A stretch of 64,000 nt of DNA, from contig DASZAB010000108.1 in NCBI GenBank assembly GCA_035945675.1, forward strand, positions 48,564-112,563, in the 5' to 3' direction. This stretch comes from Verrucomicrobiia bacterium (GTDB lineage: Bacteria > Verrucomicrobiota > Verrucomicrobiia > Limisphaerales > UBA11358). A program made the translations under genes and the position numbers. Within the stretch, counting starts at the first letter, position 1; each line of letters starts with the position of its first letter. The notes under the pieces are model-generated. The model worked only from the letters and a program-made list of their open reading frames with translations. It was not told the DNA's origin and did not search any database. Below, piece after piece: positions 1 to 64,000 of the stretch.

Positions 1-47
1 CGCTGCCGGCGAGACGCCAACCGCGAACAAAAAGAAAGCAATAGAAC

Positions 48-173
48 ATGATGAATCAAACCAACGGATGGATGGGCGGAGGGGCGGGCGGCGGGATGTG
101 GCTTTGGGCTGTGATCGGCGTAGCGGCGGTGGTCCTGCTGGTCGTCCTGATCGCCAAGTTGTCCAGGAAATAA
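48..173 (+). CDS. small single-pass membrane protein (41 aa, MMNQTNGWMGGGAGGGMWLWAVIGVAAVVLLVVLIAKLSRK)
   Basis: Translated by hand: ATG 48 to TAA 171-173. A-rich leader, Gly-rich N-terminus, hydrophobic helix and basic tail. Below the ORF-track cutoff. Confidence 0.7.
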   Translation: MMNQTNGWMGGGAGGGMWLWAVIGVAAVVLLVVLIAKLSRK

Positions 174-217
174 TCGTGCGTTTGAAACCCGCCGGTGAAC
201 CGAACGAAAGGAAATCT

Positions 218-604
218 ATGCTGGTCAAATTATCCACGGAGAAAACGGTGAGTGAGACGGCGGCCGCCTTGCAGGCCGCGGTTCAGGCCAATCACTTTGG
301 CGTCATGCAGGTGCACAACCTTAAAGAAACCATGACGAAGAAGGGCGTGGAGTTCGCCCATGAATGCCTGATCTTCGAGGTCTGTCAGCCGCAACAGGCG
401 AAGAAGGTGCTCGACCAAAACATGAGCGTCTCCACCGCGCTGCCCTGCCGGATCTCCATTTACGAGGAGGGCGGCAAGACCCTGCTGGCGTCTTTGAAGC
501 CAACCACTTTGCTGGCGCTGTTCAACACGCCCCAACTGAAAGGGGTGGCGCAGGAAGTGGAGGACACGATCGTTAAAATCATGACCCAGGCGGCGTCAGC
601 TTGA
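218..604 (+). CDS. DUF302 family protein
   Basis: FGVMQVHNLKETMTKKG...IFEVCQP...ALPCRISIYEE signature; GAAAGGA precedes ATG 218. Confidence 0.85.
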   Translation: MLVKLSTEKTVSETAAALQAAVQANHFGVMQVHNLKETMTKKGVEFAHECLIFEVCQPQQAKKVLDQNMSVSTALPCRISIYEEGGKTLLASLKPTTLLALFNTPQLKGVAQEVEDTIVKIMTQAASA

Positions 605-816
605 TCGGCCACCGGTTTACTCCGCGCCGGTCCGGTTTCGCGGCTGGCTGGTTGGATGCGGCCTTCGACCTGATCGGCAGTCCCCGCGGCTGCTGACGGG
701 GTATTGCGACTGTGATTTATGCGAGAGATGAAAACAGAAACAAAGACGTTCACGCCGGAGCTGCTTCCACCCGGGCAGGTCGTGACCAATGGCTGCCAAC
801 GAACAAGGATCAATGA

Positions 817-2484
817 ATGAGAATTTCTCTAAAGCTTAAACATCTGAAACGATACAAGGACATTGCCCTGCTTTTGATCAAGCATGGACGGTCGGACGTT
901 GTGAAACATGCCGGGTTGCACGACGCGCTGGAACTGGAGGGAGCGGCGGAGACAACGGCGGGCGTGGCAAAAGCAGATGAACTGGCGCAAGACCTGGAGA
1001 AGATGGGGCCCACCTTTATCAAGCTCGGCCAACTCCTCTCCACGCGCGCGGATTTTCTGCCTCCGGCCTATATTCACGCGCTGACACGATTGCAGGACAA
1101 GATCGATCCCTTTCCTTTCGAACAGGTGGAAGCCATTGTTTCGGGCGAGTTGGGAGTGCGGATCTCAAAAGCATTTTCGGAATTTGCAGTAAAACCTCTG
1201 GCGACGGCGTCGCTGGGCCAGGTCCATCGTGCCACCATGCATGACGGCCGGGCGGTGGTGGTGAAGGTGCAACGGCCGGGAATTCGAAAAATCATCGCGG
1301 AGGACATGGAGGTGCTGGAAGAAATCGCGGGGTTTTTGGACAACCACACGCCGTGGGGCAGACGTTACGAGTTCGGCAAGATGCTCGAGGAATTGCGCAA
1401 GAGCCTGTGGCGTGAGCTGGACTATCGCCAGGAAGCGAGAAATCTCAGCACTTTGGGCGCAAACCTGCTGGAATTCCAAGGGATCGTCGTGCCGATTCCG
1501 ATCGAGGATTTTACCACCTCGCGGGTGTTGACCATGGAATACATCGGCGGAAAAAAAATCACGGAACTCGGCCCTTTGGCTCGTTTGGATTTAAACGGAG
1601 CCGAGCTGGCGGAAGAACTGTTTCACGCCTATCTGAAGCAAATCCTGGTGGACGGATTTTTCCACGCTGATCCTCATCCCGGCAACGTCTTCCTCACGGA
1701 CGATCATCGCATTGCCTTGCTTGACCTGGGCATGGTGGGTCACATCACGCCGCAGTTGCAGGAAAACCTGCTTCAGTTGCTGCTGGCGGTGAGCGATGGC
1801 CGCGGCGACGATGCCGCAGCCAGCGCGATCAAAATCGGCGAGCTGAAAGAGGATTTTTCAGAGAATACGTTTCGCCAGCGCGTGGCGGGTCTGGTTGGCG
1901 AGTATCAAGGATCGAAAATGGACCAGATTCAGGTGGGGCGGGTCGTCCTGGAAATCACGCAAGTTGCGGCGGATAACGGACTGCGGGTGCCCGCGGAGTT
2001 GACCCTGTTGAGCAAAACGTTGCTGAACCTGGACCTGGTCGGTCAAACCCTCGACCCAAAATTTAATCCCAACGCTTCGATTCGAAGCAACGCGGAAAAA
2101 ATTCTGCAGCAGCGGGTGTGCAAAGCGTTCTCGACCACCAACCTGTTCGGTGGCTTGTTGGAGATGAAAGATCTCCTGGTGCGGCTGCCAGGCCGACTCA
2201 ACCGGATTCTCGATGCGATCGCGCACAACGAGTTCAAGGTAAACGTGGATGCGATTGACGAGGACGTCATCATCGAGGGACTTCAGAAGATTGCGAATCG
2301 CATCACCCTGGGTTTGGTTTTAGCGGCATTGATCGTCGGCGCAGCTTTATTGGCGCGGGTGGAGACTTCGTTTCGCATCTTTGGGTATCCTGGTCTCGCG
2401 CTCATATGTTTTCTGAGCGTGGGCGGAGGCGGTCTCTTACTGATTATCAGCATTTTGATGCATGATCGCCCTTCGAAAAAGTAA
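817..2484 (+). CDS. AarF/UbiB (ABC1) family atypical protein kinase
   Basis: [36 protein letters not shown] motifs; two C-terminal TM helices. Confidence 0.92.
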
Positions 2485-2543
2485 CGTTCAAACCCAACGC
2501 GCCGGGCTGGCTGCCAAGTCGCCGGCGATCCAGAGATGAAAAT

Positions 2544-4979
2544 ATGAAAACAAAGACCGCGACGCTCACTCCCGAACTGCTCCGCCAGATGGACGCTTAT
2601 TGGCGTGCTGCCAACTACCTGTCGGTCGGCCAGATTTATCTTTTCAATAACCCATTGCTGAAGCGGCCGCTGGCGCTCGCGGATGTGAAGCACATGCTGC
2701 TGGGACACTGGGGCACGACGCCCGGGCAGAACTTCATCTACGTCCATTTGAATCGGGTCATCAAAAAATACGACCTCGACATGATTTACGTCTCCGGCCC
2801 CGGGCATGGTGGCCCCGCCATCGTGGGCAACACCTATCTCGAAGGCACTTACAGCGAGATTTATCCCAATATCAGCCAGGATGAGGCCGGGCTGCGGAAA
2901 CTGTTTCTCCAGTTTTCGTTTCCCGGAGGCATTCCCAGTCACGTATCGCCGGAGTGCCCGGGCTCGATCCACGAGGGCGGCGAACTGGGCTATTCGCTCA
3001 GCCATTCCTTCGGGGCAGTGTTCGACAATCCCGATCTCGTCGTCGCCTGCGTCATCGGCGATGGCGAGGCAGAAACCGGGCCGCTGGCCACGGCGTGGCA
3101 TGCCAACAAGTTTCTCAATCCGGCCACCGACGGCGCGGTGCTGCCGATCCTGCATCTCAATGGCTACAAAATCTCCAACCCAACCATTCTGGCCCGCATC
3201 GAGCGTGAGGAATTGGAACACTTGCTCCGCGGCTACGGGTGGACGCCCCTCTACGTCGAGGGGCACGAACCTGCGCGGATGCACGAGGCCATGGCCGCGG
3301 CCCTGGACATGGCGGTGGAGCAGATCAAGACAATCCAGAAAAAAGCTCGTGCCGACGGCGACCTCACCCGCCCGCGCTGGCCGATGATTGTCCTCAATTC
3401 ACCCAAAGGCTGGACGGGGCCGAAGATGGTTGACGGTCTGCAGGTTGAAGGCACCTTCCGGGCGCACCAGGTGCCAATCTCCGACCCGGCCGCCCATCCC
3501 GAACACCTCAAGCTGCTGGAAGACTGGCTGCGGAGCTATCGGCCCGAGGAACTGTTCGATGTGCAGGGCCGCCTGAAGCCGGAACTGGCCGAACTGGCAC
3601 CCAAGGGTGAACGACGCATGAGCGCGAATCCCCACGCCAACGGCGGCAAGCTGCTGCGTGACCTGCGGATGCCGGATTTCCGCGATTACGCGGCGGCCGT
3701 GCCGTCGCCGGGAGCGCCCGGCATCGGCGACACGCGTGTACTCGGACCGTTCTTGCGCGACGTCGCGAAGCTGAACCGGGAGCAGCGAAACTTTCGGGTC
3801 TTCGGTCCGGACGAAACGCTCTCCAACGGCCTGGCCGCTCTCTTTGAAACGACCGAACGCCAATGGGACGCCGCCACCGTGCCGAACGACGAATTTCTCG
3901 CGCCCGCCGGGCGCGTGCTGGACTCGATGCTCAGCGAGCATCAATGCGAGGGTTGGCTCGAGGGCTACCTGCTCACCGGGCGGCACGGAGTCTTTAACTG
4001 CTACGAGGCGTTCATCCACATCATTGATTCGATGTTCAACCAGCACGCCAAGTGGCTGAAGGTCACCGCCGGTCTGCCATGGCGGCAGAAGATCGCCTCG
4101 CTGAACTACCTGCTGGCCTCGCATGTCTGGCGTCAGGATCACAACGGCTTCACCCACCAGGACCCCGGTTTCGTTGACCACGTCGTGAACAAGAAGGCCT
4201 CCGTCGTGCGGGTTTACTTCCCGCCGGACGCCAACTGTCTGCTGTCGGTGATGGACCATTGCCTGCGCAGCCGCCATTACGTCAACGTCGTGGTGGCGGG
4301 CAAACACCCCGCGCCGCAGTGGCTGACGATGGACGCCGCCGTCAAGCACTGCACCGAGGGCATCGGCATCTGGCAATGGGCCAGCAACGACCAGGGTATG
4401 GCGCCCGACGCGGTCATGGCCTGCTGTGGCGACGTGCCCACATTGGAAACACTGGCCGCCGTCTCCATCCTGCGCGAGCATCTGCCCGGCCTGAAAATCC
4501 GCGTGGTCAACGTCGTTGACCTCATGAAGCTCCAGCCGCAGAGCGAGCACCCGCACGGGTTGAGCGACACCGATTTCGACGAACTCTTCACCAGGGACAA
4601 GCCGGTCATCTTCGCCTACCATGCCTACCCGTGGCTGATCCACCGGCTGACCTACCGCCGCACCAATCACGACAACATTCACGTCCGCGGCTACAAGGAA
4701 GAAGGCACCATCACCACGCCCTTCGACATGACGGTGCTGAACGATCTGGACCGTTTCCACCTCGTGATGGACGTCATCGACCGTGTGCCGCAAACCGGCA
4801 ACCAGGGCATCTACCTGAAGCAACAGCTCAAGGACAAGTTGGTCGAGCACAAGCAATACATTGATAAGCACGGACAGGACCTGCCGGAAATCCGCAACTG
4901 GAAATGGAAGGAGCCGGACAGTAACGACACCAGCCCGAGGTCATTCGGGACGAGGATCAAGAAAGCTAAGAACCAATGA
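2544..4979 (+). CDS. xfp: xylulose-5-phosphate/fructose-6-phosphate phosphoketolase
   Basis: [23 protein letters not shown] (TPP motif), [12 protein letters not shown]; 811 aa. Confidence 0.96.
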
Positions 4980-5209
4980 ACGAACTAATGCACGAGCATC
5001 ACCGGTTTGAAAATCCGCATGGCGAAGAACTCCATCATGGCCATCGGCCTTATTGGAAACGCGCCCATCGTGACTGGCGCATCTGGTTCTGCGCGATTTT
5101 AATGTTGGCCGCCATGGGGGTCTATTTGATGACCGGCGACTTGCGGTGGCGGATTCACGGCCAACCGCAACAATCATCGCAATCGATTTCCGCCCCGGTC
5201 GGCAACTAA
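4976..5209 (+). CDS. small His-rich membrane protein
   Basis: ATGA overlap with xfp; His-rich N-terminus followed by one TM segment. Confidence 0.65.
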
Positions 5210-5237
5210 TGGTTGCCGCTGATTAACCCGCAGAGAA

Positions 5238-5775
5238 ATGATCAGTATGAACACGCAAAGCCGGCTTGGTTCCCGTCGTCGAGCCGGAAGTGCTCATGGA
5301 CGGCGATCATACTCTGGAGCAGTGCCGCGCGGCGACGGAGGAAGTCCTGCGAACTGTTTTCAATCAATTGAATTCCCAGCGCGTGCTGCTGGAGGGGATG
5401 ATTCTCAAGCCCAACATGGTGCTGCCGGGATTGACCTGCCCCAAGCAGGAATCCGTGGACGAGGTGGCCAACGTCACGGTGAAGAGTCTGTGGCGAACCG
5501 TGCCCGCCGCAGTTCCGGGGATTGCATTTTTGTCCGGCGGCCAATCCGCTGAACTCGCTTCGGCCCGTTTGAACACCATGAATCTTCGCTTCAATTCACG
5601 ACTGCCTTGGGCGCTGTCATTTTCGTTTGCCCGCGCGATCCAGCAACCGGCTCTGGAGATTTGGCTGGGCAAGGAGGCCAACGTGAAAGCGGCACAACCA
5701 GCTTTGCTTCAACGTGCCCGATGCAACCGCGCCGCGCGTCGCGGCGAATATTCTGCCGCGATGGAAAGGCGATGA
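5238..5775 (+). pseudogene. class I fructose-bisphosphate aldolase, N-terminal half deleted
   Basis: AGLVPVVEPEVLMDGDH...LKPNMV...FLSGGQS...SFSFARAIQ is the C-terminal half. The start MISMNTQ is out of frame immediately upstream. Confidence 0.85.
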
Positions 5776-6281
5776 GCATGACAAGGGAACAACCGGCCGC
5801 GAATCAAATATCTCTCAATCCACTGCGCTTCGAACCAATTTACCCGTATCGGCTCCGGGGCGGCCGACGTTTGGCCAACCTGCTCTCCGCCCCGTTGCCC
5901 GGGGATGGCCCCATCGGCGAAGCGTGGCTGTTGAGCGGCCGCGAGGATCATCCGAGCCGCGTCGCCGCCGGACCGCTCAAGGGACGAAGCCTCGGGCAAT
6001 TGCTTCATCCCCATGACGAACATCTGAAAAATCTGTCCCTCCTTCCCACTTGTGGGACGAAGTTCTATCAATACGCCAGCGATTGGAAAAAGATCTGCTC
6101 GGAAGATTTCACCACGAACGAAAAAAAGAAAATCATCAGTTCGCTAAAGCAGGCACTCGAAGCAGCGGGCTTCAAGGTCGGAAAGGTCTGGGGAGAACCC
6201 ATTGAAGACCGGGGAAGCCAGATTGCGTATTCTGCCTTGGGGCAGCAGGCGCCCATCGAGGAAAAGAAGAAAACCCTGTGA
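5772..6281 (+). pseudogene. chimeric relic: mannose-6-phosphate isomerase N-terminus fused to an internal HAD-IIB hydrolase fragment
   Basis: PLRFEPIY..GGRRL..PIGEAWLLS (type I PMI start) switches near 6004 to LLPTCGTKFY...IEDRGSQIAYSALGQQAP (HAD-IIB-like). Neither domain is complete. Confidence 0.7.
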
Positions 6282-6293
6282 GGAGAAGACCGG

Positions 6294-6551
6294 ATGAGTG
6301 GCTTTCAATTGCAGCGCCTGGTAATGTTAATGGAACCGGAGACGGGCAATCCCCACGAAATCAATGGCGTCCTGAATCCGGCGGCCGCGCGCGGCCCGGA
6401 TGGCCAGCTTGATCTGTTTCCACGGCTCGTCGCACTTCGGAAGGCTTCCAATTTTTCGGATGTTTCCGAAGCATCTCCGCGTGATGGTTTGCCGGGGAAT
6501 CATGGAAATTCATACTCACTGACGCTGAAGCCTGAATCCGACCCCGCCTGA
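6294..6551 (+). pseudogene. GH130-type glycosidase N-terminal fragment
   Basis: MEPETGNPHEINGVLNPAAARGPDGQLDLFPRLVA, then unrelated sequence after ~6433. Confidence 0.65.
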
Positions 6552-6650
6552 ATGAGGTTGGCGGCGTGGTTGGTGCGGCAGGTCGGCCTGCTTTGGTTTG
6601 TCAACAAATTGCATTGCTGTTTTTCCAGGGAAGTACGAACCTGTTCCCGT

Positions 6651-6863
6651 GTGAAATACCACACCACAAAAGAAGCGACGATGCGTGAGCTCGGTGAGTA
6701 CGTTGGTAAAGGCTGGGATATTATCGCGACCCGAACTCTTCGAAACGTCCAACCAAACGGTTCGTTTGAGGATCAAATTATTTACGTGTTAGGAGAGCCG
6801 GTTGTGAAAGAACAGGAGTTTCAAAAAGGATGGAGCACGCAACAACCTTCTGGGCAGGCATAA
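6651..6863 (+). CDS. hypothetical protein
   Basis: Protein-like composition from GTG 6651 (or ATG 6681); no family recognised. Confidence 0.45.
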   Translation: MKYHTTKEATMRELGEYVGKGWDIIATRTLRNVQPNGSFEDQIIYVLGEPVVKEQEFQKGWSTQQPSGQA

Positions 6864-7120
6864 AACTGAACCAAAATCCAATTCAGTCGCTTGACAGGCT
6901 GGGAAAGCGGATGATGTTGGTAGTGGCTGGTATGGACGTAAGTGCGGTTGACGGTCCCCAGACGGCACGAAACCCGTGAGACCGTCGTTGGTGAAAGATA
7001 GAAAGGCAGTCAGTTAGTAGATACGCCCCTGCCAGCCATTCCTTTTTTCTCACGCGGACCAGGTCATTCACCGAAAGAATAGCCCTCCCCTTTTTTAATT
7101 CCTGCGTTGTGAGGCATGTC

Positions 7121-7156
7121 AAAAAGGCGCGAGCATCACACTCGCGCCGGTTTTTT
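7121..7156. terminator. probable bidirectional intrinsic terminator
   Basis: AAAAA-GGCGCGAG-catcaca-CTCGCGCC-gg-TTTTTT. Confidence 0.55.
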
Positions 7157-7312
7157 GCCACAGCGGCCCGCCGAATGCCCCGCAGACCGGGAAGTCTGCT
7201 GAAAGAGAACGTGGCCTTGGAGATTGCTTCCGCTGTGAACAAGGTTTTTATCACGGCATGGACTGCCCAGTCGTGCTGGACTGGTGAAGCCTTCCGCGGC
7301 ATGGCTCAGCGG

Positions 7313-7420
7313 TCAGCGGAGCAATAGAACCACGACGACGATGATGAGAATGAGGCCACCCACGCCTCCGCCAATCCAAATGCCACTGGCAAGAATCGGC
7401 GAGAATAATAATAGATGCAT
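7313..7420 (-). CDS. small membrane protein (35 aa, MHLLLFSPILASGIWIGGGVGGLILIIVVVVLLLR)
   Basis: C-terminal part of the 7313..7789 track ORF. ATG at 7420 follows an A-rich leader; single TM helix; has its own promoter box. Confidence 0.65.
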   Translation of the reverse strand: MHLLLFSPILASGIWIGGGVGGLILIIVVVVLLLR

Positions 7421-7476
7421 AGTTTGTCTTTCGTTTTTGATGGCAATACATTGACCATCACTTTTCCGTTCGGGGT

Positions 7477-7516
7477 ACACTATGCGCCAGGCCGGTCTAT
7501 GGCTATCAGGTGTAAC
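7477..7516 (-). promoter_or_regulatory. promoter: GTTACACCTGAT box plus -10 TAGTGT
   Basis: Box at 7505-7516 (minus strand); TAnnnT 22 nt downstream, same geometry as three other sites. Confidence 0.6.
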
Positions 7517-7715
7517 ACTAACGCGGGTCCAGGAGCCACTGCCTCCGAGAACGGACCAGCGAAAGGGGTGTTTTTCGCGCCGCGGGAGTTTGGTCCTGTA
7601 AATCCGCTGCTTCCCTTCCGTGATGCCGAATAACGCCTCGTGAAACTGATCCCGCAAACGCGCCTTTGAATTGGGCATTCGCCGAGAGATTCTGCAAACT
7701 GAGTTTCGAGCCAAA

Positions 7716-7838
7716 CCGGATTTCACCGGGTCATTCGCAAAAAAACACCTTCTGGTTACACCTGATGGCGCAGGGCCGGCCCGCAGCATACCGTGCTTCT
7801 CGTATTTAAATATCCATAACGCAACAACCGAAAGAAAA
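7716..7838 (+). repeat. duplicated promoter/leader, copy 1 (box 7755-7766, -10 TACCGT at 7789)
   Basis: Aligns by eye with 38545-38668; about 13 differences in ~123 nt by hand count. Confidence 0.9.
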
Positions 7839-7843
7839 GCACA

Positions 7844-8626
7844 ATGAAAATGAACCCAACCTATCCGCTCGCGCTCAGTATGATTGCGGGCGCCCTGTTA
7901 ATCACCAGCCCATCCCTGCGCGCCTCCAGTACGGACAGCCGCATCGAATCATCCGCCGCCAAGTCGTATGTGTTCAAAACCGTCCTCAAGGACGATTCCA
8001 TCACGACGGAATCCAAAGACGGTGTCGTCACCCTCACCGGCACGGTCGCCGATGCGAACCATAAATCTCTGGCCCAGGACACGGTGGCGAGTCTGCCCGG
8101 CGTCAAGAGCGTGGATAATCAACTGCTGGTCAAAGGTGAACAACCCGCCGAACATTCCGACGCCTGGATTGGTTGGAAAGTGAAAATGGCGCTTTTGTTC
8201 CATCGCAATGTAAGTGCCACCGGCACCGACGTGGACGTAAAAGACGGCATCGTCACCCTGACCGGTGAAGCCAGCAGCCTGGCGCAAAAGCAACTCACCA
8301 CTGAATACGCCAAGGACATCGACAATGTCAAAGAGGTCAGGAACGAAATGACGATTGCCCAGACCCCGGTAAAAGTGGTCGAAACCAACGGCGGAAAAAT
8401 TGATGACGCCTCCATCACGGCTGAAGTCAAGTCGTCGTTGATGGCGCAGCGCTCGACCAGCGCCTTGCGCACCACGGTTTCAACGACGGACGGCGTCGTC
8501 ACCCTGGGCGGCGTGGCCAAAAACGAAGCGGAAAAGAGCCTGGTCACCAAGCTGACCACCGACATCAACGGTGTGACCAGCGTGATCAATAACATGACCA
8601 TCGCTGTGCCTGTAGCCGAGAACTAA
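7844..8626 (+). CDS. BON domain (OsmY-like) periplasmic protein with three BON repeats
   Basis: Signal peptide; three repeats of DxxI...DGVVTLxG...GVxSVxNxL/M. Confidence 0.92.
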   Translation: MKMNPTYPLALSMIAGALLITSPSLRASSTDSRIESSAAKSYVFKTVLKDDSITTESKDGVVTLTGTVADANHKSLAQDTVASLPGVKSVDNQLLVKGEQPAEHSDAWIGWKVKMALLFHRNVSATGTDVDVKDGIVTLTGEASSLAQKQLTTEYAKDIDNVKEVRNEMTIAQTPVKVVETNGGKIDDASITAEVKSSLMAQRSTSALRTTVSTTDGVVTLGGVAKNEAEKSLVTKLTTDINGVTSVINNMTIAVPVAEN

Positions 8627-8638
8627 ACCGTCAATTCG

Positions 8639-8672
8639 TTGCCGGCTGGCGCGAAAGGGCGCCAGCCGGCAA
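8639..8672 (+). other. perfect 14-bp intergenic stem-loop
   Basis: TTGCCGGCTGGCGC-gaaagg-GCGCCAGCCGGCAA; no U-tract on the + strand. Confidence 0.75.
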
Positions 8673-8692
8673 ACCAATTGAAAGAAAGTTTT

Positions 8693-8845
8693 ATGTTATA
8701 CACGATTGCGGTGATACTGCTCGTCCTGTGGCTGCTTGGCTTGGTGAGCGGTTACACGATTGGCGGCTTCGTCCACGTCTTGCTGGTAATTGCCATTATC
8801 ATGGTGCTCGTCAACCTCATTTCCGGTCGCAAGCGATTGAATTAG
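8693..8845 (+). CDS. lmo0937-family small membrane protein
   Basis: MLYTIAVILLVLWLLGLVSGYTIGGFVHVLLVIAI...ISGR pattern. Confidence 0.88.
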   Translation: MLYTIAVILLVLWLLGLVSGYTIGGFVHVLLVIAIIMVLVNLISGRKRLN

Positions 8846-8883
8846 ATGGCTGTTGACCAAACAAATCAAATCGGAGATTCAAT

Positions 8884-9099
8884 ATGAATACAAAAACCAT
8901 AGTCGCAGTCATTTTGGTCGCTCTTGGCATCGTGGTGCTCGCTTACTCGGGTATCACCTTCACGACTCCGGGAACGCCGGTCGAATTTCTTGGCATGCAC
9001 ATTCAAACCAGCGACAGCCACTTTATACCGCCGGTCGCCGGAGCGCTCGCGCTCGTCGGCGGAATCGTGTTGCTGCTCGTGAATCCCAAGCGGGTCTGA
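8884..9099 (+). CDS. small two-TM membrane protein (DUF3185-like)
   Basis: Two TM helices; GGAGA upstream of ATG. Confidence 0.75.
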   Translation: MNTKTIVAVILVALGIVVLAYSGITFTTPGTPVEFLGMHIQTSDSHFIPPVAGALALVGGIVLLLVNPKRV

Positions 9100-9133
9100 A
9101 GCTTGGAGTCCTATCCGGTTGCGCAACGGAAGG

Positions 9134-9199
9134 CTGAACCAACGTGAAGCCGAACGGCTCGACCAGATACGCAACCCGTCGAAGCATCACGGAAAGTGA
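9134..9199 (+). pseudogene. 3' relic of the small protein encoded at 47324-47500
   Basis: Reads EAERLDQIRNPSKHHGK* versus EAERLDRIRNPSKYLGK*; no in-frame ATG between the upstream gene and the relic. Confidence 0.7.
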
Positions 9200-9420
9200 A
9201 AAGGAAATCTGGTGGCTTTTTGAACAACCACTGCCGGCATTGCCACCTCTTCGTCAACGCCATCCTGCACTGGATCGCCCTCCAGATCACATGGTCCACG
9301 CTCGACGACGACCTCCAGATATATATCGAGGCGTACCCTCATTCCGCCCGCGCGCAATTTGAAGGAATGCGTCCCAAGAAGCCGGTGTCGAGGCAAAAAA
9401 CGACACCGTGAGCACACCCT

Positions 9421-10656
9421 TCAGGCTTTGCGGATAATGACCGAGACGTTTGTCCCCCCGAAACCGAAGGCATTCACCATCGCCGTCGGCACTGCCTGCT
9501 CCCGCGCCGCGTTGGGCACGTAATCGAGATCGCACTCCGAATCGGGGTCGTCCTGGTTGATCGTCGGCGGCACGAAGTTGTCCTCCATGCCAAGCAGGAC
9601 GGCGATCAGCGAAAGCATTCCCGAGGCCCCCAGCGTGTGGCCAATCATCGACTTGATGGAACTGACCGGGATTTCACGAGCGTACGCTCCAAAAACCTCC
9701 TTGATCCCTTTCGTCTCGGTGCTGTCATTCAAGCGGGTGGAGGTCCCGTGAGCCTGAATATGCGAGAGCTGGTTCTTGCCCAGGCCGGCGGCCACCAGCG
9801 CCGACTCCATGCATTCAACCTGGCTCGGCAGGTACGGCGCAACAAGGTCGAACGCGTCATTTGTCTGCCAGCTCGAAAGAATCTCCGCATAGACGCGCGC
9901 GTTGCGTTTCTCGGCCAGACTGGCCCGCTCCAGAACAACGAATCCGCACCCCTCCGAAAGAACCATGCCGCTGCGATTGCCGGTGAAGGGACGCGAGGCT
10001 CGCGCCGGCTCCTCATTGAAGTCGCGGGTCAATACCGTCAGCGCATCCCAGACCCGAAAATACGCATGAAAAAGGGGGCAATCCACGCCGCCAACCAGAA
10101 TCAGGTCGGCCTGGCCCGAACGGATGTAGAGGTTGGCCAAATCCAGGGCCACCAGCGCCGACGAACAGGCTGAAACGACGGTGTTACTGACCCGCCGCAA
10201 GCCGTGACGGATCCCGATCTCGCACGCCGCCGCGTTGTACATCGCGCGAGGCACGGTGGTCGCTTTCAAGCGGTGCTTCTGGAGGGCATAGAAGCGATGG
10301 TAGGCCGCCTCGTTTGTCCCGACCATCCCGCACCCGGTTCCCAGCATAATGCCTTTACGCACCGGGAGCCCCGATAGCCCGTTGAGACCGCTATCAGCGA
10401 CCGCCATTTCGGAAGCGATCAGTGAAAGGAGCGCCGCCCGGTCCAGGCGCGATTTGGCCTTACTGTCCGGCCAGAGCGGATCGATCTTTTCATCGTCGAT
10501 GAATCCGGCAATTTTTGTGTGGCAGTCCGACAAGTCGAGATGCTCGACGCGTCTCACGCCCGATTTACCCGAGCGAATGGCCGCGCGGAATTCATCCTTG
10601 CCAACCCCGTTCGGACTAAGGATTCCGATGCCCGTGATCACCGACCTCTCTGTCAT
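9421..10656 (-). CDS. fabF: beta-ketoacyl-ACP synthase II family (FabF-like)
   Basis: VITGIG, SACSS (Cys), AHGTST and GHTLGA (His-His), NAFGFGGTN; start at MTERSV. Confidence 0.9.
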   Translation of the reverse strand: MTERSVITGIGILSPNGVGKDEFRAAIRSGKSGVRRVEHLDLSDCHTKIAGFIDDEKIDPLWPDSKAKSRLDRAALLSLIASEMAVADSGLNGLSGLPVRKGIMLGTGCGMVGTNEAAYHRFYALQKHRLKATTVPRAMYNAAACEIGIRHGLRRVSNTVVSACSSALVALDLANLYIRSGQADLILVGGVDCPLFHAYFRVWDALTVLTRDFNEEPARASRPFTGNRSGMVLSEGCGFVVLERASLAEKRNARVYAEILSSWQTNDAFDLVAPYLPSQVECMESALVAAGLGKNQLSHIQAHGTSTRLNDSTETKGIKEVFGAYAREIPVSSIKSMIGHTLGASGMLSLIAVLLGMEDNFVPPTINQDDPDSECDLDYVPNAAREQAVPTAMVNAFGFGGTNVSVIIRKA

Positions 10657-10772
10657 GTTTACCAAAGTTTGAACCATCCGTAATGGGAATGCAAATATCA
10701 TGTCGTCTTTATCCGGCCCGGAATGAACTTGGAAGGATGCCATGACGTGTGATATCAGTTGCACGGCGCGCT

Positions 10773-11177
10773 ATGATCAAAGGCATCGACCACATCGGCA
10801 TCGCGGTCAAGAGCATTGATGAGGCAAAGAAATTCTGGGTGGACACGCTCGGTTTAAAGCATCTGCGCACCGAAAATGTGCCCGACCAGAAAGTGCGCGT
10901 CGCTGTCCTGGCGGCGGGCGAAGCCACTATCGAACTGCTGGAGCCAACCGCGACGAACAGCCCCGTCCAGAAGTTCCTGGACCAGCGCGGCGAAGGCCTG
11001 CATCACCTGGCGTTCGCGGCCGACACCTTGGCCGGGCATCTGCCAGCGCTCAAAGCCGCCAACCTCGGACTGATCGACGAAAAACCGCGCGTCGGCGCCG
11101 GCGGCGCCCACATCGTGTTCATCCACCCCCGGAGCGCCCATGGCGTGTTGATCGAAATGTGCGAGCACCATGACTGA
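10773..11177 (+). CDS. mce: methylmalonyl-CoA epimerase
   Basis: [34 protein letters not shown]; adjacent to the mutase. Confidence 0.93.
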
Positions 11178-12678
11178 ACCGCAGGAAAAACCCGGCCAGT
11201 TTCCTTTCACGCGCGGCATCCACCCCACCATGTATCGCGGGAGGTTGTGGACGATGCGCCAGTACGCGGGTTTTGGCACGGCGGCGGAAACGAACCAGCG
11301 TTACCGGTACCTCCTCGCGCACGGCCAGACGGGACTCTCGATGGCGTTCGATCTGCCGACGCAAATCGGCTATGACAGTGACGACCCGCTGGCGCTGGGC
11401 GAGGTCGGCCGCGTGGGGGTGGCGATTTCGTCACTCGCCGACATGGAGCGGGTCTTCAAAGACATCCCCCTGGACCAGGTGAGCACCTCGATGACGATCA
11501 ACGCGACGGCTCCCATCTTATTGGCGCTCTATCTCGTCGTCGCGAAACAACAGGGCGTGCCGTGGTCGAAGCTTACCGGCACGGTTCAGAACGACATCCT
11601 CAAGGAATACAGCGCGCGCGGCACGTATATCTTTCCACCCACACCGTCGTTGCGCCTGGTCGCTGACATCGTCGAATTCTGCGCGAAGGAAGTGCCGGGC
11701 TGGAACACGATCAGCGTTGGCGGCTACCACATGCGCGAGGCGGGTTGCACGGCGGCGCAGGAGATTGCGTTCACCCTCGCGGACGGGATCGCCTACGTGC
11801 AGACGTGCGTCGGGCGCGGGCTGGCGGTGGACAGCTTCGCACCGCGCATTGCCTTTTTCTTCAACTGCCACAGCAATTTCTTTGAGGAGGTCGCCAAGTT
11901 CCGCGCCGCGCGGCGGCTCTGGGCCCGTATCCTGCGCGAAAAATTCGGCGCGCAAAACGAACGTTCGATGGTGCTGCGATTCCACACGCAGACCGCCGGT
12001 TCGACGCTCACGGCCCAGCAGCCGGACAACAACGTCGTCCGTACGACCCTGGAGGCGCTTGCAGCTGTCCTGGGGGGCACGCAGAGCCTGCACACCAACG
12101 CAAAGGACGAGGGCAGCGTGATCCCGACCGAAGAATCGGCGCTGCTGGCCTTGCGCACCCAGCAAATCATTGCGCACGAGTCGGGCGTGACCGCCGAGCC
12201 CGACCCGCTCGGCGGCAGCTACTACCTTGAGTCGCTCACCGACCGCCTCGAGCAGCAGGCGCGCGACCAGTTGCGTGAAATCGATAATCTGGGCGGGATG
12301 CTCAAGGCCATCGAGAGCGGATACGTGCGCCAGGAAATCTATCGCGCCGCTTCCAAACACCAGCAGGCCGTGGAAGCCGGAGAGAAGATCATCGTCGGCG
12401 TCAACAAGTACGTCAGCAACCAGCCGTTGAAGACGAAGCCACAGCCGGTAGATCCACGTTTGGAACCGCGCCGCTGCCGGGAACTGGCGGCCTTGCGTAA
12501 AAAACGGAATGCCGGCGAGGTGCAACAGTGTTTGGCAACGTTGGAAAAGGCCGCCAACAGTTCGGAGAACCTGATGCCGGTCCTCATGGACTGCGTGAAG
12601 AGCCGGGTCACGCTCGGCGAGATTTGCCGGGTATTGCGGAGTGTGTTCGGCGAGCACCAGCCTTCCCACAGCGTATAA
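11170..12678 (+). CDS. methylmalonyl-CoA mutase, substrate-binding (large) subunit
   Basis: [13 protein letters not shown] (Tyr = MCM type), [32 protein letters not shown]. Confidence 0.92.
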
Positions 12679-12690
12679 TCCGGTGAAGAA

Positions 12691-13089
12691 ATGAAATCGA
12701 AGCGTCCCCTCAAAATCCTCATCGCCAAAGCGGGGCTTGACGGCCACGAGCGCGGGGCGCTCGTCGTGGCGATGGGCCTGCGCGAGGCCGGGTTGGAAGT
12801 TGTCTACACCGGCATTCGCAACACGCCCGAACAGATCGTCGCGTCGGCGATGCAAGAGAAAGTGGACGCGATCGGTTTGAGTTCGTTATCGGGCGGGCAC
12901 ATGGCGCAGTTCCGGCGCGTGATGGAAGTGCTCAAGCAGGAGAAGGTCAAGGGGGTTCTGGTCTTCGCCGGCGGCATTATTCCCGACGGGGACGTGAAGA
13001 AGCTCCAGAAACTGGGCATCAAGGCCGTCTTCGGTCCCGGCAGTTCCATCGCCAGCATCCTCACGTTCCTGAGGAAGCGCCTGAAGTAA
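12691..13089 (+). CDS. methylmalonyl-CoA mutase, cobalamin-binding (small) subunit
   Basis: GLDGHERG (DxHxxG), GLSSL, GGIIP. Confidence 0.92.
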   Translation: MKSKRPLKILIAKAGLDGHERGALVVAMGLREAGLEVVYTGIRNTPEQIVASAMQEKVDAIGLSSLSGGHMAQFRRVMEVLKQEKVKGVLVFAGGIIPDGDVKKLQKLGIKAVFGPGSSIASILTFLRKRLK

Positions 13090-13190
13090 GGCGCGAGGAG
13101 AGCGGGCCGGCGATGAATTCCCCGGAAGCGGCCGATGGGGGTGGAAGCGGCCGGACCCCAATCTCATGAATTAAATCTTTCATGGGTAAA

Positions 13191-13228
13191 ACACCTGATA
13201 GCGTCCATCCGGATTGCATGCGTATGTT
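13191..13228 (+). promoter_or_regulatory. promoter of the FAAL-PKS operon: ACACCTGATAGC box plus -10 TATGTT
   Basis: Same box and 23-nt spacing as the site at 38584-38624. Confidence 0.6.
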
Positions 13229-13363
13229 TTTCCAAATTGGGTGAATTCAATTTGATCAACAACAACTGCCGCAAACCGCAACGACGTTGTTCGGCGCGGA
13301 CCAAAGGGACAACGAAGAAAGGGATTTTATTTTTTACAGCATGGACAGTTATTTTTTCCTGAG

Positions 13364-15181
13364 GTGGTACGAATGAAGGCAGACCACACTGACCCAACCG
13401 CGGAGTTTTCCACGCTCGTCGAAATCCTTCGCTGGCGAGCGCTTCAGCAGCCTGGACAGCGGACCTATACCTCCTACACCTGTTTGGTGGATGGAGAAGT
13501 GGAAGGGGGTCAGCTGGGCGGTCCGGAGTTGGATAGCCAGGCCCGGAGTATTGGAGCGCTGCTCCAAAGCCACGTGGCGAGTGGGGAGCGTGCGCTGTTG
13601 CTCTATCCAACCGGCCTCGAGTTCATTGCCGCGTTTTTTGGTTGTTTATATGCCGGGGTGATCGCCGTCCCTCTGCCTCCGCCCAATCTGGCTCAGCCCC
13701 GGCGGAGCCTCCCCAAGCTGCGGGCCATCGTCAGCGATGCGCAGCCTGCGGTGGTGCTTACCACGTCAGCGATTCTCTCCGGCACTGCGGGTCTGTTCAC
13801 GCAAGCTCCCGAGTTGCAGAAGATGCGCTGGGTGGCCACCGACAAGGTTGCCGGCAGCCTGGCGCAGGAATGGCGGGACCCGGCCGTGACCCGCAACACT
13901 CTGGCGTTACTCCAATACACTTCCGGCTCCACCGCGGAACCGAAGGGGGTCATGATCAGTCACGGAAACCTCCTTCATAATTCGGCCTATATTCACCGCC
14001 TCTTCGCGCTCGTCCCGGACAGTGTCACCGTCACCTGGTTGCCGGCCTTTCACGACATGGGACTTACCAATGGGATTATCCAGCCGGTGTACAAGGGCGG
14101 TCCGTGTTACCTGATGCCGCCGGCGGCCTTTCTCATGCGGCCGGTGCGTTGGCTCCAGGCCATTTCGCGCTACAAAGCCACGATTAGCGGCGGTCCAAAT
14201 TTCGCCTATGAATTGTGCGCCCGCAGAATCACCCCTGAACAACGTGAAACGCTCGACCTCAGCAGTTGGGATGTGGCTTACAACGGCGCCGAGCCGGTTC
14301 GCGCCGACACCATGAAACAATTTGCGGCCAGCTTTGCCTCGTGTGGTTTCCGCCCCGGCGCCTTCCATCCCTGTTATGGGCTCGCCGAAGCCACGCTGCT
14401 GGTTTCCGGCGGTTCTTTAAGGGACGAGATGTTCCGCACGATTCAAGTGGCAGAGTTTGAACAGAACCGCGTCGTGGAGGCCTCCGCCCAGCAACAGAAT
14501 GTGCGGACCCTGGCCGGCAGCGGCCACGCCCTGCATGAGACCAGGATTGTCATCGTCCACCCGGAATCACTGACGGTTTGTGCACCGAATGAAGTGGGCG
14601 AAATCTGGGTGTCCGGCCCGAGCGTGACTCAGGGGTATTGGAACCGGCCCGAAGAAACTGAACGCGCTTGTCGGGCCTGCCTGAAAGATACCGGGGAAGG
14701 GCCGTTTCTCCGCACCGGGGATTTGGGATTTATGAAAGATGGCGAGCTGTTTGTCACCGGTCGCCTGAAGGACCTGATCATCATCAGTGGTCGCAAGTTT
14801 TACCCCCAGGATATCGAAATGACGGTGGAACAGAGTCACCCGGCCCTGCGGCCGGCTTGCTGCGCCGCATTTTCCGTCGATGGCACCGGCGAAGAACAAC
14901 TGGTCATCGCGGCCGAAGTCGAGCCCCGGTACCAACCGGCGGTTCGCCACCCGCCGGATGGGGAAGCGCGCGCTCATCCCAACGGGCGTTCGCCGCTGGA
15001 TGTCGAGGCCGTGGTCCGTGCCATCCGGAGGGCGGTGGCCGAAGAGCATGATGTGCGAGTCCATAAAGTGGTGCTGCTCCGGGCCGGGCGCATTCCCAAG
15101 ACCACCAGCGGCAAGGTGCAGCACCATGCCTGCCAGGCCGGTTTCCTGAAGGGGACGCTGGAAAGACCCGGTGAGGAGTGA
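13364..15181 (+). CDS. fatty acyl-AMP ligase (FAAL)
   Basis: LQYTSGST, WLPxFHDMGL, CYGLAEATL, LRTGDLGF, GRLKDLII, PKTTSGK; directly upstream of an ACP-initiated PKS. The start may be ATG 13373. Confidence 0.92.
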   Translation: MVRMKADHTDPTAEFSTLVEILRWRALQQPGQRTYTSYTCLVDGEVEGGQLGGPELDSQARSIGALLQSHVASGERALLLYPTGLEFIAAFFGCLYAGVIAVPLPPPNLAQPRRSLPKLRAIVSDAQPAVVLTTSAILSGTAGLFTQAPELQKMRWVATDKVAGSLAQEWRDPAVTRNTLALLQYTSGSTAEPKGVMISHGNLLHNSAYIHRLFALVPDSVTVTWLPAFHDMGLTNGIIQPVYKGGPCYLMPPAAFLMRPVRWLQAISRYKATISGGPNFAYELCARRITPEQRETLDLSSWDVAYNGAEPVRADTMKQFAASFASCGFRPGAFHPCYGLAEATLLVSGGSLRDEMFRTIQVAEFEQNRVVEASAQQQNVRTLAGSGHALHETRIVIVHPESLTVCAPNEVGEIWVSGPSVTQGYWNRPEETERACRACLKDTGEGPFLRTGDLGFMKDGELFVTGRLKDLIIISGRKFYPQDIEMTVEQSHPALRPACCAAFSVDGTGEEQLVIAAEVEPRYQPAVRHPPDGEARAHPNGRSPLDVEAVVRAIRRAVAEEHDVRVHKVVLLRAGRIPKTTSGKVQHHACQAGFLKGTLERPGEE

Positions 15182-15184
15182 GCA

Positions 15185-18100
15185 ATGGCCAAGAATTCCA
15201 ACAACGCAGAAGTCATCCAGGCTTGGCTGGTTTCCAAACTTTCCGAGCGGCTGGGAATCCAGTCTCACGAGATCGATATCCGGGAACCCTTCGCCAGCTA
15301 CGGACTCGGGTCAACGGAGGCGGTCAGCCTGGCCGGTGAACTCGCCGAGTGGCTGGGACGAAAACTTTCTCCGGCGCTGGTCTATGAGTACTCCACCATC
15401 GAGTCGCTCGCCCGGCATTTGGCGGAATCACCGGACGTGCCGGAGTCAGCGACCGGGGCTGGCCAGAACCGGGAGGCGAAAAATGAACCGATCGCCATCA
15501 TCGGCATCGGCTGCCGGTTTCCCGGCGCGAACGACCCGGCCGCGTTCTGGCAGTTGCTGCGAAACGGAGTGGATGCCATCCGCGAAGTTCCCGCGGATCG
15601 CTTCGACGCGCATGCGTTTTACGATGCGGACCCGGCGACCCCGGGCAAAATGAACACTCGCTGGGGCGGCTTTCTGGAACAGGTGGATCAGTTCGATCCC
15701 GGTTTCTTCGGCATCTCCCCGCGGGAGGCATTGCGCATGGACCCCCAACAACGCCTCTTACTGGAGGTGACCTGGGAAGCATTACAGGACGCGGGACAGG
15801 TACCCGAGCGTCTGGTCGGTACCCAGACCGGCGTCTTCATCGGCATCGCGACCAACGATTATGGCCGGCTGCAATGGAATGACCTCGAACGAATTGATGC
15901 CTACTCCGGCACCGGCAATGCCTCGAGCATCGCCGCCAACCGGATCTCGTACCTGTTCGATTTCCGCGGGCCGAGTCTCGCCATCGACACAGCCTGTTCC
16001 TCGTCGCTGGTTGCCCTCCACCTGGCCTGCTGCAGCCTGCGGCACGGCGAGTCCACGCTGGCTCTGGCCGGGGGCGTAAACCTGATTCTCTCGCCGGCGA
16101 TTGCCATCAATTTCACCAAGGCCGGTGCCATGGCGCCGGATGGGCGCTGCAAAGCGTTCGATGCCCGGGCCAACGGCTACGTTCGCAGTGAAGGTGCCGG
16201 GGTCGTCGTGCTGAAGCCCCTCTCCAAAGCGTTGGCTGACGGTGATCCGATTTATGCCGTCATTCGCGGCAGCGCCGTGAACCAGGACGGACGGAGCAAT
16301 GGGCTCATGGCGCCGAATCCGCTGGCCCAGGAGGCGGTCCTGCGCGAAGCCTACCGGCAAGCCGCCGTCTCGCCCGGCAAGGTTCAATACGTCGAGGCCC
16401 ACGGCACGGGCACATTGTTGGGCGACCCGATCGAAGCAAAAGCACTGGGCACTGTGCTGGGCGTCGAACGTCCACCCGGACGGCCTTGTGCCCTGGGGTC
16501 GGTCAAGACCAACCTGGGCCACCTCGAGGCCGCCGCCGGCATCGCGGGCTTGATCAAGGTGGCGCTGGCGCTCCGGCATCGGGAGATCCCGCCGAGCCTG
16601 CACTTTGAAAAACCTAACCCGCTTATCCCTTTTGACGAGCTGCCGCTCAGGGTGCAAACGACGCTGAGTCCCTGGCCCGCGGAGTCCGGCCCGGCCCTGG
16701 CCGGAGTCAGCTCATTCGGCTTCGGCGGCACCAATGCGCATGTGGTTTTGGAAGAGGCGCCCCCGGCCAAAACAGGAACGGCGGAAGCCGAACCGAAAAC
16801 CGACACCCATCTGCTCCCGCTGTCGGCCCGCAGTCCGGAAGCCCTCCGGGCCCTCGCCCGCGCCTGGCAAAACTTCCTCGCCACCCCGGAATCCGCCGCG
16901 TCATTGCCGGATGTTTGTTACACGGCTGGCGTGCGGCTCAGTCACCACGACCATCGTCTCGCTGTGACCGGCCATTCGCCGGCGCAACTGATTGAGAGCC
17001 TGGAAGCTTTTTTGCGGGGCGAGGCCCGTCCCGGCCTGTCGTCCGGCCGCAGGCTTTCCGCGCGCCGGCGAAAACTTGTTTTTGTGTTTCCGGGACAGGG
17101 GAGCCAATGGTTTGGCATGGGGCGGCGGCTGTTGGAACAGGAAGCCGTTTTCCGGGAGGTCATCGAACGCTGTGACCGGGCGATGCGACCGTACGGAGAT
17201 TGGTCGTTGCTCGCCGAACTCACAGCCGCCGATGCCGCCCGGTCGCGGTTGAATGAAATCGATATCATCCAGCCGGCCCTCTTTGCGATTGAAATTGCTT
17301 TGGCCGCCCTGTGGCGCTCGTGGGGTATCGAACCACAAGCCGTGGTGGGCCATAGTTTGGGAGAAATCGCGGCCGCGCACGTCGCCGGTGCGCTGAGCTT
17401 GGACGATGCCGTCAGGGTCATTTGTCATCGCAGCCGATTGTTCAAGCGCACCATTGGGCAAGGGGGCATGGCAGCGGTGGAACTTTCCATCGAGGAAGCT
17501 CGACGTGTCCTGGTCGGTTTCGAAGACCGCGTGTCAATCGCGGTCAGCAACGGTCCCACCTCGACGGTGTTGTCCGGAGATCCGGCCGCGCTCGCCGGCA
17601 TTCTGGATCAGTTGCAACGGCGCGACATCTTTTGTCGCATGGTGAAGGTCGATTTCGCCTCGCACAGCCCCCAGATGGAGCCGTTGCGCGCCGATTTGCT
17701 GCGAGCTCTGGAAGGGCTGCGGCCGCGGGCGGAATCCGTGCCGATCTACTCGACGGTGACCGGCCAGGTTGCTCATGGGCTGGAATTCGATACGCTTTAT
17801 TGGGCGAGGAACATGCGGGAGCCGGTGCTCTTCTCCACGGCGGTTCAGCGCCTGGTGGAAGCCGGGCATGACATCTTCCTGGAAATCAGCCCGCACCCCA
17901 TTCTGCTCAGCGCCATGCAGCAAGGGTTTCATCACTTCGGCCAGGAAGCCGCCGTGCTTCCTTCGCTGCGGCGTGAGGAAGATAAACCCACGGTCCTGCT
18001 CGGATCGCTCGGAGGGCTTTACAGTTTGGGTTACCCGATCGACTGGAACCGGATCTATCCGACCAGCGGCAGGTGTGTTCGACTCCCGTTTTACCCGTGG

Positions 18101-21100
18101 CAACGGGAGCGTTGTTGGCTTGAGCCCTCAGCCGGGAACACCGAATCTTACCGGGAACAAATCTCCCGGAGTGGGAATGGGAACCATCCTCTACTGGGCC
18201 GGCATTTCAAACCGGCGCATCCTGCCGGAACCCACTTCTGGGAAACCTCGCTGGACAGGAATTCCCTGCCATATCTGGATGACCACCGCATCCAGGGCGT
18301 CGCCGTGCTGCCCGCCTCGGCCTATGTGGAGTTGGCCCTGGCCGCCGCGGTTGAAATCTTCCAAGCGCAACCCATTGCGCTGAAAGATATCGAATTTCGC
18401 AAGGCGCTTTTCCTGCCCTCGGCATGTGGAATACAGCGTCGGGATGCTCCGGGCCAGGCGGCCGGTGTTATTCCACAGGCCGAGGGCGGAAACCACACGA
18501 TTCAAGTAATTCTCTCCCAGGGCGCAGACGGAGCGGCATCCTTTCGCATCTACAGTTGCCCGGGTGGCGCGGTGCACTCCAAAAAATCGTGGATGCTGCA
18601 TGCAACCGGCAAGGTCTGTCTTCAACCGGACAACAGCACGATAACCCCGGCTGCCAGGCAGGAGACACTCACGGAGATGCAAACTCGATGCGCCGAAAAG
18701 ATCTCCGGCCAGGATTATTACCGGAAACTCAGCGAAAGCGGCGTCCATTACGGTCCTTTCTTTCAGAGCATCGCCCGGTTGTGGCGGAACAACGGCGATG
18801 TGTTGGGCGAAGTGCAGGTGCCCGATGGGCCGGAGGCAGAGTTTCACGGCTTTCAAATTCACCCGGCGATTCTCGATGCCGGGTTACAGGTTCTCGGGGC
18901 TGCAATTGCCGCGGAAGCGACTGAAAACGGCCGACCAGGAATTTACCTGCCAACCCGCATCAACCAGTTCCGGGTTCACGGACGTCCGGGCCGCCATTTA
19001 TGGAGTCATACCCGGGTGCAGCATCGGGATGCGGCTGCCATCACGGGAGAGGTCCAGCTCCTCGATGAAGCGGGACGCGTGGCGGTCGAGATTCAGGGAC
19101 TGCGCTTTGAATACCTGGGCGAAGATGCACCGCGCGCGGAGGTCGATAATCTCGACGACTGTCTTTATGAGTTCCAGTGGCAGCCCAAAGAGCGCGCGGC
19201 CGGAAAGTCTTCCGCGCCCGCCAGCCGGGCAAGCTGGCTGATCTTCACCGACAGCGGTGGTGTCGGTGATGCGCTGTCCGTGCGTTTGAAAGCCCGGGGC
19301 GAACGGAGTATTCTGGTTTCTCGCGGGGAAACGTGCGAGCAAACGGACGGCGAGCATTTTTGTATCCGTCCCGGACGACCGGAAGACATCCGCCGGCTCT
19401 TCGAGTCCGCGCTGGGATCGGACCAACCGGGCTGTCGTGGAATTGTCCATCTCTGGAGTCTGGATGTTACCTGTCCAGAGGAGACCACCGTGGCCTCGCT
19501 GAAGGCCGCGCAGATTCCGGGTTGCGGCAGTGTATTGCTGCTGGTGCAGGAACTGGCTGGAATGGAATCACCTGACCTCCCGCGACTATGGCTGATCACG
19601 CAGGGTGCTCAAGCGGTCGGAGAAAAGCCCGCGCCTTTGTCCGTCGCGCAGTCACCGCTTTGGGGATTGGGTCGCGTCATTGCCCAGGAACACCCGACAT
19701 TCTGGGGCGGGCTGATGGATCTGGAACCCGGAGCATCGCTGCGCGACGCTGCCGCTGATCAGTTGTGCGAGGAAATCTTTAGCTCGGATGGAGAGGACCA
19801 ACTTGCGTTTCGTCAAGGGCGGCGATACGTGGCCCGTTTGGCCCGCCAGCGCCCATCGGCCACGCCAGCCCGTCCGCTCCAGTGGCGGACGGACGGCAGC
19901 TATCTGATCAGCGGAGGACTCGGAGACCTCGGCCTCCTGGTCGCGCGTTGGATGGTCGAACAAGGGGCGCGACGGTTAGTCCTCCTGGGACGCACCAAAC
20001 TCCCCCTGCGCGCGAATTGGAGTTCAGTGGAAACCGGCAGTCGCCTGGCCCGCCAAATCACCGCCATTCGGGAACTGGAATCGTTGGGAGCATCGGTGCA
20101 TCTGGCATCAGTCGATGTGGCGGAAGAAGGAGAGTTGCGTGGCTTTCTGGACGAGTTTCGTGCGGAGGGTTGGCCGCCAATCCGGGGTGTCGTGCACGCG
20201 GCGGGCGTGCTGCAGGACGGACTGTTGGTGCAACTCGATGTTGCGGCAGTGAACACGGTTTTGCGGCCCAAGATGATGGGTGGCTGGCTGCTGCATCGCC
20301 TGCTGCAGGACGATCCCCTGGACTTTTTCGTCCTTTTCTCTTCCGCCGGTTCGGTGCTGGGCCAGCCCGGCCAGGGGAATTATGCCGCCGCCAACGCTTT
20401 TCTCGATACGCTGGCGCATCACCGGCAAGCCCGGGGTCAGCCGGCCCTGAGCATCAACTGGGGTGCCTGGGCCGGTGAGGGATTCGCGGATTCGGTTGGC
20501 GGCAAGCGTCTCGCCGCGCGCCTCGCGCTCCTGGGAATCAGCAGCCTCGCGCCCGGGCAAGCGCTGGAAATACTCGGACGACTGCTCGGGCAAAGTGCAA
20601 CCCAGGTTGTGGCGGTGCCCGTCAACTGGAGGCAATATCGGGAGTTTTATTCCGCCGGCGGTGTCCCGCCGCTGCTCTCGGAACTGGCGCGAGAGGAATC
20701 CGAAGTCCCCCGGCCCGCGGGTCGCACGAGCGAAAGGAGGGATGCCCTGCTGGCGGCCGAACCAGCGCAACGCCGGTCGTTGTTGCAGTCCTACCTGAGC
20801 GAGCAAGTGGCGCGGGTGCTCGGACTCAGCCCATCCAGGCTGGATGTCCAGCAACCCCTGAGCCATCTCGGACTGGACTCGTTGATGGCCGTCGAGTTGA
20901 AAAACCGGATCGCGGTTGACCTGAAGGTGAACGTGCCGGTGGTGAAATTCCTTCAGGGCGTTAGCGTTGACCAGGCGGTCACGCAGGTGCTGGAGCAACT
21001 GGCCGCCGGGGCCGCCAACCCGACGACGTCTCCGGCCCCGGTCGTCCCAAAGCGCAAGGAGCAAATGGACAAGGGAAATGCCGAACGCCTGTTGGCAAAC

Positions 21101-21181
21101 CTGGATGTGCTTTCGGATGAGAAAGTGGATGCATTGCTCGCCGATATGTTGGGTGAGGAAAAGGACGGTTCCATGCTATGA
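15185..21181 (+). CDS. type I polyketide synthase, ACP-KS-AT-DH-KR-ACP
   Basis: ACP YGLGS; KS DTACSS/EAHGTG/GHLE; AT GHSLG, IDIIQ, FASH; DH HRIQGVAVLP and HPAILD; KR GGLGDLG, LQD, YAAAN; ACP GLDSL. Confidence 0.96.
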   Translation: MAKNSNNAEVIQAWLVSKLSERLGIQSHEIDIREPFASYGLGSTEAVSLAGELAEWLGRKLSPALVYEYSTIESLARHLAESPDVPESATGAGQNREAKNEPIAIIGIGCRFPGANDPAAFWQLLRNGVDAIREVPADRFDAHAFYDADPATPGKMNTRWGGFLEQVDQFDPGFFGISPREALRMDPQQRLLLEVTWEALQDAGQVPERLVGTQTGVFIGIATNDYGRLQWNDLERIDAYSGTGNASSIAANRISYLFDFRGPSLAIDTACSSSLVALHLACCSLRHGESTLALAGGVNLILSPAIAINFTKAGAMAPDGRCKAFDARANGYVRSEGAGVVVLKPLSKALADGDPIYAVIRGSAVNQDGRSNGLMAPNPLAQEAVLREAYRQAAVSPGKVQYVEAHGTGTLLGDPIEAKALGTVLGVERPPGRPCALGSVKTNLGHLEAAAGIAGLIKVALALRHREIPPSLHFEKPNPLIPFDELPLRVQTTLSPWPAESGPALAGVSSFGFGGTNAHVVLEEAPPAKTGTAEAEPKTDTHLLPLSARSPEALRALARAWQNFLATPESAASLPDVCYTAGVRLSHHDHRLAVTGHSPAQLIESLEAFLRGEARPGLSSGRRLSARRRKLVFVFPGQGSQWFGMGRRLLEQEAVFREVIERCDRAMRPYGDWSLLAELTAADAARSRLNEIDIIQPALFAIEIALAALWRSWGIEPQAVVGHSLGEIAAAHVAGALSLDDAVRVICHRSRLFKRTIGQGGMAAVELSIEEARRVLVGFEDRVSIAVSNGPTSTVLSGDPAALAGILDQLQRRDIFCRMVKVDFASHSPQMEPLRADLLRALEGLRPRAESVPIYSTVTGQVAHGLEFDTLYWARNMREPVLFSTAVQRLVEAGHDIFLEISPHPILLSAMQQGFHHFGQEAAVLPSLRREEDKPTVLLGSLGGLYSLGYPIDWNRIYPTSGRCVRLPFYPWQRERCWLEPSAGNTESYREQISRSGNGNHPLLGRHFKPAHPAGTHFWETSLDRNSLPYLDDHRIQGVAVLPASAYVELALAAAVEIFQAQPIALKDIEFRKALFLPSACGIQRRDAPGQAAGVIPQAEGGNHTIQVILSQGADGAASFRIYSCPGGAVHSKKSWMLHATGKVCLQPDNSTITPAARQETLTEMQTRCAEKISGQDYYRKLSESGVHYGPFFQSIARLWRNNGDVLGEVQVPDGPEAEFHGFQIHPAILDAGLQVLGAAIAAEATENGRPGIYLPTRINQFRVHGRPGRHLWSHTRVQHRDAAAITGEVQLLDEAGRVAVEIQGLRFEYLGEDAPRAEVDNLDDCLYEFQWQPKERAAGKSSAPASRASWLIFTDSGGVGDALSVRLKARGERSILVSRGETCEQTDGEHFCIRPGRPEDIRRLFESALGSDQPGCRGIVHLWSLDVTCPEETTVASLKAAQIPGCGSVLLLVQELAGMESPDLPRLWLITQGAQAVGEKPAPLSVAQSPLWGLGRVIAQEHPTFWGGLMDLEPGASLRDAAADQLCEEIFSSDGEDQLAFRQGRRYVARLARQRPSATPARPLQWRTDGSYLISGGLGDLGLLVARWMVEQGARRLVLLGRTKLPLRANWSSVETGSRLARQITAIRELESLGASVHLASVDVAEEGELRGFLDEFRAEGWPPIRGVVHAAGVLQDGLLVQLDVAAVNTVLRPKMMGGWLLHRLLQDDPLDFFVLFSSAGSVLGQPGQGNYAAANAFLDTLAHHRQARGQPALSINWGAWAGEGFADSVGGKRLAARLALLGISSLAPGQALEILGRLLGQSATQVVAVPVNWRQYREFYSAGGVPPLLSELAREESEVPRPAGRTSERRDALLAAEPAQRRSLLQSYLSEQVARVLGLSPSRLDVQQPLSHLGLDSLMAVELKNRIAVDLKVNVPVVKFLQGVSVDQAVTQVLEQLAAGAANPTTSPAPVVPKRKEQMDKGNAERLLANLDVLSDEKVDALLADMLGEEKDGSML
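18415..18487. repeat. 19-bp inverted repeat bounding an in-frame insert in the DH domain
   Basis: GCCCTCGGCATGTGGAATA (18415-18433) and TATTCCACAGGCCGAGGGC (18469-18487), one mismatch. Confidence 0.8.
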
Positions 21182-21954
21182 GATGGCAAAAAGGAAGCGT
21201 CGCAATCTGCCTGGGGCTGTTATGGTTGAGCCGGGGACAAGTGTCTCAGGCCGCGGACGATCAACCGGCGCGGGAGATCGTGGACCGGGTGGCGCGGTTG
21301 TTTATCAGCCAATCCAGCATCGCCACGGTGGACATGCAGATCACCAAGGAAAACTCCCAACGGAAGATCTCGATGCAGTTCTGGGCGCTCGGCGGGTCGA
21401 ACGTCCTCGTCCGCATTCGCAGCCCGCAGGAAGATGCGGGCACGGCCATCCTGAAAGCTGGCAACCAAACCTGGTGCTATCTGCCAAAAGCGAACCGCAC
21501 GGTGAAGATGCCACCTTCGATGTTGATGACCCCGTGGATGGGCAGTGACTTCACCCTCAATGACCTGGTAGAAGAGAGTCGCCTCACCAACGACTATGTA
21601 ATTACAACCTCTTTTGACGGTAAGCGGGAGGGAGTCGAGGTGACTGAATATACCCTGACACCCAGGCGGGCTGCGGCCGTGGTGTGGGGGAAAATTACTT
21701 TGGAGGTCCGCCAGGCCGACTCGATGCCCGTCTGGCAGCGATACTATGACGAGGACGGAAAGTTGGTCCGGCAACTGTCCTTTTCCGAGTACAAAACTGT
21801 GAGCGGAAGGCTCATTCCGACGCGTCTGGTTATGCAATCCATGGACCAGAGCGGTAAAAAGTCCGTTGAACAGACGGCGATCACGTACGAAAACATCATC
21901 TTCGACGAGCCGATCAACCAGGAGACGTTTTCCCGAAGGAATCTCAAGCCATGA
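21178..21954 (+). CDS. outer-membrane lipoprotein-sorting (LolA-like) periplasmic protein
   Basis: Signal peptide; SPQEDAGTAIL, YLP, WMGSDFT pattern; precedes LolC/E-like permeases. Confidence 0.85.
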   Translation: MRWQKGSVAICLGLLWLSRGQVSQAADDQPAREIVDRVARLFISQSSIATVDMQITKENSQRKISMQFWALGGSNVLVRIRSPQEDAGTAILKAGNQTWCYLPKANRTVKMPPSMLMTPWMGSDFTLNDLVEESRLTNDYVITTSFDGKREGVEVTEYTLTPRRAAAVVWGKITLEVRQADSMPVWQRYYDEDGKLVRQLSFSEYKTVSGRLIPTRLVMQSMDQSGKKSVEQTAITYENIIFDEPINQETFSRRNLKP

Positions 21955-23207
21955 GCGGACGACTTTTGCGGCTCGCGTGGCGCAATCTCTGGCGTAATCC
22001 CCGGCGGACGCTGATCACCATGGCAGCGATCGGCCTGGGCTACGCCATGCTGCTGTTCGTGGCGTGCCTGATGGCGGGACTGAGACAGCAGATGATCGAG
22101 ACTGGCACGGGCCTTCTTCTCTCTGACGTTGAAGTGCAGGCTCCGCGTTACTACCCGGATCGTCCCATTGATAAAACCTTGGGAGGACCAAACGGGACCG
22201 ACGTCAGCGCGCTGCTTGCCGCCATTAACGCCGACCCACGGGTTCAGGCGGCGAGTCCCCGGGTGTACGGCTACGGCCTGGTCAGCGGGAGCCATCAGTC
22301 GGTTGGCGTGCAACTGCTCGGCGTCGCCCCCGTCCAGGAACAGAAGGTCACTGTGCTGCAAACCCGGATGGTAAAAGGAAGCTACCTGACCGGACGGATG
22401 CCCAAAGGTGTGGTGATGGGAGATAAACTCGCCGCCACACTTGGCGTCGGGGTGGGGTCGGAAATCGTCGTGTTGACAACGGCGACCGATGGTTCAATGG
22501 GAAATGACCGATACACGGTAGCCGGGCTGTTTCACACGGGGCTTGGCACCATGGACCAGGGTCTGGTGCTGATGCCTCTCGCTTCTCTGCAGGACCTGTT
22601 GCGCTTGCCGCCGGGAAGGATTCATGAAGTTGGGGTCAAACTCCATGACAACGCCGCGGCGACGACGGCGGCGGCGGCACTGGAGGTGCAACTGAGTAAA
22701 ACCGTTCCGGTGCAGGCGCATGCCTGGCCGGAGCTGGCGCCGGACCTGGCCGGCTACGTGCAGTTCAATCGTCGGGTTACCTTTATTCTCTTTTTCATCT
22801 TTTTCCTGTTGGCAGTCATGGGCATCGTCAACACCATGCTCATGGCCATCATCGAACGCACGCATGAGTTCGGCATGCTGATGGCCGTAGGCATGCGCCC
22901 GGGTCAGGTGGTTGGTCTCATCGTGGCGGAGGCGGCCAGTTTGGCGGGAGCCAGTCTGGTTTTGGGAGCCGCGCTTGGGGCGCCACTCCTCTGGTATTTG
23001 CAGGTTCATGGTCTGAACCTGGGTGGCGATCGCGGCGTGGTTTCTCTGGCCGGAGTCGCGGTAGGCCCCATCTGGCACGGTCGGCAGGATTACACTTCCT
23101 ACACTCAGGCCGCTCTGGGGCTGGCTATCGCGGCTCTGGTGTCGGCCCTCTATCCCGCGTGGCGGGCGGCTCGCTCTCGGCCGACGGAGGCGCTCCGAAA
23201 GGTTTAG
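21951..23207 (+). CDS. ABC transporter permease, FtsX/LolE-like
   Basis: [12 protein letters not shown], large periplasmic loop, ERTHEFGMLMAVG. Confidence 0.92.
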   Translation: MSGRLLRLAWRNLWRNPRRTLITMAAIGLGYAMLLFVACLMAGLRQQMIETGTGLLLSDVEVQAPRYYPDRPIDKTLGGPNGTDVSALLAAINADPRVQAASPRVYGYGLVSGSHQSVGVQLLGVAPVQEQKVTVLQTRMVKGSYLTGRMPKGVVMGDKLAATLGVGVGSEIVVLTTATDGSMGNDRYTVAGLFHTGLGTMDQGLVLMPLASLQDLLRLPPGRIHEVGVKLHDNAAATTAAAALEVQLSKTVPVQAHAWPELAPDLAGYVQFNRRVTFILFFIFFLLAVMGIVNTMLMAIIERTHEFGMLMAVGMRPGQVVGLIVAEAASLAGASLVLGAALGAPLLWYLQVHGLNLGGDRGVVSLAGVAVGPIWHGRQDYTSYTQAALGLAIAALVSALYPAWRAARSRPTEALRKV

Positions 23208-23211
23208 CGAG

Positions 23212-24498
23212 ATGAATATTCTCCTGCTGATGAAAATCGGGTGGCGCAATCTCTGGCGCAACCCCCGCGGGACCCTGCTGACGGCGCTGGCCCTGGGTTT
23301 GGGCCTGACCTTGCTGCTGATTTCCCTGGGCTTGCTCGATGGCAGCCACGAGCAAATGGTTCGTAACGGAGTGAGATTTGGTTCCGGGCACGTCGTCATC
23401 CAGGCGCAGGGATACCAGAATACCGGTTCTCTGGAGCTGTTGCTGCCGGCAGGAGTCGTGTCCACGACCGATGGGTTTTTGTACTCCGGGGCTCTGAAAC
23501 CTGTTGTGCGCGGCGTGAGTCCCCGGCTGCTGGCCTCCGGCTTGCTGAGTTCCGCAGCCAACGCTGCCGGGGTACGGCTCATGGGGGTCATCCCCCGGGC
23601 GGAGCGGGCCGTGTCCCTGATTCCCCAGCGGATTGTCGCGGGGAACTATCTCAGTAACGGCCAGCCATCGGGCGTTGTCATTGGCACGGATTTGGCCCGC
23701 AAGCTCGATGTGAAGCTCGGTGGCAAAGTCGTGCTCATGACGCAGGCCGTGCCACAGCCGGACACGAAAACGACGGACGAGGCGGGCGGAGAAATGCAGA
23801 GCACTCTGCTGCGGGTGACCGGGATCTTTCGCACGGGTATCCCGGCGATCGACGCCCATGTCATCCAGATGCCTTTGCCCGAGGCCCAGACACTGCTCGA
23901 AGTGCCCGGCCGGGTCACTCAGGTCGCGGTCCTCCTCGAGCGGGAGGGTGACTCGCCGAGGGTGGCCCGGGACTTGCGGAAGCAATTGGCGGGAGTGCCG
24001 GTTGAAGTTCTCCCCTGGCGGGAATCCATGCCGGCCATGGCCCAGATGTTCTTGTTGGACGAGGCCTTTAACTATGTCATGAACGGCGTGGTGCTCGCGA
24101 TGGTCGGGTTGGGGATACTCAACACGATTCTCATGCGAGTGCTCGAGCGCCGTTATGAATTCGGCCTCTGTTCGGCACTGGGCCTGCGGCCGGTGCAGCT
24201 TGCCGTCATGATCATCGGCGAATCGCTGGCGCTCACGGCGATCAGCCTCGCTCTGGGTCTGGTGCTGGGGTTGGGCGCCAACCAGTATTTCGCCACCGCC
24301 GGGTTGGATCTGCGCTGGTTCTTCCACAGCGGCCTCCCCACCACGCTCGTTTTTGACCCGATCATCTACTCGCGCTTGAGCCTGACGCGAATCGTCTCGT
24401 CCGTCGGCATTGTGTTTCTGATGGCGATCGTCATCTCTTTTTGTCCGGCGCTCAAAGCCGCGCGAATCGAACTGCCCGGCGCCTTGAAGGTGCTTTAA
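23212..24498 (+). CDS. ABC transporter permease, FtsX/LolC-like
   Basis: [16 protein letters not shown]; paralog of the previous gene. Confidence 0.92.
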
Positions 24499-24515
24499 CA
24501 TGATTTGGAGACGCT

Positions 24516-25229
24516 ATGACTGATATGACCCGGTGGGCGGTGGAACTGAAGGACGTGGAGAAGACCTACCGCACGGGGTCCATTGAGGTCGCGGCCCTGC
24601 GCGGGATCAGTCTGCGGGTTGCTCCGGGAGAATTTCTCGCAATTGCCGGTCCGTCCGGTTCCGGCAAAACCACGTTGCTGAATATCCTCGGCGGACTCGA
24701 CCGGGCCGATGCCGGGGAGGTATTGGTGGAAGGAAAGAACCTTCAACTCCTGTCTCCGGGGGAGCTGGCGCGTCTGCGGCTGCAGCGCCTCGGCTTCGTC
24801 TTCCAGGCGTACAACCTGCTGCCGGTCCTGACCGCCCTGGAGAACGCTGAATTTACCCTGCTCTTGCAGGGCGTGCCGGCGGAGCAGCGCAAAGAAAGGG
24901 TGCAAAAGCTGTTCGCGGAAATCGGTCTGGCCGGTCTGGAACATCGTCGTCCGGGCGAGTTGTCCGGCGGGCAACAGCAGCGGGTGGCGGTGGCGCGAGC
25001 CATGGTCACCGAACCGGCGCTGATCCTGGCCGACGAACCCACGGCGAATCTCGACTCAGCGACGGCGACCGCGCTGCTCGAAGTGATGGAGCAACTCAAT
25101 CGCGCTCACGGCACGACTTTCGTTTACGCCACCCATGATCCCCAGGTCATGGAGCGGGCGCGGCGGTTGATTCGCCTGCATGACGGTCAGATCGCCAGTG
25201 ATGTGGTGCGTGCCGGCCCGACGCCCTGA
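24516..25229 (+). CDS. ABC transporter ATP-binding protein, LolD-like
   Basis: [22 protein letters not shown]. Confidence 0.95.
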
Positions 25230-25232
25230 GCC

Positions 25233-25700
25233 ATGCCCAGAATCAGACTGAAACAACGAATCCGCGAACTTTGGCAGAAGCTGAAGCACCTCAATGCGAC
25301 ACCGGACCAGATCGCGGCCGGCTTCTCCATCGGCATCTTTGCCAGTCTCCTGCCGCTGAATCCATCCCCCATCATCGTGGCGACCGTGGTGGCGTGGCTG
25401 CTGAAGCGGAACGTTATGGCCGCGGTCGCCGGGGCGGTGACTTCGATTCTCTACCTTCCGCTATTGCCTTTGATCTGGCTGGCGGAATTTCGATTGGGGA
25501 AATTGATTCTCCCGGTGCAACATCCGTTGACGTTGGATCAGCCCCGACTGTGGGGCGTTTTGCAACAGGGTTGGGATGTTTACGCCGCCATGTTGGTTGG
25601 CTCGATCCTCATCGCCATCCCCGTCACATTGCTCACCTATCGGGTGGTCAAACGGCTCGCCGAGAGATGGAGTAAAAATGAGTCGCAACCTTCAGACTGA
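25233..25700 (+). CDS. DUF2062 family membrane protein
   Basis: TPDQIAAGFSIGIFASLLP pattern; hydrophobic. Confidence 0.8.
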   Translation: MPRIRLKQRIRELWQKLKHLNATPDQIAAGFSIGIFASLLPLNPSPIIVATVVAWLLKRNVMAAVAGAVTSILYLPLLPLIWLAEFRLGKLILPVQHPLTLDQPRLWGVLQQGWDVYAAMLVGSILIAIPVTLLTYRVVKRLAERWSKNESQPSD

Positions 25701-26474
25701 TGGCCGCCCCGGGTCCGGCCATTGCCAACAGGCAAGACGCCAGCCTTGCCCTTCCACGGCCAGAGCGGCGACATAGCCGGGGGCGGGGGCAAGTTCCTGA
25801 AGCGACCAGCGGGAGGCTTCGGATGAATCCGGTTGACCGCCGGGCACTGCGCCCGGTTCCCCGGGCGTCAGCGACACGTCCATCTGGTCCAGGGGCAGTG
25901 AAAGTCCTTCGCCCCGGGCTTTGAAGCAGGCCTCCTTGCGCGTCCAACAGCGAAAGAACACCTCACGCTGCTCCTCGGTGGAGAGCGACCGGAGCGCCGC
26001 CACCTCACGCCGTGAGAAAAACCGCTCGGCGATCTCAGCGACTGCCAGATTGGAACGGATGCGCTCGAGGTCAACGCCCACCTCCCGGCCACGAGTGACC
26101 GCGTAAAGGGCGATTCCATGGGAGTGGGACACGTTAAAGCGGATTGCATCCCCGCCGGATTCCCCGGCCAAGGCAGGCTTTCCATAAGAACTGTAGCAAA
26201 AGGACAGGCATTCCGGCGCTCGATTTAAATAGCCGCCGAGGATGGCACGAAGCACCCCACGGGCGACGATGAAGTGCCCGCGATCTCTCTCAAAATGAAA
26301 TCGCTCGGCCCGCGCCCGTTCATCCGCAGCCAGGTTGTGGCGGAAGCTCCGAATCTGTGACGGGGTCTGGTCCAGGGTCGCTCGCCAGACATGAACTTCA
26401 TCGGGACCCAGCACCGGGGTTTCCGGTGGAGCGAGCCACGGAGGAACCGGAGAAGTGCTGGGCGCTGCTTTCAT
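25692..26474 (-). CDS. Sfp-type 4'-phosphopantetheinyl transferase
   Basis: GKP, FNVSHS, VGVDLE, WTRKEA; start at MKAAPST. Confidence 0.93.
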   Translation of the reverse strand: MKAAPSTSPVPPWLAPPETPVLGPDEVHVWRATLDQTPSQIRSFRHNLAADERARAERFHFERDRGHFIVARGVLRAILGGYLNRAPECLSFCYSSYGKPALAGESGGDAIRFNVSHSHGIALYAVTRGREVGVDLERIRSNLAVAEIAERFFSRREVAALRSLSTEEQREVFFRCWTRKEACFKARGEGLSLPLDQMDVSLTPGEPGAVPGGQPDSSEASRWSLQELAPAPGYVAALAVEGQGWRLACWQWPDPGRPSV

Positions 26475-26484
26475 AGGGTGGTGC

Positions 26485-27243
26485 TCACCCGTCTCCGCGC
26501 AGTTCCCGGGAGAGCGCCTGAAGCAGGAGCGGCTGGGTTGTGTTCCAGTAGAAATGGTCACCGGGAAACATCCGCAGCGAGAAGGAACCGTTCGTTTGAT
26601 CACGCCAGGCTTCGAGATCACCTCGACGCACCCGCTGATCCTGCAAGCCGCCCAAGGTGGAAATGGGGCAGGTGAGCGGAGGTTCGATCGAATACACGTA
26701 CGTTTCGTAAACGGCGAAATCTGCCCGCAGGACGGGAAGCAGCATCTGCATGAGTTCGGCCTCTGCCAACACTTTTCCGGGAATGCCATTCAAGCGGCGC
26801 AATTCGGCCAGGAATTCCTCCTCAGGCAGGGCATGGATCGGCCGGTCTCGATGAGGAATCTGCGGCGCGCGGTCCGCCGAGACAAACAGGCGAACCGGCT
26901 GGACCCCGGACTGTCGCCGGAGCTGACGGGCGAGTTCAAAGCTAATCAATGCTCCCAGGCTGTGACCGAAGAAGGCGAACGGCTTGTCCAGGAGTGGGGC
27001 CAACGCCTGGGCGAGGGCCTGGACCAGCGGCGGGAGCTGGGTGAACGGGGTCTCAATCAGCCGGGTTCCCCGACCGGGTAATTCAACCGGGCAGATCTCA
27101 ACCTCCGCGGGCAAGCCGTCCGGCCAGGTGCGAAAAATCGAAGCACCCATTCCGGCGTACGGGAAACAGATCAGCCGAAGGCGGGCCTGCGGATTCGGTT
27201 TGCGGAAAGCAATCCAGGAATCAATGGCGGTTGCGGTGGTCAT
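26485..27243 (-). CDS. type II thioesterase
   Basis: CFPYAG, LPGRG, FGHSLG, GDHF; start at MTTATA. Confidence 0.93.
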   Translation of the reverse strand: MTTATAIDSWIAFRKPNPQARLRLICFPYAGMGASIFRTWPDGLPAEVEICPVELPGRGTRLIETPFTQLPPLVQALAQALAPLLDKPFAFFGHSLGALISFELARQLRRQSGVQPVRLFVSADRAPQIPHRDRPIHALPEEEFLAELRRLNGIPGKVLAEAELMQMLLPVLRADFAVYETYVYSIEPPLTCPISTLGGLQDQRVRRGDLEAWRDQTNGSFSLRMFPGDHFYWNTTQPLLLQALSRELRGDG

Positions 27244-27424
27244 GGCTCGATCTTTCCGGCTTCGGCAATTTCTTTTGGAAGTATGTAGGTAGCGCGAACG
27301 GGGTTCAAGCAGGCGGTGGCCGGATTTGAAACGCAGCGCAGACCGCCGGCGCTCAATCGCGGGCTTGCCCCTACCGGCGTGCGCTGGCATACTCGACGCG
27401 GATTGGGAATTCAGGCTAACACTC

Positions 27425-28522
27425 ATGTCCCTCGAAACCACACTCGCCGACATTATCGCCCGCTTGCGTCAAGGCCGGTTTCCAAACGAACAGGCCATCT
27501 CCCAAGGCATTGTTTTGCGCGTGCTGCAGGAGTTGGGCTGGGACATCTACGACACTACCTCCGTCTGGCCCGAATTCCAGACAGGTGAAGGTCGCGCTGA
27601 CTTTGCCCTCTGCCATCCGCCTTCCAAGCCCGCCGATTTCATCGAAGTAAAGCCGCCCGGCAAGGCCGAGGACGGTGTCCGCCAAGCCCTCGAATACTCT
27701 TTCCATACTGGCGTGCCGTTCATCGTCCTGACCGACGGCAAGACTTGGAGCTTCTATCTGCCGGCGGAACAAGGCAGCTACGAAGACCGACGCGTGTACA
27801 AGCTCGATCTCTTTGAACGCCCGCCCACCGATGCCGCCGAGACGCTGCGCCGTTATTTGGCCCGTGAACGGGTCGAGTCCGGTGAAGCCCTTGAGGCCGC
27901 CCGCAAAGAATACCGCAGCCGCAACCGCCGCACCCAAGCCCGCGCTGCTATTCCCGAAGCGTGGCGCGAACTGGTCGAGAAGGGCAACGAAGATTTGGTT
28001 GACATGCTTGCCAGCGCCGTCGAATCCAAGGCTGGCGTCCGGCCCGACGACAACGATGTCGCCGAGTTCCTTGCTGGCCTCGGTCGACCGATCATCGTCG
28101 AAACATCGCATGACAAGACCGCTCCACAAACCAGCCCGGTAACCCATCGTCCCGCCGCGCTCCGCACCGGTGGCGAATCAACTCGTAGCGGCAAGCTCAT
28201 CCTTCGCGGCAAAGCCTATCCGTACCACAACGCCAAGGACGCCATGGTCATCGTCTTGCGCGAACTTGCCAAAGGCGAACCCACGTTCCTCGAACGCTGC
28301 TCCCAGCATCCTGACGCACAAGGCCGCAAGCGCCGCTATATCGCCCGCACACCCGAAGAACTTTATCCCGACCGCGAGGATCTCCGAGACATGCGTGAAT
28401 CTTTGACAGGCGGATGGCTTGTCGCGACCAACCTCAATAACGTACTTAAGAAAACCATCATCCGCCTCGCCGCCGAAGTTGCCGGGCTGACCTTCGGCAA
28501 GGATGTGATAGTAGAGTTCTAA
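27425..28522 (+). CDS. HsdR_N-type PD-(D/E)xK nuclease with a SeqA-like C-terminal domain
   Basis: NEQ..VLQELGWD..PEF..RADFAL..FIEVK..QALEY..LTDGKTW; no helicase motifs. C-terminus GRKRRYIA...WLVATNLNN. Confidence 0.75.
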   Translation: MSLETTLADIIARLRQGRFPNEQAISQGIVLRVLQELGWDIYDTTSVWPEFQTGEGRADFALCHPPSKPADFIEVKPPGKAEDGVRQALEYSFHTGVPFIVLTDGKTWSFYLPAEQGSYEDRRVYKLDLFERPPTDAAETLRRYLARERVESGEALEAARKEYRSRNRRTQARAAIPEAWRELVEKGNEDLVDMLASAVESKAGVRPDDNDVAEFLAGLGRPIIVETSHDKTAPQTSPVTHRPAALRTGGESTRSGKLILRGKAYPYHNAKDAMVIVLRELAKGEPTFLERCSQHPDAQGRKRRYIARTPEELYPDREDLRDMRESLTGGWLVATNLNNVLKKTIIRLAAEVAGLTFGKDVIVEF

Positions 28523-28539
28523 TAGGTGGGTTTCTCAAA

Positions 28540-28941
28540 ATGATTCCTGATGAATTTCAACAACTAATTGAAGAGCAGACTGACACGCAGTTACTTGGAT
28601 CGTGCCTGTATGAGGACATGGTGCCATACGTCTTTGAACCTAAGCCAGAGGCTTGGGACACTTTTCGTTATCTACTTGTTTCAAGTTTCAATGTTGGACG
28701 TGCCGATATACGAGTCGTTGGCAGTGGGCGGTTGGGTTTCAGCCTAAAGCCAGGGAAGAAGCTGATTAAACTTGCGGAGGATATCGATGAACAGCTTGAA
28801 GATCCTTCGGCAGACACAAGTGAGCCATCAAAGAAATATGCTAGGGCGATTGAGAAAGCCTCGAACGACAAGGCGCGGCGCGCAGATCGGCACGAAACCC
28901 TGTGTGGTATCATCAAGCCATTTCTAAAAGTGAAAAAATGA
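28540..28941 (+). pseudogene. AT-richer chimeric ORF: nucleotidyltransferase-like N-terminus joined to an unrelated helical C-terminus
   Basis: IRVVGSGRLGFSLKPGK is not followed by the expected DxD; the composition changes abruptly afterwards. Confidence 0.45.
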
Positions 28942-28979
28942 AGAAGGGGATCTCCAGCCAGCGGATCGAAAGGCCGTGG

Positions 28980-29957
28980 TCAGCTTTTACCAACGCGGTA
29001 ACGTCCGTGTGATTCTGTTAAGGCCATGGTGAGTTGACTTTCTTCGATGGCCTCTTGCGGATAATCGCTCAAATCGAATTCAAGCTCATCGCCCTCAAAG
29101 CCCGGATAGAGCGCGGCGAGCTTCGGGATGGTGGCCCCGGCGAGGCGAAAATAATCTTTGTCAACCTCGATCCCAACCGACCGGTAGCCGACCGCTTCGG
29201 CGGCGGCGATGGTTGAACCGGAGCCCATGAACGGGTCGAGCACCGTACCCTCGCCCAACGGCAGCAACGCTCGCACAATAATCCGCATGAAATGCTGCGG
29301 CTTCAGGCACGGGTGATCGGAAATGGCTTCTTCACGTTTCGGGGTGCGACCACTTGGCACGACTTCGGGGAACGGTTTATCAGTGGAAAGACGCCGCAAA
29401 CCGCCTGTCTTCCACTTTCGCAAGTTCTCGGCCACCGTCTTTTCGGCGAGAGGTTTCCGGAACAGCATCCACGGTTCGTAAGCGCCCTTTGGCGTGACGC
29501 AGACTTCCGGGAATTCCTTCTCGGCATTCTTGGGACGGTCGCCACCACGGAAGCCGAAGTATAACCGCATTACGGCCGGGCGAACCTCGTAACCGGCTTC
29601 AGCCATCGCTCCCTGCACGTGATGCTGAAGGATTGGGTGGCCGGCTACGCAGACATGCGCGCCGGGTACGAGAACATCGAGAAGAAGCTTTCCCCAATCA
29701 CGGAAAAACGCCCGAAGGTTCTGTTTCTCCCCGTCCGTCAGCACAGTGAACCGAGGCAGAGGATCACGTTTGTTTCCACCAATCATGGGAGGCAACCGCC
29801 ACACGCCGCCGCGTCCATTGCGCAACTTGGACAGTTCCTTCTCGGAGAATTCGATGAGCCCGTAAGGCGGGTCGGTGCAGACAGCGTGAATGCTCTGCGG
29901 CGCAGAGCCGCGCAGCCAATCGAAGCAGTCAGCAAGATGAATCTCGTACTTCCTCAT
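28980..29957 (-). CDS. site-specific DNA methyltransferase (N4-C/N6-A, beta class)
   Basis: Motif IV DPPY precedes HPCLKP and motif I LDPFMGSGST. Confidence 0.92.
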   Translation of the reverse strand: MRKYEIHLADCFDWLRGSAPQSIHAVCTDPPYGLIEFSEKELSKLRNGRGGVWRLPPMIGGNKRDPLPRFTVLTDGEKQNLRAFFRDWGKLLLDVLVPGAHVCVAGHPILQHHVQGAMAEAGYEVRPAVMRLYFGFRGGDRPKNAEKEFPEVCVTPKGAYEPWMLFRKPLAEKTVAENLRKWKTGGLRRLSTDKPFPEVVPSGRTPKREEAISDHPCLKPQHFMRIIVRALLPLGEGTVLDPFMGSGSTIAAAEAVGYRSVGIEVDKDYFRLAGATIPKLAALYPGFEGDELEFDLSDYPQEAIEESQLTMALTESHGRYRVGKS

Positions 29958-29984
29958 CGCGCGCAAGTTTCAACTATAGGCGAA

Positions 29985-30881
29985 ATGGATGCCAGGACCG
30001 TCATCGGCAATTTCGTCCGTCGTCCGCGCGAACAAAAGAATTTCACGCAGGACGGGCTGGCCGCGCGCACCGGCATCACCTACCAGTATTTATCCGGTCT
30101 GGAGAACGGACGCGAGAATTTTTCCATCGGAATCCTCGAATCACTTGGCAAGGCGCTGGATTGTCCACTCCCACAACTTGTGGCGGGTGCGTTCGCCGGG
30201 CCCTCCGTTTTGGCAAAGGTCGAAGCCAATCCCGACTATTTCCGCCCGCAAGCACCGTTGCCGCCCGGCCTCAAGATTGCACATCTGCAACGCGCGATGA
30301 ACGAAACCCAGCGGATTGTCTCGCTGATTAACGCAAATCTGTCGGCCAGCGGCGGGAAACCTTTGCCGAGATATATTCAGGGCAACAATTTTAGCGGGCT
30401 GGTCTCCAATATCCTCTGCGACGCGATTCACGAGAACTCGCCATACAAACACAACTCCCACCAAGCGTATCCTGACTTGGTCAATCCAAAGGTTTCCGCG
30501 AAAAGCAAGCCGGTCGGCTTGGAAGTCAAGTCAACCATCCAAATCGGCAAGGGCGGAGAAAGCCACAACGGTCATTCCGGCTGGCATCTCGTGGCGTGTT
30601 TCGCGATTGATCAGAAAACAGGCAACGTTCGCTTCGTTCACGTCATGCTGGCCGTGCTTAATGGTCACAACCAACCCGAGCCGGATTGGGTATACGTGGG
30701 CAGCAAGGTAAACGTTGATACCGGTAGTCGTCGAACCGAGACATACAACACGACGTTGATCGGCACGACAAAATTGCGGGACGGCTCAGTTTATCTCGAC
30801 CCAAGCATCATTAACTTCAAACGCTGGCGACAGGGCAGACGCAGGCCCGTGCCGCCGTTCTCGATCTTCGCCCAATCGTAA
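29985..30881 (+). CDS. XRE HTH (controller-like) domain fused to a putative type II restriction endonuclease
   Basis: TQDGLAARTGITYQYLSGLENG HTH, then YPDL...GLEVKST (PD-ExK); divergent from the MTase. Confidence 0.75.
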   Translation: MDARTVIGNFVRRPREQKNFTQDGLAARTGITYQYLSGLENGRENFSIGILESLGKALDCPLPQLVAGAFAGPSVLAKVEANPDYFRPQAPLPPGLKIAHLQRAMNETQRIVSLINANLSASGGKPLPRYIQGNNFSGLVSNILCDAIHENSPYKHNSHQAYPDLVNPKVSAKSKPVGLEVKSTIQIGKGGESHNGHSGWHLVACFAIDQKTGNVRFVHVMLAVLNGHNQPEPDWVYVGSKVNVDTGSRRTETYNTTLIGTTKLRDGSVYLDPSIINFKRWRQGRRRPVPPFSIFAQS

Positions 30882-30948
30882 GCGTGTGAACTGTGCCGCG
30901 CGGCGAGGATTAAGAAGTTAAGAAGCCCGACCGAGCCGGAGCCGGTAA

Positions 30949-33900
30949 CTACACGTTCCCGCTTTCTTCCGCCGCCGCGGATGGCGCCAGATTGAGGCAG
31001 GCCGTCAGTTTCTCCGCCAGGACTTCCACGTGCGGCGCGTACATCAGATTGGCGTGATTGCCGGGAACGACGTGGACCTCCACTCCGCCACCGGCCCAGT
31101 CGCTCCAGCCCTTCGTCGGGTCCGCGTCCGGAGACGAGCCCGCCGGCGTTTCACTCGCCTTGAAGAAGGTGATTCGGCCCGGGTAACGATGCAGTCCGTA
31201 GTTCTGCGTCGCGCGCAGGTCGCTCCGGAGGAGTTCGACAAAGCGGCGGGCCTGGGCAACATCCAGCTCCGCGGGTATCAAGCCGGCGCTCTTCGCCTGT
31301 TCCAGCATGAAGGCCAACTGTTCGGCTTTGGGCAGCTTCGCCACGGACTCCATCGGACCAAACGAAACACCGAAGTAACGTTCGACCAGCAGAATCGCTT
31401 CCGCATCTTCCTCCGGAAACGTCTCATCGGGAGTGGGGATCCGGCCATCGAACAGGGCGAGCAACGCCACCCGCTGACCTTGCGCGTGAAGTTGCTGCGC
31501 CATCTCGAAGGCGACCACGCCGCCCATGGACCATCCGCCCAGCAGGTACGGCCCCGTCGGCTGGACGGTCTGCAGGGCCTGAATGTACCAGGCCGCCATG
31601 TCTTCGATCCGCGTGTGAGGGTCTTGTCCGTCTTCCAGCCCCCGGGCTTGCAGCCCATAGCAGGGTTGATTGGGAGCCAGCAACTGCGCCAGATGAATGT
31701 AAGGGAAAACATGCCCGCCCGCCGGATGCACCAGGAAGAGCGGCGGTTTACTGCCACCGGGTTGAAGCGGCACCAATGAGGACTGCGGGCCGGACGTGGC
31801 CGGCTGACGGAGAAGGCCGGCGAGATGCTCGACCGTGGCTCCCTGAAAGATGGCCGTCAGCGGAAGTTTCCTGCCCAGCCGTTTCTCGATAAGGGCGAAC
31901 AGGCGCACCGCCAGCAGCGAGTGTCCTCCCAGCTCAAAAAAATTGTCTGTCAACCCGACCGGTCGAACGCCCAGGACCTCCTCCCAGATGCGCGCGAGTT
32001 GGAGTTCCAGGTCATCGCGAGGCGCAACGAACGCTTTCTCCAAGTCCGGCCGGGATCGATCCGGCGCCGGCAGTGCCCGGCGGTCCACCTTCCCGTTGGG
32101 CGTCATCGGCAACGCCTCGAGCAGCACGACCATCGCCGGCACCATGTACTCGGGCAGCTTGTCCTTGAGATAGCGACGCAACTCGTCGGCTGTGGAATCC
32201 GTAGAAGCGACCACATAGGCCACCAACCGCTTCTCGCCTGGCGCATCTTCCCGAGCCAGGACCACCGCCTCCCGCACGGCCGGGTGTTGGCCAAGCGCGG
32301 CCTCGATTTCCCCCAGTTCGATGCGAAACCCGCGGAGCTTCACCTGGTGGTCGACACGACCGAGGAACTCAATGTTCCCATCGGATCGATATCGGGCCAA
32401 ATCACCGGTCTGGTACATTCGCGCTCCGGGCGCGGCGCTGAAGGGGTCGGGAATAAATTTCTCAGCGGTCAACTCGGGCCGGTTCAAATATCCCCGGGCC
32501 AGGCCCGTTCCGCCGATATGCAGATGACCGGGAACGCCGATCGGAACGGCGTGGCCATGCGGGTCCAGAATGTAGGCCACCCGGTTGGCGAGGGGACGAC
32601 CAATGGGCACCCGCCGATCCGTCGTGGGCTCGCCCGGCCGGGGAGTAATTTCGAAGGCCGTGGCCGTGATCGTCGTCTCAGTCGGGCCGTAAGCATTGAG
32701 GAGCCGGATTGAACTCACCGGTGTTCGCTGCCAGAGCTGGAGAACCTCGGGCAACATCGTATCGCCGCCGACAATGAAGAGTCGGGGCTGAATGTTCGGG
32801 ACCAGCTCCGGGACGCCCGCCCATGCCCGGGCCAGTTCCTGCCAGTAGGCGGTGGGAAGATTGAGGACCGTGAGTCCGAATTCTGAAAGCTTTTGATGGA
32901 ATTCTGCCGGAGGCCAAAGGTTTGTCCCCATGATCACCAACCGGGCCCCGACGATCAGGGTCGGCAGGATTTCCTCCAGGGACACATCGAAACTCAACGA
33001 CGCAAACTGGAGGACGACATCGCGGGAGTCCAGTTCGTAGAGCCGTTGTGCATTCCGGCAGTGACCGGCAATCGAGCCATGTGAAACGAGCACCCCCTTG
33101 GGCTGCCCTGTTGATCCCGAAGTGTAGATGACATAAGCCAGGTTTTCGGGGAGGGTTGAACCGCCGGGGTTCTCTGCGCTTTCACGGGCGATGGTCTCCC
33201 AGCCTGAATCCAGACAGATGACTTTGGCATCCTGCTCCGGCAACCCCGCCACCAGCCGATCCTGGGTCAACAGCACCGGCGCCTGAGCATCTTTCAGAAT
33301 GAAAGCCAGGCGCTCCTTTGGATACGCCGGGTCCAGGGGCACGAACGCGCCGCCGGCCTTGAGAATGCCCAGCAATCCGATGACCATTTCCAGCGAGCGT
33401 TCCACGCAGATGGCCACCAGCACCTCGGGTCCGACTCCCAGCGCCCGCAAGTGATGCGCCAGTTGATTGGCCCGGCGGTTCAGCTGAGCGTAGGTCAACA
33501 CCGTTTCGCGCTTGTTCGCGTGGTCACGGAGCGGCTCCGCTTCGAGCACGACAGCGATGGCGTCCGGCGTTCGCTCCACCTGTGCTTCAAAGAGCTGATG
33601 AATATACAAATCCTGCGCGCTGTCGGTCCTGGCATTGTTCCACTCCACGAGCAGTTGCTGCCGCTCGGTTTCGGTCAAGAGCGGCAAGTCCGAGATACGC
33701 CGCTCCGGATCAGCGACGATGGCCTCCAACAGGGTCTGAAAATTCCCCAGCATCCGGGCAATGGTGGCCGCCTCAAACAGATCGCTGTTGTACACGAATG
33801 TTGCTGTCAGCCCTTGCTCGGTGTCCAGGATCTGCAGGGTCAAATCAAAGTGGGCCGTCTCACCGCCCCCCTCGACCGGGCTCAGGTTCAAGCCCGGCAG

Positions 33901-36900
33901 CTCGACCGTCCGCAGGGAAGCATGGTGCAGCACGAACATCACCTGGAAGAGCGGATTGCGGCTCAAATCCCGCTGCACGTGCAATTCCTCGACCAGCCGA
34001 TCAAAGGGCAGGTCCTGATGGCCGTACGCCCCCAAACAGACCTCCCGCACCCGCCGCAAGAGCTCCCGAAAACCGGGATTGCCGGAAAGGTCCGTCCGCA
34101 GAACCAGTGCGTTGACGAAGAATCCGATCAATCCTTCGGTCTCCAGCCGGTTGCGATTGGCGATCGGCGTGCCCACGATCAGGTCCTCCTGACTCGTGTA
34201 GCGATACAACAAAACCTTGAACGCCGCCAACAACGTCATGAACTGGGTCACCCCTTCGTGGCGACTCAGCGCTTTGAACCCTTCCGACAAATGTTTGGGC
34301 AACACCAACGATTGGTGCGCACCCCGGAAAGTCTGCACCGCCGGCCGGGTGTGGTCCGTGGGCAGATCGATCAGCGCGGGGGCGCCGGCGAGTTGCTTCT
34401 TCCAATACGCAATCTGGGTTTCCAGGACTTCACCGTGCAACCACTGCCGCTGCCAGTGGGCGAAATCCGCATATTGAATGGGCAGCGCCGGCAGCGGCGA
34501 GGACCCGCCGGCGCAGAAGGCGACATAGAGCCTCGCCAATTCTCGAACCAGGATTCCCGTTGACCAACCGTCGGAGACAATGTGGTGCATCGTCAGCAGC
34601 CCCACGTGCTCCTCATCGCCCAACCGTAACACGGTGCCCCGGACGAGCGGGCCCTGGGACAAATCGAAGGGGCGCCGGGCTTCGGCGGTGACCCATCGCC
34701 GGACCTCGGTCTCCCGCTCGCCCGGCGGCAGTTTCCGCAGGTCAACGACCGGCAGCTTGATTGTCAAGGTCGGGGCGATCACCTGCGTGGGCCGTCCTTC
34801 CGCCTTCCCAAAAGTAGTACGCAAGGATTCGTGGCGCTTGATGATTTCATTGAGACTCTGCTCCAGCGCCGCCAGGTTGAGTGGTCCCTTGAGGCGGACG
34901 GCGGCCGGGATATTGTAGGCCGGGAGGCCCGGTTCCAATTGATCGAAGAACCAGAGTCGCTGCTGGGCAAAGGAAAGAGCGAGGTCTCCGTTCCGTGGAA
35001 CCGGCAGGATGGGTGGTGCCAGCAGCGTCAGCCCGGCCAGGCGGGCGGCCTCAATGCTTTCCGCCAGACCCGCCACGGTCGGCACCTCGAACAGACGGCG
35101 CAGCGGAATTTCCAGTTGGAAGGTTTCGCGTATTCGGGACACGACCTGGGTGGCCAACAGCGAATGGCCGCCGAGTTCGAAGAAATTGTCGTGGATACCC
35201 ACCCGTTCAAGGTCGAGGAGCTCGGCCCAGATCTCCGCCATTAACTCTTCGGTCGGAGTGCGGGGCGCCACGAACACCTTGTCCAGTTCGGGTCGTGTTC
35301 GGTCGGGCGACGGCAGTGCCCGGCGGTCGATCTTTCCGTTGGGCATCAACGGCAACGCCTCCAGCAGCACGAAGACCGCCGGCACCATGTACTCGGGCAG
35401 TTTCGCCTTCAGAAAATGACGCAGATCGGTCGTCGTGAGGAGTGGCTCCCGCGCTGCGACGACATAGGCCACTAACCGCTTCTCGCCGGGCGTGTCTTCC
35501 CGGGCCAGGACGACGGTCTGCCGCACGGCCGGGTGTTGGCCCAGCGCGGCTTCGATTTCCCCCAGTTCAATGCGAAATCCGCGGAGCTTCACCTGATGAT
35601 CGGCCCGGCCGAGGAACTCGATGTTCCCATCGGGCCGATAACGGGCCAGGTCGCCGGTCTGGTACATTCGTGCTCCGGGAGTGGCGCTGAACGGGTCGGG
35701 AATAAATTTCCCGGCAGTCAACTCCGGCCGGTTCAAATAACCTCGGGCCACGCCGGCACCACCTATGTACAACTCACCCGGCACGCCGATCGGGACCGGA
35801 TGCAGAAACGAATTCAAGATGTAGATCTGCGTGTTGGCAATGGGACGACCAATCGTCACCTCGTCACCCGGGATGATTCTGGCCGCGGACGCGTTGGCAG
35901 TCGCCTCCGTCGGGCCGTAAATATTCCAGATCTGGAGATGCGGCAGCGCGGACCATGAGCGCGTGACCAGTTCTTGGGTCAGCGATTCGCCGCCGAAAAA
36001 CAGATACGCCAGACCTTCGCCCGGCGTCGGGGCTTGACCGGACTGAATGGCGGGGAGGATGGCTGTCCAGAACGAGGGCACGCAGTTCAGCCCGACCTTG
36101 GTCCGCGTGGCAAGTGCCGAAAGCAGCGTGGCGGGGTCCGCCACGACTTCCTCCGGGAGAATCCACACCGCGCCGCCGCGCAGGAGCGGGGGGAAGAGTT
36201 GCTTCAGGCACATGTCGAAGGTCAATTTGGTCGTCAGGGGCAGGCAGAGTTCCGGGTCACCCAGCGGACCCGCGCTGACCCAGCACAGATAGTTGACGAG
36301 GCCGCCGTGTTCGCACATGACTCCCTTGGGCTGTCCCGTCGAGCCCGAGGTGTAGATCACATAGGCCAGGCTCCGGGCGGTGACCCCACTGACCGGATTT
36401 TTTTCACTCTCCCGAGCGATGGCTTCCCACCCGGAGTCCAGGCACACGACGCGCCCTCCGTAATCGGGCAGGCTGTCCAGCCAATGCTTCCGCGTCAGCA
36501 CCACGGGCGCCTGGGCATCTTGCAGCATGAATGCCAGGCGCTCCTTGGGAGACGCCGGATCCAATGGCAGGTAAGCTCCGCCGGCTTTGAGAATGCCCAG
36601 AACCGCGACGACCATCTCCGGGCAGTGCACCAGGCCAATGGCCACGGGCACGTCCGGCCCAACGCCCAGCGTTTGCAGGTGGTGCGCCAGTTGATTGGCG
36701 CGAGCGTTGAGTTGAGCGTAGGTGAGTTGCTGTCCCTCAAACACAACGCCCACGTTGTCCGGCGTCCGCTCGACTTGTTCCTCAAATAAATGGTGGAGGC
36801 ACTTGGCTTTGGGGTAATCGGTTTGGGTATTGTTGAACTCGACTAACAATTGCCGGCGTTCCGCGCCGGTCAGAATATCCAACTCACCGATCGCGGCGGC

Positions 36901-38355
36901 TGGATCGCGGATGACGCTTTCCAGCAGCGCGTGGAAGTGTCCCGCCATCCGGGCGATGGTGGCGGCATCAAACAGGTCAGTGTTGAAACGGATGGAGGCG
37001 GAAAGCGATCCGGTCGCCTCGATGATCAACAGAACCAGATCCAGGGTCGCGGCCCGGCGTTCCAGCGGAATCGATTCCATCACCAGCCCGCCCAGATCCA
37101 TCCGGAGTCCGGTTTCGCCATGCGCGAATGCCGATCCGGCCTGTTCGATGAGCCGGTGCGGTTTGTCCAGGACGAACATGGTCTGGCAGAGCGGTGATCG
37201 GCTGAGATCCCGGGGCGGCCGGAGTCGTTGGACCAAACGAAGGGTCGGGTAATCCTGATTTTCGAGCGCCCCCAACACCGTCTGGCGCACCTGACCCAGA
37301 AATGCCCGAAACGTTGGATTTCCGGAAAGATTCGCCCGCAAGACGACTGGGTTGGCGAAGAAGCCCACCAGCCCCTCAAACTCGGCCCGGCTCCGTCCGA
37401 CCATGGGAGAAGCCACGAGGATGTCTTCCTGGCCGGTGTGGTGGTAAAGCATCAGGTCGAACGCCGCCAGCAGAACCATATACAGGGTCGCCCCCTCGGC
37501 CCTGGCGAGCGCCCTGAGCCGGCGTGCCAGTTCCTCGTTCAGAGTGAAATCATGTTGCCCGCCGCGAAACATCTGAATCGGCGGTCGCGGCCGGTCGGCC
37601 GGCAGATTGAGCACGGGCAACGGGCCGGCCAATTGTTTCTTCCAATAGTCCCAAAGCCGTTCGCCGGCCGGACTCGCCAGCATTTCGGTTTGCCAATGAA
37701 CGAAGTCCGTGTATTGCGAATCCAAGGGAGGGAGAGTCGCGGGACGACCGGCCTTTTCCGCCGGATACAACATGCCGAGTTCATTCAGGATTACCGCAAG
37801 GGACCAGAAATCGACCACGATATGATGAATGACCAGCAACAGGATGTGTTCCTGCGGCGACCGGGTGAACAGACTCACCCGCATGACCGGCCCGCGTTCC
37901 AGATCAAACCGGCGCTGAGTTTCCTCGACCAGCCGGGTCTGCAGCTCCTCCCCGCGCCAGGTTGACGCATCGATTTGCTCGAAGTGGACCGGCTGACGTT
38001 CGTGGATTTGTTGAACGGGTTTGCCGGCCTGCACCACAAATGTGGTCCGCAGGGAAGGATGGCGATCCACCAGCGCCTGAAATGCGCGCCGGAAAGCCGG
38101 GAGGTCCAGATCGGCGCGGATGCGCGCCGCAAAACTGACATTATAAATCGAGCTTTCCGGCGCGAACTGGCACAGAAACCAGATCCCCTGCTGATTATCG
38201 GAGAGAGCATGAAACGGTTGGGACCCGCCCGCCTTTCTCCGGAGGAGTTGGGCCAGAAGGGCGCGTTTTTCATCGGGTGAAAGATTGGCAATTGGCCGGG
38301 CGGTCGGCTGTGTCCGGATTTGCTGAGAGTTCGTCTGCGCCGGCATAACCTGCAT
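30949..38355 (-). CDS. two-module NRPS, C-A-T-C-A-T-TE
   Basis: HHIVVDFWS and HHIVSDGWS; two YTSGSTGQPKG/YGPTE/TGD A domains; two GGHSL T domains; TE GWSMG. Confidence 0.96.
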   Translation of the reverse strand: MQVMPAQTNSQQIRTQPTARPIANLSPDEKRALLAQLLRRKAGGSQPFHALSDNQQGIWFLCQFAPESSIYNVSFAARIRADLDLPAFRRAFQALVDRHPSLRTTFVVQAGKPVQQIHERQPVHFEQIDASTWRGEELQTRLVEETQRRFDLERGPVMRVSLFTRSPQEHILLLVIHHIVVDFWSLAVILNELGMLYPAEKAGRPATLPPLDSQYTDFVHWQTEMLASPAGERLWDYWKKQLAGPLPVLNLPADRPRPPIQMFRGGQHDFTLNEELARRLRALARAEGATLYMVLLAAFDLMLYHHTGQEDILVASPMVGRSRAEFEGLVGFFANPVVLRANLSGNPTFRAFLGQVRQTVLGALENQDYPTLRLVQRLRPPRDLSRSPLCQTMFVLDKPHRLIEQAGSAFAHGETGLRMDLGGLVMESIPLERRAATLDLVLLIIEATGSLSASIRFNTDLFDAATIARMAGHFHALLESVIRDPAAAIGELDILTGAERRQLLVEFNNTQTDYPKAKCLHHLFEEQVERTPDNVGVVFEGQQLTYAQLNARANQLAHHLQTLGVGPDVPVAIGLVHCPEMVVAVLGILKAGGAYLPLDPASPKERLAFMLQDAQAPVVLTRKHWLDSLPDYGGRVVCLDSGWEAIARESEKNPVSGVTARSLAYVIYTSGSTGQPKGVMCEHGGLVNYLCWVSAGPLGDPELCLPLTTKLTFDMCLKQLFPPLLRGGAVWILPEEVVADPATLLSALATRTKVGLNCVPSFWTAILPAIQSGQAPTPGEGLAYLFFGGESLTQELVTRSWSALPHLQIWNIYGPTEATANASAARIIPGDEVTIGRPIANTQIYILNSFLHPVPIGVPGELYIGGAGVARGYLNRPELTAGKFIPDPFSATPGARMYQTGDLARYRPDGNIEFLGRADHQVKLRGFRIELGEIEAALGQHPAVRQTVVLAREDTPGEKRLVAYVVAAREPLLTTTDLRHFLKAKLPEYMVPAVFVLLEALPLMPNGKIDRRALPSPDRTRPELDKVFVAPRTPTEELMAEIWAELLDLERVGIHDNFFELGGHSLLATQVVSRIRETFQLEIPLRRLFEVPTVAGLAESIEAARLAGLTLLAPPILPVPRNGDLALSFAQQRLWFFDQLEPGLPAYNIPAAVRLKGPLNLAALEQSLNEIIKRHESLRTTFGKAEGRPTQVIAPTLTIKLPVVDLRKLPPGERETEVRRWVTAEARRPFDLSQGPLVRGTVLRLGDEEHVGLLTMHHIVSDGWSTGILVRELARLYVAFCAGGSSPLPALPIQYADFAHWQRQWLHGEVLETQIAYWKKQLAGAPALIDLPTDHTRPAVQTFRGAHQSLVLPKHLSEGFKALSRHEGVTQFMTLLAAFKVLLYRYTSQEDLIVGTPIANRNRLETEGLIGFFVNALVLRTDLSGNPGFRELLRRVREVCLGAYGHQDLPFDRLVEELHVQRDLSRNPLFQVMFVLHHASLRTVELPGLNLSPVEGGGETAHFDLTLQILDTEQGLTATFVYNSDLFEAATIARMLGNFQTLLEAIVADPERRISDLPLLTETERQQLLVEWNNARTDSAQDLYIHQLFEAQVERTPDAIAVVLEAEPLRDHANKRETVLTYAQLNRRANQLAHHLRALGVGPEVLVAICVERSLEMVIGLLGILKAGGAFVPLDPAYPKERLAFILKDAQAPVLLTQDRLVAGLPEQDAKVICLDSGWETIARESAENPGGSTLPENLAYVIYTSGSTGQPKGVLVSHGSIAGHCRNAQRLYELDSRDVVLQFASLSFDVSLEEILPTLIVGARLVIMGTNLWPPAEFHQKLSEFGLTVLNLPTAYWQELARAWAGVPELVPNIQPRLFIVGGDTMLPEVLQLWQRTPVSSIRLLNAYGPTETTITATAFEITPRPGEPTTDRRVPIGRPLANRVAYILDPHGHAVPIGVPGHLHIGGTGLARGYLNRPELTAEKFIPDPFSAAPGARMYQTGDLARYRSDGNIEFLGRVDHQVKLRGFRIELGEIEAALGQHPAVREAVVLAREDAPGEKRLVAYVVASTDSTADELRRYLKDKLPEYMVPAMVVLLEALPMTPNGKVDRRALPAPDRSRPDLEKAFVAPRDDLELQLARIWEEVLGVRPVGLTDNFFELGGHSLLAVRLFALIEKRLGRKLPLTAIFQGATVEHLAGLLRQPATSGPQSSLVPLQPGGSKPPLFLVHPAGGHVFPYIHLAQLLAPNQPCYGLQARGLEDGQDPHTRIEDMAAWYIQALQTVQPTGPYLLGGWSMGGVVAFEMAQQLHAQGQRVALLALFDGRIPTPDETFPEEDAEAILLVERYFGVSFGPMESVAKLPKAEQLAFMLEQAKSAGLIPAELDVAQARRFVELLRSDLRATQNYGLHRYPGRITFFKASETPAGSSPDADPTKGWSDWAGGGVEVHVVPGNHANLMYAPHVEVLAEKLTACLNLAPSAAAEESGNV

Positions 38356-38544
38356 TGTAACAGCCGGGTCAGGCTGGGGAAACCCAAATCGCCGATGACC
38401 GACCGGTAGCCCGACCGCTTGGACCAGCCAAAATGGCTTGTGGTGGAGCCGGATGGGCCAGATTCGTCCTCGTACCCGTCATCGCATCCAAGGCTGGAGG
38501 CAAGACAGCCCCGGATAAGGGGGGTAAGCACCCCGCATACACAT

Positions 38545-38668
38545 CCGGATTTTGCCGGGTCATTCGCAAAAAAGCACCTTCTGGTTACACCTGATAGCGC
38601 AGGGCACAGCCCGCAGCGTACCGTGCTTGCCGTATTTAAACATCGATAACGCAACAATGGAAAGAAAA
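38545..38668 (+). repeat. duplicated promoter/leader, copy 2 (box 38584-38595, -10 TACCGT at 38619)
   Basis: Aligns with 7716-7838. Confidence 0.9.
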
Positions 38669-38669
38669 C

Positions 38670-39244
38670 ATGAAGACAACCCATTCGGGAACGATTGAGA
38701 CAGTCAAAGACCAAGTCGTTGCCGCGATCAAGGGAACAGGAAACATTGTCCAGGCGAGGTGGATTCCGTGACCCAAATTCTCGCCACAACGATCAAAGAT
38801 ACGGGCAAGGTCGGCACGTCGGTAACCGATGTCATTGCCAACGTTGCCAGCGGCGCGATCCGTGGCGCAGCGCAGGTCGGGGCCGACCTGGGACATGTCG
38901 CCAAAGGGATCATGCTCGGGGTGCTTCGCGGCACCAGACAAACTGGCACGGCGGTTTTGGAGATCATCGGTCACACCGCCCATGTGGCGATCCGGGATAC
39001 AGCCGAGGTCGGCGGCGATGTGGGAGCCGCAGCCACCGGACTCGTCGAAGGGGCGATCGAAGGTGCCAAAGAAATGGGAGTCAATGCCGAGGACGCGGCG
39101 GCGGCGGCGGCCGGCGGCGCCTTGAAAGCGGCTGGCAAGGTGGGTTCGACCGCGGTGCAGGCGGTTCGCGAGGCGGTAGCCAAACCCATCCAGGGCGTCA
39201 ATGCCGTGCTGAAAGAACCGGAGATGGTTGAATCAAATAACTAA
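38670..39244 (+). pseudogene. Ala/Gly-rich helical repeat protein with a 1-nt frameshift at ~38757
   Basis: MKTTHSGTIETVKDQVVAAIKGTGNIVQA continues stylistically as VDSVTQILATTIKDTG in the -1 frame. Confidence 0.7.
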
Positions 39245-39320
39245 ATCAACGGATTGCTTTTGCTGGCGCAAAAGCGTGTCAGCCAACCGTGGTTCCGGAG
39301 TAAACTGAAAGGAAAATTAT

Positions 39321-39470
39321 ATGTTGTACCCAATTGCGGTAATCTTGCTCGTTCTGTGGCTGGCTGGCCTGGTGAGCGGTTACACGATGAGCGGGTTCAT
39401 TTACGTCCTGCCGGTCATCGCAGCGCTCATGGTGTTGGCCAACTTCATTTCCGGGCGCCAGCGGGCGTGA
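39321..39470 (+). CDS. lmo0937-family small membrane protein (second copy)
   Basis: MLYPIAVILLVLWLAGLVSGYTMSGFIYVLPVIAALMVLANFISGRQRA, translated by hand; GAAAGGA upstream. Confidence 0.82.
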   Translation: MLYPIAVILLVLWLAGLVSGYTMSGFIYVLPVIAALMVLANFISGRQRA

Positions 39471-39529
39471 GGCGAAATAAAGAACACGGATCACCTGGCA
39501 ATCAATCACAAACTCATTGAAAGGCTGTT

Positions 39530-39736
39530 ATGAATAAAATTATTTCTCTGGCTCTGCTCATCGGTGGAGTCGTACTCATGGTCATCGGCATCAACGCCAC
39601 GAACTCTTTCAGTTCCGACGTGTCCCGATTCTTTAGCGGCTCGCCGACCGACAAGGCCATCTGGATGCTCATCGGGGGCACCGTTGCCGCCGTCATTGGC
39701 CTGGTGTCCATGTTGCGCAGTTGGAAGCAAGCCTGA
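39530..39736 (+). CDS. DUF3185 family protein
   Basis: SFSSDVSRFFSGSPTDKAIWMLIGG. Confidence 0.88.
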   Translation: MNKIISLALLIGGVVLMVIGINATNSFSSDVSRFFSGSPTDKAIWMLIGGTVAAVIGLVSMLRSWKQA

Positions 39737-39826
39737 GTGCGCTCATGTGATTTGCCGTTGCTGCCCGAACCGTTGGCGGGCAGGCGCAACGGTCCGAAAC
39801 CACACCCGCCAACCAGGAATGAACAA

Positions 39827-40282
39827 ATGCATGCGTTGAAACGCTGGAATCGGTTGAAAGACCTGGAAGCCTTCCAACACGGTCTGGAAAGTCTTTTAGG
39901 CCGCCCTTCGGGTCACGGGCCTGAGGGTCAAGAGGAACCCATGGCGGTGGCCGAATGGTCCCCGCTGGTGGACATCAGCGAGGACGACAAGGAATATCTG
40001 ATCAAGGCCGAGTTGCCGGATGTAAAGAAAGAGGACGTGAAGGTCACGGCACAGGAAGGCACGCTCACCATCATGGGCGAACGCAAATTCGAGAAGGAGG
40101 AGAAAAGCAGAAAGTATCACCGCGTCGAACGCGCCTACGGCACTTTTGGACGTAGCTTCTCGCTCCCGGATGATGCCAGCCCCGCGAAGGTCAGCGCCGA
40201 ATTCAAAGATGGCGTGCTCACGGTGCATCTCGTGAAGGACGAAAAAGCCAAACCCCGGCAAGTCGAGGTGAAGGTTTCCTGA
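39827..40282 (+). CDS. Hsp20/alpha-crystallin small heat-shock protein
   Basis: WSPLVDISE, AELP, ERAYGTFGRSFSLP, AEFKDGVL. Confidence 0.94.
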   Translation: MHALKRWNRLKDLEAFQHGLESLLGRPSGHGPEGQEEPMAVAEWSPLVDISEDDKEYLIKAELPDVKKEDVKVTAQEGTLTIMGERKFEKEEKSRKYHRVERAYGTFGRSFSLPDDASPAKVSAEFKDGVLTVHLVKDEKAKPRQVEVKVS

Positions 40283-40288
40283 ACGAAG

Positions 40289-41695
40289 ATGCGACTTTAC
40301 CTGATCAATCCCTCCAATCCGCTGGTCAGCATCCTTAATGTCAGCGAGAGCCGGTGGAACCGTTACCGGGTGTGGAAACCCCTCAGCCTGATGGTGCTGG
40401 CGGGGCTGACGCCGCCGGACTGGGAAATCACCATCGTGGACGAGAACCTCGGCCTGCCGGACTATCACTCCATGACCCGGCCGGATTTGGTAGGCATCAC
40501 CGCGTTCACGTCGCAGGCGAACCGCGCTTATCAGGTGGCGGCGCATTTCCGGAGTTTGGGCGTGCCGGTTGTCATGGGTGGTATTCATGCGACCATGTGC
40601 CTGGATGAGGTCAGGGAACGTGTGGACTCGGTCGTCACCGGGGAAGCGGAGAGTATTTGGACGCAGGTCCTTGACGGTACCCGGCGCGGCGACCTCAAGC
40701 GCCAATACGACGGAGGACATCCCGACATCAACCATTTTGTGCCCGCCCGCCACGATTTGCTTTCAGGGCGCTATGCCTTCGGAGCCATCCAGACCACGCG
40801 CGGCTGTCCGCTGAGCTGCAACTTCTGCAGCGTGACGACGTTCAATGGCGCGCAATACCGGCAGCGGCCGGTCATGGAGGTCGTGCGTGAATTCCAATCA
40901 ATCCCGGAGAAACGGGTTCTGGTGGTCGACGACAACCTCATCGGGACGCGCCCGGACCATGTTGCCCGGGCCAAGGAGTTGTTCCGCGCCCTGGCGGCGG
41001 CGAACCTGCACAAGCAATGGATTGCCCAGGCCACCATCAATTTCGCCGACGACGAAGAACTCCTGGCATTGGCTGCAAAGGCCGGCTGCCGGGGCGTCTT
41101 CATCGGCTTTGAGTCTCCCACGCCCGAAGGGCTTCGGGAACTCGGCAAGAAGTTCAACCTGACAAAGGGCCGGGACTTCCCCGCCTCGGTTCGGTGCATC
41201 CAGCGGCACAAAATTCTGGTCGTGGGTTCCTTTATCATCGGTTTGGATGTTGACGAACCGGGCATTGGTAAACGGATCGCCGAAGCGGCCGGCCAATATG
41301 GCGTGGACACTCTCAACACGCTGTTTCTGACGCCACTGCCCGGCACGCGCTTGTGGGACCAGATGAAGTCGGAGGAGCGCATTGCCCTCGATCTGTTTCC
41401 GGAAGATTGGAAATACTACACGCTGACGTTTCCAGTGGCGCGGTATAAACATTTCTCTCGCGAGGACATCATCCAGGAAATGATTGCCTGCAACCAGCGC
41501 TTCTATTCCCTGCCGCGCATTCTGCGCCGGGTATGGAACAGCTTTCGGGAAGGCCGCCATCCACTGTTGAGCCTCGTGGGCAATCTTTCTTACCGGAACA
41601 ACAGCCGCGTGGACAGCAGGACTTACGCGGACTTCCAGCGTCAGCCGCGCCATTTTTCCGGCACAAGCCGAATGCAACTGCAAACCCAGGTCTGA
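40289..41695 (+). CDS. cobalamin-binding radical SAM protein
   Basis: N-terminal B12-type domain (GGIHA..GEAE); TRGCPLSCNFC. Confidence 0.9.
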   Translation: MRLYLINPSNPLVSILNVSESRWNRYRVWKPLSLMVLAGLTPPDWEITIVDENLGLPDYHSMTRPDLVGITAFTSQANRAYQVAAHFRSLGVPVVMGGIHATMCLDEVRERVDSVVTGEAESIWTQVLDGTRRGDLKRQYDGGHPDINHFVPARHDLLSGRYAFGAIQTTRGCPLSCNFCSVTTFNGAQYRQRPVMEVVREFQSIPEKRVLVVDDNLIGTRPDHVARAKELFRALAAANLHKQWIAQATINFADDEELLALAAKAGCRGVFIGFESPTPEGLRELGKKFNLTKGRDFPASVRCIQRHKILVVGSFIIGLDVDEPGIGKRIAEAAGQYGVDTLNTLFLTPLPGTRLWDQMKSEERIALDLFPEDWKYYTLTFPVARYKHFSREDIIQEMIACNQRFYSLPRILRRVWNSFREGRHPLLSLVGNLSYRNNSRVDSRTYADFQRQPRHFSGTSRMQLQTQV

Positions 41696-41701
41696 ACGAA
41701 C

Positions 41702-42133
41702 ATGAAAACCACCGTTCGCTATCTCAGCCTCAACGCCCAGGCGACCTGGCACCGCCAAGTGGAGGAACAACTCAAACACCTGCACCGCTTGACGGCGATA
41801 ACCTCCGCCGACGTGGTCCTCGAACACCAACGGGAAGCCAAACCGGCTTTTCGCGTGCAAGTCCGGCTGGAGGTCCCCGGGCCGGGCACGCACGTCAAGG
41901 CCACCCGCCATACACGAGAGGCCGCGCAGCTGGTTCATGGCCCGGCCCTGCACGCCGAGGCCAGAGACAACACGCTCGAAGCCGCGCTGCTCAAGGCCAC
42001 CCAGGACCTGGAGCACCAGGTTCAAGCCCACCAACTCAGGCGCCGGGAACGGGGCAAAAGCAAACTGCAGCTCAGCCCCGTTTCCAGCCGGTGGACCACC
42101 GTTCAGACCGGCCAAAGGCGAAGCCGTCGATGA
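41702..42133 (+). CDS. HPF/RaiA-like ribosome-associated protein
   Basis: VEEQLKHL...VRLEVPG...LHAEA...LEAALLKATQDLEHQ fold pattern. Confidence 0.65.
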   Translation: MKTTVRYLSLNAQATWHRQVEEQLKHLHRLTAITSADVVLEHQREAKPAFRVQVRLEVPGPGTHVKATRHTREAAQLVHGPALHAEARDNTLEAALLKATQDLEHQVQAHQLRRRERGKSKLQLSPVSSRWTTVQTGQRRSRR

Positions 42134-42495
42134 ATCCTGCGGTCATGAAAACGAACGAATCCAAAGGAAATGACTCCATGAAACTGAAACGTATTCCCAC
42201 GGCGAGAAACCGTGAACGCGTGCCGGACCGCGCAGCCAAACCAACGCGGCGAACGGGCCGGAGGGGGGCACTCCCGGGAGCTGGCGGTCCGGAACGCTTT
42301 CGGCGTTTGAAATGGAATGAAGTGGTGTTGCGTGGTGACTTCGTCGCCAGTGAACACCGAGAATTTGAACCGTGGGAAGGGCCGGGCGGATTCCGAGCCG
42401 ACACATTTGTGAAACCGATTTACCGGAGGAGGGAAACCGGAAGGTTCCGAGCGACGGCAACCGGAAGATCAAATCGCAACACAAATAATCCTTGA
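42130..42495 (+). CDS. basic hypothetical protein
   Basis: ATGA overlap with the previous gene (alternative start 42178); conserved-looking core FEPWEGPGGFRADTFVKPIYR. Confidence 0.55.
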   Translation: MNPAVMKTNESKGNDSMKLKRIPTARNRERVPDRAAKPTRRTGRRGALPGAGGPERFRRLKWNEVVLRGDFVASEHREFEPWEGPGGFRADTFVKPIYRRRETGRFRATATGRSNRNTNNP

Positions 42496-42734
42496 AACTT
42501 ATCGGTCATGCCACCGCGCAACCGCCCTGCCGCAGCCCGCTGCTCGCTGACGAATTTGTCCCCCCGTGACCAGGACTCGCAATTGGCACTGGAACATCGA
42601 GACTGCAGAAGGACACAATCCATGAAAGCAAAAATATTCGAAGTTGTTCTGAGATTTTTCCAACGATTCGCAACTGCGCACGAGGCAGCGAACTGAACGA
42701 ACACGCTGCGCAACGCGGACCGGCAGCAACCGCT

Positions 42735-43172
42735 TCACTTTTCCAGTTTGGCGTTCATCGAGATGTTGGCGCGCAACGAACGTGAAACCAGACAGTTGGT
42801 TTTGGCGCGGACCGTGGCATCAATGAATTTGCCTTGAGTCATTTTGGGCAGCCGGGCGACAACGTTCAGATGGATATTCATGATGGTCCAACCTGCCGCG
42901 AGGAATTCCAGGGTCACCGTCGCCGAAGTGACAATTTCGCCCGCCGCAACCGCTTTCAATCCCAGTTCATTCGACAACGCCAGGGAAAAACTGCTCGCGT
43001 GAGCGGCGGCAATCAGTTCAGCGGGATCGGTATTGGAACCGTTATTTTTGAGCGGGGTGCCCAGGGAGAATTTGGCCTGCTTCAGCACTCCGCTCTCGGT
43101 CGTCACCGCGCGGGTGCCGCCTTTGGAGCCGCCTTTCCAATGGACCGAAGCCTTCCGAATAATCAGGTTCAT
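42735..43172 (-). CDS. osmC: OsmC family protein (first catalytic Cys replaced by Ser)
   Basis: RKASVHWKG, TTESGVL, DPAELIAAAHASSFSLAL, AKTNCLVS. Confidence 0.85.
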   Translation of the reverse strand: MNLIIRKASVHWKGGSKGGTRAVTTESGVLKQAKFSLGTPLKNNGSNTDPAELIAAAHASSFSLALSNELGLKAVAAGEIVTSATVTLEFLAAGWTIMNIHLNVVARLPKMTQGKFIDATVRAKTNCLVSRSLRANISMNAKLEK

Positions 43173-43204
43173 CAGGACATTTTCGGACCGGAACCGGGAA
43201 TGAA

Positions 43205-43244
43205 CCAATACTTTGTTTCTTGGGTGTCCATGCTTTTGAGCTAT
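43205..43244 (-). promoter_or_regulatory. LysR-type operator, copy 1 (faces osmC)
   Basis: Minus strand ATAGCTCAAAAGCAT-GG...AAACAAAGTATTGG; same 40-nt layout as 44362 and 46047. Confidence 0.65.
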
Positions 43245-43342
43245 GAAGCTGAACGAACGCAGTTCCAGTTCCGGGTCCCCGCCAGGATGCGTCCGTTTGT
43301 CATTGTGACTCTGGTGAGGAAACGCTAAATTACAGCTGCACT

Positions 43343-44245
43343 ATGGAACTGCGCCATCTGCGATATTTCGTGGCAGTGGCCGAGGAATTAAACTTCACCC
43401 GGGCGGCCGGGAAACTGCATCTAGCGCAGCCGTCGCTCACCCGCCAGATTCACAATCTGGAGGAAGAACTGGGCGTCCGCCTGCTGGACCGGACCAAAAA
43501 CCAGGTTTCCTTGACGGAAGAAGGGCGAAGTTTCCTGGTGGATGCCCGGCGGCTGGTGGCGTTGAGTCTGGAGAGCGTGAAGGCCGTTCAGCGATTCAGC
43601 CGGGGCGAATCCGGCCAACTGAACCTGGGCTATCTGTTCAAATTCAATTTTGACCTCCTGCCGGCAACGCTGGCGACGTTTTATCAAACCTGTCCCGAAA
43701 TTGCCGTGAACCTGTTTGACATGTCGCCGGCGGAACAGCTTCGCGCCCTGGAAGGGCGGAAGATTGATTTGGGTTTTGTCGGTCTGCGCCCGCCGGCCGC
43801 CAACAAAAACATGGCTGCGCTGCACTGGGAGTGTGTCGCCCGTCACCATGTGGTCGTCGTTTTGCCGGCCCGTCATCCGCTGGCGAAAAAGAGCAAAATT
43901 CCGACGAGGGATCTCAAGTCGCTGTTCTTTGTCGCCATGTCTGAAGAGACTCATCCCGGCTCACGCGACTGGTTGACCGGCCTTTGCCAGCAGGCGGGGT
44001 TTGCCCCCAGGATTTTGCAGGATGTGGACCTCGAATCCGGCATTATGACCTTCGTCGCGGAGGGGTTGGGAGTGACCCTGGCGCGCGAGCAGATCAAGAA
44101 TTTGCCCCATCCCGGCGTGGTTTTTCGCCCGCTGGCGGCGGCGGCGAAGGCCGACTACTGGATTGCGTGGCACCGCGAGAACCGGTCCAAGGCCCTTAGC
44201 CAATATATTGGGATTGTAAAAAACCAGGCAGCCCTTTCGCATTGA
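43343..44245 (+). CDS. LysR family transcriptional regulator (BenM/AlsR-like)
   Basis: MELRHLRYFVAVAEELNFTRAA..AQPSLTRQI..LEEELG. Confidence 0.95.
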   Translation: MELRHLRYFVAVAEELNFTRAAGKLHLAQPSLTRQIHNLEEELGVRLLDRTKNQVSLTEEGRSFLVDARRLVALSLESVKAVQRFSRGESGQLNLGYLFKFNFDLLPATLATFYQTCPEIAVNLFDMSPAEQLRALEGRKIDLGFVGLRPPAANKNMAALHWECVARHHVVVVLPARHPLAKKSKIPTRDLKSLFFVAMSEETHPGSRDWLTGLCQQAGFAPRILQDVDLESGIMTFVAEGLGVTLAREQIKNLPHPGVVFRPLAAAAKADYWIAWHRENRSKALSQYIGIVKNQAALSH

Positions 44246-44361
44246 ATCCGCCCGGCGCAGTTGATTACGGCGTTCAGGTTGTCCTCGTCTGCAAGTGCCG
44301 GGACAGTTTGCACCCTTCTGCTGATTCTCCCAAGACCCGGTTGTCTGCCCATCAAAACTTT

Positions 44362-44401
44362 ATAGCCGCAAGCTATGGGCGCAATGCAAACAAAGTATTG
44401 G
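44362..44401 (+). promoter_or_regulatory. LysR-type operator, copy 2
   Basis: ATAG-N7-CTAT, 7 nt, ATGC-N7-GTAT, TGG. Confidence 0.7.
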
Positions 44402-44543
44402 CTGCGGGCCGGCCCGGCGCACGAGAATAAGCTGAAACTGAACTCCGTCTTCAACGCCGGGATCATTCGTGAAGAAATGGCCCGCACCGATTGGCCGGGG
44501 CAAATCCCCGGCGGAGTCGTTTATAGAAAGGTCAGGTTGCCTG

Positions 44544-46016
44544 ATGAAAATCTTGCTGGTCTATCCTGAAACGCCGGACACGTTCTGGAGTTTCAAACAC
44601 GTGCTGCGATTCATTTCCAAACGCGCCGCCTTCCCGCCCCTGGGGCTCCTCACCATCGCGGCCATGCTCCCGGGCGATTGGGAACTGCGATTGGTGGACA
44701 CCAATGTGGAGCGGTTAAAAGATGATGATCTGCGCTGGGCGGATTATGTAATGATCAGCGCGATGATCGTTCACAAGGAGTCGGTCAACGAAATCGTGGG
44801 GCGTTGCCGCAAGCTGTCGAAGGCGATCATCGCCGGCGGACCGCTTTTTACCACCGGACACGCGGCCTTTCCACAAATCCAGCATTTCGTCCTGGGTGAA
44901 GCGGAGGAAATCATGTCCCAACTGATCGAGGACATGAAGATGGGAACGCTGCGCCATTCCTATCAGGCACCCGGCCGGCCCGACATCACCCGGGTGCCCG
45001 TGCCGCGTTACGACCTGATTGATTTCCGGCACTACGCCACCATGGCCGTGCAGTTCTCGCGCGGCTGCCCTTACGATTGCGAGTTCTGCGACATCATCGT
45101 GATGAACGGACGCGTGCCCCGGACCAAGTCACCCGCCCAACTGGTGAATGAACTCGAAGCGCTGCGCGGGCGCGGCTGGAAGGACACGGTGTTCATCGTG
45201 GACGACAATTTCATCGGCAACAAAAAACTGACCAAGGGGCTGCTGCGGGAAATGATTTCGTGGCGGAACCGCGTCCAGGCCGAAATGGGCTTTTTCACCG
45301 AGGCGTCGGTGAACCTCGCCGACGACGCCGAACTCTGCGAACTGATGGTCCGGGCCGGATTCAAAAAAGTTTTCCTCGGCATCGAAACGCCGTCCGCCGA
45401 AAGCCTCGAAGAATGCCGCAAGCTCCAAAACCGCGGTCGCGACCTGGTGGAGACCGTGAAGACCCTGCAACGGTTCGGCATGGAGGTCATGGGCGGGTTC
45501 ATCATCGGCTTCGACAACGACCAGCACGACATTTTCAAGCGGCAGTTCGAGTTCATCCAGCGCTCCGGCGTGGTGAGCGCGATGGTCGGACTGTTGACCG
45601 CGCTTCCCGAGACCCGGCTTTATCGGCGGCTGCTGAAGGAAGGGCGGATTGAAACGGAAACCACCGGCAACAACACCGAGGCCGTGCTCAATTTCAAACC
45701 GAAATTAAACCGGGAATTTCTGGTGAGCGGCTACCGCGACTTGATGAAGAAGCTTTACGAACCGCGCACGTATTACCAGAGGATTCGGACCTTTCTCAAA
45801 GACTATCGCCCCAGCGGCCCCCATCTCCGGCTCTCGTGGTGCGATGTCCAGGCGTTCCTGAAGTCATTCTGGCTGCTGGGAATCTGGTATCGGGGTCGCA
45901 CCGCCTACTGGCGGTTTTTCTGGAGCACGCTGCTGCGCCGGCCACGGCAATTCCGCAGTGCCATTGAATTGGCGATCATCGGCTGCCATTTCCGTCGGGT
46001 GGCGAGCCGGCTTTGA
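44544..46016 (+). CDS. cobalamin-binding radical SAM protein (DUF4070 type)
   Basis: YPETPDTFWSF, PPLGLLT, SRGCPYDCEFC, FTEAS. Confidence 0.9.
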   Translation: MKILLVYPETPDTFWSFKHVLRFISKRAAFPPLGLLTIAAMLPGDWELRLVDTNVERLKDDDLRWADYVMISAMIVHKESVNEIVGRCRKLSKAIIAGGPLFTTGHAAFPQIQHFVLGEAEEIMSQLIEDMKMGTLRHSYQAPGRPDITRVPVPRYDLIDFRHYATMAVQFSRGCPYDCEFCDIIVMNGRVPRTKSPAQLVNELEALRGRGWKDTVFIVDDNFIGNKKLTKGLLREMISWRNRVQAEMGFFTEASVNLADDAELCELMVRAGFKKVFLGIETPSAESLEECRKLQNRGRDLVETVKTLQRFGMEVMGGFIIGFDNDQHDIFKRQFEFIQRSGVVSAMVGLLTALPETRLYRRLLKEGRIETETTGNNTEAVLNFKPKLNREFLVSGYRDLMKKLYEPRTYYQRIRTFLKDYRPSGPHLRLSWCDVQAFLKSFWLLGIWYRGRTAYWRFFWSTLLRRPRQFRSAIELAIIGCHFRRVASRL

Positions 46017-46046
46017 GCCGGCAGCGGAATTCGCGCGTGCAGCGCC

Positions 46047-46086
46047 ATAGCCGCCCCCTATGGGCGTGATGCCAACAAGGTATTGG
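46047..46086 (+). promoter_or_regulatory. LysR-type operator, copy 3
   Basis: ATAGCCGCCCCCTAT-GGGCGTG-ATGCCAACAAGGTAT-TGG. Confidence 0.7.
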
Positions 46087-46142
46087 CCGGTTTCACCCTT
46101 AAGTGGGACTGTCTACGCAGAGGAATCCGACCGGAAACGATT

Positions 46143-47291
46143 ATGCCCGCAGCGACACTTAAATCACTCCACACGTACCTCCGACTGCTCGAGAACGCAT
46201 CGGAACTGAAAAGGAAGATGCCGACTTCCTCCAGCCAAAGGAGCGTGAAGGAAGGTTTGTGGGAGATCAGCCGGCTCGTCGAGATCGACCAGGCCGTGTT
46301 TAAGGACCCGCAAAACATTGCGGCCGCAATCGGTTCCCAGCGGTTCGTCATGATCTGGGGAGAACCTTCCGTCACCGACCAGGTTGCCCGCATTTTCGAC
46401 AGTTCGAAGGTGCTTTTAACCGTGCTGATCGACCCCGGACATTTTCAGACGGCAACCGCCGCGCAACCGGGATCAACCCCGGGGTCCGTCCCAAGGCAGA
46501 CTACGGCAAAGTCCCTTTCCACGGGCTGGGCTCAATCCAAAACCGAATCGCCCGGAGCTGCGGGCCGGATGAACGCCGACCACGAACGGGCGATCGAGAG
46601 CCTGAAACCGCTGCTGGCAGGAAACAGCACGCTGACCTGTCGGCTTTTCCGGGTTCTGTTCGAGCATCTGTTGGGATTCGCGTCGTCATCCGACGATCAG
46701 CAGGGAAGTGCCAGCCTCGTGAACGAGCTGGTCGGCAGCAAAGAGCACGGCCGGTCTTTTCTCGCCACGGCGCTGTTCATCCTGGGAGCAGAAATTGATC
46801 GCGAGCATTTGATGTCATTCCTGCTGGAGCAGGGTCTCTTCGGCATGCAGATATTTGAACATCTCCTGAAAAACCGGGATTATTGTGACGCCTACTATAC
46901 GTTTAGAAGACTCGAAAAGGCGTTCATGGCATCGCCCGCCGAAGAGGAAAAGCAACTCAAGGACCGGCTCGACAAGTTCAACGCGCAATTCGGAGGAAAA
47001 CCCTATGGCGCGAAGCTCTTCGAGGCCGAGGAACCAGACAAGACCAAGATCGATGCTTACCTGGCGGCCGCCGATCTCCTCGAAGCGATGGCGTTCACGC
47101 CCTGGGGCATGAGCCTGACCAATGCGGTTTCCGCCAGTTCATCGAATTTGATTCGATTCCTGAGAATCCTGGCCGGCCATTTCGAGCGTTTCGCCCACGG
47201 AGCCGAAACCAAAGAACAGGCCAACCGGGAGATGGGTGACCATCTCCTCGCCTTTGCCCGGCAGTTTTCCGCTGACAGCAAAGCGGGGTAG
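46143..47291 (+). CDS. hypothetical protein
   Basis: Long open frame with helical, protein-like composition; no family recognised. Confidence 0.7.
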   Translation: MPAATLKSLHTYLRLLENASELKRKMPTSSSQRSVKEGLWEISRLVEIDQAVFKDPQNIAAAIGSQRFVMIWGEPSVTDQVARIFDSSKVLLTVLIDPGHFQTATAAQPGSTPGSVPRQTTAKSLSTGWAQSKTESPGAAGRMNADHERAIESLKPLLAGNSTLTCRLFRVLFEHLLGFASSSDDQQGSASLVNELVGSKEHGRSFLATALFILGAEIDREHLMSFLLEQGLFGMQIFEHLLKNRDYCDAYYTFRRLEKAFMASPAEEEKQLKDRLDKFNAQFGGKPYGAKLFEAEEPDKTKIDAYLAAADLLEAMAFTPWGMSLTNAVSASSSNLIRFLRILAGHFERFAHGAETKEQANREMGDHLLAFARQFSADSKAG

Positions 47292-47323
47292 TTTTCACAA
47301 TGCGGCATGAAGAAGCCATTAAT

Positions 47324-47500
47324 ATGTATCTATTGAGGTTCATTTGTGTAACGATCATCCAGGCGATCAGGCAGGTTTGGTTGCTTCCTCACGCGGTCGC
47401 GAATGCCGCCAAGCAAAGGCGAGCGCAGGCGGTTCGAAACGAACTTGAAGCCGAACGGCTCGACCGGATACGCAACCCGTCCAAGTATCTGGGGAAATGA
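47324..47500 (+). CDS. small hypothetical protein (...EAERLDRIRNPSKYLGK)
   Basis: The C-terminus is conserved in a relic at 9146-9199, which supports coding status. Confidence 0.7.
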   Translation: MYLLRFICVTIIQAIRQVWLLPHAVANAAKQRRAQAVRNELEAERLDRIRNPSKYLGK

Positions 47501-47545
47501 TTGGGAATTCGATCCGGGAGAACGGGTTAAAAAGCCCATTTTAAA

Positions 47546-47887
47546 ATGAACATTACGCACAACAAAGTCTACGTCGATAATCTGGCCGCGGTGACGACGG
47601 AAAGGGAACTCAGGGATCTGTTTTCCCCTTTCGGCAACGTGGCGGAGGTGAATATCGCGGTGGACCGGGTCCATCATAAGTCGCGCGGCTTCGGTTTCGT
47701 GACCATGGCCACGTCCGAAGGTGCCCGATCCGCCATTCAAGCGCTCAACGGCAAGGCGGTGGGAACCTGCACCCTCACGGTAAGCGAAGCGTGGCCGCAC
47801 GAACAACGCACCGGCTCGTCCGGTGGCGCCGAAGTCCCCGCCGCGGCCCAGGGGGATCTCGTGGACTTTAAAGACACCCCAACCTGA
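47546..47887 (+). CDS. RRM RNA-binding protein
   Basis: RNP2 VYVDNL, RNP1 RGFGFVTM. Confidence 0.9.
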   Translation: MNITHNKVYVDNLAAVTTERELRDLFSPFGNVAEVNIAVDRVHHKSRGFGFVTMATSEGARSAIQALNGKAVGTCTLTVSEAWPHEQRTGSSGGAEVPAAAQGDLVDFKDTPT

Positions 47888-47926
47888 GCGTGCGACCGTT
47901 CAAACGCTCCCAATGAAAGAACCTGT

Positions 47927-48136
47927 ATGCGACGCCCCAAAGGCACCAGAACCAGAAAATCAGTAGCCAAACGTTTCAAAATTACCGGCACCGGCAAAGT
48001 CCTCTTCCGCGGCGCCGGCCGGCGCCACTTGCTGCAAGGCAAAAATTCCAAACGCCGCCGGTCTCTGCGAAAGGCGGCCCTCGCCGGAGCCGCAGACATT
48101 TACCGAATCAGACAGAACCTCCCGTTCAGTCATTAA
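47927..48136 (+). CDS. rpmI: 50S ribosomal protein L35
   Basis: TRKSVAKRFKITGTGKV...GRRHLL..KNSKRRRSLR. Confidence 0.92.
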   Translation: MRRPKGTRTRKSVAKRFKITGTGKVLFRGAGRRHLLQGKNSKRRRSLRKAALAGAADIYRIRQNLPFSH

Positions 48137-48161
48137 CACCGGCTGCGTGACTCGCCAAGTT

Positions 48162-49193
48162 ATGAAACACAACCCCGCTTCCTCCGCGAAACCGCTCCCG
48201 CCGAACGTCCACGACTGGAAGCCGATTGTCGCCCGATATCAGCAGCCGGCGCTGGGCCGGGCTCTCTGGCAAGTGGTCAACACGCTGGTTCCCTATGCGG
48301 CGCTCTGGTATTTGATGTACCTGAGTCTGGCGGTGTCCTGGTGGCTGACCCTGCCACTGGCGGTTCTCGCCGGCGCGTTCCTGGTCCGGGCGTTCATCCT
48401 CTTTCATGACTGCGGGCACGGATCGTTTTTTAAATGGACAACCGCCAATCATCTCCTGGGGGCGATCACCGGTGTGCTGACTTTCACGCCCTTCTATCAT
48501 TGGCGGTGGGAACATGCCATCCACCACGCCAGCGCGGGGGATCTGGACCGGCGCGGCACGGGTGATGTCTGGACGCTGACCGTACAGGAATATCTGGAAG
48601 CATCCGGCTGGAAACGGTTCGCGTACCGGTTGGCACGCAATCCGGCGGTGCTGTTCGTGCTGGCACCGCTGTTCGTATTTCTCATGAAACAGCGGGTGCC
48701 CTCACTCAAGGCGCCGTTGCGGGAGCGTTACTCGGTCTATTGGACGAATCTCGGGGTGGGAGCCATCGCGGCCGGGTTGATCTGGATTTTCGGTCTTAAG
48801 GCTTACCTGATCATTCAGTTGGTGGTGCTGATGACAGCCGGCTCGGCCGGGGTGTGGTTGTTCTACGTGCAGCATCAATTCGAGGGGGTTTATTGGGAAC
48901 GCGGGGAGGAATGGGATTACGCCGCCGCAGCGCTGCAGGGCAGTTCATTCTACAAACTGCCCAGGGTCCTGCAATGGTTCTCAGGCAACATCGGGTTCCA
49001 TCACATCCATCATCTCAGCCCGCGGATTCCAAATTACCACCTGGAAAAATGCCACCAGGCCGAGCCGCTGTTTCAGACGGTGAAGCCCGTCACGCTGTTC
49101 TGCAGTTTCAAATCCTTCACCTTCCGTCTCTGGGACGAACAGCGGCGCCGGCTGGTCGGCTACCGCCACCTCCGAACCATGCGAAGGGAATAG
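48162..49193 (+). CDS. membrane fatty acid desaturase
   Basis: His boxes HDCGH, HAIHH, HHIHH. Confidence 0.92.
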   Translation: MKHNPASSAKPLPPNVHDWKPIVARYQQPALGRALWQVVNTLVPYAALWYLMYLSLAVSWWLTLPLAVLAGAFLVRAFILFHDCGHGSFFKWTTANHLLGAITGVLTFTPFYHWRWEHAIHHASAGDLDRRGTGDVWTLTVQEYLEASGWKRFAYRLARNPAVLFVLAPLFVFLMKQRVPSLKAPLRERYSVYWTNLGVGAIAAGLIWIFGLKAYLIIQLVVLMTAGSAGVWLFYVQHQFEGVYWERGEEWDYAAAALQGSSFYKLPRVLQWFSGNIGFHHIHHLSPRIPNYHLEKCHQAEPLFQTVKPVTLFCSFKSFTFRLWDEQRRRLVGYRHLRTMRRE

Positions 49194-49303
49194 AAATGAA
49201 TGGTCCGGTGTTGATCGGCAATTGTCCGGCAGCCCTTGGTGCGCGCAACTGCCTCATTGAACCCGAGGAAACGTCAGACCGGCGGGCCGACCGGAAATAA
49301 TCT

Positions 49304-50203
49304 ATGAATTGGACTCCGTTGAATCTCACCGTCCGCGTCGGATGCAGCCTTGCCTATGAAACGTCCGCACCCACGCCCGTCCTTTTCGTGTTGAAACCGC
49401 GACTCGAGGGCCGGGTACTGGTCATGCAGGAGGAACTTTCATTCGGCATCGGTCTGCCCTCGTATGAATTTCAAGATTCCCATGGCAACATCACCTATCG
49501 CTCCATGCTCATGCCGGGCCGCAACGAAATCCGGCATGATGCCGTGGTGGCCGTTTCCCCCCTGCCCGACGGCCGGGAGATTTTGGGCCAGCTTCTGCCC
49601 GTGGAGCAACTCCCTTTTGAGTTGTTACGCTACACTTTGCCAAGCCGTTATTGCGATTCGGACAAGCTGATGAATTTTGCCTGGGATCAATTCGGGCGGA
49701 TCGCCCACGGCCTCCCGCGCGTGCAAGCCATCTGCGACTGGGTTCATCATAACATTGAATACCGCACTCTTTCCGGCCGCTCCGATCTGTCCGCGTCCGA
49801 GGTCATCGAACGGCGCTACGGTGTTTGCCGCGACTTCGCCCACGCGGCCATTGCCCTGTGCCGCGCCTTCAATTTACCCGCCCGCTACGTGACCGGGCAC
49901 CTGCCGGAGATCGGCTGCACTGACCCCGGCACGCCGATGGATTTTCACGCCTATTGCGAAGTCTATCTGGGGCAGGAGTGGTTGACCTTTGATCCGCGTC
50001 ACAATGTTCCGCGCATTGGCCGGGTAAAAGTTGCCCACGGGGCGGACGCGGTGGATGGTGCGTTTGCGACGATTTACGGCGAGGCCAAACTGACCCATTT
50101 TGAAGTCTGGGCCTATCAGATAAATCCCCAACAAGTTTTCGTGGGCGATCCCATTGATTTATCCAGGCGCCTGGATGGCAGTCCGATGGTCCGACCCGGT
50201 TAG
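49304..50203 (+). CDS. transglutaminase-like protein
   Basis: PSRYC, GVCRDFAH, DFHAY, FDP (Cys-His-Asp triad). Confidence 0.9.
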   Translation: MNWTPLNLTVRVGCSLAYETSAPTPVLFVLKPRLEGRVLVMQEELSFGIGLPSYEFQDSHGNITYRSMLMPGRNEIRHDAVVAVSPLPDGREILGQLLPVEQLPFELLRYTLPSRYCDSDKLMNFAWDQFGRIAHGLPRVQAICDWVHHNIEYRTLSGRSDLSASEVIERRYGVCRDFAHAAIALCRAFNLPARYVTGHLPEIGCTDPGTPMDFHAYCEVYLGQEWLTFDPRHNVPRIGRVKVAHGADAVDGAFATIYGEAKLTHFEVWAYQINPQQVFVGDPIDLSRRLDGSPMVRPG

Positions 50204-50214
50204 TTCCACCGGTC

Positions 50215-51681
50215 TCACTCCATCGCCGCCAGCAGTTCATCCAGGGGAACCGTAGCGAAGCTGGTGGCCGAGTCGCTCATGGCGTAGGGGATGATGAGTT
50301 CGCGTCCGTGCAGCAGCGCGCCGCAAGTATAAACGACGTTCGGGACGTAGCCTTCGCGTTCGGCCTCGTTCGGGCAGAGCAACGGTTCCCTCAGGCGGCC
50401 AATGACGCGCGTCGGATCGTTCAAATCCACCAGGAATGCGCCGAGGCAATACTTCCGCATCGCGCCGACGCCATGGCTCAACACCAACCAGCCCGCTTCC
50501 GTTTCAATCGGCGAACCGCAGTTGCCGATCTTGATGAATTCCCACGGCTGCGCCGGCGGCAGCAACAGCCTCGGCGTCTGCCAGAAATGAATATTGTCCG
50601 AGAACATCAGGAGGATGTTTTCGTCATCCTGGCGCGACAGCATGACGTATTGCCCGTTGATTTTGCGCGGGAATAGCGCCATGCCCTTGTTCTGCACGGC
50701 GGGACCGTTGAGCGTGCTGAACTTGAAGTGGAGAAAGTCCGCAGTCTCCAGCAGTTGCGGCAGCGTGATCTTGCCGTCGTAGGCGGTGTAGGTCGCGTAA
50801 TAGGGGAAGCTGCCGTCGTCGTTCTGGAAGCGGACGAAGCGCGCGTCTTCGATGCCGTTGCTCTGGCTGGGCGCCGACGGAAAGAGGATGCGCTGCGAAA
50901 CGCGGCTGTCGGGCGCGAAGTTCACTTCGTAATTCGATTCCGCCAGCAACAGGATGCCGCGCGCGGCGCGGGTGGCCGTGACGTCAGACGTGTCCGTCAA
51001 ACCTGACGCCAGCAGAACCGCGTGCAGTTCTTTCAAGGTGAAATCCTCGTGCAACTTGTCCAGCACGCGCCGGCAAAAATCATTTTGCACGCCCGCTTCT
51101 TCCAGTTTGTGGGCAAACAATCCCTTGACGTAAGCGGCATTGGGCACGCGTTCCGGCTCGGTCACAAATGGCACGGGCGGCGTGAGCGTGATCCGATGTT
51201 GCGCGCTGACCGTGCCGGTGCGGAAGGTAATGGAGGAAATGTGTCCCTCGCCCGTGGCGCGCAAACTCAAAATAAAACGCAAGGCGCCTTTGGGCAGACC
51301 GCTCTGGTCGGGATGCGGCACGATGGACGGATTGAACAGCGCCGCCGACTCCGGCGAATACTCGTGCGTGAAGTAAGCGCCGATGAGCAGTTGTCGTTCG
51401 GCCGATGGCCGCGCATCGGATTCGAGATGAATCTTCACCTGTGCGAAGCGCGTGCGAAAAATCTTTTCAACGTACTCGTGACGGTTCGCAAATTCGGCGA
51501 GCACCTGATTCAGCAACCTGGGGACTTCTTCCTCCGGCAACGCCATGACGCGGGCGACGATTCGCCGCGAGATGTCGTCGGTGGTGGGGCGAAACGGGCG
51601 CATCAGCACGCGCGAACGATCCGGGGTCAGCGTCGGCCCGATGCGTTTAGCGTGGACGGGAGACAGGGTAACGGTAGTCAT
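50215..51681 (-). CDS. GH130 family glycosidase/phosphorylase
   Basis: LFNPS, GIEDARF, NKGMALFP, GYVPNVVY. Confidence 0.88.
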   Translation of the reverse strand: MTTVTLSPVHAKRIGPTLTPDRSRVLMRPFRPTTDDISRRIVARVMALPEEEVPRLLNQVLAEFANRHEYVEKIFRTRFAQVKIHLESDARPSAERQLLIGAYFTHEYSPESAALFNPSIVPHPDQSGLPKGALRFILSLRATGEGHISSITFRTGTVSAQHRITLTPPVPFVTEPERVPNAAYVKGLFAHKLEEAGVQNDFCRRVLDKLHEDFTLKELHAVLLASGLTDTSDVTATRAARGILLLAESNYEVNFAPDSRVSQRILFPSAPSQSNGIEDARFVRFQNDDGSFPYYATYTAYDGKITLPQLLETADFLHFKFSTLNGPAVQNKGMALFPRKINGQYVMLSRQDDENILLMFSDNIHFWQTPRLLLPPAQPWEFIKIGNCGSPIETEAGWLVLSHGVGAMRKYCLGAFLVDLNDPTRVIGRLREPLLCPNEAEREGYVPNVVYTCGALLHGRELIIPYAMSDSATSFATVPLDELLAAME

Positions 51682-51712
51682 ATATTTTCCACGAAGTTTC
51701 AAATCGCAGCAT

Positions 51713-53995
51713 CTATTTGCCGGACGGCTCCTTGAAGCTGATGAGCGAATTTTGCAGTGCTTGCATATCCGCGAGCGACAGCAGGAAGGCCAGGGTGGAC
51801 TCGGCACCCTGGTTCTGGCTCAGACGATCCACGTGCAACCCGTCCCGGCAGCCGCCGGTGGCTGAATCGTAGAGCGCCAGTCCCAGATCGTTCCGACCGA
51901 GAAACCACTCGAACGCGCGGCGCGCTTCCGCGACCCAGCACAGGTCGCCCGTGGCCTGATACGCTTCGATGCAAGCGGAAATCGTGACCTGGGCTTCGAT
52001 GGGTTGCTGGTCGAAGATCGCCCGTGGCTTGTCACGCGGATAAAACCCGTTCGAACCGATGGGCCGGAAAGCGCCGGCCTCCGAGGTCTGGATTTTTGTC
52101 AGCCACCGCAGGGTTTTGAGGCCGAGTTCCAGCATCGGTCCGTTGTTCAGGCAGCGTCCGTTGAGAATCATCGCATGCGGCAGCTTGGCGTTGGCATAGG
52201 AAACGACTTCTTCGAACCATTGCCAGTCGCCGGTGGCGGCGTCGGCGTAACGTTGCATGAGTTTGGCCGTGAGCGATTCGCGGATCTGGTTCGCGCGCCG
52301 GTCGCCGCTGAATCGCCGCAGATATTCGTCAATCCCGATGAGCGTGAACGCCAATGCCCGTGGCGACATGAACTCGGCGGCCACGGGGAGGGCTTGTTCG
52401 AACAATTCCGCCGCCAGCATTTGAAAACTGCCCTGGCCCGCCTGCGACACGCACAGCCCGAGCGCCCATAGCGCGTGACCCTGGCAGTCCTCCGAGCCGA
52501 CCTCCTCCAGCCAGTGCCGGTCGAAGCTCATGAAATTCCGAAAACGCCCGCGCTGACGGTCGAAGGCGTGGTTCAAAAACGCGGCGTAGGTGGCGGCCCG
52601 CGCGCCGAGTTGCGGTGAACCATGCCCCAGCTTTTTCAGCATCAAGGCCAGCACCAGGGCGCGGGCGTTGTCGTCCGTGCAATAGCCTTCGGCAAAATTC
52701 GGCACGGTGAAGCTCGCGTGCTGGAAAATACCGGTCGAATCGCTCATCCGAAACAGATGATCCAGCTTCAATTCCGGCAACTGTCCGGGTTGTTCATCGA
52801 GCGTCTTGATGGGCGACGATTTTCGCCCGACGAAACTGTGGTCCTGCCGCGCCTGCTCGAAGGACTTCGTATACGATTGCGCCACGCGGCTCCACACCAT
52901 GTCGCGCCCCAGCTTGTAGGCGTTTTTGCGCATCAGGTGACGCAACGGCTCGTCGCGCAGCAGTTCGATCACTGCGACGGCAGTAGCCTTGGCGTCGCGG
53001 AAGGGCACGAGCTTGCCGCGCTCCGCCGTCAATAATTCCGCGGCGTGCCAGTAGGGCGTGGAGACCACGGCGTTCCCCGCGCCGAACGCATAGGCCAGCG
53101 TACCCGAAGTGGTTTGCGCTTCGGTCAAATACGGTGTGAGATAAATGTCCGCCGCGCCGATGAACCGCATCAATTCCTCCAGCTCGACGAAGCGGTTGAA
53201 GAACACGACGTGCCTTTGCACGCCGAGGTCTTTGGCCAGCCGTTCCAGGCTCAAGCGGTAAGCCTCGCCCTCGTCGCGCAGCAAATTCGGATGGGTTTGC
53301 CCCAGGACGATGTAAACGACGTTGGGAAAGTCCCGGATGATTCCTGGCAACGCCCGCAAGGCAAACTCGATGCCCTTGTTTGGTGACAGCAATCCGAACG
53401 TGAGCAACACCTGCTTGCCGGCCACGCCGAACTCGTCCTTGAAATAGTTCGGGTCGGCAAAAGGCATGTCCGGAATGCCATGCGGGATAAGATCAACCTT
53501 CGCCGGCGGCGCATGATAGACCTCGCGCAGCAACTCCCGACCGCGTTCGGTCATGGCCACCAACCGGGTCGAGAGGCGGATCAGGTCGCGCATCACGCGG
53601 CGTTGCTCTGTGTTTGGCTCACGCAACACGGTATGCAGGGTGGTGACGATGGGCATTTGCAATTCGCGCAGCAACGCCAGCACATGACTGCCCGCCGGCC
53701 CGCCGAAAATACCAAACTCATGTTGCACGCAAACCACGTCCACATCGGTAATGTTGAGAAAATCCGCCGCGCGCAGGTAGGACGGCAGGTCCTGTTCCAT
53801 AATCTCGAAGCGCACCTCGGCCGGGTAATTGTATCCCCCCGCGAGGTCGTTGACCGGCACGACCAGGCATTGCATCGCCGGAAACTCCGCCGACATGGCA
53901 CAACGCAAGTCCGTCGTGAAGGTAGCAATGCCGCATTTCCTTGGCAGGTAATCGCCGAGAAACGCGACCTTGCGGATGGCAGAGGCGGGCGGCAT
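51713..53995 (-). CDS. GT4 glycosyltransferase with a C-terminal helical (toroid-like) domain
   Basis: YLPRKCGIATF, QHEFGIFGG, TFGLLSPNKG, SGTLAYA; C-terminal GYCTDDNARA, NQGAEST. Confidence 0.9.
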   Translation of the reverse strand: MPPASAIRKVAFLGDYLPRKCGIATFTTDLRCAMSAEFPAMQCLVVPVNDLAGGYNYPAEVRFEIMEQDLPSYLRAADFLNITDVDVVCVQHEFGIFGGPAGSHVLALLRELQMPIVTTLHTVLREPNTEQRRVMRDLIRLSTRLVAMTERGRELLREVYHAPPAKVDLIPHGIPDMPFADPNYFKDEFGVAGKQVLLTFGLLSPNKGIEFALRALPGIIRDFPNVVYIVLGQTHPNLLRDEGEAYRLSLERLAKDLGVQRHVVFFNRFVELEELMRFIGAADIYLTPYLTEAQTTSGTLAYAFGAGNAVVSTPYWHAAELLTAERGKLVPFRDAKATAVAVIELLRDEPLRHLMRKNAYKLGRDMVWSRVAQSYTKSFEQARQDHSFVGRKSSPIKTLDEQPGQLPELKLDHLFRMSDSTGIFQHASFTVPNFAEGYCTDDNARALVLALMLKKLGHGSPQLGARAATYAAFLNHAFDRQRGRFRNFMSFDRHWLEEVGSEDCQGHALWALGLCVSQAGQGSFQMLAAELFEQALPVAAEFMSPRALAFTLIGIDEYLRRFSGDRRANQIRESLTAKLMQRYADAATGDWQWFEEVVSYANAKLPHAMILNGRCLNNGPMLELGLKTLRWLTKIQTSEAGAFRPIGSNGFYPRDKPRAIFDQQPIEAQVTISACIEAYQATGDLCWVAEARRAFEWFLGRNDLGLALYDSATGGCRDGLHVDRLSQNQGAESTLAFLLSLADMQALQNSLISFKEPSGK

Positions 53996-54202
53996 GAATC
54001 GTTGGTGGTGGCACAGGCAAACCGGCCTGTGCTGACAATGCTTATACTGTACTACGCGACTGCATTTACCAAGAACCAATTCTTACAAGATCATGACGGC
54101 ATCGGTTATGTCGCGATGCCGAAATCTCAATCCTTCTTGCTGAAATTACTAATGGGCAACGGCAAAAGTAATGATACAAATGATCTGTTCCACAACCATC
54201 CT

Positions 54203-57200
54203 ATGAAAAACGCAACTCACCGCTTCGATCGCTCCTCAATTTGTTCCCATAACCGTCGGTCCCGGCTGTGCCGTACGGGGGCGTTGACCGGCGTGTTTGC
54301 CCCGGCTTTCGTCGCATTCATGTTCACTTGCGCCGCTCGCGCGCAAACGGGTGACACCAATATCTGGTTTGGCCCGGGCGCCGGTTTCAATAACTGGTCG
54401 GACAGCGCCAATTGGACCAACGCGACCGCCGGCGGTCAGACGGGATTGGCGGGCGGCGACGACGTGAAGTTTTTCAACACGGGTTCTGTGGGGACCGTCT
54501 CGAACATCGACAACGTGGTGGACACTTCCGTTTCCATCGGTTCGTTGGTCTATGGCAACACCAACGGGTTTCACACCACGCTGATTACGAATGGCGCGAC
54601 GCTGAGCATCACCAACACCGGTGGCTTGAGCGTGTTCACCCCGGGCGACCCCGGCTCGGCCATCACCATCTGGGCCACCCTCATCGGCCCGGGCGGCACG
54701 CTCAATCTTGACAACACCAACGCCAATCTGGTGATCAATCAGGGTCAAGGCTCGGGTGGCGCGCCGCGCGCCGTTCTGGACCTGTCCGGGCTGGACAACT
54801 TCACGGCCAACCTCAACCGCATCGGCATTGGCACGACCACGTTACCCAATCCCAGCGGTGCCAATCAAAGAGACACCGGCACGCTCTTTCTGGCCAAAAC
54901 GAACACGATCACCGTCAATTACGCCGACACGCTGGCAGATTATGAGACCGCCAACAAGCTCAACGGACTGGAGATGAGCCGAAACCCCGGCAACAGCGCG
55001 GGATTCAATTACCTCTATCTTGGGATCAGCAATGTGTTCTATATCGACAGTCTGGGGATCGGCCGCGACAAGTCCACCGCCGGCAGATACTCCGGCATCA
55101 TGGCCTTCAACCCCGCCTTCCTGCCAGATGCTCCGGTTGCTTATTTTCGCGGCACCGGCGGCAATTCCAGCGCCGTGACGTGGTGGGGGATCGGGGACAT
55201 GAACAACAGTTCCTCCTCCTCGCAGACCGCCTGTGGCACCAATGATTTCACCGGCGGCTACGTGGACGCGCTGGTCAACACCATGTCTTTGAGCCGGGAT
55301 GGCAGCCCCAGCAGCACCGCGTCGGGCGTCAACATCGGCGTGCTGAATTTCAACAACGGCCGCATAGAAGTCAGTACGCTGTTGCTCGGCAATCAATCGC
55401 TTGGCCCCGGCACGAGTTCCACCAAAAATGAAGGGTTCATGAACCTCACGGGCGCCGGCGCCACATTGATGGTCGATCACGTCCTGACCTTGGGTTACAC
55501 CACCCAAAACAGCACCGCGGCGCAAGGTACCTTCGGCGTGCTCAACGTGACAGGCGGAACCGTGGGCGCCAACAACATCACCGTGGGCGCCGCCACCACC
55601 TCGACCAACAACGCCATCAATCTGGTCAACGGAACGTTGATCGTCACCAATACGCTGGCGACCAATTCCGCCGGCTTGTACGCGTTGACTCTTTCCAGCT
55701 CCACGCTCGGCCTGACCGTTCCGGCCGATGGCTCACTCCGCGGACTGGTTCATAACCTCCATACCGCCGGCGCCGCCAATGTCATCCAGCTGGATCCGAA
55801 TCCGGTCATCTTTTCTTCTTACCCGCAACAATTTCCTCTCCTCAAATACACCACCTGGACGGGGGCCAATACCTTTGCCCTCGCCAGCATCCCGCCGTGG
55901 GCGCCCGGCGCCACCGTCGTCAGCAACGGAGCCGATCAATCTCTCGATCTGGTTTTGCCCCACGATCCGCGTCCGGTCATCACCAATGCATTCCGCCAAC
56001 CGGTCAGCGTGCCGACTTATCCGAATCCCGGTGACAACGTGACCCTGAGCATCGGCGTCAGTCCCGACAGCGTCACGCCGCTCGGCTATCAATGGTATTT
56101 CAACTCGACGCCGCTGGCGGACGGCCCCGTGGGCGACGGCTCGACCAATTCCGGCAGCGCCACCAGCGCGTTGACCATCTTCGATTCGCAAACCAACGAA
56201 ACCGGCAATTACACCGTCGTCATCACCAACGTGTACGGCGCGACCACCAGCAGCGTGTGGTCGCTGATCGTCAGCACCAATCCGGTGGCGCCCACGATCA
56301 CCGGACCGGCCGGCGTCACCGTGATCCAGGGAAATACGGCGTCCTTGCAGACCATCGTCGCCGGCAAACCCGCGCCCGTCCTGCAGTGGCTGTTCAACGG
56401 CTCCGCTCTCACCGATGGCCCAGGACCCAGCGGGGGTTCGACCATTTCCGGCAGCGGCACTTCCACGCTGACCCTCAGCAATCCGCAATACCCGGGCGAC
56501 CAGGGGACCTACTCGTTGATGGCCAGTAATGTGGCGGGATTGGCGACTAATAACACCGTGGTGACGGTGATGGTGCCGCCGGCCATCAGCGCCGAACCGC
56601 AAAATCTGGTGGTGACGAACACACAATCGGCTTCATTTTCGGTGACGGCCAGCGGGGTGCCGGCGCCAACCTACCAGTGGGACAAAAACGGCGTGCCGAT
56701 TTCGCCCTTAGTGAACAACACAGCGACCAATGCGGCCTTCAACATTGTCAGTGCATCGCCGGGCGACATTGCCACCTATTCCTGCGTGGTTGCCAACGCG
56801 GCGGGCACGACCAACACAACCGGCGCGACGCTCACCGTCAATTCCACCGGCTTGCAAGCGGTTTCCCTGTCGCCGGCCAACGGCCAGACCGGCGTCTGTT
56901 ATGACACGCCGCTTTACCTCACCTTCAGCCAGCCGCCCGTGCTGAACACCCAGGGCACCATCCGCATCTACAACGTGACCAATTCCACCACACCGGTGGA
57001 CACGATTGACCTGAGCCTGAATCAGACATTACAGACGCCTTATGCGGTGAACGTCCAGCAGCGGACCATTGCCGGCGACACGTTCAATACCTTCCCGGTC
57101 ATCATCACCGGCAACACGGCGGCCATTTTGCCACACCTGGATTTGTTGACCTCGAATCAGACGTATTACGTCACGGTGGATGACGGCGTGTTCACCGACA

Positions 57201-58648
57201 CCAACGGCGCTTATTTCACCGGCATCACCGCCACGAACGCCTGGCAGTTCACCACCAAGCCCGGCGGCCCGGCCAATCCGACCAACCTCGTGGTGGCGGC
57301 GGACGGCAGCGGCGACTTTGACACCGTGCAGGGCGCGGTGGATTCCGTGCCGTCGAACAACACCACGCCGACGACGATTAACGTCCGCAACGGCACTTAC
57401 GCGGAAATCGTGGACGTGAAATCGAAGAACAATCTGGATTTCCGCGGTCAGAGCCGCGACGGCGTCATGATTGGTTATCCGAACAACAACAATGTCAACG
57501 CCGGCGCTCCCTGGCGCGCTGCCTTTATAGTGAACGGCAACGATTGCTCGTTTGAAAACCTCACGCTCACCAACATGACTCCCAAAGGAGGTTCGCAGGC
57601 CGAGGCGATTGATGTCGAGGGCAGCCGCGCCATCTTCCTTAACATGAATCTCGACAGCTATCAGGACACCTTCCTGATTCACTCCGCCGGCAAGCTGGTT
57701 TACTTTCAGGATTGTTTGATTCAAGGTGACACGGACTTCAACTGGGGCTACGGCACGGTGTTTTGGACGAATTGCGAATTGCGCGTGATGAGCCCCGGCG
57801 GCCATGTGACCCAACCGCGCTCGCCGGCCGGCCAGAATGGATTTTCATTCGTCAACTGCCAGGTGACGGCAGGCAGTGCCGGCGTAACCAGCGCCGACCT
57901 CGGCCGTTCCATCAACACGCCGACCACGCCTGCGGAGGTGATTTTCAGCCAGTGCCTCATGGGTGATTTTGTCACCGGCTATAATTCCGACGCGGGCACC
58001 AACTTCTGGGATTACGCCGACAGCAACCTGACGGCGACCTTGCCTAAAACGCTCGCCTATTCAACGCACCTGTCGGCCAGCGACCCGATTGTGTCTGTGG
58101 CCCTGAGCGCCACGAACTGGCTCTACGGCTGGCAACCGCAAATGGCGCCAAATATCATCGGCCAACCGGCCGGTCAAACGGTCAACGCCGGCCAAGGCGT
58201 AAGCTTCACGGTCAACGCCACCGGCATTCCGGATCCGACGTATCAATGGTTGAAGGATGGCACCAACCTGGTCGGACAAACCGGAGCGACGCTCTCGATT
58301 ACCAACGCCAGCGGACTGGACATCGGCACCTATTCGGTCATCGTTTCGAACGGTTCCGGCAGTGTTACCAGCAGCAATGCGGTCTTGACGGTCAATGCCC
58401 CCACCACCCCGGCAACCATTGTTGCACCATCGGTGGACAACAGTGGAAACGTCCAGTTTACCATCAGCGGCCCGGCCGGGTCGGCGGGCTTTGGTTATCG
58501 CGTCTGGGCGACCACGAACCTCGCCTTGACACCGGTCACCAGCACCTGGACCCTGCTCACCAACGGCGTTTTCGACACCACGCCGACAATTTTCACCGAT
58601 CCGGCGGGCACGCTGCCGCAGCGGTTCTATCTCATCACCGTGCCGTAG
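54203..58648 (+). CDS. large secreted pectinesterase (CE8) with a beta-rich N-terminal region, Ig domains and a C-terminal sorting-like domain
   Basis: VVAADGSGDFDTVQGAVD, QAEA, YQDT, GDTDF, LGR; several YQW Ig repeats; start at MKNATH. Confidence 0.88.
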   Translation: MKNATHRFDRSSICSHNRRSRLCRTGALTGVFAPAFVAFMFTCAARAQTGDTNIWFGPGAGFNNWSDSANWTNATAGGQTGLAGGDDVKFFNTGSVGTVSNIDNVVDTSVSIGSLVYGNTNGFHTTLITNGATLSITNTGGLSVFTPGDPGSAITIWATLIGPGGTLNLDNTNANLVINQGQGSGGAPRAVLDLSGLDNFTANLNRIGIGTTTLPNPSGANQRDTGTLFLAKTNTITVNYADTLADYETANKLNGLEMSRNPGNSAGFNYLYLGISNVFYIDSLGIGRDKSTAGRYSGIMAFNPAFLPDAPVAYFRGTGGNSSAVTWWGIGDMNNSSSSSQTACGTNDFTGGYVDALVNTMSLSRDGSPSSTASGVNIGVLNFNNGRIEVSTLLLGNQSLGPGTSSTKNEGFMNLTGAGATLMVDHVLTLGYTTQNSTAAQGTFGVLNVTGGTVGANNITVGAATTSTNNAINLVNGTLIVTNTLATNSAGLYALTLSSSTLGLTVPADGSLRGLVHNLHTAGAANVIQLDPNPVIFSSYPQQFPLLKYTTWTGANTFALASIPPWAPGATVVSNGADQSLDLVLPHDPRPVITNAFRQPVSVPTYPNPGDNVTLSIGVSPDSVTPLGYQWYFNSTPLADGPVGDGSTNSGSATSALTIFDSQTNETGNYTVVITNVYGATTSSVWSLIVSTNPVAPTITGPAGVTVIQGNTASLQTIVAGKPAPVLQWLFNGSALTDGPGPSGGSTISGSGTSTLTLSNPQYPGDQGTYSLMASNVAGLATNNTVVTVMVPPAISAEPQNLVVTNTQSASFSVTASGVPAPTYQWDKNGVPISPLVNNTATNAAFNIVSASPGDIATYSCVVANAAGTTNTTGATLTVNSTGLQAVSLSPANGQTGVCYDTPLYLTFSQPPVLNTQGTIRIYNVTNSTTPVDTIDLSLNQTLQTPYAVNVQQRTIAGDTFNTFPVIITGNTAAILPHLDLLTSNQTYYVTVDDGVFTDTNGAYFTGITATNAWQFTTKPGGPANPTNLVVAADGSGDFDTVQGAVDSVPSNNTTPTTINVRNGTYAEIVDVKSKNNLDFRGQSRDGVMIGYPNNNNVNAGAPWRAAFIVNGNDCSFENLTLTNMTPKGGSQAEAIDVEGSRAIFLNMNLDSYQDTFLIHSAGKLVYFQDCLIQGDTDFNWGYGTVFWTNCELRVMSPGGHVTQPRSPAGQNGFSFVNCQVTAGSAGVTSADLGRSINTPTTPAEVIFSQCLMGDFVTGYNSDAGTNFWDYADSNLTATLPKTLAYSTHLSASDPIVSVALSATNWLYGWQPQMAPNIIGQPAGQTVNAGQGVSFTVNATGIPDPTYQWLKDGTNLVGQTGATLSITNASGLDIGTYSVIVSNGSGSVTSSNAVLTVNAPTTPATIVAPSVDNSGNVQFTISGPAGSAGFGYRVWATTNLALTPVTSTWTLLTNGVFDTTPTIFTDPAGTLPQRFYLITVP

Positions 58649-58672
58649 CCAAAATAAACGACGTTCGACACG

Positions 58673-61227
58673 GTGAATTTTGGCGAATTATCCTGCAAAA
58701 TCAGTGCGTTGTTTTGGGTGACCCTGGCGGCGGCTCCGGCGGCTTGGGCACAAAGCCCGGCATTCCCAGGGGCGTTGGGCTTCGGCGCCGATGCCACCGG
58801 CGGACGCAATGGCACGGTGTACCACGTTACGACCCTCGCCGACGGCGGACCGGGTTCGTTTCGTGATGCGTCAGCCACTCCCATCGCACCATTGTCTTCG
58901 ACGTCGGCGGGACCATTGTCCTCAGCAGCGCGGTTTCCTGTTCGAGCGACCTCACCATCGCCGGGCAAACCGCGCCCGGCGGCGGCATCGCCATCATCGG
59001 TCACGAGGTTTCTTTCAGCGCCCGAACGAATGAAATCGTCCGTTATCTTCGCATTCGTCCCGGCAGCTTGTCCAGCTCCGGCGAGGATGCGATCAACGTC
59101 GGCGACGGGACGAACATGATCTTCGATCACGTCTCGCTGGAATTTGCCGGCTACAACAACATTGACGCACACGGCACCTACGGCAGCGACGCCATCACCG
59201 TGCAGAACTCGATTATCGGCGATCCGATGTATAACGGAACCTCGGCCAGGCAGGGATTCGGCGCGCATACGGAGCATCTGGGCGGCAAATTTTCCTGGTA
59301 TTACAACTTGTGGGTGAGCGAACACAACCGCCAGCCGCTGGCCAAAATTGATACAATTTTCGTCAACAATACGATTTACAACTATCAGGACGGTTACACG
59401 GTCGCCAATACCAGCGGCCATTTCCGCCACGATATCATCAGCAATTACTTCATCACCGGCCCGGCGGATCCCTCGGGCGCCGATGCCTTTTTCCAAATGA
59501 ACTCCAACCAGATAATTTATGCCGCCGGCAATTTGCGCGACAACAACAATGACGGCGCGCTCAACGGCAGTGCGATTGACCCCGGCGGCGGCGGGACCGT
59601 GTTGACCGCGCCGTGGTCGCTGCTCTCGACGAACGCGACGGTTTTTACCGCCGCAGGCGCCTGTCATTACGACGCCTCGTGGGCCGGCGCCATGCCGCGG
59701 GATCAATTGGACTCGCTGATTTTGAGCCAGATCGAAACGTTCGGCAACGGCCCGGCCGGCACCGGCGCGGGTACGGCCGGGCCGGGTCCCAGCCTCTACT
59801 ACGATCAGACTTCAACCGGTCTGGGCAACAATGGCTATGGCACCCTCACGGCCGGCGCGGCTCCGATCAACTCCAGCGGCGACGGCATCCCGGATTATTG
59901 GAAGCTCGCGACCGGCCTGATCACCAACGTCTATTATCCGCTGACCAACACGGCCGACGGTTACACGCTGTTGGAACATTATTTGAACTGGCTTGCGGCG
60001 CCGCACGCCGTCACGGAAACCAACACGACTGTGGACGTTGACCTGTCGCAATACGCCGCCGGGTTCGCCCCCAACGCCATCTACGCCATCAGCGACGCGA
60101 GCAACGGCGTCGTCTCGCTCGCTGGCTCCATCGCACAGTTTGTTCCTGACACCAATTTCTCCGGCCTAGGCGGTTTCGATTTTTCCGTTACCGCCGGCGA
60201 CGGCTCGTCCATGTCCAACACCGTCGTCGTTTGTGTTTCCCCGTTGATCGTGACGCAGGCGATGCCGAGCGTTGCTCAGAATATTTTTGTCGCCCTGCGG
60301 ACTTCCGCCACGGGACCCTCCACCGTCAATATCTCTGCGCCCGCCGGTTATGCTTACAGCGCCGCCGCGCCCGTGTCCGGCCCGACGTGGAACACGGTGG
60401 ATTTTAAAAATGTTGTCGGGACGAACAGTGCCGCCGGCACGATTTCAAATTTATATGTGAACCTTCCCCTGGAGAATTCCATTGGCGCCAGCATCACGCC
60501 GACGCTGACCATTGCCTACACCAACAGTGTGAGCACCGGCACCAGGACGCAACCCTCCGGGGCCAGCGGCGAAAACACCATTCAACCCGGCGGGGTGATG
60601 GCAAATGCCTGGCGCAATTATTACAACGCCAGCGGCAATCACTTCATCTTTGCCATCTCCGGATTGTCCAATTCGAGCCCGTACGACCTTTATATTGAAG
60701 GCGGAACGACCACTCCCGGCCAGGGTGCGGGGGTGACCTTGGCGGCGGCGAATATTTTGGGACCAAATCCGGCGGCCGTGATCACAACCAATGCGACCAC
60801 GAACAGCAATGGAGCCTACGGAAGTCTTTGGACGGCGGCGGGCGGGGCAACCCATTTAATGCCTCCAGGAACAACGTGGGCGGTGCTCCACGGCCAGACA
60901 GACGCCTCGGGAAATTTCATTTTTGTTCTGAATGGCCCGGGTAGCAGCGCCTACCTGAACGGTTTTCAACTCGTGCCCGCCAGTCGCGGGCCGGCCGTTC
61001 CGGTATTCAAAACGGTCACACGGGCGGCAGACGGAAATATTCAATTCGCTTATGCCGGCACGGCTGGCTGGAATTATCGGATTTGGGCCGCCACCAATTT
61101 GACCCTGACGCCGGTGACCAATACCTGGACGACACTGACGAACGGAATTTTCGGCGCCACGGATTCGTTTGAAGACAGTCAATCAACCAATTTTCCTCAG
61201 CGGTTCTACCTCATCACCGTTCCCTGA
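58673..61227 (+). pseudogene. PL1-type pectate lyase with a 1-nt frameshift at ~58869 (real lesion or sequence error)
   Basis: PAFPGALGFGADATGGR..VYHVT..GPGSFRDA continues as VSHSHRTIVFDVGG..TIAGQTAPG..LRIRPG in the -1 frame, which stays open to 61227. Confidence 0.85.
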
Positions 61228-61309
61228 ACCGGACGAGTGACCCCGAGCAGAAAAAGTACGGCCACGGCAGACCAAAAGTCCGTGCAGATGGAAAGCTCCC
61301 GCGGGCTTG

Positions 61310-62650
61310 TCACCGGGCAGAAATCGCGACCTGGGTGTTGGTAGTTGAAAGTTGGTTGACACCGTCCGGGGTGATAATCCGGCAATCGACCAGCCGGACG
61401 CCGCGCGCGTCATAGATGCCAAAGGGTCGGTCGGCGGTGATGTTGACCCGCTGCAGCAACACGTTGCTAACCGGCATTTCCGGCAATCCCCAGATCAAAC
61501 CCGCCCGGCGCCCGGATTGCACCGTGGCAGTGATGTTGCTGAACGTGATGTCACGATAGATCGGCGTGCGGGCTTCAACGGCACGGCCCGGATAGCTGGC
61601 GGCGATGGCGGGTGTGAGCCGGTTCAGATCACGGTAAACACGGTTGGTGGCCATGTAGGAACCGTAGATTAGGATGGGACAATCCACGTTGGTCATGTGG
61701 AGGTTCAGGTAATAAAGATGATGCACCAGGCCGCCGCGATCGCGGTCGGATTTGATCCGAATGCCTTGTTCCGTGTGGTTGAAGGTGCAATTGATGACGG
61801 TGAGGTTTGACACGCCGCCGTAAGTATGACTGCCGATGGAAACACCATGACCATAACCGTAAGTGCAGTTGGTGATGAGGACATCCGACGTGCCGCCGCC
61901 ACAGGTAAAGTCGTCATCGCCCACGCTTACGTTGCAGTTTGCTATCAAAATATTGGTGCCGCTGACATCGCACGCGTCCGTGTTGTGGCCGGGGTGAACC
62001 GGATCGGTTGAGGGATTCGCGCGGATGGTGACAGCGCGAACGGTGACGTTGGCCGATCTGCCGCCAATGGCGATGTGGAACATCGGCGAGTTGGTCAGGG
62101 TGACGCCTTCAATCAACACGCGGTTGCACGACAAAAGCGAAATCATCCGCGGCCGTCGGGCGTCCCGTTGCCGGGCGTAAGGCCACCAGGGAACTCCCTG
62201 GCCATCAATCATCCCTGAACCGGAGATGGCAATATCGTGCAGCCTCGATCCGCTGATAAAATCCACCGGGTCGGTGGTACCACCCGGGTATTTGTCCAAC
62301 GGCAACATGCGCAGGATGCCTCCGCCGTCTATCTGCAGATGGATATAATTGGCCAGCCGGATGGGTCCGCACAGAAAGGCTCCCGCCGGCACGTGCACGA
62401 CGCCACCTCCGGCATCCTGCGCGGCATCAATGGCAGCTTGAATCGCTGCCGTGTTGGTTGCGACACCATCGCCGATCGCGCCGAAATGGATGACATTAAA
62501 AACGTGGGCTGGAATGACCGGCAACGCGGGAGCAACGGAAAATGATTGAGCCTGAACCGACTGCGTGACGGGTGGTGTCAGCACAAGCAGCCCGGCCAGA
62601 AGGGCCGCAGTTGGAATTGTCGTCGTTTGCGCGATATAGTTCCGGTTCAT
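61310..62650 (-). CDS. GH28 polygalacturonase
   Basis: FGAIGDG, NTD, GDD, GHG, RIK; signal peptide from MNRNY. Confidence 0.93.
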   Translation of the reverse strand: MNRNYIAQTTTIPTAALLAGLLVLTPPVTQSVQAQSFSVAPALPVIPAHVFNVIHFGAIGDGVATNTAAIQAAIDAAQDAGGGVVHVPAGAFLCGPIRLANYIHLQIDGGGILRMLPLDKYPGGTTDPVDFISGSRLHDIAISGSGMIDGQGVPWWPYARQRDARRPRMISLLSCNRVLIEGVTLTNSPMFHIAIGGRSANVTVRAVTIRANPSTDPVHPGHNTDACDVSGTNILIANCNVSVGDDDFTCGGGTSDVLITNCTYGYGHGVSIGSHTYGGVSNLTVINCTFNHTEQGIRIKSDRDRGGLVHHLYYLNLHMTNVDCPILIYGSYMATNRVYRDLNRLTPAIAASYPGRAVEARTPIYRDITFSNITATVQSGRRAGLIWGLPEMPVSNVLLQRVNITADRPFGIYDARGVRLVDCRIITPDGVNQLSTTNTQVAISAR

Positions 62651-62663
62651 GAGTTCCGGGAAT

Positions 62664-64000
62664 TCATCTCGTCGCGGTTGGCTCAGACACGCCGGGCGGG
62701 TTCTGCAAATAGCCGCCCAACGCACAATCCTTCAGCGCGCGCAAGCCCTCGATGACCGCCGATGCGTTGAGTGCCGCGCCAGCCGGACTGGCGTGGGTAT
62801 TGTCACGGGCAGTGAAATATTTCGCTTTGATTTCCTGCGGCGTCAGGCCGACGTAATGACTCAGGACCAGATGGTTCAAATCGATGAAGTACACATGCTC
62901 CTGCCGGGCGACTTCGGCTGACCATTTCACATAACTGGTTTTGTCCACGTCACCGGCCTCGACCGTGTGCTTTGGCAGTCGTGGCACAGGCGAGCAAATG
63001 AGGGGAGTCATCCCTTTGGCGCGCGCGTCAGCAACATATTTACGCATATACCAGCCGTAGGTGTGGACGAGCTCGCGTTTGTGCATAACCGGATTGTAAA
63101 TTTCCCGGCTCTGGCCGCCAATACCCGGAATCGAACCACGGGCACGGTTGGTATCGTCCAATGGCCCGCCATCGTTGTCGCCCATTTGAATCAGGACAAA
63201 ATCACCGGGCCGGGCGGCCGCCAGGATTTGCGCCCACCAGCCTTGGGTCTGAAACGTGCGGCTGCTGCGCCCGGGTTTGGCATCATTTTCGACGATGAGT
63301 TTATGGGTATCGAAATAGCGGCCGATAACATCGCCCCATCCCAGCAAACCGGGCGCACGGTTATGCACGGTAGAATCTCCAACAATAAACAGCGTCGGCA
63401 ATCTCCGGTTCCGTTCCGCTTCCGTCGGTTGAGTTGACGGCGCGGTCACATTAGCCTCCGGGATCCGGGCATCTTGCGCTGGATCCCAACCGTCATCACC
63501 TTTCAAAATATTCGCGACGGTGTAAGCGCTGGCTTGTGGGTCGGTCAACTGGTGCGCCCATTTGACACGCGCCGCCGGGTTTGCGCCCGGACCGGTACTG
63601 TGGTATTCGGCATAACGGGCCGTCGTTTCATTGGACGCTTTGCCCCAATTATTCCAACCCTCCGGCTTGATGTGGTCGCCCATCCAGCAGTTAAGATAGG
63701 CGACACTCGCATAGGGCCGCCAGGGCCGGCCCAAATCGGCCAGGGGATGGGCGCTCGGATTGACGGGAAGGCCTGCCGGATTGATCCACGGCTGCGAGTC
63801 GCCGGTCAACCTGCAATCCAGAAAGACAAAACCATAAGGATGATCTTGCGGAGTGTTTGCCGCCGTCACGTGGCCGCCGTCCCGGCTGTGAATTTCACAA
63901 TGATCAAACACCGCCGTTCCTGAGCCATAAATAAAATCCACCCGGCCGGCGATGTAACAATTTGTGAAGTAATCCCGTCCGTTGTCCACCCTCAGCGTGT
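62664..64000 (-). CDS. pectinesterase (CE8) fused to an SGNH rhamnogalacturonan acetylesterase (CE12-like); 5' end lies outside the window
   Basis: GRVDFIYG, LGRPW, EGWNNW, then VGDST, GRSSR, GDND, DNTH. Confidence 0.9.
   Translation of the reverse strand, partial: TLRVDNGRDYFTNCYIAGRVDFIYGSGTAVFDHCEIHSRDGGHVTAANTPQDHPYGFVFLDCRLTGDSQPWINPAGLPVNPSAHPLADLGRPWRPYASVAYLNCWMGDHIKPEGWNNWGKASNETTARYAEYHSTGPGANPAARVKWAHQLTDPQASAYTVANILKGDDGWDPAQDARIPEANVTAPSTQPTEAERNRRLPTLFIVGDSTVHNRAPGLLGWGDVIGRYFDTHKLIVENDAKPGRSSRTFQTQGWWAQILAAARPGDFVLIQMGDNDGGPLDDTNRARGSIPGIGGQSREIYNPVMHKRELVHTYGWYMRKYVADARAKGMTPLICSPVPRLPKHTVEAGDVDKTSYVKWSAEVARQEHVYFIDLNHLVLSHYVGLTPQEIKAKYFTARDNTHASPAGAALNASAVIEGLRALKDCALGGYLQNPPGVSEPTATR

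Follow-up and report, generated by a model that had tools for sequence, protein, structure and literature searches.

Gene content and predicted product of an orphan FAAL-PKS-NRPS cluster from uncultured soil bacteria

The locus raises the question of whether a fatty acyl-AMP ligase (FAAL), a PKS and an NRPS encoded near one another in a Verrucomicrobiia bacterium form one assembly line, and what such a line would make. We addressed it in a 64,000-nucleotide stretch of contig DASZAB010000108.1 (the window), starting from a sequence-only reading that had predicted a 2-methyl-enoyl dipeptide lipid.

Gene content and a foreign insert

The cluster spans positions 9421–38355, runs in three transcription directions rather than as a single operon, and has an open reading frame in every gene; gene starts were refined. 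It begins with a KAS II (FabF-like) gene of 411 aa on the minus strand (9421–10656; Pfam). The plus strand then encodes a methylmalonyl-CoA epimerase (10773–11177; TIGR03081 above cut-off, the single copy in the genome), the substrate-binding subunit of methylmalonyl-CoA mutase (11170–12678; PF01642, TIGR00641), the B12-binding subunit (12691–13089; PF02310, TIGR00640), the FAAL (13373–15181; NCBIfam FAAL models) and the PKS (15185–21181), arranged as loading ACP-KS-AT-DH-KR-ACP with a conserved C-terminal docking-like helix. The same strand continues with a LolA-like periplasmic protein (21178–21954; PF17131), two LolC/E-type ABC permeases (21951–23207 and 23212–24498) and a LolD-type ABC ATPase (24516–25229), all three ABC components matched by Pfam and NCBIfam, and a DUF2062 membrane protein (25233–25700; Pfam). 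The LolA-like and DUF2062 proteins are kept in orthologous loci, and together with the permeases and the ATPase they stay with the core through inversions. On the minus strand lie an Sfp/HetI-type phosphopantetheinyl transferase (PPTase) of 260 aa (25692–26474; Pfam, NCBIfam), a type II thioesterase (TEII) of 252 aa (26485–27243; Pfam) and the NRPS (30949–38355; Pfam), a docking-like helix followed by C-A1-T-C-A2-T-TE.

Pfam and NCBIfam profile matches thus bear out every biosynthetic part named earlier (FAAL, ACP, PKS module, two NRPS modules with TE, PPTase, TEII, supply genes and exporter), all present and intact. The cluster is self-contained, as had been claimed, in its enzymes, but fatty acid, adenosylcobalamin and amino acids would come from the host. 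Moreover, treating the whole span as biosynthetic overlooked a 3.7-kb restriction-modification-like insert (27276–30962) outside the pathway, which parts TEII and PPTase from the NRPS. It holds an HSDR_N protein, a 133-aa ORF, a DNA methylase and an HTH-bearing ORF, gives PADLOC matches to a type II MTase and a control protein, and has a GC content of 0.57 against 0.62–0.63; in six insert-free sister loci the NRPS is joined directly to TEII. To judge from sequence it is a foreign cassette, so that not all of the region serves biosynthesis. A scan of 25000–31200 for sigma-70-like promoters found none, its result lying at or below chance.

Extender unit and methylmalonyl supply

The extender unit decides between the favored 2-methyl product and the strongest alternative, in which the same line uses malonyl-CoA or is promiscuous at the AT, yields an unbranched alk-2-enoyl dipeptide, and leaves the mutase trio as a passenger or as a partner of KAS II. 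The AT scores best against the DEBS EryAII AT (284 bits), with the CurL and PpsC ATs lower (185–186 bits). It groups with methylmalonyl ATs and, against the malonyl alternative, carries Ser826 rather than Phe at motif position 3, as in the methylmalonyl motif (113 of 120 listed orthologs). The canonical YASH/VASH motif itself is absent, and two deviations favor malonyl: Phe824 replaces the motif Tyr (114 of 120 listed orthologs), and position 725, after the catalytic Ser, is Leu here and Leu or Met in 116 of the 120, the residue that a review gives as Gln in methylmalonyl ATs. The genome's only other modular-PKS AT bears the malonyl motif.

The epimerase–mutase trio is the only recognisable methylmalonyl source in this genome (95% complete), and its substrate-binding subunit is the sole mutase, with Tyr32 and Arg150 at what are presumably the specificity positions. 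The genome yielded no full-length subunit of propionyl-CoA carboxylase, from which we infer that the mutase runs from succinyl-CoA to methylmalonyl-CoA; feeding of 13C-propionate, proposed earlier as a check, may therefore fail. A search for MeaB, the chaperone that normally accompanies the mutase, was negative in this genome as well, a point for the malonyl alternative. Within the genus a mutase is rare, being found in 5 of 120 genomes. In G044 and G045, mutases of 81% identity lie within a catabolic operon, from which the cluster has only the three genes required for methylmalonyl-CoA. Of 36 genomes carrying the cluster, a mutase match occurs in 29, full-length carboxyltransferases in 4 and, in the remaining 3, a C-methyltransferase adjoining the cluster. 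Of 36 other genomes just 2 have the mutase next to the cluster, one of these being an unrelated 44% copy. G041 (97% complete as G543) speaks for malonyl, since it has the same AT and neither mutase, carboxylase nor CCR was found in it.

KAS II retains Cys164, His303 and His340, scores below the NCBIfam fabF cut-off, and is an accessory cluster member in this clade; a KAS II, from two or more unrelated lineages, adjoins the cluster in 16 of 37 genomes. In G042 and G046 it is part of a sphingolipid operon, but this is not taken as its main context, since FAAL is present in 17 of the gene's 35 metagenome loci and sphingolipid genes in 3. Apparent second FabF matches (36–40%) proved to be reading frames antisense to the epimerase and were discarded. 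Beside FabF in the 35 loci stand the mutase in 14, a count that, given its rarity in the genus, argues against the malonyl alternative, and a C-methyltransferase in 4; the two never occur together. Sister clusters without the trio carry this metal-dependent C-methyltransferase in the same slot, and this alternation of mutase and methyltransferase is a new observation. Through inversions both follow FabF, not FAAL, which again favors malonyl.

The methyltransferase, of 349 aa in locus L066 (11337–12386), has an invariant His-Glu, His, Gln set and profile matches (1e-30 to 1e-15) to MrsA, first, and AprA MT1, second, as well as to MppJ, SgvM and SxtA; it differs from all five in standing alone and is only 15–19% identical to any. 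MrsA and MppJ, which are alpha-keto-acid enzymes, reach TM scores of 0.76–0.78 and AprA MT1 0.68, so that by fold it lies closer to the alpha-keto-acid group than to the malonyl-ACP group. SxtA methylates malonyl-ACP, as stated in PMC10784701. The substrate of the sister-cluster enzyme is ambiguous, and it need not supply the PKS extender. Weighing these points, we regard the malonyl alternative as unlikely and the 2-methyl branch of the sequence-only reading as likely, on the DEBS-type AT score, Ser826 and the mutase-epimerase trio and in spite of the motif deviations.

From acyl starter to dipeptide

The FAAL finds its best solved-structure match in 7R7E and the next in 3KXW, and 32 of 36 NRPS-bearing genomes have an ortholog of 68–92% identity. 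FAAL and loading ACP precede a KS with an intact catalytic triad (Cys271/His406/His446), the start of a single extension module whose other catalytic residues are also kept: AT Ser724/Arg749, DH His1034/Asp1231 and KR Tyr1733/Asn1737. All 120 listed PKS orthologs (66–100% identity) keep the catalytic residues and lack an ER. The PKS gave no match to an ER family profile, and the DH-Asp to KR-Tyr spacing is 469–509 aa throughout the 120, presumably too short for an ER, which confirms the proposed KS-AT-DH-KR module. KR Asp1678 of the B-type motif is present in 119 of them.

The NRPS keeps its C-domain histidines and TE serine; C1 has Phe where the HHxxxDG motif has Gly. For members of the family with a histidine-less C domain, a beta-hydroxy-aspartate siderophore was considered and rejected, as no hydroxylase was present in the stretches read. 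Both A-domain pockets were mapped across loci from A1-anchored alignment rows. The A2 pocket agrees with the published Arg consensus at 9 of 10 positions, has Glu239 in 26 of 27 readable loci, and finds its best single-domain solved match in ApnA A1; the exception is Asn for Asp at 278, which makes the code similar to one accepting homoarginine. Arg is predicted for A2 with good confidence. The A1 pocket combines Lys239 with Asn278, a pair found also in homoserine codes, and matched none of the published codes compared; position 239 is basic in both main family types, and relatives bear other A1 pockets. The A1 residue is therefore uncertain: Asp or Glu is predicted by a slight preference, with homoserine the less probable candidate. 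Of the proposed acidic-then-basic order, the second half stands as Arg-like and the first is in doubt, and an acid–Arg head whose C-terminus is free would carry a net negative charge rather than be zwitterionic as suggested.

The Asn278 of A2 is also one reason to ask whether the line departs from simple colinearity, by iterating to a mycolipenate-like multi-methyl chain, by letting KAS II extend or branch the starter, or by A2 taking Lys, Orn or homoarginine. Iteration would fit the strong score against mycobacterial Pks2-type models (NCBIfam, below cut-off), and a KAS II role would fit its recurrent adjacency. The pairing of docking-like helices and the presence of a separate loading ACP suit a single pass instead, and about half of the family has no adjacent KAS II, which leaves such departures quite unlikely. 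Less probable again is a skipped DH, giving a 3-hydroxy-2-methylacyl dipeptide, which the TE might close to a lactone. Some DH domains look intact yet are inactive on their native substrate, and cyclisation is frequent among type I TEs, but here the DH His and Asp, like the KR Tyr and Asn, are invariant in 120 of 120 listed orthologs and the DH has a dN/dS of 0.27 across phyla. Extension once, reduction and dehydration, as proposed earlier, remain the probable course.

A release domain is absent from the PKS, and the NRPS begins with a C domain, which needs a donor; helices at the PKS C-terminus and NRPS N-terminus are conserved across orthologs and are putative counterparts of the class 2 helical docking termini described in PMC9113145. 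Searched against PDB sequences, the PKS tail gave no match at E≤1. In 17 genomes the PKS stop overlaps or abuts the start of the NRPS or C gene, so that one assembly line, the earlier proposal, is likely. Separate action of the two, or decay of the cluster after insertion, is very improbable: PKS and NRPS here lie 9.8 kb apart on opposite strands with the defence cassette between them, but eight or more other genomes share this inverted layout, loci such as L022 and L012 are colinear, the frames are intact, and dN/dS is about 0.2 (0.10–0.36 in all 12 pairs tested).

By established FAAL logic, the FAAL would adenylate a fatty acid and load the N-terminal ACP. Mutase and epimerase would convert succinyl-CoA to (2S)-methylmalonyl-CoA. 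The single PKS module would extend once, its B-type KR reducing and its DH dehydrating, and the chain would pass to C1 through the paired helices. A1 and A2 would load a small polar residue and Arg, respectively, the TE would hydrolyse the product, likely as a free acid, and the Lol-like exporter would likely take it to the cell surface. The chances are about even that this proposal holds as a whole, that is, an intact one-line FAAL-PKS-NRPS set making N-(2-methylalk-2-enoyl)-Xaa-Arg as a free acid with Lol-like export. A role as a surface-active or outer-membrane amphiphile is predicted with similarly balanced confidence. Doubtful in its full extent is a broader reading: a previously undescribed methyl-branched envelope aminolipid, made on an assembly line instead of by ordinary acyltransferases, with its own LolA/LolCDE-like delivery and exchangeable dipeptide heads, moving between uncultured soil phyla, its methyl owed to methylmalonyl units made interchangeably by a B12 mutase or a stand-alone metal-dependent methyltransferase.

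Distribution and relation to known systems

The family occurs in uncultured bacteria of soil and peat that are assigned by label to four or more phyla, and it seems common in metagenomes from both habitats; no isolate-named protein is among the 120 top PKS matches. Across phyla, PKS identity is 73–85% against 52–56% for RpoB, which points to horizontal spread. The synonymous distance to an Acidobacteriota copy is 0.365, and by sequence comparison the family has crossed phylum borders recently. No NRPS ortholog was found in a sample of 40 relatives, and PKS orthologs numbered none in 400 phylum genomes and one in 120 genus genomes sampled. A quick tree of PKS orthologs, mostly weakly supported inside, gives no donor or order. 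All 856 plasmid matches were below 60% identity, and the nearest NRPS matches outside the family are Nostoc and Corallococcus proteins (43–53%). Eight RNA runs contained only 5–7% of words; in runs X1–X5, contigs of relatives, not of this strain and without a silent control, span all cluster genes. A literature search, whose coverage excludes most subscription papers, found no description of the family or product; in the data searched (120 top PKS matches, plasmids, literature) the cluster matches no characterised one, as first thought.

Without a product it stays one among many orphan clusters, yet the small predicted product is directly searchable in soil lipidomes, or synthesisable. For a C16 starter its calculated [M+H]+ would be 568.41 with Asp, 582.42 with Glu or 554.43 with homoserine, and Arg would give a fragment of m/z 175.119. 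If the methyltransferase truly replaces the mutase, it would offer B12-independent methylmalonyl supply, useful for polyketide engineering in hosts without methylmalonyl, and the first A domain, naturally swapped among relatives, offers a small-scale example of how head groups are exchanged.

In cyanobacteria and myxobacteria, FAAL-primed PKS-NRPS lipopeptide lines of the puwainaphycin, microginin and hapalosin types likewise order FAAL, loading ACP and one PKS module before the NRPS. The present line differs in having only two amino-acid modules, a DH without ER, a Lol-like exporter, and a methylmalonyl-type AT instead of a malonyl AT with a methyltransferase domain. Many PKS orthologs carry the automatic JGI label 'myxalamid-type polyketide synthase MxaE and MxaD'. 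Myxalamids terminate in a 2-methyl-enoyl amide, but their cluster has many PKS modules, adds a single amino acid and releases its product reductively, whereas one module, a FAAL starter, two residues and a TE are present here and no multi-module PKS with reductive release was found. Mycobacterial FadD21/Pks3-4 (mycolipenate), Mas and Pks2 share FAAL priming, methylmalonyl extension and a DH-derived 2-enoyl end; unlike this line, they work iteratively, hand the chain to sugars or diols and lack an NRPS. Barnesin A is an enoyl-capped dipeptide with Arg second (PMC13096860), but its PKS acts after the NRPS with a trans FabD, while here the PKS precedes the NRPS with a cis AT. The corallorazine family also spans phyla (PMC11342130) and, like the product predicted here, is an enoyl-capped dipeptide; it relies on acyl-CoA dehydrogenases and a modifying C domain, is released reductively and has no core PKS module. 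Neither a PKS after the NRPS with trans-AT nor a modifying C domain with a reductase is seen in our cluster. The architecture itself is textbook; the new part is the trio as this genome's sole recognisable methylmalonyl source and the alternation of supply genes among sister clusters.

Probable assembly line and predicted product

Every part that the sequence-only reading had named between 9421 and 38355 was recovered by ORF listing and family scans. The scans ordered the PKS (15185-21181, +) as ACP-KS-AT-DH-KR-ACP, with no match for an ER domain, and the NRPS (30949-38355, -) as C-A-T-C-A-T-TE. Clusters with an orthologous NRPS or PKS share a core of FAAL (13373-15181, + in the window), PKS, NRPS, TEII (26485-27243, -) and PPTase genes, opposed by genes for DUF2062, an ATPase, two permeases and a LolA-like protein; a FAAL ortholog occurs in 32 of the 36 genomes searched. 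In 17 genomes the PKS stop codon touches or overlaps the beginning of the NRPS or of its C gene, and PKS and NRPS thus likely work as one assembly line; at least eight more genomes share the inverted layout of the window. Short helix-like segments at the PKS C-terminus and NRPS N-terminus are both conserved, and presumably resemble class 2 docking domains, a class described in PMC9113145. The cluster is real, intact and under selection; dN/dS was 0.10-0.36 in 12 of 12 comparisons. Its best product model, an N-(2-methylalk-2-enoyl)-Xaa-arginine lipodipeptide, has an even chance of being correct. A stand-alone gene for the first C domain (C1, 524-528 aa) was seen in L030, L031, L039, L042, L045, L047 and L088, loci labelled delta proteobacterium or Syntrophobacteraceae, where the NRPS starts with a histidine-less C domain. 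One genome, G072, has a tandem pair of NRPS genes differing in their first pockets.

Among 120 orthologs, the catalytic residues of KS, AT, DH and KR never vary where the domain in question is present. The KR carries a B-type aspartate, and a B-type KR fits dehydration to an E-enoyl. This aspartate motif is described in PMC7327777. The AT scored highest against DEBS and contains Ser826; its motif is non-canonical, since Tyr is replaced by Phe and the catalytic Ser is followed by Leu or Met. The best solved-structure match of the FAAL, 7R7E, which we take to be an olefin synthase FAAL, gives no reading of chain length.

A-domain positions follow GrsA numbering, placed by presumed anchor positions. 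The first A domain (A1) has the pocket Asp235, Met236, Lys239, Asn278, Phe299, Gly301, Ile322, Ala330 and Asn331, in which Lys239 presumably indicates an acidic residue. Among 33 readable loci, 13 share this type, 19 have an Arg239/His278 type that we take to be like the aminoadipate code, and one (L036) presumably combines an Asn-like with a following Ser-like pocket; a second NRPS in L045 has what we assume is a Gly-like pocket. Because A1 pocket types differ among loci, the head group is predicted to be exchangeable. The second A domain (A2; Asp235, Val236, Glu239, Asn278, Ile299, Gly301, Ala322, Ile330, Thr331) agrees at 9 of 10 positions with the Arg consensus given in PMC12283262, and the solved structure that it matches best as a single domain is ApnA A1, which was crystallised with Arg. 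Its Glu239 is conserved in 26 of the 27 loci that could be read; in PosA, cationic side chains are bound by a Glu at this position (PMC10522769). Of the acidic-then-basic order proposed earlier, the basic second residue is supported by the Arg consensus, and the acidic first is uncertain, since the Lys239-Asn278 pair also occurs in homoserine codes (PMC12283262); this ambiguity, together with the variation of A1 pockets, leaves the suggested zwitterionic character unestablished.

Proposed methyl supply beside KAS II

Next to the KAS II gene (9421-10656), a slot at 10773-13089 holds an epimerase and a two-subunit mutase, each in one copy in the source genome. That genome encodes a PduO-type adenosyltransferase; its carboxyltransferase subunits are all split, and MeaB was not found in it. 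Succinyl-CoA is therefore the more likely starting point of the mutase reaction. The one other modular-PKS AT of the genome carries a malonyl motif. A mutase occurs in 5 of 120 genomes of the genus. An 81%-identical mutase of G044 and G045 belongs to a catabolic operon (L068:4240-13783; L069:1032-8846) with genes for CoA-transferase, epimerase, MeaB, aldehyde dehydrogenase, amidase and an NCS1 transporter, possibly for pyrimidine or aminoisobutyrate catabolism; only three of these genes are found in the window.

In three of 37 genomes (G041, G042 and G043) the slot is occupied by a 349-aa SAM methyltransferase, and these have no mutase, full carboxylase subunit or CCR above the cut-off; the completeness figure, 97%, is for G041 (as G543) alone. 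The other four mutase-less carriers have full-length carboxyltransferases. At 35 metagenome loci with the cluster KAS II, many of them short, mutase genes were present in 14, the methyltransferase in 4 and both in 0. As these genomes are related to one another, the exchange may have happened just once. We tentatively favour methylation of malonyl by this enzyme, at just under an even chance. The methyltransferase family keeps His239, Glu240, His294 and Gln299; its profile matches are MrsA, AprA MT1, SxtA-type proteins and MppJ, the model (pLDDT 95) lying nearer MrsA and MppJ than AprA, and beta-methylation of a keto acid, 2-ketoarginine for instance, is nearly as likely as malonyl methylation. 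A function unrelated to either role is unlikely. In one distant relative it is joined to an acyltransferase, and the relatives P0267, P0271 and P0371-P0382 are fusions with FeeM/GNAT, ICMT-like or acyltransferase domains.

In alphaproteobacterial members, an ACP and a 402-aa KAS II (L019:2500-3998; alike in L018, L026, L037, L038, L048, L081, L082 and L093) are found; this KAS II is 35-39% identical to that of the window, which implies at least two separate recruitments of a KAS II to the side of the cluster. Genes for MipA and DUF6134 are often next in order. Beyond KAS II in G042, G046 and 3 of the 35 metagenome loci lies a set of serine palmitoyltransferase, epimerase/reductase, PAP2 and GNAT genes (L066:5148-9776; L067:6927-11702; L131, L132, L134), resembling bacterial sphingolipid synthesis.

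Spread, inserts and flanks

RpoB of the source genome is 88-92% identical to that of three genomes with the label Verrucomicrobiota or Limisphaerales, 74-75% to that of two others and, over its main segment, 52-56% to Acidobacteriota, Alphaproteobacteria and delta-proteobacteria carriers (matches from 12 of 14 genomes). The cluster was not found in 40 sampled relatives, and occurred in 0 of 400 sampled genomes of the phylum and 1 of 120 of the genus. A GTDB contig scan gave 54 loci, 38 of them, from 37 genomes, with an orthologous NRPS; the other 16 were dropped as unrelated NRPSs (39-50% identity). A protein search yielded at least 120 PKS orthologs among the matches listed (66-100% identity over the DH-KR region), with no isolate-named protein among these 120. 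The PKS is 85% identical to an Acidobacteriota copy (dS 0.365) and 80% to an alphaproteobacterial one (dS 0.56). Several carrier clusters lie on contigs above 1 Mb, making misbinning unlikely for them. In a quick C1 tree, most copies cluster with others of their phylum, and the branches separating phyla are short. We read the evidence on spread as a few inter-phylum transfers followed by dissemination inside lineages. In L025 (G055, labelled Acidobacteriota), the FAAL and KS-AT are 90-92% identical to those of the window, as near as same-genus copies, reflecting either misbinning or a transfer of very recent date.

In six sister loci, NRPS and TEII are direct neighbours at the point where the window has 27276-30962, a lower-GC stretch with a methylase, a control-protein-like and a nuclease-like ORF; given these insert-free loci and its restriction-modification-like content, this stretch is outside biosynthesis. 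A different type II restriction-modification pair occupies the same junction in L011. Four different defence cassettes lie within the cluster in four genomes (window 27276-30962; L100:800-4200; L091:2200-19100; L039:11600-20000): the type II systems of the window and G041 are at the NRPS-TEII junction, where short boundary words common to these two inserts suggest an integration hotspot, and BREX (G072) and a type III restriction-modification system (G069) come after the stand-alone C gene.

A 13-base word (window 7501, 7758, 13191 and 38587) has 5 exact copies in the genome against about 0.15 expected; 9 of the 14 copies with at most one mismatch are on the cluster contig, and one copy lies 183 bases upstream of the FAAL gene. 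The cluster is also bordered by longer repeats (7716-7838 with 38545-38668; 8681-8835 with 39309-39463). The 13-base word is likely a shared regulatory site. The flanks (1-9200 and 39700-50200) encode phosphoketolase, an ABC1 kinase, a BON protein, Hsp20, two B12 radical SAM proteins and a fatty acid desaturase; the recurrence of BON, Crp-type regulator and phosphoketolase genes near the cluster in other phyla suggests a stress or low-oxygen island. Class I aldolase fragments and other short ORFs at 5266-6281 are probably pseudogene remnants, and pectin-degradation genes (a large Ig-domain pectinesterase, GH28 and a pectinesterase-GDSL fusion) occupy 53480-63989.

Export, role and known systems

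Family scans assign the exporter to the LolA/LolCDE type, and such systems handle acylated cargo. Mla-type genes lie within the cluster in G069, and MipA adjoins it in four loci; exporter and neighbours would favour a lipid-like product destined for the outer membrane or the cell surface, and fit a membrane lipid, a surfactant and a signal equally. Metatranscriptome contigs of relatives in five runs cover cluster genes, a weak hint of transcription.

No description of the family was found in the literature searched, nor in the soil-BGC surveys PMC11520301, PMC7298704 and PMC11583570, supplements aside. The interest of the cluster lies in its spread across phyla and in a testable mutase-for-methyltransferase swap. 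The cluster follows the scheme of FAAL-primed hybrid lines, and barnesin and corallorazine, the nearest lipodipeptides in the literature searched, are made by systems of different architecture.

Follow-up and report, generated by a model that had tools for sequence, protein, structure and literature searches.

A PD-(D/E)XK nuclease fused to a SeqA-fold domain: a candidate modification-dependent restriction enzyme of Verrucomicrobiota and other phyla

The fusion gene, its cassette and its nuclease half

The window is the whole stretch of DNA that was analysed (64,000 nucleotides of a contig from a Verrucomicrobiia bacterium); its features of interest are listed in Table 1. A cassette of 3.5 kb (27425-30881) begins with the fusion gene, and it resembles its relatives from exactly the start codon of this gene onwards. 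Judging by motifs, the cassette is presumably inserted between thioesterase-like and NRPS-like genes of a PKS/NRPS cluster. The interrupted cluster (15185-38355) is taken, on the same basis, to comprise a PKS (15185-21181), ABC/LolA-like genes, a phosphopantetheinyl-transferase-like gene (25692-26789) and an NRPS (30949-38355).

Table 1. Features of the fusion gene and of its cassette in the window. Residues are numbered in the 365-aa protein.
Feature	Coordinates	Strand	Basis
Nuclease-SeqA-fold fusion gene, 365 aa	27425..28522	+	ORF translation, AlphaFold model, synonymous excess
HsdR_N-type PD-(D/E)XK nuclease domain, residues 1-152	27425..27880	+	Pfam HSDR_N/HSDR_N_2, conservation, Foldseek, dimer model
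Helical module, residues ~154-220	27884..28084	+	Model helices 154-185, 189-203, 209-219; conservation
Pro/Thr-rich disordered linker, residues 222-253	28088..28183	+	pLDDT <50; variable
SeqA-C-fold domain, predicted DNA reader, residues 255-365	28187..28519	+	Pfam, profiles, Foldseek, VIA-align
GRKR motif, residues 300-303, pairs with SeqA GRxR	28322..28333	+	Profile alignments
TNLNN loop, residues 335-339; N336/N338 = SeqA N150/N152	28427..28441	+	Profile alignment, conservation
Chimeric deletion remnant, 133 aa	28540..28941	+	Comparison with relatives' cassettes; junction near 28757-28761
Beta-class N4/N6 DNA methyltransferase	28980..29966	-	PADLOC MTase_II E 4e-89; PF01555
Control-protein HTH fused to putative PD-(D/E)XK restriction enzyme (REase)	29985..30881	+	HTH/control-protein matches; motif, context

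The chimeric remnant consists of the first ~70 codons of an uncharacterised 205-aa gene (putatively nucleotidyltransferase-like, by a motif only) and of the last ~60 codons of a GmrSD_N (DUF262) gene. Both genes are intact in a fuller cassette (L005), which is ordered nuclease, 205-aa gene, GmrSD_N gene, methyltransferase, control-protein-REase gene; they were fused by independent deletions in the window and in L004. In L074, the 205-aa gene is lacking and the nuclease gene is truncated. The middle of the cassette varies (window, 28540-28941; L004, 3148-3480; L005, 1407-3156; L074, 5078-6169).

The label of restriction enzyme given to the control-protein fusion is putative, from its motif and its context; the gene is divergent from the methyltransferase gene, and one of its relatives, carried by a plasmid, adjoins a DNA methyltransferase gene. 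The original prediction, that the fusion protein complements this adjacent classical R-M pair, did not hold: the pair accompanies the nuclease in 3/80 loci only (L004, L005 and L074, all close relatives) and is therefore a co-passenger rather than a fixed partner, and the methyltransferase has its own divergent REase. HsdM and HsdS partners are absent beside the fusion gene, and neither a PF02384 nor an Eco57I-family methyltransferase was found in the source genome. In this genome (G000), GTMKAC, presumably an AccI-type site, is strongly avoided (observed/expected: GTCGAC, 0.18; GTAGAC/GTCTAC, 0.23; GTATAC, 0.36), which suggests that the genome was long exposed to an R-M system of this kind. 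Among the PADLOC 2.0 system HMMs, none matches the fusion gene beyond weak partial hits (E 0.006 or worse); those to Cas12b are short helical chance matches.

The nuclease motif is D59..E74-V-K76..Q87xxxY91, plus E22. Among 187 near-full-length close homologs, E22, D59, E74, K76 and Y91 are invariant (187/187) and Q87 is found in 186; the Pfam HSDR_N match (residues 54-111) reaches 24.6 bits, just under the cut-off of 25.1. Neither Pfam nor the model reveals any helicase or motor family in the protein. An N-terminal HsdR_N-type nuclease with a D..EVK..QxxxY motif and without a motor domain had been read from the DNA beforehand, and this reading is confirmed; the Pro/Thr linker placed after it is indeed disordered and variable, but the conserved helical module had been overlooked. 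The AlphaFold model of the full protein (mean pLDDT 88) comprises the core, the helical module, the disordered linker and a compact C-domain. The 187 homologs are on average 85% identical to the query over the nuclease and likewise over the C-domain, 83% over the helical module and 39% over the linker. In comparisons with four close relatives, codons with synonymous changes only exceed replacements ~3- to 9-fold in both domains, not in the linker: the nuclease and the SeqA-like domains are under purifying selection.

A C-terminal domain related to SeqA

Direct matches to SeqA families are below threshold. The Pfam SeqA match (PF03925; residues 274-348; E 0.015 in the full protein, 1.3e-3 for the domain alone) scores 19.2 bits for a cut-off of 25.5, and the NCBIfam one (NF008389; E 0.011) 15.7 bits where 185 are required. 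SeqA was not retrieved by single-sequence searches of PDB sequences; profiles and folds were needed. Family profiles compared with all PDB sequences place SeqA chains in ranks 1-5 (best E, 2e-4 and 1.4e-4). The isolated C-domain is modelled with a pLDDT of 98, and the resemblance to SeqA-C that had been claimed was upheld when this model was submitted to Foldseek: ranks 1-5 are all SeqA (probability 1.00; TM 0.55-0.65), with modest E values (5e-3 to 8e-2). With the full-length model, the remaining matches are the nuclease domains of DrdV, HsdR and BpuSI. Among 48,161 chains compared with VIA-align, SeqA gives Z 10.9 and 9.7, the next rows 6.5 and 3.9; the best superposition aligns 102 of 111 residues with residues 71-181 of the SeqA chain (rmsd 2.5). 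Identity of the C-domain to SeqA is 16-19%.

The sole match above Z 5 other than SeqA is the SLED domain of human SCML2 (2mem; Z 6.5, rmsd 2.5, 83 residues aligned, 4% identity). This match may point to a distant relationship of SeqA-C with a Polycomb domain, or else to a widely shared arrangement.

The GRKR motif pairs with GRxR of SeqA in the profile alignments; its G300 and R303 are present in 187/187 close homologs. The correspondence of N336 and N338 with N150 and N152 of E. coli SeqA, placed by counting along the 3fmt sequence, reproduces the motif alignment proposed at first; these two residues of SeqA belong to the loop named as DNA-binding in PMC2691817. Each position of the loop is kept in 175-186 of the 187 members of the subfamily, the second Asn in 183. 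Among 158 more distant domains, 97 different loops are found, and the position of the second Asn is occupied by Ser in 70 and by Asn in 51. The retention of both Asn thus holds for the subfamily but not family-wide. The proposed extent of the domain, ~110 aa, was likewise correct; its start is residue 255 (28187) and not 28190, which is in residue 256. The stretch aligned with residues 129-137 of SeqA is not conserved.

The window protein has no match to PF17206 (SeqA_N) at E up to 1. One family profile alignment ran on into the N-terminus of SeqA, but this profile was partly built from SeqA_N-bearing proteins; homology of the helical module to SeqA_N is at best tentative, given this bias and the lack of a PF17206 match.

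From these sequence and fold comparisons, the C-domain is a SeqA-C homolog, within a protein that is not SeqA itself. It shares with SeqA-C (PF03925; 3fmt, 1lrr, 1iu3, 3sk7) the fold, the GRxR motif and the T-N-x-N loop. The fusion protein differs from SeqA in its low identity (19%), in a nuclease located in place of SeqA_N, in its mobility and in its occurrence outside the Dam clade; its loop has a Leu at the middle position, and the residues aligned with 129-137 differ. DNA reading by the C-domain is predicted; the fold shared with SeqA does not by itself fix the ligand.

Relatives, spread and neighbourhoods

The homologue search with the window protein gave at least 1,523 clusters, several of which carry the source label 'predicted type IV restriction endonuclease'. 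A sister subfamily (44% identity) comprises at least 2,723 clusters, with the C-domain in 118/120 members among the matches listed; the C-domain alone matches 764 clusters at 50% identity. In species-representative genomes, 108 places with a close relative were confirmed, and 80 of them were used for locus comparisons. The 80 loci are mostly from Verrucomicrobiota, the others being from Acidobacteriota, Nitrospirota, Planctomycetota, several proteobacterial groups and Bacteroidetes; a cultured strain, Luteolibacter pohnpeiensis (L051), has a 68%-identical copy. Few full fusions are found in a draw of 400 class genomes centred on a Burkholderiales carrier, which gives a comparison with Dam little power there. 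Viral loci include one full-length relative (41% identity) among 80; the plasmid set and the INPHARED phage set include none, and E. coli genomes, searched at the DNA level only, gave no match to the gene. The distribution is patchy over several phyla.

A full-length copy is present in 2/18 genomes of the genus of the source genome, the insertion site differs in nearly every genome, and in one Dam-bearing carrier (G016) the gene has a low GC content. This is the pattern of mobile defence genes and argues against a housekeeping enzyme, MutH-like and nicking or coupled to replication, that would act on the host's own hemimethylated DNA. Such an enzyme would be in keeping with the whole SeqA-like proteins found among the relatives and with the binding of SeqA to hemimethylated DNA behind the fork (PMC2691817, PMC12707154); it is regarded as very improbable.

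Domain architectures were scanned in 108 of 150 listed representatives. SeqA_N precedes the C-domain in four of them (P0146, P0194 and P0172, above the Pfam cut-off; P0169, below), which gives independent support to the homology with SeqA, and the C-domain of P0163 passes the Pfam SeqA cut-off outright. L235:286-1390 encodes an Mrr_cat domain fused to a C-terminal SeqA domain (28 bits, above the Pfam cut-off) and is split by a frameshift; in P0141, Mrr_N is joined to the C-domain. Two or more copies of the C-domain are found in 14/140 representatives. Related nuclease chassis on viral contigs carry a DUF4357 tail in 2/19 genes examined (L150, L156), and sister genes of the latter, with a nuclease part 50-54% identical, carry other tails; the tails of the viral-contig chassis match the C-domain HMM weakly (best E 0.002). 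Such modular swapping (Mrr_cat, Mrr_N, DUF4357 tails, tandem domains) is typical of type IV enzymes.

Other architectures were observed. P0146, P0194, P0169 and P0220 are stand-alone proteins of 170-225 aa with SeqA_N or a similar N-terminus followed by the C-domain. P0172 combines SeqA_N, a SeqA-like domain and an ADP-ribosylglycohydrolase; the SeqA-like domain is fused to CBS domains in P0145 and to a Swt1-like HEPN domain in P0268. In L211:327-1346, a close nuclease chassis is joined to a short, unrelated domain at its C-terminus, winged helix-like by eye, without Pfam match.

No conserved partner gene was found among the 80 loci. The immediate neighbours scanned (146 genes) include housekeeping genes, toxin-antitoxin genes, YhcG, DUF5131, a DEAD-box helicase and HsdS; GmrSD genes lie beside the nuclease gene at some loci. 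The nuclease gene is located within a type I R-M cluster in 7/80 loci, and hsdS is directly downstream of it in 6/80. The same truncated hsdM-like sequence lies upstream of the gene in L043, L064 and L070, and a DEAD-box helicase gene downstream in L043, L046 and L070; a decayed type I junction thus recurs.

Methyltransferases were screened with 13 seeds and Pfam, which divergent enzymes may escape: a methyltransferase or a fragment was detected in 12/80 loci (6/37 loci of at least 12 kb) and none in 68/80 (31/37). The motif match in L031 was discarded, being a transporter. The methyltransferases that turned up near the gene belong to unrelated systems. An unregulated sequence-specific nuclease would need a methyltransferase, an argument likewise made in PMC11037411; as there is usually none here, the enzyme is probably modification-dependent.

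The nuclease could instead be independent of modification, with the SeqA-fold domain as a generic tether to DNA or to a structure and the nuclease inactive until triggered, as an abortive-infection or toxin-like effector or as an accessory of type I R-M. The frequency of toxin-antitoxin neighbours, the loci in which the gene directly precedes hsdS, the many unrelated tails borne by related chassis and a helical module without assigned role are in line with this reading. The lack of a conserved partner in the 80 loci, the purifying selection on a specific SeqA loop and the Mrr fusions, which point to modification reading, speak against it, and it is considered improbable.

Candidate function and target mark

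The best explanation, held with somewhat better than even confidence, is that the fusion protein is a stand-alone, type IV-like, dimeric modification-dependent restriction nuclease that reads N6-methyladenine (m6A). The single-chain nuclease targeted by adenine methylation that was predicted originally stands as the fusion of a nuclease with SeqA-C, usually without a cognate methyltransferase; its activity and its binding of m6A are predicted from homology and context. The SeqA ancestry of the reader makes N6-methyladenine in an A:T pair the most likely mark. As the gene moves alone, without a protective methyltransferase, self-cleavage would be avoided most simply if the mark were absent from the host.

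A single PD-(D/E)XK centre cuts one strand, so that double-strand cleavage would need a dimer. In a model made of two copies of residues 1-222, the chains meet head-to-head; the interface involves residues 18-32 and 41-52 and lies close to E22 and E50. This model scores 0.45 for a best control of 0.00; the pass mark is reached by 20/30 solved homodimers and 1/23 single chains. Between runs, 96% or more of the contacts agree, and pLDDT is 83 or higher; of the three runs, one had a score of 0.01. The model predicts that the nuclease domains dimerise head-to-head, and likeness to solved nuclease dimers, e.g. DrdV, may contribute to its score. Such a dimer would bring two nuclease active sites together. 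Each reader, on its 30-residue flexible tether, would dock at an m6A motif not produced by the host; with two readers bound, the dimer would be positioned to cut some way from the mark. Defence against phages or plasmids would be its role. The surroundings of the gene are of defence type at some loci, i.e. the type I R-M loci mentioned above (7/80) and toxin-antitoxin, YhcG and GmrSD genes elsewhere.

Within this best explanation, a narrower version, nested in it, is that the enzyme reads Dam-type methylated GATC like SeqA and restricts DNA of dam+ donors or of Dam-encoding phages. Taken by itself it is rather doubtful; if an m6A-reading type IV-like enzyme is granted, GATC as the motif has somewhat less than an even chance. 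The retention of both Asn of the loop and of GRxR in the subfamily favours it. The source genome (95% complete) has neither a PF02086 Dam-family gene nor a true SeqA, and GATC is its fifth most depleted 4-mer (observed/expected 0.68), CTAG and GTAC being more depleted. An E. coli-type Dam ortholog was detected in just 2/72 carrier genomes screened; none was found in a set of 24 carriers, whose best identity to the Dam of G016 is 43%.

The lack of conservation of the stretch aligned with SeqA 129-137 counts against GATC reading, and PF02086 matches are not depleted: they are found in 27/48 carrier genomes (the intact Verrucomicrobiota carriers among the 80 loci) and in 126/301 genomes of a phylum draw, carrier genomes being larger and PF02086 including non-GATC specificities. 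At this family level, mutual exclusion with Dam is not seen. Two MAGs (G016, G032) have both an E. coli-type Dam ortholog, which matches the Dam structure at E 5e-73, and an intact nuclease gene that keeps all catalytic and loop residues, and three more carriers have TIGR00571 enzymes of undefined specificity. G016 alone of the two is convincingly binned: the flanks of its nuclease contig fit the tetranucleotide profile of the genome (distance 0.007, for 0.008-0.019 in its other contigs), whereas the nuclease contig of G032 (3.7 kb) is of ambiguous binning. Dam is present in 3/3 genomes of the genus of G016, and the GC content of its nuclease gene is 9 points below that of the host, so that this gene may be newly acquired, or silent. 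In the family of G016 (351 genomes), the counts are 11 and 11 with an overlap only in the pre-selected centre, and the test is powerless. In 37 carrier loci, the observed/expected ratio of GATC varies between 0.15 and 1.06, without common trend. Co-residence with Dam is a genuine, if modest, caution against a strict specificity for GATC.

The Dam orthologs L240:1762-2586 and L241:4113-4946 are orphan, and both lie at the same conserved chromosomal site. Orphan Dam occurs in this Opitutales lineage, outside the usual Dam clade, in 11/351 genomes of the family draw.

The enzyme might also be modification-dependent with a SeqA fold retuned to another mark, N4-methylcytosine or hypermodified A/T of phages. 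This would explain why the gene coexists with Dam and with type I adenine methyltransferases of the host; the loop is highly variable family-wide, and there is a precedent in the repurposed sensor of END nucleases (PMC12191111). The loop that reads A:T is, however, almost unchanged in the subfamily, and nothing positive points to any other mark; this reading is thought unlikely. Returning to an m6A-reading enzyme, retention of the preference of SeqA for hemimethylated DNA, which would result in replication-triggered restriction, is given a low probability. In a host without Dam, incoming fully methylated DNA stays hemimethylated after its first replication (PMC12707154); invaders would thus be cut only once replicating, or once a methyltransferase of the phage itself works.

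The preferred reading places the fusion protein beside several known systems. DpnI, FcyTI, HhiV4I and Ahi29725I (PMC11037411) are likewise a single-chain nuclease plus reader without cognate methyltransferase. The fusion protein differs from DpnI and the winged-helix fusions in its SeqA-fold reader and its HsdR_N-type nuclease, and m6A dependence, shown for them, is here predicted; 'SeqA' is absent from the main text of that article. The nuclease fold and QxxxY are shared with the N-terminus of HsdR and with type IIG/IIL nucleases (DrdV, BpuSI, V. vulnificus HsdR), but helicase motor, methyltransferase and HsdS-type recognition domain are lacking: the fusion protein is not HsdR. END nucleases are also encoded by a single gene without methyltransferase and have a C-terminal sensor derived from a housekeeping DNA protein; they differ by a PLD or NucS-like nuclease, an inactive EndoIII sensor and hypermodified phage DNA as target, and have been tested experimentally (PMC12191111). 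RAMA domains are described as predicted m6A-reading modules swapped among restriction nucleases, and a RAMA domain fused to a SeqA domain is mentioned (PMC4738411); an HsdR_N-SeqA nuclease is absent from the main text and one text supplement of that article.

No description of an HsdR_N-SeqA nuclease was found in the open literature; subscription journals and bioRxiv supplements, outside the scope of the search, may list a member. The fusion is apparently undescribed in the open literature searched and would add a reader variant to type IV restriction. To our knowledge, tested m6A-dependent restriction enzymes have winged-helix readers; if the prediction is true, the SeqA fold would be an added reader class for type IV restriction, and the family that carries it is large and uncharacterised (at least 1,523 and at least 2,723 clusters) and outside PADLOC 2.0. 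As SeqA prefers hemimethylated DNA, a nuclease specific for hemimethylation might well be sought in this family; such an enzyme would serve methylome and replication work. The SeqA domain and whole proteins made of SeqA_N and the C-domain reach far past textbook SeqA, and the reader family could conceivably be a defence pool from which gammaproteobacterial SeqA was domesticated.
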